DNA from: Pristiophorus japonicus
Lineage: Eukaryota
NCBI RefSeq assembly: GCF_044704955.1
Contig: NC_091995.1
Span: 17,670,001-17,734,000 of the forward strand
DNA length: 64,000 nt
Direction: 5' to 3'
The position numbers and the translations under genes were made by a program. The stretch's first letter is position 1; the number at the start of each line of letters is the position of its first letter. Under the pieces are notes generated by a model. It was not told the DNA's origin, ran no database searches, and saw only the letters and a program-made list of their open reading frames with translations. Below are positions 1-64,000 of the stretch, one piece after another.

Positions 1-1065
1 ATATCCAAAATTGGTTGAGAGGCAGGAAACAAAGGGTAAAGGTCGCTTGTTGTTTTCTTGAATGGAAGGCTGTTTCCATTGGGGTTCCGCAGGGCTCAGT
101 ACTAGGTCCGTTGCCTTTTGTGGTATATGTCAATGATTTAGACTTGAATGCCATGTAAGAAGTTTGCAGATTATACAAAAATTGGCCGTGTGATTGATAA
201 TGAAGAAGAAAGCTGTAGACTGCAGGAAGATATCAATGATCTGGTCAGATGGGTAGAATAGTGGCAAATGGAATACAATCAAGAGAGGTGTGATGTAATA
301 CATTTGGGGAGGGCTAACAACGCACGGTAATACAGAATAAATGGTAAGACACTGAGAAGTGAAGAGGAGAAAGGGTCCTTGGAGCGCATGTGCACAAATC
401 CCTGAAGGTAGCAGGACAGGTACATAAGGTGGTTAAGAAGGCATACGGAATACTTGCCTTTATTAGCTGAGGCATAGAATACAAGATCACAGAGGTTATA
501 CTTGAAATGTATAAAACACTAGTTAGGCCACAGCTAGAGTACTTTGTGCTGTTCTCGTCAGCATGTTACAGGAAAGATGTGATTGCACTAGGTCCAGAGC
601 ATATTTACGTGGATGTTGCCTGGAGTGGAGAAATTTAGCTATGATGAAAGATTGAATAAGCAGGGTTTGTTTTCTTTGGAATGTAGAACGCTGAGGGGAT
701 ACCTTATTGTGGTGCATAACATTATGAGGGGTCTAGATAGAGTGGATAGGAAGTGCCTATTTTACTTTGCAGGGAGGACAACACGTAGGCGGCATAGATA
801 TATAGTAATTGGTAGGAGGTTTAGAGCGGATTTGATGGAAAGTTTTGCACCCAGAAGTTTGTGGAGTCTGGCACTCACTGCCTGAAAGGGTGGTAGAGGC
901 AGAAACCCTCATCACATTTAAGAAGTACTTGGATATGGATATGAAGTGCACTACAAGGCTACGGACCAAGAGCTGGAAAGTGGAAATAGGCTGGATAGAT
1001 CATTTTTGGCCAGCAAAGACACGAAGGCCCATTGATCTCTTTCATTTCCTAAATTTCTATGATTC
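1..1065 (+). mobile_element. CR1 LINE 3' fragment (degenerate RT C-terminus + 3' UTR)
   Basis: Remnant FADYTK motif; LPGVEKFSYDERLNKQGLFSLE; SLPERVVEAETL. Confidence 0.85.
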
Positions 1066-2074
1066 GAAAAGAATGGAATACCCGCTCTTGGTGATCAAAC
1101 CTCCTTGCATTCTATTTTATTGAAGTACTTGATGTGTTTCCAATTGAACAATTTAACATCTTCCTTAATATGACCTGTAAATTATTGAACGTGAATCGAT
1201 AAGTTTGCTTTTGTTTTAATGTTTATTTGCACAATGTAAATTTAAGGTCCAGGCGTAACGTCTGAATTTTAGTCAGTTGCTGTGGATTTTCGACCGTTTA
1301 AGTCCTTCCTTGTCAAGACACTGACTTGAAAGGAGGATGCCGACACAAGTTGATGAATGGCCCTCGTAGCTTAAATTACGTGAGTGCAAGTAAGAAACAA
1401 CACCTTTGTGACCGAGCAGCTTTCTGACCTCCAACACCTGGGACTCCAGTTTTAGATGTTGAAGGCTGCTCGTTGTCTTTAACACACGACAATTGACTCA
1501 AGTACTTTTGCAGAATCTCATCCGGCTGAAGTTATGGGGCTACGTGCAGATTAGCACACCAGACATAAACTTTAGTAACTTGCAGATGAGCCACATTCTG
1601 CACAGAAAACACATCAATGAAGAAATATAAAAAACATGCAAGCTAATTCCCTCTTCAAAAAAATAACTTGATTTTGGTCATTTCGATTAGAGTGATCCAG
1701 GAAATTTTAGGGTGGCATGAAAAGTCTCAGGAAGCTAGTTACATAATTGACCCCCGGCCATCCTGCTGAAGTAATTATTCATGGTTTGTTTGTTGTTCCA
1801 CAGCTGGTGGGTCTCAGCTGCTCCGCAAGTGGCCATCTTCATCTCTGAGCCGGGACAATGATTGATGGGGTGCATTTCAACTAAGGCTAAGGACTCACCC
1901 CCCCCCAACCCCGTCACCCCCCGCCATCCCTGCCGAATGTTATGTACCTAACAATGGCAGCATATGAAAGGTTGGGCCTAGTGTTTAATTCTTACTCAAA
2001 TATCCGATTCCTTCGGCTGTATTTTGGTTCTGAACCTTTACTCCCCTGTGTCTCCGCGGAGGCATTTTGAGCAC

Positions 2075-2740
2075 CTAATTCCACCTCCGTAACATTGCCC
2101 GCCTCCGCCCCTGCCTCTGCTCTTCTGCTGCTGAAACCCTCATTCATGCCTTTCTTACCTCTCGACTTGACTACTCCAACTCATTCCTGGCCAGCCTTCC
2201 ACATTCCACACTACGTAAACTTGAAGTCATCCAAAGCTCAACAGCCCGTGTACTAACCCTCATCAATTCAAGTACATCCATCGCCTCTGTGCTTTCTGAC
2301 CTACATTGGCTCCCAGTTAAACAACTTCTCGATTTCAAAATTCTCATCCTTGTTTACAATTCACTCCATGGACTTGCCCTTTCCTATCGCTGAAATCTTT
2401 TTCAGCCTCACAATTCCACAAGATATCTGCACTCCTCAAATTCTGGCCTCTTGAACATCGATCATTATAATTACTCAACCTTCAGCTGCCTTGGCCCTAA
2501 ACTCTGGAATACCCTCCCTAAACCTCTATGCGTCTCTATCTCTCCTTTCTCTTGTAAGATGATTGTTAAAATCTACCTCTTTAAACAAGCTTTTGATCAT
2601 CTGCCTTAATTCCTTCAGTGGCTTGGTGTCAAATATATCTGTTTGTCTGCAACACTCTTGTGAAGCGCCTTGGGACGTTTTATTACGTTAAGGGCGCTAT
2701 ATAAATAAAAGTTATTGTAATAATAATTATTATTATTATT
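2075..2740 (+). mobile_element. L2-like LINE 3' fragment
   Basis: Encodes LIHAFLTSRLDYSNSFLA-type RT C-terminus and ends in a (TTA)n tail. Same family at 55290-56110 and 63200-63760. Confidence 0.7.
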
Positions 2741-3589
2741 TGAAGCCACTACATTACTTCCTACATGATGGAGGACGCTTACTGTATAGTCATTGGCCAA
2801 CTGGAAAAGGTGGGACCGGACCCTCGCTTCAAGAACAAAGTAACCCAAAACAGCCAAACGGCGCCCAGTTTAATATATATTGGTATTTTTCCGTTTGGGC
2901 TGAGAGTTCGTTTCATCAGACCAGAATTAACGCTGTTCATCACAAACAAAACTGTTTATGCTCTTGTTTGTGTTAATGCAAAGTAAAAATCAACACATAC
3001 GTGGCAATATGACTCTGAAGTTTCCTCGGGCAAAAACACCCTGATGTGTGAGATTCCACATAGGCAGCCGTCTCTCACTGCTTGGAGTTCTGAAAGAGTG
3101 CATTTCAAATTCAACTTGAAGAAAGAAAGATGGTTCATTTATATAGCGATTTTCAGGCTTCCTAAAATGCCTGCATTCCTTGCTCTTGTCCAAATAGAGC
3201 CAAGGCACATTTTATCTCTCAGTGAGATGGTTGAAGTGGCTTTGTATAGCTATAGCAAAACATCCTCCCTTTATATTCTAACTCTCTAGAAATAAAGGAT
3301 AACATTTCATTCGCCTTTTTGATTATTTTTTCACTGGTCACTACATTTTAGTGATCCGTGTACATGAAACCTTAACTATCTTTGGACATCAACTGTTACC
3401 TAGCTTCTCAGCTTTTTAAAAATATTTGTTTCCATGCAGTATTGGTCCAAATTATTATTTAACTGGAAAAACATCTGGGAAAATTCGTCTCCGATCCATC
3501 CAGGTCATCAAAACTAGTGTAGGAGCTCACCTCGGTCGCATTAAATGCACTGAACTACTTACCGTCGTATCTGCGCCAGCCAACAAGAG

Positions 3590-6500
3590 GTTATCCAGTC
3601 TCATCCCACTTACCAGCTCTAGGTCCGTAAACCTGCAGGTTATGGCACTTCAAGTGCGCATACAAGCACCTTTTAATTATGATGAGGGTTTCTGTCTCTA
3701 CCTCCTTTCCAGGCAGTGAGTTACAGATCTACATAACCCTCTGCGTGAAGAAACTTCGCCTCAAATCCCCTCTTTACATACCACCAACAACATTAAACCT
3801 ATGCCCCTCGCTATTGACCCCTGCACCAAGGGAAATAGGGCCCTGCTATCCATTATAACCAGGCCCCTCAAAATTGTATACACCTCAATTTGGTCTCACC
3901 TCAGCCTCCTCTGTTCCAAGGAGAACAAACGCAGCCTATCAAATCTGGCGTCATAGTTAAGATTGTCTATTCCAGGCAGCATCCTCGTAAATCTCCTCTG
4001 GACCCTCTCCAGTGCAATTATGTCCTTTGTATAATACGGCGACCAGAACTGCACGCAGTATTCCAGTTGTGGCCTAACCAGTGTATAATACATTTTAACC
4101 ATAATCTCCCTGCTCTTGTATTCTCTACGTCGACCAATAAAGGCACCACCTGGCCTGCTACTTTCAGCGATTTGTGGACAGGCACTCCAAAGTCCCCTTG
4201 TTCATCTACACTGCTAAGCGGCGTACCATTTAATGAGTATCCCCTTTCCTTATGAGTGCTCCCCAAGTGCATTACCTCATACTTCTCTGAATTAAATTCC
4301 ATTTGCCACCGCTCTGCCTACCTGACCAGTAGATGTATCTCCTCTTGCAGTCCACGTCTTTCCTCTTCATTATCAACCACACATCAACATTTAGTGTCAT
4401 CTGCAAACTTCTTAATCATACCACCTGTATTCAAATCTAGATCATTGATTTATACCACAAAAAGCAAATAACCTATTACTTAGCTATGTGGAACTCCACT
4501 GCAAACATCCTTCCAGCCAAAAAACATCCATCAACCCTTTGTTTCCTACCTCTAAGCCAATTTTGGATCCAACTTGATGCCTTGGCCTGGATCCCATCGG
4601 ATGTTATCTTCGTGACCAGTCTGCCATGTGGGACCTTATCAAAAGCTTTGCTAAAGTCCATGTGAACTACATCGTATGCACTACCCTCATCGACCTCCTC
4701 GAAAAATTCAATGATATTATTCAAACACGATCGTCCCTTAACAAATCCGTGCTGACTGTCCCTGATTAATACTTGCCTTTCGAAATGTAAATCTATCCTT
4801 TCCGTCAGGAATTTTTCCAATAATTTTCCCACCACTGAGATTTGGCTGACAAGCCTGTAAAAACGCGGTCTATTCCTTTCTTACTTCTTATACAAGGGTG
4901 CCACATTAGCTGTCCTCGAGCCCTCGGGCATCTTGTCTGAATCCAAAGGAGGACTGGAAAATGATGGTCAAGGCCTCTGCTATTTCCTCTTTTGCTTCGC
5001 TCAACAGACTGGGATGCATTTCATCCGAGCCTGGGAAATTATCCACTATTAAAACTGCCGTATCTGCAAAGCCGCTTTCCTTTGTGAAAACAGACACAAC
5101 GCATTCATTAAGAACCGTACCCACATCTTCTACCTCCACACACAAATTAACCTCATGGTCTCTAATAGGCCCTACCCGTTCTTTAGCTATCCCCTTGCTC
5201 TTAATTTATTTATACAACATATTTGTGTTTTCCTTGATTTTACTTGGCAATTAGTTAAAGCTCTCTCTTAGCTTTCCTCATATCCTTTTTAATTTCACCT
5301 GTGAACTTTCTGTATTCCTGCAGAGATTCTACAGTATTTAGCCTTCGGTATAGGACATAAGCTTCCATTTTTTCCCTCTCCTGTAAGTCCCTAGACATCC
5401 AGGGGTCTAGAATTATTATTCCCAGCCTTTTTTATTAATGGCTAATGTTTGCCCTGCCCTCTGGACCTGCTCCTTGAATGCTTCCCACTGTTCTGACACT
5501 GATTTCCCGCCAAGTAGCTGTTTCCAGTTCACTGTGGCCAAATCACTTCTCAACTTAGCAAAATTTGCTTTTCCCAAATGTGGGACATTTATTCCTGGTC
5601 TGTCCATGTCCTTATCCATAACTACCTTGAATCTGACTGATTTATGGTCACTGGCACCCAAATGATATCCCACTGATCCCCCTTTTACCTGCCCAGCTTC
5701 ATTCCCTAAGACTAAATCCAGAACCGTCCTCTGCCGTGTTGGGCTTGTTAGATACTGTCTAAAAAAGTTCTCTTGAAAGAGTTTTACGAATTCCGCACCT
5801 TCGATACCCTCTATACCCTTCACACTATATTTGTCCTTATCAATATTAGCATAATTGAAATCACCTACTATTAATGCCCTATGGAATTTTGGACTTCACA
5901 GAAATTTGCCTACATATTTGTTCTTCCATCTCCCTCCCACCGATTGCGGGTCTATAATACATGCCCAGCAGTGTGATCGCGTGTTGTTTATTTCGCAGTT
6001 TGACGCATATGGCCTCAATTGCTGATCCCTCTAACATATCATCCCTCCTCACAGCTGTGATAGTTAATTTAATCAATAAGGCCCCCTTTTTTTACACCCC
6101 TCTCTGTCCTGTCTAAAAATCCTATAACCAGAATATTAAGCTGCTAACCATGCCCCTCTTTCAGCCATGTCTCTGTAATGCCTATAATGTCATAATCCCA
6201 AGTGTCTACCTGTGATCTCAGCTCATCCGCCTTATTCGCAATACTCCTTGCATTGAAGTATATGCCAGTTGGCATAGGAAGCCCTCCATCATTACTACTT
6301 ACGAACTCTTGTTTCCTCTGTATTTCAGATTCATTTCAACATTCCTGCTTTCCAATTTCAGCTTTACTTCCTTCGTTATTGATATTGATCTCACGTTCCT
6401 ATTCCCCTGCCAAGCTATTTTAACTCTCCCCAACAGCACTAGCAAACCCCCCTGCGATGATATTAGTCCTGGCGCTGTTGAGGTGCAACCCATCTGTTTT

Positions 6501-7000
6501 GTACAGGTCTCATCTCCCCCAGAAGCAGTCACAATGCCTCAGGATTTTAAATCCCTCCCTCCTGCACCAACGCTCCGGCCAAACGTTTATCCTCTCTATC
6601 CTTCTATTCTTGCACTCATTAGCACCTGGCACCGGTAGAAACCCAGAGTTTATTACCTTTGACGTCCTACCCTTTAATTTTTCTCTTCGCTCATTAAATT
6701 CTGCCTGCAGGACCTGATCCCTCTTTCTCCTTATGTCATTGATCCTGATATGGACCACGACTGTTCATACCCTCCCTCCAGAATGCCCTGCGTCAGCTCT
6801 GTGACATCCTTGAACCTGACAATAGGGAGGCACCATACCATCCTGGAGTCACCACCAAGGCCCCAGAAACGTCTCTCTGCTCCCCCAATGTTTGAATCCC
6901 CTACGACTACCGCTCTTTCATTTTTTTCCCTCCCGCCTGTGCAGCTGAACCACCCGTGGTGCCTTGGACTTGGCTCTGCCTGCACTACCCAGAAGCACCA
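3590..7000 (-). mobile_element. Near full-length degenerate CR1 LINE (ORF1 esterase, endonuclease, RT)
   Basis: ORF fragments VVVGDSNI, VHIRIND, LDLVLGNE, SQHGFVKGRSC, DFSKAFDKVPH, LVRPQLEYCVQFW. Confidence 0.9.
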
Positions 7001-7069
7001 TCGCCTCACCGTTGCTCAGAAAAGAATATTAATTGGAAAGCGAGATGGACTCAGGAGGGAATCCTGCAC

Positions 7070-7290
7070 GTGGGAAATGTGGCAGCCAATCTGCGTACAG
7101 CAAGCTCCCACAAACAGCAATGTGATAATGGAGAAGTATTCTGTTTTTGTTATGTTGATTAAGGGATAAATATGAGCCAGAACACAGGGTATAACCCCTC
7201 TCCTCTCCTTCGAAATTGCATCATGGGATCTTTTCCATCCACCTGAAGGGCCTTGGTTTAATGTCTCATTCAAAAGATGGCACCTCCGAC
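7070..7290 (-). mobile_element. DeuSINE/SacSINE1-like SINE fragment
   Basis: Core motif CACATTGCTGTTTGTGGGAGCTTGCTGT on the minus strand. Confidence 0.65.
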
Positions 7291-9326
7291 AGTTTACCTC
7301 GACTACGGTTGTCGATCTGGGAGTGTTGGTCTATGACTCCCCCTTAGAAATTAACTGGATGCGCTACCGTCCATGTCAAGGCAAATTGCATAAAGTCTGG
7401 GGGCAAATAGCTTTAATAAGCTAAATGCTTTGTTTCTCTGTATGTGTTTTTTTACATCCATAAATCATAAACTATAGAAAAGTCAGATTATTTATCTGTA
7501 ATATACGAAAGATCCGCAGATCATATAACTCAAATTTTAAAACTAGTATTATTAAGCATTTTATTGAAGTGCGAGGCAAAACTCAGAGCACCATGCCAGT
7601 GAAACATTAGAGCCCCCATCAGGCTGCTCGGGGGGCACCGTCAAGTGATACATCAGCGGTGGCTCCATGCCAAGAGCCAGGCGCCATGATTCGAAAGGCG
7701 ACCTCAGTCTCATGACCTCTCTGTACAGCATGAGCAGTGAGCCATCTCTTGCTATCCTGGCCTTAAGCTGGCACTTAGCGGAAGCACTAGAACATGAGAT
7801 AGAAAGACATGTTGTAGATAGCAAGAGGGAACATGGTGGTCGGAAGAAGAGGGTGAATGCTTGGTTGCACTTCGACATTATTATATTAAAGTACAATGTG
7901 AACCTACCTTGTGATTTTTCACTGATGGAGATTACAGTCTTACAGGAAAGTGAGTGTTCATTTGATGCTGATTTATTAACTCAGATGATGACTATTCGCA
8001 ACGTTATGTCCGGGAAAAGAGGGATCTTGTGTTTTCAAGTGGTAGGTTAGGTAGTAATTTCATTCAAGAACTGTTTTTTGGCAAGCGCTTTATAGCCAAT
8101 CAAGTACTTTTCAAGTGTAGTCACTGTTGTGATTCAGAATCCAATAATTATTAAACAAAGTTTAAGGACGATTCCAAAAGATCTTGAAGACCTCACTTCC
8201 GCCTGGACCAGGACAAAACAGCAATCTCGAGTCCGCAGCACCATTGGCTAACAGGCTCTCGTATGCAAATATTACACGGGGCCTGGCGATCAGACCGCCG
8301 GATGGGTCAAAAAGTTTGCGGAAGCTTGGGGGGCGGTGGATTATTTAAAGACGCAGCAGGAGTTGAAATTGCGTCTAACCGATTTTCCTTGTTAGAAATC
8401 AATTCTGCATCGCTAGGATAGAGCGAGAAAATTCACCCCTCAATACATTTTATGTAGCAATTCCCCAAGCCTTTCCTTTTTTTAACTGAGACAACCAGTC
8501 CCGAAATTGTTGGTGCCAAAAAGCCAGTTGTTTGGTCATTTGCTGCACAGAGGACGTTTGGAAGGTCCAGATTTATGTTGCTCAAGGTCAATATACGCTC
8601 TGAACATTTTTCATGATCCTTCTATCTCCAGGCCAAGCCCCTGAACCTCGGTTAGGTATGCTCAAAGGCATAACGTGAATCGGTATACATTTGAATATGT
8701 CAAACGAATTTTTTATGGAGACGCTGATGTGCATTAAAAAGATTAACTTCATTGGTACTTATTTATATTTATAATTAACTTACTGCTACTGCTGTAGTCC
8801 CTTGCATTTAATCATGCATTCATAGATCCTCGCATTGACACCTCAAACACTGGAAACACCCTGCTCCTATCTAATCCATCACCATAATTTTAAACATTTC
8901 TGTTATATCGCCCTGGAATATGTGTTGATCATGAGAAGGGTGAGTCGTAACAGAAAGGGGACAAAGTCAGAATGACCCTTAGAGTGAGCAACCTTCTATT
9001 CTGTTCAGGAATGCAACGTCCTGTTTGACCTCCTGTATTCCTAACCTGTTACACTACCCAACTAGCTGTCTCGGTGATTGTTAGTTTTAAACCACATACA
9101 CATTTACACTCTTTGCTGCACCTATTGCAAGCATTGTCCCTGGGTCATCCACAGTGGGGAGAAAAACTGCAAGAACATCGGGAGAGCAGCCCTTCCTTCC
9201 CACGGCAAGGTGCAAGCTTTGCTCTGTAAACTTTACTGTTCAAATAGTTAATTCCCTTCAGGCTTTGTTCAAGGTTGACTTGGATGAGCTTTATTTCCCT
9301 TTTGACTATTCAATAGTGACTAATTT

Positions 9327-9765
9327 CAACGCGGCCGACCTGCATAATCAATGACATCACAATGACTATGGACAACGCGGCCCACTTTCATCATTGATGA
9401 CATCACAATGACCATGGACAATGCGGCTGACCTGCATAATTGAAGACATCACAAATACTATGGATAACGCGGCTGACCTGCATTATTGATGACATCACAA
9501 TGACTATGGATAACTCGGCTGACCTGTATCAGTGATGACATCACAATGACTTTTGACATCACAACACAGCCCTGTATCATCGATGACATCTCAATGAATG
9601 CGGACAATATGGCCAACCTGCAGCATTAATGAAATCACAATGACTATAGACAAAGTTGCTGAACAGCATCATCAGTGGCATCAAAATAACTGTGCACAAT
9701 GCAGCCGACCTGTATTATCGGTGACATCACAATCACTTTTGGCACCACAACACAGCCCTGCATCA
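9327..9765. repeat. 46-bp minisatellite, about 9 degenerate copies
   Basis: Unit CAACGCGGCCGACCTGCATAATCAATGACATCACAATGACTATGGA starts at 9327, 9373, 9419, 9465 and 9511, and continues more diverged. Confidence 0.9.
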
Positions 9766-9958
9766 TAGAAAAACATAGAAACATAGAAAATAGGTGCAGG
9801 AGTAGGCCATTCGGCCCTTCGAGCCTGCACCGCCATTCAATGAGTTCATGGCTGAACATGCAACCTCAGTACCCCATTCATGCTTTCTCGCCATACCCCT
9901 TGATCCCCCTAGTAGCAAGGACCATATCTAACTCCTTTTTGAATATATTTAGTGAATT
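9765..9958 (-). mobile_element. CR1 3' end with (CATAGAAA)n tail
   Basis: Nearly identical to the 3' ends at 25995 and 47865. Confidence 0.85.
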
Positions 9959-10388
9959 ATCTAGTGTAGGTACGCAACTTTGCATTAATCGGGCTCAGTT
10001 TTGGCCTTTGTGCTTTATTGCCGCACAGTTTCTCGAAAGCCTTCTGGCTCATGATTGACTGATTCGCACCTGTGTCCAACTCCATGGATACTGGAATTCC
10101 ATTTAATTTGACTTTCAGCATTAAAGGAGGGCTCTTGGTGGTGAAGGTATGTACCCCATACACTTCTTCCTCGGGTTGAGTTGCCAGTGCTGCGTGATCC
10201 ACGGCAGATCGATCATCGTCTGCCACGTGGTATGTCACAGTACGTTTGCACATACGCTGGAGGTGCACCATCGTTGCACAGTTTCTGCACATGTAGTGCT
10301 TGAATCGACATTGATGGTTACTCCCGCAGCGCCAACACGGTGCTAATGGATTCACATTCACCCCCGCTGGTGGACTCTGAGTCATCAC
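9957..10388 (-). mobile_element. Ty3/Gypsy LTR retrotransposon gag-protease fragment
   Basis: Zinc knuckles CWRCGSNH and [14 protein letters not shown]; aspartic protease motif MELDTGA; [12 protein letters not shown]. Confidence 0.85.
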
Positions 10389-10397
10389 AGGTCTTGA

Positions 10398-10510
10398 TGT
10401 AAGTGGTTCCTGGATTTGGTCTCGCGGTTTAAGTGGTCCTTGGATTTCATCTCAGGATGTAAGTGGTCCCAGGATTTGGTCTCTCGGTGTAAGTGATCCC
10501 AGGTTTGGTG
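10398..10510. repeat. 30-bp tandem repeat, 4 copies
   Basis: AAGTGG/AAGTGA recurs at 10401, 10431, 10461 and 10491; unit about TGTAAGTGGTCCCAGGATTTGGTCTCTCGG. Confidence 0.85.
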
Positions 10511-10565
10511 TCATAGAGGCATCTTGCTGTCATCACCTCCTCATCCCAGTCCACTTCACACAACC

Positions 10566-10638
10566 ATGTTTTTTTTTCCAAGTTCTTTCTCCAGCCTTGC
10601 TGTTTTGCTCCTTTTAATGATGTGGGGGGTGCAGGCTG
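10566..10638 (+). CDS. Orphan signal-peptide (leader) exon candidate
   Basis: accATG, MFFFPSSFSSLAVLLLLMMWGVQA, then G|gtaagg (phase 1) followed by a polypyrimidine tract. No downstream partner exon was identified. Confidence 0.4.
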
Positions 10639-11639
10639 GTAAGGTGGTATTCTTCCCGTCGAACTCTCTCTGCTTTTCTGTTTCCCTGCTTCACCTTTTG
10701 CGATCAGATTTATTTCATTTATAATAATTTTAACTGAAGTACGAAGGAGAGCGGCGTTCTGCTGCAGAGACGCTAAATGCGGTTGAAGGACAGGCTGGAG
10801 CCAGGCAGCAAAGACCAACAGCAAAAGCGTGAATGGCGGAGAGAGACTGGGCAGGGGGAAGGCTATGATTGGAGAATCAGCAAGCACGTGGGATGTTGAA
10901 ATGCGTGGAACTCATCGGCACGTGACACGAAGAGGCTGGAGGAACCCGGAGAAGTTTGCGGGCCAGATAAACTGGAGGACAGGAGACTGTGATGTGACTA
11001 CGAGTACACGCAACTATCACTAACAGTAATTTCCAATCTGTAACCTTAATACGCCTGATGCCATTGCTTGTGATTTGTGATGAGCACCTACAAAGCTAAA
11101 TGTAGTTAAATGTATCCCACTTATTTTACTGATGTATATACAGGAAAAAACAAGCATAATGGGCCGAATGGCCTTTAATTCTTCCTAGTCTCATTCACTA
11201 GGAGGAATTAAAGGAATGATGGAGGTGTTGATATTCACGAGTCCAACTGAATTTGTGGCAGACTTTTTGCAGGAAAGGGGCAATGGCAGCAAGTTGAAAT
11301 CCGCTCTCATTTACTTGCCCCGGGCTGAATTCATTCACAGATGAAAATCACCTCAATCTACTAGCTATGAAATACCTTCCTCCACAGCCCACCCACCTCC
11401 AACTCCTTCCTGAAAAATGCTGAATACAGTCTATTGCAGTTCCTAATGGATATGTTTCCACAGCACAGATCTTCACCATTGATTGTTACAAAAGTGGAAA
11501 TCTCCTCTAATCGGTAAACCCTTACTTCCGGGGCAAAGGTTTGTGGCTCAAGTCCCACTCCAGGAATTGAGCACGTAAAATAGGCTAATGTTCCAGTGCA
11601 ATACTGGGGGGTGCAAGGTTTTGATGGGAGCACCTACAT

Positions 11640-12260
11640 TTTTTTCTTGAACGGTGGAGGCCTTGTAGTGAAGGAACTACCACAGTGCTGTTAGGGAGGG
11701 AACTCCACGATTTTGACCGAGTGACTATGAAGTAAGGGCCGATACATTTCCAATCAGGATGGTGTTTAACAGGAAGGAGGGGAACTTTGAGGTAATGGTG
11801 TTCCCATGTGTCTGCTGTCCTTGTCCTTCTAGCTGGTAGAAATCTCGGGAGTGGGAGGTGCGGCAGAAGCCTTGGTGAGTTGCTACGGTGCATCTTGCAG
11901 ATAGTACGCACTGCAGCCACGGTACGCTGGTGGTGGAGGGAGTGAATATTGAACGTGGTGGATGGGATGCCAATCAAGCGGGCTGCTTTGTCCTGGATGG
12001 CGTCGAGTATCTTGAATGTTGTTGGAGCTTTACTCATCCAGGTATCTCATCACACTCCTGAGTTGTGCCTTGTGGATGGTGTAATGGCTTTGGGGAGTCA
12101 GGATGTGAGACGCTCGCCACAGAATATCCAGCCTCTGACCTGCTCTTGTTGCCAAGATATTTATGTGGCTGGATCCAATTAAGTTTCTGGGCAATGATTA
12201 CCCCAGGATTTTGACAGTGGGGGATTCAGCAATGGTAATGCCTTTGAATATGAAGAACAG
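11640..12260 (-). mobile_element. Non-LTR retrotransposon 3' fragment
   Basis: LDAIQDKAARLIG...HSLHHQRTVAAV...WSSLP. Related pieces at 16570-16680, 28200-28500 and 30780-31070. Confidence 0.7.
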
Positions 12261-12959
12261 CTATCCAGTTAGTCCCACTCCCCGCTCTTTCCCAATATCC
12301 CTACAATTTTTTGACCTTCAACTATTGATCCATTTCCATTTTGAATCTAACTATTGACTATGTCTACATAGATGAAGCACCACAAACTTGTGTGTCTTTT
12401 TCAGCTCGCCGTTGGTCATGGTTTTCTGTGATCCTCAAGAATCCAGCAATATACACTCACGTTGTTGAATTTTACTTCACAGTATTTGTTAATGAGAGCA
12501 GCAATTAAAATAAAAAATGCTGCAGCTAAGTGAGAAATCACATTGCATTTAATGTGATTTCACTGTTTGTGGGAATAACTTTGGTCCCTCCTGTACTCTC
12601 TTTCACTCTCTCGTACACACACACACACACAGATAAACCCAAATCAGATTTTACACATTTATTTTTGACAAGAGCAGTTTTAACCTAACCCACCCACTGG
12701 AAAACTGAGTGTCAGATACAATGCTGATTTTACACCCCGGCACGATTTTAGTCCTTGGAGTTACGCCCTTTCCTGTGGAATCCCTGTCCAACGAATTAGA
12801 TACAATGAACCACATTTGACGAATACTATTTTTTCCCTGCAATGGCGTTTTGAATTCAGATTATCCCTTTAAACACTCATTCGTGATTTCTTTCCCACTA
12901 ATGTGTCCTCTTCTTTTGGACACGTTAAAGTAGACAGATATAAGTCGATCAGCTTAGCA

Positions 12960-15260
12960 AGGATGTGAAAGCCTTAGAAAGGGTGCAGGAAAAGTTTCGG
13001 AAAATGGTTCCAAGGATGAGGGACTTCAGTTACGTGGATAGACTGAAGAACATAAGAAATAGGAGCAGGAGTAGGCCATTTGGCCCCTCGAGCCTGCTCC
13101 GCCATTCAATGAGATGGTGGCTGATCTTCTACTTCAACTGCACTTGGTTGCACTGTCTCCATATCCCTTGCTTCTCTCAATATCTTAGTCTTAAATTGCC
13201 GGCCCCTTCTTCTGAGACTGTGACACCTGGTTTTAGACTCCACAACCAGGAGAAACATACCCTCTGCCTCTATCCTATCAAGCCCTGTAATTATGTTGTA
13301 TGGTTCAATGAGATCACCTCTCATTCTTCTAAATTCTAGAGAACATAGGCCTAGTCTACTCAATCTCTCCTTGGGAGAATCGTTCCATCCCAGGAAGCAG
13401 TCTGGCGATTCTTTTTTGCACTCCCTCTGTGGCAAGTATATCCTTCCTTCGGCAAGTAGAATAGAACTGTACACAATACTCCAGGTGTGGTCTCTATATA
13501 ATTGCAGCAAGACGTCTTTACTCTTATACTCAAATCCTCTTGTAATACAGAATGACATACCATTTGCTCTCTCAATTACTTGCTGTACCTGCATGTTAAT
13601 CTTTTGTGATTCGCGTACAGGTCCATCTGACCACCAACATTTCCCAATTTCGCATCATCTAAAAAGTAAACTGCTTTTCTATTTTTCCTACCAAAGTGGA
13701 TAATTTCACTTTTCTCTGCATTTTCTCCATTTGCCACGTTCTTGCTCACTCACTTAGCGTGTCTATATCCCCTTGAAGCCTCTTTGCATCCCACCTAGCT
13801 TTGTCTCATCAGCAAACCTGGATATATTACATTTGGTTCCCTCATCAAAATCATTGATATATATTGTGAATAGCTGAGCAATAAACACCGATTCTTGCAG
13901 AACCTCACTAGTTACAGCTTGCCAACTGGAAAATGACACGTTCATTCCCACTCTCTATTTTCTGCCCGTTAACCAATACTCAATCCATGCTAATATATTA
14001 CATCCAATCCCATAAGTCGTAATCTTGGTTAATAAGCTCTTGGATGTCACCTTATCGAATGCCTTCTGAAAATCCAAATACACCACATCCACTGGTTCCC
14101 CCTTATCTTTTCTGCGAGTTACAACCTCAAAAAACTCGAACAGATTTGTCAAACATGATTTTCCTTTCATACATTCGTGTTGACTCTGCCCAGTCTTATT
14201 ATTATTTTCCAAGTGCCCTGTTACAAATTTATTACTAATAGATTCTAGCATGTTCCTACTGCTGATATCAGGCTGACTGGTGTATAGATCCTCGTTTTCT
14301 CTCACCCTCTTTTCTTAAATAGTGTGGTTACATTCGCTATCTTCCTATCCACGGGAACCATTCTAGAATCTATGGAATTTTGGAAGATGAAAACCAATGC
14401 ATCCACTATTTCTATAGCCACCTCTTTCAAAACCCAAGATAAAGGCCATGAGGTCCAATGGATTTATCGGCTTTCAGTTCCATTAATTTCTGCAGTATCA
14501 TTTTTTTACTAGTACTAATTTCTTTCAGTGATAATCCTCATTCTCACTAGACCTTTGGTGCTCCATTCTTTCCGGCAAGTATTTTGTGTCTCCATCCGTG
14601 AAGACAGAAACAAAGTATTTGTTTAATTTCTCTGCCATTTCCTATTTGCCATTATAATTTCTCCATTACCTTAGCCTGTGAGGAAAGCACATTTACTTTC
14701 GCTAATCTCGGCCGTTTTACATACCTATAGAAGCTTTAACAGTCTGAAACTTTGGCGTGACAATTCTATATGTAGTTTAAAGTCCCCATGATTACGGTAT
14801 CATCCTTATTACGTGCGTTTATAATTTCCTCATTTATACACAGCCCTCAAATATAACTATTGTTTGGGGTCTATAACGAACTCCAACCAAACTTTTTTTT
14901 ACCCTTTGCTGTTTCTTAGCCCCACCCATACTGATTCTACTTCTTGATTTTGAGAGCAAAATCTCTACTGTCTTTATCCCATCCTTTATTATAAGGGCTA
15001 CCCATCCTCCGTTATGATTTTGCCTATCTTTCTAAAAGTAAATTATCCCGGAACATTTTGTGCACAACCTTGCCACTTGGCAACCACGTCTCCATAATGT
15101 TTATTCGCTGAAACCTGTTAATGTTTGATTGTACGGTTAATTCATCTATTTTGTTGCAAATTCAGGTATGATGCATTTAGCTTTAACATATTTATATTCA
15201 TCCCTGATGTCAAATTAGTTACTGATGCCTTATTACCTGTTTTGCTTTATCTGTCCCTTC
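12960..15260 (-). mobile_element. Degenerate CR1 LINE
   Basis: VVYLDFQKAFDKV, FTIYINDFDEG, FADETK, LEFRRMRGDLIE. A short + strand CR1 piece lies at the left edge. Confidence 0.85.
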
Positions 15261-16880
15261 CTGACCCACTTTGCTTATTTTTACCCAAATCTCTACTCTG
15301 ATCTAGAGCCTTGAAAGACAGCACCTCCGAAAATACAGCACTCCCTCAGCAGCTGACACCTGATATCCTGTGCGACTGTGACCGCTATCTCACGTACCAT
15401 CTCCTTAGCTTTGCATAGTTATACACCTGAATGTTCGGACACGTGAATAGTCAAGTAGGAGGACTAGAACCAGGTGGAGGTCGAACAGGGTGGCTTCAAT
15501 CTTGCTCATGTTGCATTACAGAGGGTTCTGGTTCATCCAGGACGTGATGACCACTAGATATATCTGACAGCTTGGGATGACCATGCAATGTGGGTAATTA
15601 ACCTTGCATCTCATCAGAATGCGTGTGAAATTTCGTTCTATGCTTGTGGACGATGTTATGGAATATTAGCGTGCAGTTGTGGACAAGAAGCCAATCAAGT
15701 ATGGACCATTGCCAAATTTGGCACTTACTGGGGGTGAGCATAGGGAAACAGGAAGAAAAGGCAACCTACACTGTTGCCTTGGTAGTGTTACTAAGTGTTA
15801 CAGAGCTGAATCACAGAGAAGCAGTGTGCGAAATAAGGGTCCAATGTGTTGATAGCTGCAGGGTGATGAAGGATATCATAGCGTGACTACAAACACAATG
15901 GGATATTTCTGGTGACGTTCACTAGGGTAGCTTGAGTGGTGAGGGCCGAAATAGGGGTGGTTATCGAGTTAGGTGTTCAGATGCATCTAGGTACCTTAGA
16001 CAGGATGAGAACTTTAGAGATTGACGTATAGCTGAAGTGGATAGAAATATCGAAGGTGGGCTTGTTCTGAAAAAGGATAATAGGAACAGTTTTTTGGGGG
16101 AGGCAAAATGCCTGAGGAGAGGCAGGGCTGCACTGAAAAGAGGCAGTTGAGTTGTTTTTAGGGGGACTCTGAGGAGTAGATGGTAAGTTTCATGGAAGTC
16201 GAGAGTCTGATAAGAACATAGTGGGCAAAGGTAGAGCGTTGTGGAGCAGGTCCTACAGTGTGTTGGGCTTCAGAACGTTCGCGAGCTAGAGAGGGAGCAG
16301 AAATCAAAGGTGGCAGAGAGGATAAATGCAAAGGATGTTTTATTCCAATACAGTGGCTGCTGCCAATGTCACTGAACAATTCTATTCTCTTTTAATTTGG
16401 AGATCTACATATTAAGACATGATGTGCGAGGCAAATATGAAAAAGTGTGATTATGCAGTGAAGAAAGCTTAGTGATTTGATGAGAATCATAAAATAATAG
16501 AAAGGTTCCAGCACAGAAAGAGGCCATTCGACCAATCGGTCCGTGTCGGTTCTTTGCAAGAGCACTTCAGCTAAGCCTTGGCAAGTTGCTGCAAGACATC
16601 TTGTAGATAGTACACACTGCAGCCACTTTGCGCCGGTGGTGCAGGGAGTGAATGTTGAAGATAGTGGATGGGGTGAAAGTTTGTGGATCCAGGTAAGGTG
16701 GATGCAGAAGATACCATAGCACTATACGAAGAAGTTCAGGGAGCATTCCAGTGCTTCCTTCAAACAATCCAGCACTCCCCTCAAAAAATGATCAACTGAT
16801 CCTTTATCTAATTTGCTGTCGAAGGAATCATGTTTGTTGCAAGGCTGTTGCTGTGCTTAACTGCAAAGCAGAAGTGACTA

Positions 16881-17116
16881 TAGGGTGGATCTTTGCCTCT
16901 ACCACCTGGGAGTTAAGCCTGGGAGGAGCAAAGGGGAACGGTTGGTTGGTATCTTTGCACTGAAGTAACAGAAGGTTTTGGATTTTCCTTTCAACAAAAT
17001 CAATTGAAGCAAATTCCAACAGACTCTGTTGGAATCATTGGAACCATGACATTTTCTTCCATGATTTCCCCCAGCGATGCTTAACACCTAAACATTGAAG
17101 ACAAAAATCTACCCAT
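16881..17116. mobile_element. MITE-like element with terminal inverted repeats
   Basis: TAGGGTGGATCTTTG ... CAAAAATCTACCCATA, plus imperfect internal palindromy. Confidence 0.5.
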
Positions 17117-17169
17117 ATCTGTTGAAACTTAGTTAGTTGCGCAGAGCTTTGAGAGGTGGTTCTCCCAAT

Positions 17170-20100
17170 CTACATTGATTTGGTTGGAAGTTCAGCAGAA
17201 CCCTACTTCAGCTACAACTCTGGAGCATCCACGATGCTGAGAATGACGTAAATAGCACGTTTAACGAGTTGGTCTTACCGCAGGTAAAGGATACACAGCC
17301 AGAAAGTAAATGGGTGAGCAACAGGAAGAGCAGTGCAAGGAAGGTAATGCAGGGGTCCACTGCGGTCATCCTTTGCAAAACAGATACATCGCTTTGGGTA
17401 CTGTTGAGGGGGATAACTCATCAGGGGGGAGCGGCAGCAGCCAAGTTCAAGGCACTGTGGGTGGCTCTGCTGCACAGGAGGGCAGGAAAAAGAGTGGGAG
17501 AGCTACAGTGATAGGGGATTCAATTGTAAGGGGAATAGGTAAGCATTTCTGCGGCCGCAACCGAGACTCCAGGATGGTATGCTGCCTCCCTGGTGCAAGG
17601 GTCAAGGATGACTCGGAGCGGGTGCAGGACATCATGAAAAGGGAGGGAGAACAGCCAGTTGTCATGGTGCATATAGGTACCAACGATATAGATAAAAAAC
17701 GGGATGAGATCCTACGAGACGAATTTAGGGAGCAAGAAGCTAAATTTAAAAGTAGGACCTCAAAAGTAGTAAGCTCAGGATTGCTACCAGTGCCACGTGC
17801 TAGTCAGAGTAGAAATAACAGGAGAGTTAAGATGAATACGTGGCTTGAGGAGTGGTGCAAAAGGGAAGGATTCACATTCCTGAGACATTGGAACCGGTTC
17901 TGGGGTAGGTGGGACCAGTACAAATCGGACGGTCTGCTCCTGGGCAGGACGGGAACCAATTTCCTAGGGGGAGTGTTTGCTCGTGCTGTTGGGGGGGGAG
18001 TTAAACTAATATGGCAGGGGGATGGGAACCTAGCAGGGAGATAGAGGAAATAAAAGGGGGTCAGAAGCAAAAGATAGAAAGTAGGATAGAAAAAGTGGAG
18101 GGCAGAGAAATCCAAGGCAAAAATCAAAAAGGGCCACATTACAGCAAAACTATAAAAAGACAAGCCTGAAGGCTCTGTGCCCAAATGCAAGGAGTATTCG
18201 GAATAAGGTGGACGAATTAACTGCGCAGTCAGCAGTTAACGGGTATGATGTAATTGGCATCACGGAGACATGGCTCCAGGGTGACCAAGGCTGGGAACTC
18301 AACATCCAGGGGTATTCAACATTTAGGAAGGATAGGCAGAGAGGAAGAGGAGGCGGGGTGGCCTTGCTGGTTAAAGAGGAAATTAATGCAACAGTAAGGA
18401 GGGACATGAGCCTGGACGATCTAGAATCGGTATGGGTGGAGCTGCGGAATACCAAAGGGTAGAAAACGCTAGTGGGAGTTATGTACAGACCATCAAACAG
18501 TCGTAGTGAGGTTAGGGACAGCATCAAACAAGAAATGTGGAATGTGTGCAGTAAATGTACAACAGTTATCATGGGCGACTTTAATCTACATATTGATTGG
18601 GCTAACCAAACTGGTAGCAATGCGATGGAGGAGGATATCCTGGAGTGTATTAGGGATGGTTTTCGAGATCAATATGTCGAGGAACAAACTAGAGAGCTGG
18701 CCATCCTAGATTGGGTGATGTTTAATGAGAAAGGACTAATTAGCAATCTTGTTGTGCAAGGCCCCTTGGGGAAGAGTGACCATAATATGGTAGAATTCTT
18801 TATTAAGATGGAGAGTGACACGGTTAATTCGGAAACTAGGGTCCTGAACTGAAGGAAAGATATCTTCGATGGTATGGGACATTAATTTTCTAAAATAGAC
18901 TGGCAAAGGATACTTAAAGGGTTGACAGTGGATAAGCAATGGCAAACATTTAAAGATCACATGGATGAACTTCAACAATTGTATATCCCTGTCTGGAGTA
19001 AACAATAAAACGGGGAAGGTGGCTCATCTGTGGCTAACAAGGGAAATTAAAGATTTGTTTAAAACCAAGGAAGAGGCATATAAATTGGCTAGAAAAAGCA
19101 ACAAACCTGAGGACTGGGAGAAATTTAGAATTCAACAGAGGAGGACTAAGGGTTTAATTAAGAGGGGGAAAATGGTGTTCGAGAGGAAGCTTGCAGGGAA
19201 CTGACTGAAAAAGCTTCTATAAATATGTGAAGAGAAAAAGATTAGTGAAGACAAACGTAGATCCCTTGCAGTCTGATTCAGGTTAATTTATAATGGGGAA
19301 CAAAGAAATGGTAGACCAATTGAACAAATATTCGGTTCTGTCTTCACGAAGGAAGACACAAATAACCTTGCGAATGTACTAGGGGACAGTGGGTCCAGTG
19401 AGAAAGAGGAACTGAAGGATATCCTTATTAGGCGGGAAATTGTGTAAGGGAAATTGAAGGGATTGAAGGCCGATAAATCTCCAGGGCCTGATAGTCTACA
19501 TCCCAGAGTAATTAAGGAAGTGGCCCTAGAAATAGTGGGTGCATTGGTGATCATTTTCCAACAGGCTATCGATTCTGGATCAGTTCCTATGGACTGGAGG
19601 GTAGCTAATGCAACATCACCTTTTAAAAAGGGAGGGAGAGAGAAAATGGGTAATTATGGACCGGTTAGCCTGACATCAGTAGGGGGGAAATGTTGGAATC
19701 AATCATTAAGGATGAAATAGCATGCATTTGAAAACAGTGACAGGATCGGTCCAAATCAGCATGGATTTATGAAAGGGAAATCATGCTTGACGAATCTTCA
19801 GAAATTTTTTGAGGATGTGAGTTGCAGAGTGGACAAGGGAGAACCAGTGGATGTGGTGTATTTGGACTTTTAAAAGCTTTTGACAAGGTCCCGCACAAGA
19901 GATTGGTGTGCAAAATCAAAGCTCATAGTATTGGGGATAGAGAACTGGTTGGCAGACAGGAAGCAGAGAGTCGGGATAAATGGGTCCTTTTCAGAATGAC
20001 AGGCAGTGACTAGTGGAGTGCCGCAGGGCTCATTGCTGGGGCCCCAGCTCTTTACAATATACATTAACGAGTTAGATGAAGGAATTGAGTGTAATATCGT

Positions 20101-21035
20101 CAAGTTTGCAGATGACACTAAACTGGGTGGCAGTGTGAGCTGTGAGGACGATGCTAAGAAACTGCAGGGTGACTTGGACAGGTTAGGTGAGTGGGCAAAT
20201 GCATGGCAGATGCAGTATAATGTGGATAAATGTGAGGTTATCCATTTTGGGGGCAAAAACACGAAGGCAGAATATTATCTGAATGGCGGCAGATTAGGTA
20301 AGGGGAGGTGCAACGAGACCTGGGTGTCATGGTTCATCAGTCATTGAAAGTTGGCATGCAGGTACAGCAGGCGGCGAAGAAGGCAAATGGTCTGTTGGTC
20401 TTCATAGCTAGGGTATTTGAGTACAGGAGCAGGGAGGTCTTACTGCAGTTGTACATGGCCTTAGTGAGGCCTCACCTGGAATATTGTGTTCAGTTTTGGT
20501 CTCCTAATCTGAGGAAGGACGTTCTTGCTATTGAGCGAGTGCAGCGAAGGTTCACCAGACTGATTCCCGGGATGGCTGGACTGTCATATGAGGAGAGACT
20601 AGATCAACTGCGCCTTTATTCACTGGAATTTAAAATGATGAGAGGGGATCTCATAGAAACATGTAAGATTCTGACTGGACTGGACTGTAGATGCAGGAAG
20701 AATGTTCCCAATGTTGGGCAAGTCCAGAACCAGGGGACATAGTCTTAGGATAAGAGGTAGGCTATTTAGGACTGAGATGAGAAGAAACTTCTTCACTCAG
20801 AGAGTTGTTAACCTGTGGAAATCCCTGCCGCAGAGAGTTGTTGATGCCAGTTCATTGGATATATTCAAGAAGGAGTTAGATATGGTCCTTACGGCTAAAT
20901 GGATCAAGGGGTATGGAGAGAAAACAGGAAAAGGGTACTGAGGGAATTATCCGCCATGATCTTATTGAATGGTAATGCAGGATCGAAGGGTCGAATGGCC
21001 TACTCCTGCACCTATTTTCTATGTTTCTATGTTTC
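17170..21035 (+). mobile_element. Near full-length CR1 LINE: ORF1 SGNH esterase + APE endonuclease + RT (ORF2 disrupted)
   Basis: ORF 17310-18044 contains VIGDSIVRG, LPGARV, HIGTND and DGL. Downstream are ITETW, GDFN, SDH, GVPQGS and FADDTK. Ends in a (CTATGTTT)n tail. Confidence 0.95.
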
Positions 21036-21302
21036 TAACCCATTTCTTCTGAGTGCCGCCACTTTTCTGCTGTAATAAACCGCGGGAGAACGGGAGAATC
21101 CCGCAGAAGTTATCCCTTTCATTGAGTTTAAAGTAAAGTTTTCATTTCAATAAAAGGTACAATGGAAAATCAACAGAACAACCTGACGTGGGGCAACTGA
21201 GTAGAAATTTTATTACGAAAATATTACGTGATGAAACTGGTTTGATTTAACAGTATGAACGCTGAACATTTTGGTATTCATTTTAACAGATGCATGAACC
21301 TG

Positions 21303-21308
21303 TTTATT
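21303..21308 (-). promoter_or_regulatory. Candidate polyadenylation signal of the ITIM-bearing gene
   Basis: TTTATT on + (AATAAA on -), about 290 bp past the stop codon. A second copy is at about 21208. Confidence 0.4.
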
Positions 21309-21595
21309 TCATTTGATAGCACGCCCCTAAGAAGAGGGGACTGATATATTTCAGACAAATGTGATAAATGTTCTCAAATAATATAAAAGATACTAATGTT
21401 AAAGCATTCTAAATTTCAAATCCTTGCTATTGAATCATTTCCGTGGAAGATTCTCCGATCATCCACCGTTGAAGATCCCAGAGGACCCCGAGTTTCCGCC
21501 AAAGTTATGGTGGGAGAGCAGAACATCTCTGCGATAGTTGCACCCTTTGTCCATCGGAGGCTTCTCATCATTGGGACGGATTGTGACGGCTCTGC

Positions 21596-21703
21596 TTACT
21601 TCAGCAAAGCGTACAGCACCGCTTCTTGATTCACGCTCCGTCCTGTTTGTTTGCTCTTCTGCAGATTCAGCGTGGCGTATTGCAACTTGTCATCGCCCTC
21701 TCT
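21596..21703 (-). CDS. Terminal cytoplasmic exon with two ITIMs
   Basis: Acceptor ctttaatctcaacag|AGA (phase 0). Reads REGDDKLQYATLNLQKSKQTGRSVNQEAVLYALLK-stop, with ITIMs LQYATL and VLYALL. A minus-strand AATAAA lies at 21303-21308. Confidence 0.75.
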   Translation of the reverse strand, partial: REGDDKLQYATLNLQKSKQTGRSVNQEAVLYALLK

Positions 21704-22539
21704 CTGTTGAGATTAAAGTGATTCAGTGCTGAATATTGTAAATTGAATGGAGTGTTTGGCATCAAACACAGTGCAAAGATTAAAACCGATATGTTGTGCA
21801 TTCTCAATCGAATAGAATGCACCCCATTGAACATTCTACATATAATTAGAATATGAGTCCGTCTCTCAAATATTGTAACAGGATAGAACACGCCATCCTA
21901 AATATTCCTGTTCTTTTGAAGATATTTCAGCCTGTCAAATATTGCACAATTTAAATAATCAAATAAGGGGAAATAGCCGACTGAAATAGCGCATAATTTC
22001 AACTATAATTTTAAAATCCAACCATTTAGAAGGAATTCGCAATTCACACTTCATGAATTCACGAACAGTGGGAGTGTCAGCAGCTGGGAAAGACAGATTG
22101 ACATTTGGGAATAGCTGTTCAGGAGAACTTCTGTTCGAATGAAGGGTCCTAACCCAACGCTTACCCTGTGTTATCTCTTTCAGGTGCTGAACTACTTTGC
22201 ATATTCTGCATTTTCTGTTTTGACTTCAGATTTCCAGCATTTTTGCTGGTTTCCTTCTTATCTCGACTTGTGAAGTGATGTATATGTTTATATATGTATG
22301 TGTTTTAGTGTAGAATCGTGGGTGCCCCAATTTTGGGGTTTATGTTAGGCATCTCTGTGTACCTCCTGTATGTGCATGCACCTGCCTTTTGGTGTGTGCC
22401 TATTTGTATTTGCGATTGTCTGTGTGAGTATGCCTTTCTCTGTGTGTGCAGGCGTTTGAATTGAGATTTAATGTCCTGGTTGGCTCTCTGTCGAATTATA
22501 ACGAATATTTTAAATGCCAGCTCTATTGGAATTTTATTT

Positions 22540-22625
22540 TAAACTTGCCACGCCTGTGCGTAACACTGGCGTTCGGGATGGGCCGCAATGCTAGCTTTAC
22601 GCCTGTGTGGCAAGTTGAGAATATA
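22540..22625. repeat. Short hairpin/MITE remnant
   Basis: AACTTGCCACGCCTGTGCGTAA ... TTTACGCCTGTGTGGCAAGTT form inverted ends. The same terminus occurs at about 29760-29795. Confidence 0.5.
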
Positions 22626-22689
22626 CCCCACAGCTTCAAGAAGAAATGTTGAGGCCGTCCAACCTCGTTTCTTTTTTAGATTGTTACAG

Positions 22690-22745
22690 CCTACGGAGAG
22701 GACTCTTTATATTCTAATCTACCTGGAAACGTAAACAAGAGATCG
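22690..22745 (+). CDS. Cytoplasmic exon with ITIM-like SLYSNL, in inverted orientation (56 bp, phase 1-0)
   Basis: cttttttagattgttacag|CC TAC GGA GAG GAC TCT TTA TAT TCT AAT CTA ... AGA TCG|gtagtt gives (A)YGEDSLYSNLPGNVNKRS. The phases exactly bridge the minus-strand exons at 24707 and 21703. Confidence 0.55.
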
Positions 22746-22849
22746 GTAGTTTTAAAGTAACATAAATAGCCAAAGTCATTGTGCTACATACCCAATTTGG
22801 TCTTCTGCACTCAGAGCTGTCATTATTCCCCTCTATGAAGCATAGAAAA

Positions 22850-23310
22850 AAAAATTTTCCGCGTCTTTCATCATCACCGGACATCACAAAGCGTTATACA
22901 GCGAATAAAGTACTTTTTAAAAAAGCGTAGTTAATGTTGGAAACGCAGCAGACATTTTGCACACAGGTGCCCCACAAACATCTACGTGATCATGAACAGA
23001 TAATCTGCTTTACTGTTGTTGATTGAGGGATATATATTGGCCAGGAGATGACAACTCCCCTGCTCTTCTTCGAAATAGTGCCTGGAATCTTTTAAGTCCA
23101 CAAGGGAGAGCAGACAGGGACTCGGTTAAAGTCTTATCTGAAAGGCACAGCTCCCCCTCCCTTCCCCGCCTCCCTCCGCAGAGCAGCGCTCCTTCAGTAC
23201 TGCTTGGCAGGGTCAGCTTAGATTTTTGTGCTACAAGTCCCTGAAGTGGGACACACACCTACAACCTTTTGACTCAGAAGCGAGGGTGCTACTAACTGAG
23301 CCACGGGAAA
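22850..23310 (-). mobile_element. tRNA-headed DeuSINE-like SINE
   Basis: Head GTGGCTCAGTTAGTAGCACCCTCGC on the minus strand plus a Deu-like core. Further copies at 30360-30710 (-), 50870-51300 (+) and 54135-54555 (+). Confidence 0.7.
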
Positions 23311-24164
23311 TGACCCTGTATAATTTAATTTACTTGAACTGTGTATACAATACAATAGAACGTACTGTACCTTAACAATCGCACTGTAATGCACTGTGTT
23401 ATAAGGTTATAGGATACAGCATAACGTGGTAGAAAACCGTAGAATGCAATTAAATAAAATACAGTAGGAAATAACGCATTGCAGAACAATAAAACGATAC
23501 AATTAGTATGGTCCAACATATAATACTCTAACAATATAAAACAGCCTCAGATTTTTATGTTTAATTATTTACTTTAAACTGGTGAGCAAAGCAATTTGAT
23601 ATGAACGCACCCAGCACTCATACGAGAATAGAGTGACAACTAGGCTAATCTATTATAATATTTGATATATCATTGAAACATACATTACAATATTATGTAC
23701 TAATTTCTCACAAAAAAGCAGCAGTGGAAAGAAAATCTTTCAAAATATTATATTAGCCATATCCCTTAACACCTCAAATTGACTTTGTGACCAAGATGCC
23801 TAAAGTGTGTCACTCAATAGCCATTCTAGAAGCAAGAATTATTGAATCATAGAATCACCCAGTACAAAAGGAGGCTATTCGGCCCAACAGCCCTTGTCGG
23901 CTCTCTGAAGGAGCTATTAATTAGTCCCGCTGCCTTGCTCTTTCCCCCTATCCCTGAAAAGCATCCCTTTTTAAAGTAGTTATCCACTTCCATTTTGAAA
24001 GTTACTGTTAGTTCTGCTCACTCAAACCTCTCTCACAGTACATTCCAGATCATAACCACTCGCTGAGTAAAAAAAACAATCTCCTCATCTCTCCACATGG
24101 CTGTGTTATGCCAGTTATCTTAAATGTGTGTTCTCTAGTTGCCAGACAGAATACAATTTTTTTA

Positions 24165-24540
24165 AATTCACGGATGTGGGCTTTGCTAGCAAGGTCAGTA
24201 TTTATTGCCCCTCCCTAATTGCCCTTGAGAAGGTGCCGACAATCCACCAATTCAGAGGACAGTTAGGAGTCAACCTCATTGCTGTGAGTCTGGAGTCACC
24301 TTAAGACCAGTCCAGGTAAAGACGGCAGATGTCCTTCCCTAAAGAGATATTTCACAATAGTGAACAAGATGGGTTTTTAATGACAATCTGTTAGTTACTA
24401 GCTTTTTATTCCGATTTAGTTCACCTTAATTAATTTAAATTTCCCAGCTGCCGTGGTGAGATTTGAACTCCTGTCTCTGGATTATTCGTCCAGACTTCTA
24501 GGATTATAAGGCCAGTAACTTATCCACTATGGTAGCGTAA
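24165..24540 (-). mobile_element. tRNA-derived SINE (second family)
   Basis: B-box-like GAGTTCAAATC on the minus strand. A paralog lies at 56740-57125. Confidence 0.6.
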
Positions 24541-24706
24541 CGCTAAATAATCAGACCGAACAATACAGAACTCTTTGTCTATGGGTTATAACTGATGGAA
24601 AAGGAAATTAACCAGATTATCAATTAAAATCAAATTAATTCGAAGGAGTAAATGTTGGTTATTTACTAAAAGTGACAGGTTGTGCACAGTTATTTCTGTT
24701 ACCCAC

Positions 24707-24741
24707 CTGTTTCACGGATCACTGCGCAGAGTGGATCTGGT
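24707..24741 (-). CDS. Cytoplasmic micro-exon 2 (35 bp, phase 2-1)
   Basis: cctctgttgcttcag|ACCAGAT...GAAACAG|gtgggt gives RPDPLCAVIRET. Confidence 0.65.
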
Positions 24742-24846
24742 CTGAAGCAACAGAGGACATCAGGAACGTTAGGCATTTAACAAAATAAAATACATTGAAG
24801 AAAAAGAAAGTGGATTCTTAAAAAGTAGTTCTATGTAAACAATTAC

Positions 24847-24868
24847 CTCGTGGGTTGCTGAAGAGCGA
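24847..24868 (-). CDS. Cytoplasmic micro-exon 1 (22 bp, phase 1-2)
   Basis: ttcccctcctcacag|TCGCTCTTCAGCAACCCACGAG|gtaatt gives VALQQPT(R). Phase matches both flanking exons. Confidence 0.65.
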
Positions 24869-25199
24869 CTGTGAGGAGGGGAATATTAAGATAGAACAGT
24901 TAAAGTGCTGAAGTTATTGATTATTTCAGTCTTCTCACATATATCATTGGTATCGAATAAATTTAATCACATTTTAGGGGAAATTTTAACCAAACACACG
25001 GAGGAGCAGACGGGATCGGGTGCAACGTTGGTTTCACACTCCGCCTGATTATTAAATCAGTTGGCGAGCAATATTGGGCGGGATTGAACCCGGCGTTTCA
25101 TCCCATCTCGTTCGTTTCCCACCCGGTGCGTTAAAATGAAATTACCAAAGGATTTGCCAACCACACAGACTTCAGTAGGGTTAAAATTAATGTTGTTAC

Positions 25200-25328
25200 C
25201 TCTCTTACCACGCCGGCTGACAACAACTACAGTGACTATAATGATGATCAGGAGAGACACGGTTCCCGCTGCAACGACGAGTGGTGTGATCTTTGGTTTG
25301 GACTGGTCGTTGCTGCCCACTCTACCAT
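25200..25328 (-). CDS. Stalk + neutral transmembrane exon of inhibitory-type receptor
   Basis: Acceptor tttacacacag|AT, donor AGAG|gtaac, phase 1-1. Reads DGRVGSNDQSKPKITPLVVAAGTVSLLIIIIVTVVVVSRRGKR: an uncharged TM followed by basic stop-transfer residues. Confidence 0.75.
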
Positions 25329-25994
25329 CTGTGTGTAAATATAAAGGTTCATTGTGAGACAGAGCAGTCAAGAGCAGGGCAATTGTTCACATTGAGATTC
25401 ATCAAATGTGATATGAATTCTAATCCCTCTTGACATGGGCGGGTATATTCATACTTAACACTGGGATACTTCAAACTAGGTCATCGATTAAAATGCAAAA
25501 TATCACCGGTGGTCAACTGGAACGTTTCCTACCCTTGAAATAACATTGGGAAAATTTTAATGTAGGAATACTTAATGGGTTGGTGCCAATTTCATTTTGT
25601 TTGAATGAGATGGGGTGGGGTTGGGGGACGGTGGTGAGACGGCCGTATGAGTTCCGTTACCATAGGAAAATGATTAGGCAATTTAACCCCTCAAGTCTGC
25701 TCCGCCATTCAATTAGATCATAGCTAATTTGCAACCTAACTTCATGTTCCTTAGTACCTTTGTTTAACAAAAAGCTATCAATCACAGATTTTAAATTTAC
25801 AATTTACCCAGCATCAGTTGCCATTTGTGAAAGAGAGTGCCAATCTTCTACTACTCTTTGTGTGGAGAAGTGTTCACTCATTTCGCTCTTGAGAATTCTG
25901 GTTCTATATTTTAGACTATGCCCCCGGTCCTAGGCTGCCAAACTAGCTGAAATAGTGCATCTCAGTCTTTCCAATCTGTTCCCCTTAATATCTT

Positions 25995-27735
25995 AGAAAC
26001 ATAGAAACATAGAAAATAGGTGCAGGAGTAGGCCATTCGGCCCTTCGAGCCTGCACTGCCATTCAATGAGTTCATGGCTGAACATGCAACTTCAGTACCC
26101 CATTCCTGCTTTCTCACCATACCCCTTGATTCCCCTAGTAGTAAGGACTTCATCTAACTCCTTTTTGAATATATTTAGTGAATTGGCCTCAACAACTTTC
26201 TGTGGTAGAGAATTCCACAGGTTCACTACTCTCTGGGTGAAGAAATTCCTCCTCATCTCGGTCCTAAATGGCTTCCCCCTTATCCTTAGACTGTGTCCCC
26301 TGGTTCTGGACTTCCCCAACATTGGGAACATTCTTCCTGCATCTAACCTGTCTAACCCCGTCAGAATTTTAAACGTTTCTATGAGGTCCCCTCTCATTCT
26401 TCTGAACTCCAGTGAATACACGCCCAGTTGATCCAGTCTTTCTTGATAGGTCAATCCCGCCATCCCGGGAATCAGTCTGGTGAACCTTCGCTGCACGCCC
26501 TCAATAGCAAGAATGTCCTTCCTCAGGTTAGGAGACCAAAACTGTACACAGTACTCCAGGTGTGGACTCACCAAGGCCCTGTACAACTCTAACAACACCT
26601 CCCTGCCCCTGTACTCAAATCCCCTCGCTATGAAGGCCAACGTGCCATTTGCTTTCTTAACCGCCTGCTGTACCTGCATGCCAACCTTCAATGACTGACG
26701 TACCATGACACCCAGGTCTCTTTGCACCTCCCCTTTTCCTAATCTGTCACCATTCAGATAATAGTCTGTCTCTCTGTTTTTACCACCAAAGTGGATAACC
26801 TCACATTTATCCACATTATACTTCATCTGCCATGCATTTGCCCACTCACCTAACCTATCCAAGTCGCTCTGCAGCCTCATAGCATCCTCCTCGCAGCTCA
26901 CACTGCCACCCAACTTAGTGTCATCCGCAAATTTGGAGATACTCCATTTAATCCCCTCGTCTAAATCATTAATGTACAGTGTAAACAGCTGGGGCTCCAG
27001 CACACAACCTTGTGGTACCCCACTAGTCACTGCCTGCCATTCTGAAAAGTCCCCATTTACTCCTACTCTTTGCTTCCTGTCTGACAACCAGTTCTCAATC
27101 CATGTCAGCACACTACCCCCAATCCCATGTGCTTTAACTTTGCACATTAATCTCTTGTGTGGGACCTTGTCGAAAGCCTTCTGAAAGTCCAAATATACCA
27201 CATCAACTGGTTCTCCCTTGTCCACTCTACTGGAAACATCCTCAAAAAATTCCAGAAGATTTGTCAAGCATGATTTCCCTTTCACAAATCCATGCTGACT
27301 TGGACCTATCATATCACCTCTTTCTAAATGCACTGCTATGACATCCTTAATAATTGATTGCATCATTTTACCCACTACCGATGTCAAGCTGACCGGTCTG
27401 TAATTCCCTGTTTTCTCTCTCCCTCCTTTTTTAAAAAGTGGGGTTACATTGGCTACCCTCCACGCCATAGGAACTGATCCAGAATCAATGGAATGTTGGA
27501 AAATGACTGTCAATGCATCCACTATTTCCAAGGCCACCTCCTTAAGTACTCTGGGATGCAGTCCATCAGGCCCTGGGGATTTATCGGCCTTCAATCCCAT
27601 CAATTTCCTCAACACAATTTCCCGACTAATAAGGATTTCCCTCAGTTCCTCCTCCTTACTAGACCCTCCGACCCCTTTTATATCCGGAAGGTTGTTTGTG
27701 TCCTCCTCAGTGAATACCGAACCAAAGTACTTGAG
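25995..27735 (-). mobile_element. Young 5'-truncated CR1 LINE with uninterrupted RT frame
   Basis: ORF 26092-27771 (559 aa) with NYRPVSLTS, QHGF, DFQKAFDKV, GVPQG and FADDTK; intact 3' UTR and tail. Confidence 0.95.
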
Positions 27736-28615
27736 AGTGTTGTTCCTCCCGCCGAGTTTTCCTGAATTCACTAGACCCTGGAGATAAATGCGGCGCCGAG
27801 CATGAACGATAAAATGGCCCTCTCATATATATGGGATGCTTAAAATAAAACGAACATGTAGATATTAGATTGCCGAATCTGGGTGGTCAACGTGATTGTG
27901 TCGTGGAGTCATCTTTGCATTTAGATGGAGCGCAATGTGCTAATTTCTATTTACACACACAACTATATCTGCCTCTACGTCCATTTACAAGATGACAGTG
28001 AAATGTAACTTATCATAGATGCGTTGACCTGTTTATTCCTAACTTTGGCACGCTTCAATTTCAAAGCTCACGTGTAGCTGTCGTTAAGGGGCAGCAGTCT
28101 TCACCTTGCATACTGTAACTGGGTTAACGACTTTTCCACAGTCCTACCTAAAATGATACACAACTGAATTTAGTTATTATCCTCCATCTATTTATTCTGA
28201 AAAAAATCATTCTCAGGATACAGGTGTCGCAGGGAAGACCTGCATTTATTGCTCATCGTTAATTACGCATCAGAAGGTGATGATGGGCCTTCTTCTTGAA
28301 CCGCTGCAGTCCTTGAGGTGAATGTGCAACCACGGCGCTGTTAGGAAGGGAGTTCCAGTGTTTTGAAAGGAACAGCTATGTAAGACCCTGTCAGGTTCGT
28401 GTGTGACTTGGAGCGGAACATGGAGCTGGTGGTGCTCCCGTGTACCTACTGCCTTTATCCTTCTAGGTGCTGGAGTTCGTGGGTTTGGGAGTTCCAATTG
28501 ATGTAGTGGATAATGTATGTATACCAGCAATATTACTCCCTAGATAGATCCCATATGATTTTGCGCAATTTCATGGGTAAGAGTATCTCCATCAATCCAA
28601 ACTTACCTTCTTCAC

Positions 28616-28957
28616 CACGTTTCACGACCAGTGTTGTGCCGGTTCCGTATGCAGCACTGATTCACGTGAGCTCCACTTTGCAAATATAGAAACCTGTATC
28701 TCGCGGGACCATTTGGATTATTTGAATGGATGCGTTTTCCCTCTGGCAGAAATCCTCTTTGCCTGCCCGGAAAACCCTGCCTCTGTATTCGCCTGTACTG
28801 TTGGAAACTTCAATTCGATGTTTGGCGCCTCGGTGCCATTTGTCGCCGTCGATTCGTTCGTGACCCTCATATGTGCAGACCAGGTCCGCTGTCTGTCCCA
28901 CGGTTTTGGTGAGAGATTGCGGGCTCTGAAATACTGTGATGTTTCCACCAGTAAATG
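28616..28957 (-). pseudogene. NCR3-like V pseudo-exon of the inhibitory-type gene
   Basis: 342 bp, colinear with the intact copy. Acceptor AG is changed to AA (ttgcaa|cattt). In-frame TGA (Gly codon GGA>TGA) at 28662-28664 in CKVELT*ISAAYGTGTTLVV. An alternative donor exists at 28607 (GAAG|gtaagt). Confidence 0.85.
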
Positions 28958-29032
28958 TTGCAAGTGGGCAAAACAGAAAATTTATAAATAAGCAGAGTAC
29001 GGTGGCAATATGTACTTCAGGGAGCAACATAC

Positions 29033-29094
29033 ATTGTGCTCTCCAGGACCAGACACAATAAAGCTAGTTACCCGAGAGCCGATCGGTCTCTCAT
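29033..29094 (-). pseudogene. Degenerate leader-like exon upstream of the 28.6-kb V exon
   Basis: MRDRSALG*LALLCLVLEST followed by gtatgt, then a 75-bp intron to the V exon. It contains an in-frame stop, and its phase (2) does not match the V exon (1). A paralog at about 35781-35843 also has a lost ATG and a stop. Confidence 0.45.
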
Positions 29095-29126
29095 GTTTAG
29101 CCTGTAATCTCTATCTCTTTCAGTCT

Positions 29127-29136
29127 CACTTCCTCT
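29127..29136 (-). promoter_or_regulatory. PU.1/ETS-type motif upstream of leader
   Basis: AGAGGAAGTG on the minus strand, about 35 bp upstream of the leader ATG. A CCAAT box is nearby (ATTGG at about 29163). The motif is mutated in the paralog at about 35878. Confidence 0.3.
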
Positions 29137-31167
29137 CTCACACATACGTACGCACAGGTACGATTGGAACCCATTTATCTCTGTGCGTTTTATGCATAAT
29201 GCGCTCCTATTTTCCCATTCCTAACCATCACTTCTTGATTTACCTTTTCTTCCCTCCCACTATTCCCAGCCTTGATGCTGTCCTGCGCCATGGCCATTGG
29301 CCCATTCACCTAAATGGCTCAATTCAAAATAGGCAACCTCGAAAGCGTCAGCTTCGTTATGGTGACCACCCACCCCCACCTTAACTGCGGGATTGATTAT
29401 ATTACCGGGACAAGATTCATTACCACGGCGCTTAGATTTTAAGATGACTAATCTCTTGGCCGTGAGAATGTCCGCAGGAACCTGATGTTTTTCTTTTAAA
29501 TTGCAGGCGAGCTGATCATGAATATAGAATTGGTTGAATTTACAATCTGGTATCGAGAACCGCAAATAGGTGCTAGCAGTATGCGATTGGACCAGGTTCG
29601 CAGATGAGCTGGTGTACACATACATAAGAAAAAAAAGGGAGAACATCGCTTTGCGTAATTAATAACGTATTCAGTCATGCAAAATTTCATTAAGTCATTA
29701 TGAAATCAATGGACATGATAATCACTCGCTTTCAGTAATGGCGGCCACACCGCCGTGCCAGTTTTACGCCCAGCCGGCAAGTTGATAATCTTCCCAATAT
29801 GGACCCGATGTGTTAGAAATCTGCATGACTGAATTCGTTATTAATTACGCATAGCGATGTTGTCCCTTTTTTTCTTATGTATGTGTACACCAGCTCATCT
29901 GCGAACCTGGTCCAATCGCATACTGCTAGCACCTATTTGCGGTTCTCGATACCAGATGGTAAATTCAACCAATTCTATATTGCTTACTGGAGAACATAGT
30001 GATTACCCAGATAACTACAGCCCAACGCATTCTCACTATAGACGGTGGAATGATTTCAGAAAAGAAATTCAAGTATTGTACAGAGTGGAATATTTGAGTA
30101 ATGCGCAGTGGGAGAGTGAAGCCGGGTTTGTGTCCAGATGTGAGGTCATGGAAATAAAAATGAACTGCATGCTGTATGTACAACTGCAGTTATCTCTCGC
30201 ACATTGTTCTCACTCTCTCGCACCTGCACACTCGCAATCTCTCAAGGACAATTTGCAGAAGACACACACAGGTGGCATAGAGTCTTGGCTTCACCTGTTC
30301 CTTGGGTATGTAATTGGTTATGGGATCGGATGCAGAAATATGTTTTTTCACTGGAAGAAAAAACAGTGGTATTTATATAAAGCATTTCATGACCACCGGA
30401 AGTCTCAAGGCGCTTAGCAGCCAATTAAGTAATTTTGAAGTGTAGTCACTGAAGTAATTTGGGAAACGTGGTCGCCAATTTGCGCATAGCAAGCTCCCAC
30501 AAACAGCAATGTGATAATCACCAGATAATCTGTTTTTGGTATGTTGATTGAGGGATAATTATTGGACAGGACACTGGGGATAACGCCCCTGATCTTCGAA
30601 ATAGTGTCACGGGAACTTTTATGCCCACCTGAGAGAAAAGACGAGGTCTCGGTTTTAAATCTCATCCGAAAGACAGCACCTGCGGCAGTACAGCACCCCC
30701 CTCAGCACTGCTATAATCCTACATAAAATTATACAGAACTGAATATAATTAATAACCTGCATCTATTTATTGTAAAAGAAAATCATTATCAGGATATGGG
30801 TGTCGCTGGGGGACTTGCATTGATTGCCCATCCTTAATTGACGTTGAAAAGGTGGTGATGGGCCTTCTTCTTAAACCGCTGCAGTTGTGATGTGAAGGTT
30901 TTCCCACAGCGTTGTTAGGAAGGTACCTCCAGGGTTTTGAAAGGAACAGCAATACAAGTCCAAATCAGGCTGGCGTGTAACTTGGAAGGGAACATGGAGA
31001 TGGCGATGGCGCCTTCATGCACCTGCTACCCTTCTCCTTCTAGGTGGTGCAGATCGAGGGTTTTGGAATTCCAGTTGACTAAAATTACTCTCTCGAAAAA
31101 TCCCATATGATTGCATGCAATTACATTGCTAAGAATATATCCATCAATCCAAACTTACTTTATTCAC

Positions 31168-31486
31168 CACGACTCACGGTCAGTGTTGTCCCGGTTCCGA
31201 CTGCAGCACCGGTTCCCACAAGCTCCACTTGGCAAAAATAGGACCCTGTAACTTCCGGTTTCAGCTGGATTATTCTAATGGACGCGTTTTTCCTAGGTGG
31301 AAAGCCTCTCTACTTGCCCTGATCAGCCTGCCTCACTATTCGGCTGTACTGTTGGAAACTTCAATTCCCTGTTTGGAGCATCGATGCCATTGGTAGCTGC
31401 CGTTTCGTGCTAAACTCTCATATGTGCAGACCAGGTCCGCTGTCTCTCCCACGGTTTTGGCGAGAGATTGCGAGCTCTGAAATACT
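31168..31486 (-). pseudogene. NCR3-like V pseudo-exon
   Basis: Reads FQSSQSLAKTVGETADLVC...W...EVSNSTAE, then TAG TGA. A 1-bp deletion precedes KNASIRII. Ends SYFCQVELVGTGAAVGTGTTLTV. The 5' end and acceptor are partly deleted. Confidence 0.85.
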
Positions 31487-31889
31487 AATGCAAGTGGGTA
31501 AAATAGACCCTTTATAAATAGGCAGTGCACGTCTTTGCTTCAAAACACGCCGTGGAAGGGCTGGTTTTTATCAAATATTGTTCTGAGGATTTTTGATAAG
31601 GTATTGATGATCTTTAATTGAGTCTATAAAACACAAAATGCTGGAAATACTCAGCAGCTAGGGCAGCATGAATGGAGAGAGCGTAACAGAGTTAAACTTT
31701 GGAGATCGATGACATTTTACCAGACCTGGAAAACGGTAGAGATGTGTCCGTTTTTAAGCAAGTGCAGTGTCAGGGAAAGAGGGGAGGGGAGGAAAGAACA
31801 AAAGGGAAGGTCTGTGCTAGGCTGGAAGGCTGGAGAGATTAAATCACAAAAGGTATGATGGTGCAAGGCATAAGGAGATGGTAATATAA

Positions 31890-34770
31890 GAATTAGGAAC
31901 AGGAGTAGGCCATCAAGCCCCTCGAGCCTGCTCCTACACACAACAAGATGTTGGCTGATCTGGCCATGGACTCAGCTCCACTGACACACCCGCTCCCCAT
32001 AACCCTTAATTCCCTTATTGGTTAAAAATCTATTATCAGTGATTTGAATACATTCAATGAGCTAGCCTCAACTGCTTCCCTGGGCAGAGAATTCCACAGA
32101 TTCACAACCCTCTGGGAGAAGAAATTCCTTCTCAACTCGGTTTTAAATTGGCTCCCCCGTATTTTGAGGCTGTGTCCCCGACCAGTGGAAACAACCTCTC
32201 AGCCTCTATCTTGTCTATCCCTTTCATTATTTTAAATGTTTCTATAAGATCACCCCTCATCCTTCTGAACTCCAACGGGTAAAGACCTAGTCTACTCAAT
32301 CTATCATCATAAGGTAACCACCTCATCTCCGGAATCAGCCTCGTGAATCGTCTCTGTACCCCCTCCAAAGCTAGTATATCCTTCCTTAAGTAAGGTAACC
32401 AAAACTGCATGCAGTACTCCAGGTGCGGCCTCACCTATACCCTGTACAGTTGCAGCAGGACCTACCAGCTTTTGTACTCCATCCCTCTTGCAATGAAGGC
32501 CAACATTCCATTCGCCTTCCTGATTACCTGATGCAGCTGCAAACTAATTTTTTGGGATTCATGCACAAGGACCCCCAGGTCCCTCTGCATCGCAGCATGT
32601 TGTTATTTCTCCCCATTCAAATAATAATCCCTTTTACTGTTTTTTTTTTCCGAGGCGGATGACCTCACATTTTCCAACATTGTATTCCACCTGCCAAACC
32701 TTAGCCCATTCGCTTAACCTGTCTACATCTCTTTGCAGCCTCTGTGTCCTCTACACAACCCGCTTTCCCACTAATCTTTGTCATCTGCAAATGTTGTTAC
32801 ACTACACTCTGTCCCCTCTTCCAGGTCATCTATGTATATTGTAAACAGTTGTAGTCCCAGCACCGATCACTGTGGCACACCACTAACCACCGATTTCCAA
32901 CCCGAAAAGGACCCATTTATCCCGACTCTCTGCTTTCTGTTAGCCAGACAATTCTCTATCCATGCTAATACATTTCCTCTGACTCCGCGTACCTTTATCT
33001 TCTGCAGTAACCTTTTGTGTGGCACCTTATCGAATGCCTTTTGGAAATCTAAATACACCACATCCCTCGGTACACCTCTATCCACCATGCTCGTTATATC
33101 CTCAAAGAATTCCTGTAAATTAGTTTAACATGATTTCCCCTTCATGAATCCATGTTGCGTCTGCTTGATTGCACTATTCCTATCTTGATGTCCCGCTATT
33201 TCTTCCTTAATGATAGCTTCAAGCATTTTCCCCACTACAGATGTTAAACTAACTGGCCTATAGTTACCTGCCTTTTGTCTGCCCCCTTTTTTAAACAGTG
33301 GCGTTACATTAGCTGCTTTCCAATCCGATGGTACCTCCCCAGAGTCCAGAGAATTTTGGTAGATTATAACGAATGTATCTGCTATAACTTCCGCCATCTC
33401 ATTTAATACCCTGGGATGCATTTCATCAGGACCAGGGGACTTGTCTACCTTGAGATCCATTAGCCTGTCCAGCACTACCCCTTTAGTGATAGTGATTGTC
33501 TCAAGGTCCTCCTTCCCACATTCCCATGACAAGCAATTTTTGCAATGGTTTTTGTGTCATCCACTGTGAAGACCGAAGCAAAATAATTGTTTAAGGTCTC
33601 AGCCATTAAATCCCCCTTCTCATCTTCTAAAGTACCAACATTTACTTTAGTCACTCTTTTCTGTTTTATATATCGGTAAAAGCTTTTACTATCTGTTTTT
33701 ATGTTTTGTGCAAGTTTACTTTCGTAATCTATCTTTCCTTTCTTTATTGCTTTCTTAGTCATTCTTTGCTCTCGTTTAAAATTTTCCCAATCTTCTAGTT
33801 TCCCACTAACCTTGGCCACCTTATACGCATCGGTTTTTAATTTGATACTCTCCTTTATTTCCTTGGTTATCCACGGCTGGTTATCACTTCTCTTACCGCC
33901 CTTCTTTTCACTGGAATATATTTTTGTTGAGCACTATGAAAGAGTTCCTTTAAAAGTCCTCCACTGTTCCTCAATTGTGCTACCGTTTAATCTGCGTTCC
34001 CAATCTACTTTAGCTAACTCTGCCCTCATCCCACTGCAGTTCCCTTTGTTCAAGCATAGTACGCTCGTTTGAGACACTACTTCCTCACCCTCAATCTGTA
34101 TTACAAATTCAACCATTCCGAGAGGATCTTTTACTAGAAGATCGTTCATTATTCCTGTCTCATTACACATGACCAGCTCTAAGATAGCTTGCTCCCTTGT
34201 AGGTTCTAAGAAACAATCCCGTATGCATTCTATGAATTCCTCCTCAAGGCTACACTGTGCGATTTGATTTGACCAATCGATATGTAGGTTAAAATCCCCC
34301 ATGATTGCTGCCGTTCCTTTTTTACATGCCTCCATTATTCCCTTGATTATTGTCCGCCCCATCATGAAGTTATTATTTGGGGGCCTTAAAACTACCCCCA
34401 CCAGTGACTTTTTCCCCTTACTATCTCTAATCTCCACCCACAATGATTCAAGATTTCGTTCATTCCAGCCAATATCGTTTTTCACAACTGCCCTGATATC
34501 ATCCTTTATTAACAGAGCTACCCCACCTCCTTTCCCTTCTTGTCAATCTTTCCGAATTGTCAGATACCCCTGTATGTTTAATTCCCAGTCTTGGCCACTC
34601 TGCAACCACGTTTCTGTAACGGTCACCAAATCATACCCATTTGTAATGATTTGTGCCGTCAACTCATTTACTTGGTTTTGAATGCTGCGTGCGTTTAGGT
34701 AAAATGTTTTAATACTAGTTTTTAAACCATGATTTTTAGTTTTGACCCCTCCTGCAGCCCCTTTATATTC
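31890..34770 (-). mobile_element. CR1 LINE (endonuclease + RT, disrupted)
   Basis: YLNARSI, VTETW, GDFN, KSPGPD, QHGF, DFQKAFDKV, RPHLEYC. Confidence 0.9.
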
Positions 34771-35014
34771 ATACATATTGTATGGGACAAGTAAAGAAAC
34801 AAAAGGTGTCTAGACGAGGTGCACGTGGTTAACGAGGGATATTGGAACTGGAACTGAAGCGTCTTTTGATTTTGGGTGCACTCCAAGTCAAGTATAGAAT
34901 GGATCTGGTACAAAGTACCTCTGCCCCTTTCTGAATAATAAGCATTAACTTTAATTTAAGTAATCCCGATTGCGCCAGCCTGATATAGATATGAAGATAA
35001 GAAGATAAGAATAG

Positions 35015-35615
35015 AAACATAGAAAATAGAAATTAGGTGCAGGAGCAGGCCATTCGGACTTTCGAGCCTTCACTGCCATTTAATAATATTATGGCTGATC
35101 ATTCAACCTCACTACCCCTTTCCTGCTTTCTCTCCATACCCCTTGATCCCTTTGGCCACAAGGGTCATATCTAACTCCCTTTTGAATATATCTAACGAGC
35201 TGGGACTGCTCTCAACAACTCTCTGTGGTAGAGAATTCCACAGGCTAACCACTCTCTGAGTGAAGAAGTTTCTACTCATCTCGGTCCTAAATTGCTTACC
35301 CCTTATTCTTAGACTGTGACCGCTGGTTCTGGGACAGGAGTAGGCTATTTGGCCGCTCGAGTCTGCTCCGCCATTCAATAAGATCATGGATGATAATCGA
35401 CCTCAACTCCACGTTGCTGCCCAATCTCCATATCCATTGATTCCTCATGATTCCAAAAATATATCGCTCTCATCCTTGAATTTAATCAGAGACCGAGCAT
35501 CAACCGCTCTCTGGGGTGGAGAATTCCAAAGATTCATGACCCTCCGAGAGCAGAAATTCCTCCTTATCTCCGTCTTAAATGTTCGGCCCCTTTTTTTGAA
35601 ACTATGTCCCTAGTT
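35015..35615 (-). mobile_element. Stacked CR1 3' ends
   Basis: Two successive 3' UTRs with RNFFTQRVVSLWNSLP-type coding ends. Confidence 0.8.
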
Positions 35616-36929
35616 CAAAATTACCCCCGAGTGAGTTATTTCCATTGCTTTCCCGATATCTTTGCTATATTTTACTTCAAGTATTTATCCATATTCCCTT
35701 TTGAAGGCTGCTATTGAATCTGTATCCACCAGCCTATCGGGCAGAGTATTGTAGAATATATACTTCAGAGAGCAAAATACATTATGCTGTCCTCGACCAG
35801 ACACAATAAAGCTACTTGCCCGAGAGCCAATCAATCTCTCACGCTTAGCCTGTAATCTTTCTCTATGTCTTTCAGTCTCGCTTTCTCTCTGACACACACG
35901 TACGCACACGTACGATTGGAACCAATTTATCTCTGTGTGTTTTATGCATAATGCTCTCCTCAACTCTCTTTTCCCAATTCTTATCATCACCTCTTGATTT
36001 ACCTTGTCTTCCCTCCCAATATTCCCAGCCTTGATGCATCCTGCGCCAAGGGCCATTGGCCTTTCACCTAAATGCCTCAATTCAAAATAAGCAACCTCGA
36101 AAGCGTTAGCTTCTCTATGGTGACGTCCCCCACCCCCCCCCCCCCCCCCCCCGCTTAACTGTGCGACTGATTATATTACCGGGACATGATTCATTATGCT
36201 GAGATTTTAAACTGGTCAATCTCCTGTCAGAGAATGTCCAGAAGAACCTGATGTTTTTTTTAATTGCTGGCGAGCTGATGATGCACATATAATTGGTGAA
36301 ATGTACAAGCTGGTATCGAGAACCGCAAATATCTGATAGCAGAATAAGATTGGATCAGGTTCACAGATGAGCTAGTCTACACATACATAAGAAAAAAAGG
36401 GAGGACATCGCTGTGGGTAATTAATAACGAAGTAAGTCATGCAATATTTCATTCAAGTCATCATGAAATCAATGAAATTCGTAATCACTCCCTTTTAATA
36501 ACGGGCGGCCACACCTCAGCGCCAGTTTTACATCCAGGCGGCATGTTGACAATCTCCCCTCTATATTTACATGGACCTTATGTTTCAGAAGTTGATATTT
36601 CAACGCTGCTTAACGTGGAACATAGTGATTGCATAGGTACCTACAGCCCAATTCTTTCTCCCTGTAGTCTGTGGAATAATTTCAGAAAATAAATTCAGGT
36701 GCTGCAGAGAGAGGAATATTTGAGTAATGCGCAGTGGGTGAGTGAAGCCGAATTAGTGTCCGGATGTGGGATAATGGAAATAAAAATGAACTGCATACTG
36801 TGTGTACAACTGAAGTTGTCTCTCGAACGGTGACGATCTTTTACGTCCACCTGAGAGAGCAGACAAAGTCTCGGTTTTAAATCTCATCCGAAAGACGATT
36901 CCTCCGACAGTACAGCACTCCCTTCAGCA

Positions 36930-39900
36930 CGTGCTGATGAATATAAGAATAGACGGATAGAGAGGATGACCACATGGCTGGAGAGTTGGTGTAGGAGGGA
37001 GGGCTTTAAATTTTTGAGGCATTGGGACCGCTTCTGGGGGAGATGTCACCTGTATGAGGGTTGCACCTCAACAGAGCCGGGACCAATATACTCGCGGGGA
37101 GTTTTGCTAGTGCTGTTGGGAAGAGTTTAAACTAGCTTGGCAGGGGGATGGGAACCTGAGAACATATTCAAAAGGGAAAGAAGTAAAGCAGAAATTGGAT
37201 AGCAAGAATCTAGAAAGCGAATCTGTAAGACAGAGGAAACAGTGATGAGTAATAATAATCAAGGAGGTCTTTCTGTGCTGCAGGTTATATACTTTAATGC
37301 AAGGAGTATAGCAAATAAGGCGGATGAGCTTAGAGCGCAGGTAGACACTTGGGTGTATGACATTATAGCCATTACAGAAACATGGCTGAATGATGGGCAG
37401 GTTTGGCAGATCAATATTCCTGGCTGCAGCATTTTTAGACAAGATAGATACGGGGGTAAAAAGGTGAGGCGGCGATCATAGAACTGGTTAAAGAAACTAT
37501 TACAGCGGTGAGGAAGGATGATATGTTCGGGGGATCATCAAATGAGGCATATGGGTCGAATTGAAAAATAAAAAAGGAGCAATTACACTGCTGGGCTTTT
37601 ATTATAGACCCCCAAACGGTGCGAGGAAGTTAGAGGAGCAAAAATGTTACAAATTGCTGTGAAGTCCAAAAATCATAGGGTAATAATAGTAGGGGATTTT
37701 TACTATCCAAATATTGATTGGGACAAATTTAGTGTGAAGTGTACAGAGGGTGCAGAATTCTGAACTTTTTTCATCAGTATATAGCAAGCCCAAAACGAGA
37801 GGAGGCGGTATTGGATTTAGTTTTGGGGAATGAAGCTCAGCAGGTTGAAGGGGTATTACTGGGAGAGCACGTTGGTGCCAGTGACAATAATTCAAGTTAG
37901 TTATGGATAAGGACAAGAATAAGCCTGGAATAAAAGTTCCAAAATGGGCAATAGCTAATTTTGCTAAGTTAAGGTGTGATTTGGCCATAGTGGCCTGGAA
38001 ACAGCTACTTGTGGGTAAATCAGTGTCTGAACAGTGGGAGGCATATAAGGAGGAGATCCGGAAGGCTCAGTCCAAACAAGTGCGCTTAAAGAAAAAGTCT
38101 GGGAAAAATAATTCTAGAGCCCCTTGGATGTCTAGGGGAGGATTAAGAAAAAAAATGGGACGCTTAAGTCATATGCCAACGGCTAAATATTATAGAATCT
38201 TTAGAAGAATATAAAAAGTTAAGAGGCAAAATTAAAAAGGATATTAGGATTGCTAAGAGAAAGCATGAGGAATTCTTGGCCAGTAAAATTAAGGAAAGCC
38301 CAAAGATGTTCTGTAAATATATTAAGAGTAAGAGGGCAACTAATTAAAGTGTAGGACCTATTAGAGACCATGAGGGTAATCTTTGTGTGGAGGCGAAAGA
38401 TGTTGGTAAGATTCTTAATGAATATTTTGCATCTGTTTTCACAAAGGAAAGCGGCAATGCAAATACTGATATCGAGGAGGAATGTGATATTCTGGATGAA
38501 ATAAATATAGTGAGGGAGGAAGTATTGAGGGGCTTAGCAGTAGATAAGTCCCCAGGACCGGATGAAATGCATCCTAGGCTGTTGAGCGAAGTAAAAGAGG
38601 AAATATCAGAGGCCTTGACCATCAATTTCCAGTCCACTTTGTATCTGGGCATAGTGCTGGAGGATTGGAGGACTGCTAATGTGATACCCTTGTTTAAGAA
38701 GGGAGAAAGGGATAGGCCGAGCAATTACAAGCCTGTTAGACTAAGCTCAGTGGTGGGAAAATTATTGGAAAAAATCCTGAAAGACAAGATAAATCTACAT
38801 TTGGAAAGGCAAGGATTAATTAGGGACAGTCAGCACGGATTTGTTAAGGAAAATCGTGTTTGACTAACCTGATTGAATTTTTTGAGGAGGTACCAATAAC
38901 GGTGATGAGTGTAGTGCATACGATGTAGTATATATGGACTTTAGGAAGGCTTTTGATAAGGTCCCACATGGTAGACTCGTCATGGAGGTTAAAACCCATG
39001 GGATTCAGGGCAAAGTGTCAAGTTGGATCCAAAATTGGCATAGAGGTAGGCAGCAAATAGTGATGGTTGATGGACGTTTTTGTGACTGGAAGCATGTTTG
39101 CAGTTGCATTCTGTAGGGCTCAGTACTGTGTCCCTTGCTTTTTGTGGTAGAAAGCAACGATTTAGATTTGAATATAGGGAGTACAATTAAGAAGTTTGCA
39201 GACGACACTAAAATTGGCGGTGTGGTTGATAATGAAGAGGAAAGTCATGGGCTGCAAGAGGATATCAATTTACTGGTCAGGTGGGCAGAGCAGTGGCAAA
39301 TGGAATTTAATTCAGAGAAGTGTGAGGTGATGCACTTTGGGAGGGCTAATAAGGAAAGGGTATACACATTAAGTGGTAGGCCACTTAATAGTGTAGATGA
39401 ACAAAGGGACCTTGGAGTAATTCTCTACGGATCCTGAAAGTATCAGGCCAGGTGGATAATATGGTTAAGAAGGCATACGGAATGCTTGACTTTATTGGCC
39501 GAGTCATAGGCGCAGGGAGGTTATGCTTGATTTGTATAAAACTTTGACGAGACCACAGCTGGAGTACTGCGCACAGTTCTCTTCACCATATTATAGGAAG
39601 GATGTGATTGCACTAGCGAGGGTGCAGAGGAGATTTGCCTGGAATGGAGAATCTTAGTTATGAGCAAAGATTGAATAGGCTGGGCATGTTCTCATTGGAA
39701 CAGTGGACGTTGAGAGGAGACCTTATTGAGGTGTACAAAATATTGAGAGGCCTGGACATAATGGATAGTAACAGTCTATTTCCATTGGTGGAGGGGTCTA
39801 CTTCGAGGGGACATAGTTGTAAGGTGGTTGGTGGAAGGTTTAGAAGGTAATTGATGGTGGGGGGGGGGGGTTTACGCAGAGGGTTGTGAGGTTCTGGAAC

Positions 39901-52689: not shown

Positions 52690-54015
52690 GAAGGAGCAGC
52701 AGGACAATTGGAAAATGATAATGCAGTCAAGCAGAGTCAGCATGGTTTTTTGAAAGGGAAATCTCGTTTGACAAATTTTCTGGAGTTCTTTGAGGATGTA
52801 AGGAGCAGGGTGGATAAAGGGGAACCTATGGATGTGGTGTATTTGGATTTCCAGAAAGCATTCGATGAGGTACCACATAAAAGGTTACTGCACAAAATAA
52901 AAGCTCACGGGGTTGTTGGTAATTTATTAGCATGGATAGCGGACTGGCTAACTAACAGAAAACAGAGAGGCAGGATAAATGGGTCATTTTTAGGTTGACA
53001 AACGTTAACTGGTGGGGTGCCACATGGATCGTAACTGGGTCCTCAACTATTTACAATCTATATTAATGACTTGGATGAAGGGACCGAGTATAATGTAGCC
53101 GAGTTTGCTTCTGAAAAAAAGATGGGTGGGAAAGCAAGTTGCGAAGAGCACACATATATTCTGCAAAGGGATATAGACAGGCTAAGTGAGTGGGCAAACG
53201 TTTCGCAGATGGAATATAATATAGGAAAGTGTGTGGCTATCTACTTTGGCAGGAAAAATAAAAAAACAAGTTATTATTTAAATGGAGAGACATTACAAAA
53301 TGCTGCAGTACAGAGGGCCCTATGGGTGCTTGTGCTTTAACACAAGAAGTCATGCAGTTACTACAATTAGTCAGGAATGCAAATGGAATGTTGGCCTTTA
53401 TTGCAAGGGGATGGAGTATAAAAGCAGAACGTCCTGCTACAACTGTACAAGGTATTGGTGAGACCACACTTAGAGTACATTTTGTTCTCCTTATTTAAGT
53501 AGCCAAAAACTTGTTTAGAGGTAATTCAGAGAAGGTTCACTACGATCATTCCTGAGATGAAGGGGTTGACTTATGAAGAAAGGTTGAGTAGGTTGTTTCT
53601 GTACTTATTGGAGTTTAGAAGAATGAGAGGTAATCTTATTGAAACTTATAAGATACTGATGGGGCTCAACAAGGTAAATGCAGAGAGGATGTTTCCACTC
53701 GTGGCGGAATCTAGAACTAGAGGGCATAGTTTAAGAATAAGGGGTCGCCTGTTTAGCATTAAGATCAGGAGATATTTCTTCTCTCAGGGGGTCGTATATC
53801 TGTAGAATTATCTGCCCCAGAGAACTGTGGAGGCTGGGTGACTGAATATATTTAAGGTGGAGCTAGTCAGATTTTTGAATGATAAGGGAGTGAAGGGTTA
53901 TGGGGAGCGGGCAGAGAAGTGAGCTGGGCACAAGATCAGATCAGCTATGATCTTAGGAAATGGCGAAGTAGGCTCGATGGGCGAAATGCGTCTGCTCCTA
54001 TTTCTTATGTTCTTA
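52690..54015 (+). mobile_element. CR1 RT + 3' UTR fragment
   Basis: SQHGFLKGKS, DFQKAFDEVPH, LEFRRMRGNLIE. Confidence 0.9.
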
Positions 54016-55289
54016 TTTTAAACATTCGCTCAAGACCTTTCATGATGTATTTCTGTTTAACACGATTTAAGAGAAATATGTTCTAGAATGTCCAAAACAA
54101 TTTTCGTTTTTGGAATGAAAATGATTCAATTGATATCTGTGGCTCAGTATGTAGCACCCACGTATCTGATTCAGAGGTGGTGGGATCAAGTGAAGCACAT
54201 AATTCCAAGCTGACATTCCAGTGCTGAGGGACCCCTGCACTGTTGGATGAGACATTATACCAAGGCCCCGTCTGCCCTCTCAGGTGGACATTAACGTTTC
54301 CAGGGCATGATTGCGAATAAGAGCAGTGGAGTTATCTCCGGTTTCCTGGCCAATAATTGCCCCTCAATCAACATAACAAAAACAGATTATCTGGTCAATG
54401 TCACATTTCTGTTTGTGTGAGATTGTTGTGCACATGTGGCTGCCACGTTTCCTGCATTACAACAGTGACTACACTTCAAAAGTACTTCAGTGGCTGTAAA
54501 GCAGTTTGGGACATTGAGCGTTCATCAAAGGAGCTACAGTAAATGCAATCTTTCTTTTTGTAGTTTAGGCTGGTTTCAAGACGTTTGTAGTATTTATCTG
54601 TGTTAATCTGACACTATCTCTCAATTATATAACTGATGATTGCAGTATCTTCATAGCAATCCTATTTTGAGGAACACGACCAGATTATCTGTCGCATCCG
54701 TATCAGTTCAATTATTTAACTCTGAGCTGCATATAATAAACACAAGGATGGATTTTCACAGGGGTATCTCCCACCCTAACATCAGCAGAAATTCTTCGAA
54801 AACCCTGGAGGCTCAGTGTAAACTAACCCAGAGTGTCAATCCATCTCTATTTCAATTTTTTAAAATTACGGTACTTCAGAATTGTTAATATCACCCTTTT
54901 GAGGCATGGCATGTGTATTAGTCATGTCGTGATGCGTTAAGTAGGAATTAATGATGGTAGCACTTAATTTGACTTAGCAAGAGCTGATGAATATAAATAT
55001 CCCTGATCACAAAGACTGTGTTTACGGCCATCGTTAAGTATGGCCCAATTAGTTCTTTGCAAATGTACTACAGAGCTCAAAGTAGTCTCAGTTTATAGAT
55101 ATAAAATAAGTTAGCACATGGCATAATACCACAAGTTTTCCCCTGTAAGTAGAATCGCTTAGATTTTCCTTGCAGGTTCTTCTCATCTCGCAGAAGATCC
55201 AGAGAAATCTTAGCAAAGCAATAAACCTGTAAGGAGAAAGCTCGAACTGGAACTGGTTTACAATTTTAAGTAAAATAGCTGGATGCTTT

Positions 55290-56110
55290 TGGAGGAAATA
55301 CCAATTCAATATTGGGAAGACGGAAACCATTGTCTTTGGTCCCCCCACAAACTTCGCTCCCTCGCCACCGACTCAATTCCTTTTGCCGGTAGCTCTCTGT
55401 TGTTGAACCAGACTGTTCCCAACTTTGCTGTCATATTCGACCCTGAAATGAGCTTCGACCGCATATCCACAGCATAATTAATACAACTTATTTCCACCTT
55501 CGAACATCGCCCGTCTCTGCCATTGCCTCATCCATGCCTTTGTTACTTCTGATCTTCACCATTCCAAAGCACTCCTGGCTGGCCACCCACAATTTATCCT
55601 ATGTAAATTTGAGGTCATCCAAAACTCGGCTGCTGATGTCCTAACTTGCAACAAATCTCGTTCACCCATCACCTCCTGTATTCGCTGACCTACATTGGCT
55701 CCCGGTTAAGCAACATCTCAATTTCAAAATTCTCATCTTTGTTTACAAATCCGTCCATGGTCTCTCCTCTCTCTGTCTCTGTAATCACCTCCAGCCTCAG
55801 AAACCACCAAGATATCTGTGCTCTTCAAATTCTGCTCTCTTGAGCATCTCTGATTGTAATAGCTCAACCCTCGGTGGCCGTGCCTTTAGCTGCCTAGGCC
55901 CTAAGCTCTGCAACTCCCTCTGCAAACATTATTGCCTTTCTACCTCTCTTTCTTCTTTGAAACCTATCGATTTGACCAAGCTTTTGGTCATTTACCGTAA
56001 TGTTTTCTTAAGCTACTCGGTAGCAAATATTTTTCTGATAATATCACTGTGAAATGCCTTGGGACGTTATACTATGTTAAGTGAACTATATAAATACAAG
56101 TTCTTGTTGT
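55290..56110 (+). mobile_element. L2-like LINE 3' fragment
   Basis: Homologous to 2075-2740 and ends with a TTGTT-type tail. Confidence 0.7.
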
Positions 56111-57231
56111 GTTTCATTAGACACCCTGAGCACTTTGCAGACCCATTTCATTGCATTTTAAATGACTTGGGAGCAGATATTCTCCTCTCCCCGCTTTAAA
56201 ACACTTAACTTTGGGAGGGAGCTCGCCTTTATCAAACACATTCGCAGCTCAGATCCACAATTAAAGGAGCCATTCTGTCCAGTTCTGCTTGAACATCAGA
56301 ACATAAGAAATAGGAGCAGGAGTCAGCCATTCGTCCCCTCGAGCCTGCTCCGCCATTCAAAGGATCATGGCTGACCTTCCACCTCAACTCAACAATCTCC
56401 ATATCCCTTGATTCCCCAAGAGTCAGCCTTAGCTATACTCAACAACTCAGCATCCACAGCCCTCTGGGGAAGAGGTCTCCAAACATTCACAACCCTCTGC
56501 GTGAAGACATTCCTCCTCATCTCAGTCCTAAATGGCCTACCCCTTATCCTGAGACAATGCCCCCTAGTTCGTGACTCTCCAGCCAGGGGAAACAACTTCT
56601 CAGCATCTATCCTGTCAATCCCCTTCAAAATCTTGTATGTTTCATGCTTGGCTGGAACTCAAGTGCAGTTACCCGTGTCACATTGGTTACTTCAGTATGT
56701 CTGCATCCTACATTCACTAATGATAAACCTTCTTTAAACTCATTCATGGCATGTGGGCGTTGCATTTATTTATGTCACAAGGCCAGCATTTATCACCCAT
56801 GCCTAATAGCCCTTGAGTGGCTTGCTAGCCATTTCAGAGGGCAGTTAAGAGTCAAGGACGTTGCTGTGGGCCTGGAGTCAAATATAGGCCAGATCGTGTT
56901 AGGGCAGCAGATTACCTTCCCTAAAGGACTTTAGTAAACCAGATGAGTTTTTACGACAATCCTGTAGTTAAATGGTTACTGTTACTGATACCAGCTTTTT
57001 ATTCCAGATGTATTTAACTGAATTCAAATTCCCCAATGGCCATGGTGGGATTTGAACTCATGTCTTCAGATTATTAGTCCAGGCTTCTAGTAATGTCCAG
57101 TAACATTACCACTGTTCTACCGTACATCCATTTTATAGAACCAGAGTCTAATTGTGCTATATAATCATAAAATACATTTACATGCGTTCCAAACAATTAA
57201 TAATACATATATTGACATTCGCTACAATTAC

Positions 57232-57373
57232 CTCTTCTGATGGAAGCAGATAACGATGATGATTCCAAAAGTGGCCAGTAAAGCTATCACTACTGCACGA
57301 ACACGCCATAGTATCCAGACATCGCTGAAGAAGCTTATAGTCTCTTCGTTGCTCGTTACTTCACATTCATCAC
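57232..57373 (-). CDS. Stalk + transmembrane exon of activating-type NCR3-like receptor (Arg in TM)
   Basis: Acceptor aaatttcatag|GT, donor AAGAG|gtaatt, 142 bp, phase 1-2. Translates (C)DECEVTSNEETISFFSDVWILWRVRAVVIALLATFGIIIVICFHQK. In frame with the V exon at 59130-59471. Confidence 0.75.
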
Positions 57374-57529
57374 CTATGAAATTTTATAACAGATTTATAA
57401 ATTCTCTATATCTCTTTCTAGTCCAAGGCAATGAGCAACACAGTGGGGCTAAGACACCCTCTAATCTGAATGTTCGTTTTCATCATCCACGGCACTAACC
57501 TGGCAGGGTAGATTACTCATCCTTTAAAT

Positions 57530-58340
57530 CGTAGAATCTTAGCATTTTCTTACAGCACAGAAGGAGGCCATTTTAGCCCATTGTGTCAGTGCTGGCTGAC
57601 AAAGAGTTATCCAGCCTAATCTCACTTTTCCGCTCTTGGTCCGTAGCCTTGTAGGTTATGGAACATCCCGTTGTTATCCAGGTACGCTTTAAATCTGGTG
57701 ACGCTTTCTGCATCTACCACACTTTCAGGCAGTGAGTTCTAGACCTCCACCACCCTCTGGATGATAAAAGTCTGCCTCAAATCTTCTCTAAACCTCCTAA
57801 CAATTATTTAAAATCTATGCACCCTAATGCTTGTCCTTTCTGCTAATAGGTCCTTCGTATCCACTCTATCTAGGCTGCACATAATGTTATACACCTCAAT
57901 AAAGTCTCGAGGTGCTCCAAAGAGAACAACCCCAGCCTATCTAATCTTTCCTCAAAGCAAAATATCCAGCCCTGCCAACATCTTCATAAATCTCCTCTGT
58001 ACCCTCTCCAGTGCAATCATATCTTATTTGTAATGCGATGACCAGAGCTGCATCAGTGCTCTAGCTTTGGCTTAACTAGTATTTTATACAGTTGAGGCAT
58101 AACCTCCCTGCTCTTGTATTCAATGCCTCAGATAATAAAGGCATATATTACGTATGCCTTCTTAACCACCTTATTTACGTGTCCTGCTACCTTCAGGGAT
58201 TTGTGGACATGCATTCCAAAGTCCCTTTGTTCCTCTGCACTTCACAGTGTCTGACCATTTATTGTATATTCCCTTGCCTTGTTATACCTCCATAAATGCA
58301 TTACCTCACACCTCTGCAGATTAAATTACATTTGCCACTG
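57530..58340 (-). mobile_element. CR1 3' fragment in the V-TM intron
   Basis: Same family as the 1-1065 and 3590-4300 segments. Confidence 0.75.
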
Positions 58341-59129
58341 TTTTGACTACTTGTGTTTCATTCTATTAATTAGCGCCTAGGTGGTAAAAGTGAATATCTG
58401 TCCCGTTTCTTTTGTTGCCACACGTCACTTTTCAAAAAATAATCAAATATGAAGATTTGTTGCTTGGTGCCTTGCTTAATGTGCCAATCTCTGCAGTTTC
58501 CTCATCCCTTCATCACTGGCCCCTGTCTCTCATAAAGACTAGCCACATATCCGAGTTAGACAAAAACAGTTGCAATAGTACCTTGTTCAGATTAACGACG
58601 GACAAAGTAAAGGCAATTGCACAACTTCAGATCAATCATCTATTGTGGAAAAGATCCAACCTTAAGTTTGCAAGTGATGCCATGGAAGCATTGAGGTAGA
58701 TTATTGCATCCAATTCTGGGCAGAACACTTAAGAAATTGCGTCAAGTCCTTGACGGAGTTGCAGAGAAGATTTACCAGAAAGGTACCAGGGACGAGGGCA
58801 TTTCGGTCACCTGGAATATCCAAAGGACACAGTTTTAAGGTAATTGGTAAAAAAAAATAAGAGGGGGTGGGCGTGGGGCGGGGCGGTGTTATTTTTGTGT
58901 TATGCTCTCGGATGAACTGCCTGAAACTGCGATGGGTGCAGATTCAACACTAACTTTCAAAAGGGATTTGGATAAAAACATAAAAAGAAAGCCTTGGGGT
59001 CTTTATAATAACCAGGTTAAGGCGTGTGCTCAGCAATGTCACAAACAAGAGGGGGAGGGGGAGGGGGGATCGCAGGCTAAGCTCACCAAGAGTAGCTTTT
59101 TGGCTAGAAATGTTAAATAACAAAGTTAC

Positions 59130-59471
59130 AGTGTCTCACGATCAGGGTTGTGCCGATTCCGTATGCTTCACCGATTCCCATGAGCTCCACTTTACAAAGA
59201 TAGAAGCCCATATCTTCCGGTTTCAGCTGGATTATTCTAATCGACGCATTTTTCCTCTGGCGGAAATCCTCCTTACTTGCCCCCAGCACCCTGCCTCTGT
59301 ATTCTGCTGTATTGTTGGAAATTTCATTTCCCTGCTCGGAGCCTCGGTGCCACCTGTAGCCGCCGACTCCTGCGGTACCCTCATACGTGCAGACCAGATC
59401 CGCTGTCTGTCCCACGGTTTTGGTAAGAGATTGCGGCCTCTGAAATACTGTGATATCTCCAACAGTAACTG
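59130..59471 (-). CDS. NCR3: Intact NCR3/NKp30-like Ig V(J)-domain exon (342 bp, phase 1-1)
   Basis: Acceptor ttcacccatttatag|CA, donor CACT|gtaact (weak). Open frame AVTVGDITVFQRPQSLTKTVGQTADLVCTYEGTAGVGGYRWHRGSEQGNEISNNTAEYRGRVLGASKEDFRQRKNASIRIIQLKPEDMGFYLCKVELMGIGEAYGIGTTLIVRH. It has B-strand Cys, C-strand Trp, DxGxYxC and a J-like GxGTxLxV. EISNNTAEYRGRV and CKVELMGIG resemble NKp30 EVRNGTPEFRGRL and CRVEVLGLG. No leader exon was found in the window. Confidence 0.8.
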
Positions 59472-60559
59472 CTATAAATGGGTGAAGTAAATGAAATGCA
59501 AAGTAGGTGATGTGTTTGGCCTTTGAAATTATTGCTTCCTATATTAGACATGAAGGCTCACAGCATAAAGTTTTGGTTGAGGGTGGAGGGCGTTCCACGA
59601 CTCTCCAAATGGCAATTTTCAGGATACATTGTTAAAATATATTTAGAAAAACGTGTTAATGCAGTGAAATTGAGTGTATATAGCCTGTGTTGTTAATTGG
59701 TGCGATAAAGCCTGCAATGAGAAAATGTCCCTCAGTACATCGAAGATCAACCCTTTGTTACACTAACTCACTCCAAAGCATTTAATTGTAATCTGTGTAT
59801 CCCCAATATGGACTTCTATTGCACGTTGTATGAATTAGTTTTCAGACAAACACGTTGCTCTTGAATTTAGTTTACAATATCATTCTACTTTCATAGCTTG
59901 GAAGGAATAATGGTCGTGCAATTTATCTGTACCATTTAACACGAATTTCTCCCACCGCTCAATAACTACCTTATTTCAAGCCTAAAACGCTTATCTTTTC
60001 TCACATCTCGTCTCTTTCAATCATCTATTGGGGCAATAGCCAACCTTATGTTTCAGTTGATGTGATCAATGCATTGACTTAGATTATTGCGTCCAATTCT
60101 GGGCACTACACTTTAGAAAAATGCGTAAAGTCCCTGGAAGGGTTGCACAGGCTGGGTAATTGAATGTATTTAAGGTGGAGATGGACAGATTTTTGAAAGA
60201 GAAGGATGTAAAGGGTTATGGAGAACAGGCGGGATAGTGGAGTTGAGGCGAGGATCAGATCAGCCATGAGCTTCTTGAATGGCACAGCAGGCTCGAGCGG
60301 CTAAATGGCCAACTCCTGCTCCTATTTCTTATGATCTTATATGTCCGTATGTCCTGTTATATGAATCATTTCACATTTAGAAAGCTGTCCATTCTGTACA
60401 ATTGATTGTTTAATACCCGATTTGTTTATCCATATGCATATCACAAACATCTAAGAGCATTTAAATCTGACAAATGAAAAAATATAACAATGCATTACAA
60501 GAGTAGCTTGCTATATTTCCAATTTGTACTCTCATCTTGCAATTGGAAATCGACATAAC

Positions 60560-61085
60560 AGAAAATAACCGGAGATCACACTTTAGGAAAGACGTGAAGG
60601 CCTTAGAATGGGTGCAGGAAAGATTTAGAAGAATGATTCCAGGGATGAGGGACTTCAGATGCATGGATGGACTGGAGAAGCTGGTGTTGTTCTCCTTAGA
60701 GCAGAGAAGGTTGAGAGGAGATTTGAAAGAGGTTTTCAAGATCATGCGGGATCTGGACAGAATTGATTTAGAGAAACTGTTCCCAATGGCAGAAGGGTCG
60801 AGAACCAAAGGACACAGACTTAAAGTGATTGGCAGAAGAACCAAAGGCGACATGAGGAAAAACGTTTTCACACAGCCAGTGGTTAGGATCTGGAATGCAC
60901 TACCTAAAAGAATGGTGGAGGCAGAAACAATTGACTCTTTCCAAAGGGAATTAGATAAGTACGTGAATGAGCATTTTTTGCAGGACTACTGGTAAAGGAC
61001 GGGTGAGTAGAACTAGCTGACGTGGTCTTGCAGAGAGAGCCGGCACAGGCTCGTTCGGTCGAATGGCCTCCTTCTAAGCTGGCAT
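60560..61085 (+). mobile_element. CR1 3' fragment
   Basis: HFRKDVKALEWVQERFRRMIPG...RIWNALP. Confidence 0.85.
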
Positions 61086-61157
61086 TGTTCGCCTTAGAGC
61101 AGTGAAGGTTACGCGTAAATATAACTTCTAGGCTATAAATGTAAATAATAATTTTAT

Positions 61158-61497
61158 CAGTTTCCACTTTCACAGTTGTACCATTTCCGTATGTGGCACC
61201 TATTCCCATGATATCCAGTTCGCAAAAGTAGAACCCTGTATCTCCCGGTTTCAACTGGATTATTCTAATGGACGTGTTTTTACTCTGGCGGAAACCCTCT
61301 TCACTTGCCCCAAATATCCTGTCTCTGAATTCCGCTGTACTGTTGGAAACTTCAATTCAGTGTTTGGAGCCTCGATGCCACCTGTACCCGCTGATTCCCG
61401 TGGGACCCTCATGTGCAGACCAGGTCTGCTGTCTCTCCCACAATTTTGGTGAGAGATTGCAGGCTCTGAAGTATTGTGATGTTTCCAACAGTAACTG
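61158..61497 (-). pseudogene. NCR3-like V pseudo-exon
   Basis: Paralog of 59130-59471. Has a 2-bp deletion after the first Cys codon pair (TGC ACA T GAG), an in-frame TGA at 61357-61359, and donor GT mutated to AT (ACTG|ataaaa). C-terminal part reads DTGFYFCELDIMGIGATYGNGTTVKV. Confidence 0.85.
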
Positions 61498-61622
61498 CTG
61501 TAAATGGGTGAAAGAAATGAAATACAAAGTGGGGTTACTTCATTGCCCTTTGAAATTAGTGTTTCCTATGTGAGGCATGAAGGCTCACAGTGTTTAAATT
61601 GGTCTTTAACCCTTTACAAATT

Positions 61623-62400
61623 AGAACATAAGAACAAAAGAACATAAGAATTAGGAACAGGAGCAGGCCATCTAGCCCCTCGAGCCTGCTCCGCCATTCA
61701 ACAAGATCATGGCTGATCTGGCCATGGACTCAGTTCCACTTACCCGCCCGCTCCCCATAACCCTTAATTCCCTTATTGGTTAAAAATCTATCTATCTGTG
61801 ACTTGAATACATTCATTGAGCTAGCCTCAACTGCTTCCTTGGGCAGAGAATTCCACAGATTCACAACACTCTGGGAGAAGAAATTCCTTCTCAACTCGGT
61901 TTTAAATTGGCTCCCCCTTATTTTGAGGCTGTGCCCCCTAGTTCTCGTCTCCCCGACCAGTGGAAACAACCTCTCTGCCTCTATCTTGTCTATCCCTTTC
62001 ATTATTTTAAATGTTTCTATAAGATCACCCCTCATCCTTCTGAACTCCAACGAGTAATGACCCAGTCTACTCAATCTATCATCATAAGGTAACCCCCTCA
62101 TCTCCGGAATCAGCCTAGTGAATCGTTTCTGTACCCTCTCCAAAGCTAGTATATCCTTCCTTAAGTAAGGTGACCAAAACTGCATGCAGTACTCCAGGTG
62201 CGGCCTCACCAATACCCAATACAGTTGCAGAAGGACCTCCCTGCTTTTGTACTCCATCCCTCTCGCAATGAAGGCCAACATTCCATTCGTCTTGCTGATT
62301 ACCTGTTGCACCTGCAGTATGTTGTAATTTCTCCCCATTCAAATAGTACTGCCTTTTACTGTTTTTTTTTCCGTAGGTGGATGATCTCACACTTTCTGAC
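61623..62400 (-). mobile_element. CR1 3' fragment with (CATAAGAA)n tail, same subfamily as the 31890 element
   Basis: 202-aa ORF LVRPHLEYCMQFWSPYLRKD...; interrupts the duplicated intron of the 61-kb V exon. Confidence 0.9.
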
Positions 62401-63199
62401 ATTCCGAAATTTCCAAAATTACAAGTATTGTTTAGATTTAGCCAGGAGTGTGTTCCGCTGCTCTGCCAAATGACAATTTTCAGGATACATTGTTCAGATT
62501 TATTTAGAAAAACGCGGATATTAATGCAGTATATGGCTGTATATGGTTTTGTTAGTTGGTGCGATAAAGCATGGCACGAAATTGAGTTAAAGTGCCTGTA
62601 ACAAGAAAATGTCCCTCAGCCCATCAAAGATCAACTCTTCAAAGATCAACACTGACTCCCACCATGGCATTTCATTATATTCTGTGTATCCCCAATATTG
62701 ACCTATATTGCTCACTGTATGAAACATGACGTTTTCAGACAAACACGTTATTCTTGATTTTAGTTTAAAATGTCCTTTTTCACTATTCTTCATTGATCGA
62801 TCTGATTCTACTGTCATGGCTTCGAAGGAATAATTGGCATGCGATTTATCTGTACCATTGAACACGAATTTCTGCCCCAGCTCACGAACGACCTTATTTC
62901 AAGACTGAAACACTCATGCGTCGCTTATCTTTTCTCATGTCTCATCTCTTTACACTTCGGAGAGGTTTTGTTGCTCGTCGAGGCACCCTTTCCAGTCCAG
63001 ATATATTTCTATGCCACAGTGAAAAGAGCTAAAATTAGGATTCTAAGAATAGTTGACTCGTGTATTTCGAGCCTTAGCACGGCGATCTGACGACATCATG
63101 GCTCTATATTCTAACACTTTGTTAGTGCTTAAAAAATTTGCTTCGTTACATCTACATATATATATATATATATATATAAATCGACTATTACTCATCATA

Positions 63200-63760
63200 T
63201 TATGAACAACAACAACTTGTATTACTATCGTGCTTTTAACGTAGTAAAACATCCCAAGGCGCTTCACAGGAGTATTATAAGACAAAACGATTGACACAAA
63301 GCCACATAAGGAGAAATTAGGGCAAGTGACCAAAAGATTATTCAAAGATATAGATTTTAAGGAGCGCTTAAAGGAGGAAAGGAATGTAGAGAGGTGGTGA
63401 CATTTAGGAAGGGAGCTCCAGAGCTTACGGCCTAGACAACAGAAGGCACAGCCACCAACGGTTGATCGATTATAATCGGGGATGCTCAAGAATGTGAGGA
63501 GTGCAGATATCTCATGGGGTTGTGGGGCTGGAGGAGATTTCAGAGAGAGGGAGGGTGAGATCATGGAGGGAATTGAAAACAAAGATAAGAATTTGGAAAT
63601 CATGGCGTTGCTTAACTGGGAGCCAATATAGGTCAGCGGGCACAGTGGCTGATTGGTGAGAGTTAGGATACAGGCAGCCGAGTTTCGGATCAGCTCTAGT
63701 TTACACAGGGTTACATATGGGAGGCCAGTCAGGGGTGTGTTGGAATAGCCAAGTCTAGAG
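63200..63760 (-). mobile_element. L2-like LINE 3' fragment
   Basis: Reverse-complement homolog of 2075-2740. A (TA)n microsatellite is adjacent at 63156-63178. Confidence 0.7.
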
Positions 63761-64000
63761 GTCCCGTCAGAATTAAGGAATAGAGAGGAATAGGAAATGA
63801 TTTTAAGAAATTGTTCATATCTGTATTATTTTAAAATTTTGATTAATTCCTTGCAATTTGGTGCCACTCACTTGGAATAGGCTTCAAGCCTGATTTCCGA
63901 TAGGGCTTGCTAAACAATAAATGATCAGTGATCATTATGCCTGTCTGTATTTGAAATCGGCACATTTCAACAACTGTACAGGGCATTGGCAAGACAACAC

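What the first reader, a model, noticed from the sequence alone, without database searches (positions are those of the whole stretch)
21596..61497. Paired activating/inhibitory NKp30-like receptor cluster
Seen: four homologous VJ-type exons and two distinct signalling modules, one with an Arg-containing TM and one with a neutral TM plus ITIMs. Established: mammalian NKp30 is a single-copy activating receptor whose TM Arg binds FcR-gamma/CD3-zeta, while paired receptor families (KIR, LILR, NITR) combine similar ectodomains with opposite signalling. Inference: this is a KIR-like paired-receptor system built from NKp30-type domains in a cartilaginous fish, under active birth-and-death turnover.
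Basis: partly seen in the sequence, partly recalled or inferred. Interest (0 to 1): 0.8.

Follow-up and report, generated by a model that had tools for sequence, protein, structure and literature searches.

The report
Shark NKp30-family receptor cluster, mostly decayed
This stretch of a shark genome holds four copies of the NKp30-type sensing exon, one "activating" membrane anchor and one "inhibitory" tail, but three of the four sensing exons are broken and this mixed family is already known in sharks, so it is an ordinary new locus.

Summary
All features lie on the minus strand: four homologous V-J exons, one Arg-bearing transmembrane (TM) exon, and one neutral TM exon followed by a tail with two ITIMs.

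Only one V exon (V59) is intact. V61 and V31 each have a frameshift and stops. V28 has lost its splice acceptor and carries an in-frame TGA.

The inhibitory gene is otherwise a complete 7-exon unit, matching annotated horn-shark, catshark and bamboo-shark proteins. It is probably a pseudogene.

The activating unit is V59 plus the Arg-TM exon 1.75 kb downstream. The TM exon is a significant match to the Arg-TM of NCR3-family proteins (E 3e-4 against all window ORFs). However, no leader lies in the window, the V59 donor is weak, and no transcript could be checked.

V59 is NKp30-like by sequence, tree and fold, and is 66-67% identical to nurse shark NCR3.

Nurse-shark NCR3 GenBank entries, which a later paper lists as nurse-shark NCR3 genes, already include charged-TM and tyrosine-tail forms. 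Lizard and lungfish annotations also show both designs.

This scan has already reported such pairs elsewhere in the same genome.

Verdict: a new member of a known kind. The paired reading is only partly supported at this locus. The assembly gap lies in an intergenic LINE fragment.

The parts
61165..61495 (-). V61: pseudo V-J exon upstream of V59. It has a 2-nt deletion (~61412) and CGA>TGA, with no usable donor. Its 5' intron flank is 78% identical to that of V59.
59130..59471 (-). V59: the only intact V-J exon. The acceptor is ttatag|CAG (a NAGNAG, matching two horn-shark isoforms). The ORF carries Cys/Trp/DxGxYxC and the J-like motif YGIGTTLIV. The phase-1 donor CACT|gtaact is weak, but it sits at the same 'V-[KR]-H + 1 nt' boundary as protein P0163, annotated as Pristiophorus japonicus (Japanese sawshark).
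57228..57373 (-). TM A: stalk and Arg-containing TM exon. The acceptor ttcatag|GT is phase 1. It encodes (C)DECEVTSNEETISFFSDVWILWRVRAVVIALLATFGIIIVICFHQKR followed by TAA. It is probably the terminal coding exon.
56979..57124 (-). tRNA-derived SINE copy downstream of TM A. It contains the first AATAAA (57003), about 225 nt after the stop.
44687..44913 (.). Assembly gap inside a plus-strand CR1-like LINE 3' fragment, in the intergenic spacer.
36463..36828 (-). Degenerate copy of the leader region of gene B, 80-83% identical. It reads RKNWAVGTYAITMF and has no ATG. It is the 5' end of a truncated duplicate unit.
31175..31485 (-). V31: pseudo V-J exon with a 5' deletion, two stops and a frameshift. 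Its 3' flank (30717-31171) is 75% identical to the flank downstream of V28.
29988..30030 (-). Gene B exon 1, the leader: MRWAVVIWVITMFS, with donor A|gtaagc in phase 1. It matches the horn-shark leader MDWAAVTWAIAIFS.
28607..28957 (-). Gene B exon 2, V28. It is 69% aa identical to V59 and has a perfect donor GAAG|gtaagt. Both acceptor AGs are lost and there is an in-frame TGA at 28662-28664.
25209..25328 (-). Gene B exon 3: stalk and neutral TM, (D)GRVGSNDQSKPKITPLVVAAGTVSLLIIIIVTVVVVSRR. It is homologous to the stalk/TM of nurse shark NCR3 QTT61898.1.
24847..24868 (-). Gene B exon 4: a 22-nt micro-exon encoding VALQQPT (compare horn-shark ATRQQPA).
24707..24741 (-). Gene B exon 5: a 35-nt micro-exon encoding RPDPLCAVIRET (compare RPDPINAEIPE and SDPLYAEMHEGE). 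The Tyr of relatives is Cys here.
22792..22832 (-). Gene B exon 6: a 41-nt micro-exon encoding EGNNDSSECRRPNW (compare horn-shark ETNNSSERRGTNG).
21596..21703 (-). Gene B exon 7: REGDDKLQYATLNLQKSKQTGRSVNQEAVLYALLK followed by a stop, with two ITIMs (LQYATL, VLYALL). It is 59-66% identical to the tails of horn-shark and catshark proteins.

Best explanation
The window is a repeat-riddled piece of the shark NCR3 (NKp30) multigene cluster. It contains three things, all on the minus strand.

(1) Gene A: the 3' part of an activating-type gene.
- It comprises a dead V exon (V61), an intact V exon (V59), and 1.75 kb further on a terminal exon encoding a Cys-containing stalk, a TM helix with Arg near its outer end, and a 4-residue tail.
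- Its leader must lie upstream, beyond the window's high-coordinate end.
- If expressed, the Arg would pair with the TM Asp of an ITAM adaptor (CD3-zeta/FcR-gamma type), as in mammalian NKp30. This step is inferred.

(2) A truncated duplicate: a degenerate leader plus the dead V31 exon.

(3) Gene B: a 7-exon inhibitory-type gene.
- It has a leader, V28, a neutral TM exon, three micro-exons and a two-ITIM last exon.
- Every exon except V28 is intact and has canonical splice sites. V28 has lost its acceptor and carries a nonsense codon.
- In this assembly it is therefore most likely a fairly recent pseudogene. Its intact relatives would recruit SHP-type phosphatases through the ITIMs (inferred).

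Both signalling designs of the family are therefore present, but this locus is not demonstrably a working pair.
For: V exons and their lesions.

NKp30 identity of V59:
- Pfam V-set, E 2.4e-11.
- Best solved-structure sequence hits are human NKp30, E 1.6e-12, against SIRP at 6e-9.
- AlphaFold model with pLDDT 93.8. The top four fold hits are NKp30 chains, TM-score 0.81-0.87 and rmsd 1.8-2.4 A, against about 4 A for SIRP.
- In the tree, V59 and V28 are sisters inside a 97* clade that includes nurse shark NCR3 QTT61898.1. That clade sits in a 97* cartilaginous-fish clade, which joins tetrapod and lungfish NCR3 (support 85). SIRP lies elsewhere.

Gene B exons: each was matched one by one to horn-shark XP_067865395, catshark XP_038671257 and bamboo-shark proteins, with consistent phases.

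TM A:
- A profile of 17 family Arg-TM segments, built without TM A, ranks it first of 1586 window ORFs: 17.3 bits, E 3e-4. The next hit is the TM B exon at 6.9 bits.
- None of 3000 same-composition shuffles reaches that score.
- The best single match is sturgeon NCR3-like.
- The acceptor is phase-compatible.
- The V59 donor sits at the same boundary as in sawshark P0163.

Both designs already exist in the family:
- Nurse shark QTT61904.1 has a Lys-TM and a 3-residue tail. QTT61898.1 has a neutral TM and a Tyr tail.
- Podarcis has an Arg-TM form and an ITIM form with near-identical V domains.
- Lungfish has an ITIM form.

Against: - No RNA run was listed for this DNA, so no splice junction is shown.
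- No leader for gene A was found between 59470 and 64000.
- The V59 donor CACT|gtaact lacks G at both -1 and +5. The stronger ATC|gtgaga is in phase 0 and would read into a stop in TM A.
- V59-V28 dN/dS is 0.55, which is only weak constraint.
- TM A shows no significant pairwise match to the Lys-type TMs of nurse shark or sawshark.
- The V28 lesions could be allelic or assembly errors. This could not be tested.
- The scaffold join across the gap is unverified.
Confidence: 0.72

Rival explanations
1. A working paired system. V59 with TM A is an expressed activating receptor. Gene B is an expressed inhibitory receptor, because the TGA is an assembly error or one allele and V28 uses the cryptic in-phase acceptor cctgaag|TA at ~29010.
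For: - All six non-V exons of gene B are intact with good splice sites.
- A phase-1 AG about 55 nt upstream keeps V28 in frame.
- V59 and V28 are 69% identical and sisters in the tree.
- Other agents report transcribed pairs elsewhere in this genome. I did not check those reports.
Against: - V28 carries two independent lesions, and V31 shares the first lost AG.
- No transcripts could be examined.
- Gene A has no leader in the window.
Confidence: 0.15
2. Everything in the window is dead. V59 is an orphan exon that stays open only by chance, and TM A is a relic exon no longer spliced to anything.
For: - The V59 donor is weak, and the degraded 3' flank is shared with dead V61.
- There is no leader.
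- Three of four V exons are dead.
- The region is saturated with LINE and SINE insertions.
- At another locus of this genome a proposed Arg-TM failed as an exon (I did not check this).
Against: - V59 has no stop or indel, although it is about 19% diverged from every other copy.
- Exon identity across lineages (81%) far exceeds flank identity (40-50%). This argues for past constraint or gene conversion.
- TM A keeps its ORF, its acceptor and the family motif.
Confidence: 0.3
3. V59 is the membrane-proximal V exon of a multi-V receptor. The leader and further V exons would lie beyond the window end, so the product has two or more V domains on the Arg-TM anchor.
For: - Multi-V NCR3-like proteins are annotated in Mobula (5 V domains), horn shark (3), bamboo shark (2 V plus Arg-TM, P0006) and sawshark (2 V plus Lys-TM, P0163).
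- A first-reader note places a leader and a V-exon series starting 3.3 kb beyond the window end (unchecked).
Against: - The exon next upstream, V61, is broken and would have to be skipped.
- There are no data from outside the window.
Confidence: 0.3
4. The Arg-TM ORF is a chance hydrophobic ORF and not an exon.
For: - It is short (48 codons).
- Its polypyrimidine tract is poor.
- Pairwise BLAST to Lys-type TMs is not significant.
Against: - Profile E 3e-4, a clear outlier among 1586 window ORFs.
- 0 of 3000 shuffles reach its score.
- The strand, position and phase are right, downstream of the only intact V exon.
Confidence: 0.08

Closest known systems
Nurse shark (Ginglymostoma cirratum) NCR3 family. 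GenBank QTT61898.1 and QTT61904.1 carry the NCR3 name. PMC12227049 lists MT914154-914161 as nurse-shark NCR3 genes. The family paper is Kinlein et al., Immunogenetics 2021;73:333.
   Same: - Single-exon V-J domain. V59 is 66-67% identical to QTT61898.1 and lies in the same 97* clade.
- The stalk/TM of gene B is homologous to QTT61898.1.
- The family contains a charged-TM short-tail member (QTT61904.1) and neutral-TM tyrosine-tail members.
   Different: - This is a different species and locus.
- Here the charged residue is Arg and fits the Arg-type profile shared with sturgeon, reptile and mammalian NCR3. It does not fit the Lys-type of QTT61904.1.
- Three of the four V exons here are dead.
Horn shark (Heterodontus francisci) XP_067865395.1, catshark (Scyliorhinus canicula) XP_038671257.1, and bamboo shark (Chiloscyllium) GCC38504.1 and LOC122541165. 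All are inhibitory-type NCR3-like proteins.
   Same: - Same exon-by-exon architecture as gene B: leader, V, neutral TM, micro-exons and a two-ITIM end (xQYAxLN...AVLYAxxK).
- 59-68% identity.
   Different: Those are intact annotated genes. Gene B has a disabled V exon, and the YxxM tyrosine of exon 5 is Cys.
Human NKp30 (NCR3; PDB 3NOI, 3PV6, 6YJP)
   Same: - Best solved match by sequence and by fold.
- Shared J-like GxGT strand.
- Arg near the outer end of the TM, and a short tail.
   Different: - About 30% identity.
- Mammals have a single activating gene with no ITIM paralogue.
- Ligand and adaptor are unknown for the shark genes.
Paired receptor families: KIR, LILR, SIRP alpha/beta, teleost NITR
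   Same: Similar ectodomains are combined with either a charged TM and short tail, or a neutral TM and ITIMs. These families are tandem clusters with pseudogenes.
   Different: - The V domain lineage differs: SIRP lies in a separate clade, and neither KIR nor NITR appears among the best 60 sequence matches to solved structures.
- Ectodomain identity here is only 69%.
- At this locus the inhibitory partner is broken.

Membership tests
NKp30/NCR3 (vertebrate) | One V-set Ig domain on a single exon, with a germline-joined J-like strand (GxGTxLxV) and canonical Cys-Trp-Cys | tested here: met
   V59 has C27, W40, Y90 and C92, the motif YGIGTTLIV, and Pfam V-set E 2.4e-11.
NKp30/NCR3 (vertebrate) | Closer to NKp30 than to other V domains (SIRP, TCR/Ig, CD28 family) | tested here: met
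   - Sequence: NKp30 E 1.6e-12 against SIRP 6e-9 and TCR/IgL about 1e-4.
- Fold: the top four hits are NKp30, rmsd 1.8-2.4 A.
- Tree: V59 groups with NCR3 of tetrapods and lungfish, support 85, with SIRP apart.
- CD28/CTLA4 and NITR sequences were not in the tree.
NKp30/NCR3 (vertebrate) | TM helix with Arg near the outer leaflet and a short cytoplasmic tail | tested here: met
   The TM A exon at 57228-57373 scores E 3e-4 against the Arg-TM profile, and 0 of 3000 shuffles reach it. Its splicing to V59 is not shown.
NKp30/NCR3 (vertebrate) | MHC linkage | not testable with these tools
   Apart from the receptor exons, I saw only transposon-like ORFs in the ORF lists of the window.
NKp30/NCR3 (vertebrate) | Binds B7H6-type ligand and signals through CD3-zeta/FcR-gamma | not testable with these tools
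   This needs protein work.
Shark NCR3 multigene family | V domain clusters with the deposited nurse shark NCR3 sequences | tested here: met
   V59 and V28 lie in a 9-row clade (97*) with QTT61898.1. Identity is 66-67%.
Paired activating/inhibitory receptor pair (KIR-like) | Two intact genes with similar ectodomains | tested here: not met
   - V28 lacks its acceptor and has an in-frame TGA.
- V59 and V28 are 69% identical in amino acids.
- Gene A has no leader in the window.
Paired activating/inhibitory receptor pair (KIR-like) | One partner has a charged TM and short tail; the other has a neutral TM and ITIMs | tested here: met
   Both modules are present as exons, TM A and the TM B/ITIM exons.
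Paired activating/inhibitory receptor pair (KIR-like) | Both partners transcribed, with V spliced to the respective TM exon | not testable with these tools
   The look-up of sequencing runs listed no run, so read laying could not be used.

The most novel reading that the evidence does not exclude
V59 and TM A form the end of a gene in which one upstream leader serves a tandem array of NKp30-type V exons. These exons would be chosen alternatively and spliced onto a single Arg-TM exon. That would be germline exon-choice diversification of an activating innate receptor, rather than a fixed multi-domain protein. Nearby ITIM genes would provide the inhibitory counterparts.
Probability: 0.08. Interest if true: 0.65.

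Novelty: new member of a known kind. Interest (0 to 1): 0.3.

Why it matters
- It adds one more locus to the map of the large NCR3 (NKp30) cluster of a shark.
- The Arg-type TM module shared with sturgeon, reptile and mammalian NKp30 is present in a cartilaginous fish. Here it sits next to V domains of the subfamily that otherwise carries ITIM tails.
- This supports the view that both signalling designs of NKp30 are ancient, and that mammals kept only the activating one.
- It does not open a new question. The multigene nature of shark NCR3 is published, and other loci of this genome show the pairing more cleanly.

Tried and rejected
- The search for homologous proteins with V59 alone gave nothing, because of the length window. 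With nurse shark P0005 and horn-shark P0004 as queries it returned only known shark proteins. None is encoded in this window.
- The look-up of sequencing runs on 57200-59500 listed no run. Read laying was therefore never called, and expression is untested.
- Kinlein 2021, Flajnik 2012 and Ohta & Flajnik 2015 are not held. A search for 'XMIV', the Xenopus NKp30-like genes as I remember them, found nothing relevant.
- The leader search for gene A was negative, both by homology and by an ATG-hydrophobic-GT pattern.
- A 155-nt similarity between the DNA downstream of TM A and an intron of gene B looked like gene homology. It is a tRNA-derived SINE.
- Pairwise BLAST of TM A against the Lys-type TMs of P0163 and P0049 is not significant.
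- No second copy of either TM exon or of the ITIM exon exists in the window.
The gap was not filled or looked up.

Full report
**What is there**

Everything relevant is on the minus strand. A tblastn search with the one intact V exon finds four, and only four, homologous V-J exons. About 150 family proteins used as queries found no further one.

- V59 (59130-59471) is open. It has a good NAGNAG acceptor (ttatag|cag). It carries the Ig V hallmarks and a J-like strand, YGIGTTLIV.
- V61 (61165-61495) has a 2-nt deletion and a CGA>TGA stop.
- V31 (31175-31485) lacks its first ~22 nt and has two stops and a frameshift.
- V28 (28607-28957) has a perfect donor. Both AGs of the family acceptor are mutated, and GGA>TGA sits in the G strand at 28662-28664.
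- The four exons are 78-81% identical to each other. Flanking sequence separates two lineages, V59/V61 and V28/V31. The duplications are therefore old, and the exons have been held more similar than their surroundings.

**Signalling modules**

*Gene B.* I mapped it exon by exon against horn-shark, catshark and bamboo-shark proteins. It is a 7-exon unit:
- leader, 30030-29988;
- V28;
- neutral stalk/TM exon, 25328-25209;
- micro-exons at 24868-24847, 24741-24707 and 22832-22792;
- last exon, 21703-21596, ending ...LQYATLNLQKSKQTGRSVNQEAVLYALLK.

All phases fit, and all splice sites are canonical except the V28 acceptor. With two lesions in its only ectodomain exon, gene B is most likely a pseudogene in this assembly. 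An allelic or assembly error cannot be excluded without reads.

*Truncated duplicate.* Upstream of gene B lies a degenerate copy of the leader region (36463-36828), then LINE insertions, then V31 and a copy of the V28 downstream flank. This is a truncated tandem duplicate.

*Gene A.* The exon TM A (57373-57228) lies 1.75 kb downstream of V59. It has a phase-1 acceptor. It encodes a Cys-containing acidic stalk, the helix WILWRVRAVVIALLATFGIIIVICF, the tail HQKR and a stop.

Another agent had rejected a proposed Arg-TM elsewhere in this genome, so I tested this one:
- A profile built from 17 Arg-TM segments of family members, without TM A, was run against all 1586 six-frame ORFs of the window. 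It ranks TM A first at 17.3 bits, E 3e-4. The next hit is the other TM exon at 6.9 bits, and the rest is noise.
- The profile aligns the family Arg with the second Arg of WRVR.
- None of 3000 same-composition shuffles reaches the score.
- The best single match is sturgeon NCR3-like.

Weak points of gene A:
- No leader lies between 59470 and 64000.
- The phase-compatible V59 donor, CACT|gtaact, lacks G at -1 and +5. It does sit at exactly the 'V-[KR]-H + 1 nt' boundary used by sawshark protein P0163, whose other isoform (P0013) appears to end by read-through at that point.
- The first AATAAA after the stop lies in a SINE.

**What family**

- V59 hits human NKp30 first among solved structures (E 1.6e-12, against SIRP at 6e-9).
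- Its AlphaFold model (pLDDT 93.8) matches four NKp30 chains best, with TM-score 0.81-0.87 and rmsd about 2 A. SIRP comes next at about 4 A.
- An exhaustive HMMER search returned 326 relatives. The closest are:
  - horn-shark NCR3-like, 68%;
  - nurse shark NCR3 QTT61898.1, 66-67%;
  - bamboo shark, 65%;
  - catshark.
- In a 157-domain tree, V59 and V28 are sisters inside a 97* clade with those proteins. That clade lies inside a 97* cartilaginous-fish clade, which joins tetrapod and lungfish NCR3 (support 85). SIRP is separate.

**Is pairing new?**

No. Sorting the tails of the retrieved proteins and naming them shows both designs across the family:
- Nurse shark QTT61904.1 has a Lys-TM and a 3-residue tail. 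QTT61898.1 has a neutral TM and a Tyr tail.
- Bamboo shark P0006 and basking shark P0074 have Arg-TMs.
- Podarcis has an Arg-TM NCR3 and an ITIM NCR3-like with near-identical V domains.
- Lungfish NCR3-like has the same ITIM tail.

The shark NCR3 family paper (Kinlein et al. 2021) could not be read here, so I do not cite its wording. I cite only the GenBank entries, which carry the NCR3 name, and a later paper (PMC12227049) that lists MT914154-914161 as nurse-shark NCR3 genes. Other agents of this scan have already described paired, ITAM-bearing and mosaic NCR3 genes 0.2-1.7 Mb away in the same genome. They call that genome Japanese sawshark. I did not verify those reports or the species.

**Gap**

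The N run at 44687-44913 interrupts a plus-strand CR1-like LINE 3' fragment, between ...RGLDGVD and PLAETLRTRGH.... The flanks are collinear. Intact copies have about 4-5 codons between those motifs. The flanks could still belong to two different copies. The gap touches no receptor exon, but the continuity of the 'cluster' across it is unproven. I did not fill it.

**Limits**

- No RNA run was listed, so read laying was not used and no junction is shown.
- MHC linkage, ligand and adaptor cannot be addressed here.

**Verdict**

However, this locus is largely decayed, the V-to-TM joins are unproven, and the concept is already known. It is a new member of a known kind, of modest interest.

Noticed in passing
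window 29521-29686 and 29817-29981: A ~165-nt inverted repeat, 91-98% complementary, sits in the leader-V28 intron. Its right arm ends 7 nt after the leader exon (5 nt after the donor GT). The degenerate leader copy at 36.3-36.8 kb carries both arms too, so the repeat predates that duplication.
   Followed up: partly
window 22690-22755 (+): An opposite-strand ORF with AG/GT borders reads IVTAYGEDSLYSNLPGNVNKRS and includes an ITIM-like SLYSNL. It lies inside the last intron of gene B. It is a separate finding of the scan (s1-879422). ITIM-like hexamers are very frequent by chance here: about 50 occur in 6 kb.
   Followed up: no
window 56979-57124 (-), 24388-24539 (-), ~25090 (-): tRNA-derived SINE copies carrying ...GAGTTCAAATCCCACCA...GGAATAAAAAGCTGG. 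One supplies the only nearby AATAAA after the TM A stop. Another tRNA-like stretch lies in the TM B-exon 4 intron.
   Followed up: partly
window 24707-24741 (-): Exon 5 of gene B reads DPLCAVI where bamboo shark and nurse shark relatives read DPLYAEM or NPLYADM. A YxxM-type tyrosine motif of the relatives is therefore lost here.
   Followed up: no
window 29988 / 25328 (-): The leader donor and the TM B acceptor are both in phase 1. Skipping the acceptor-less V28 would therefore give an in-frame, V-less membrane protein with an ITIM tail. This is purely a reading-frame observation.
   Followed up: no
protein P0165 (Polypterus senegalus KAG2469052.1): A bichir gene model merges an NCR3-like 2-V Arg-TM protein with PRRC2A (BAT2). 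From memory, that is an MHC class III gene in mammals, which would hint at MHC class III linkage of the family in a basal ray-finned fish.
   Followed up: no
window 1-21000, 32000-56000: The rest of the window is dense CR1/L2-like LINE and other retroelement debris on both strands. It includes a 559-aa RT ORF at 26092-27771 inside the V28-TM B intron.
   Followed up: no
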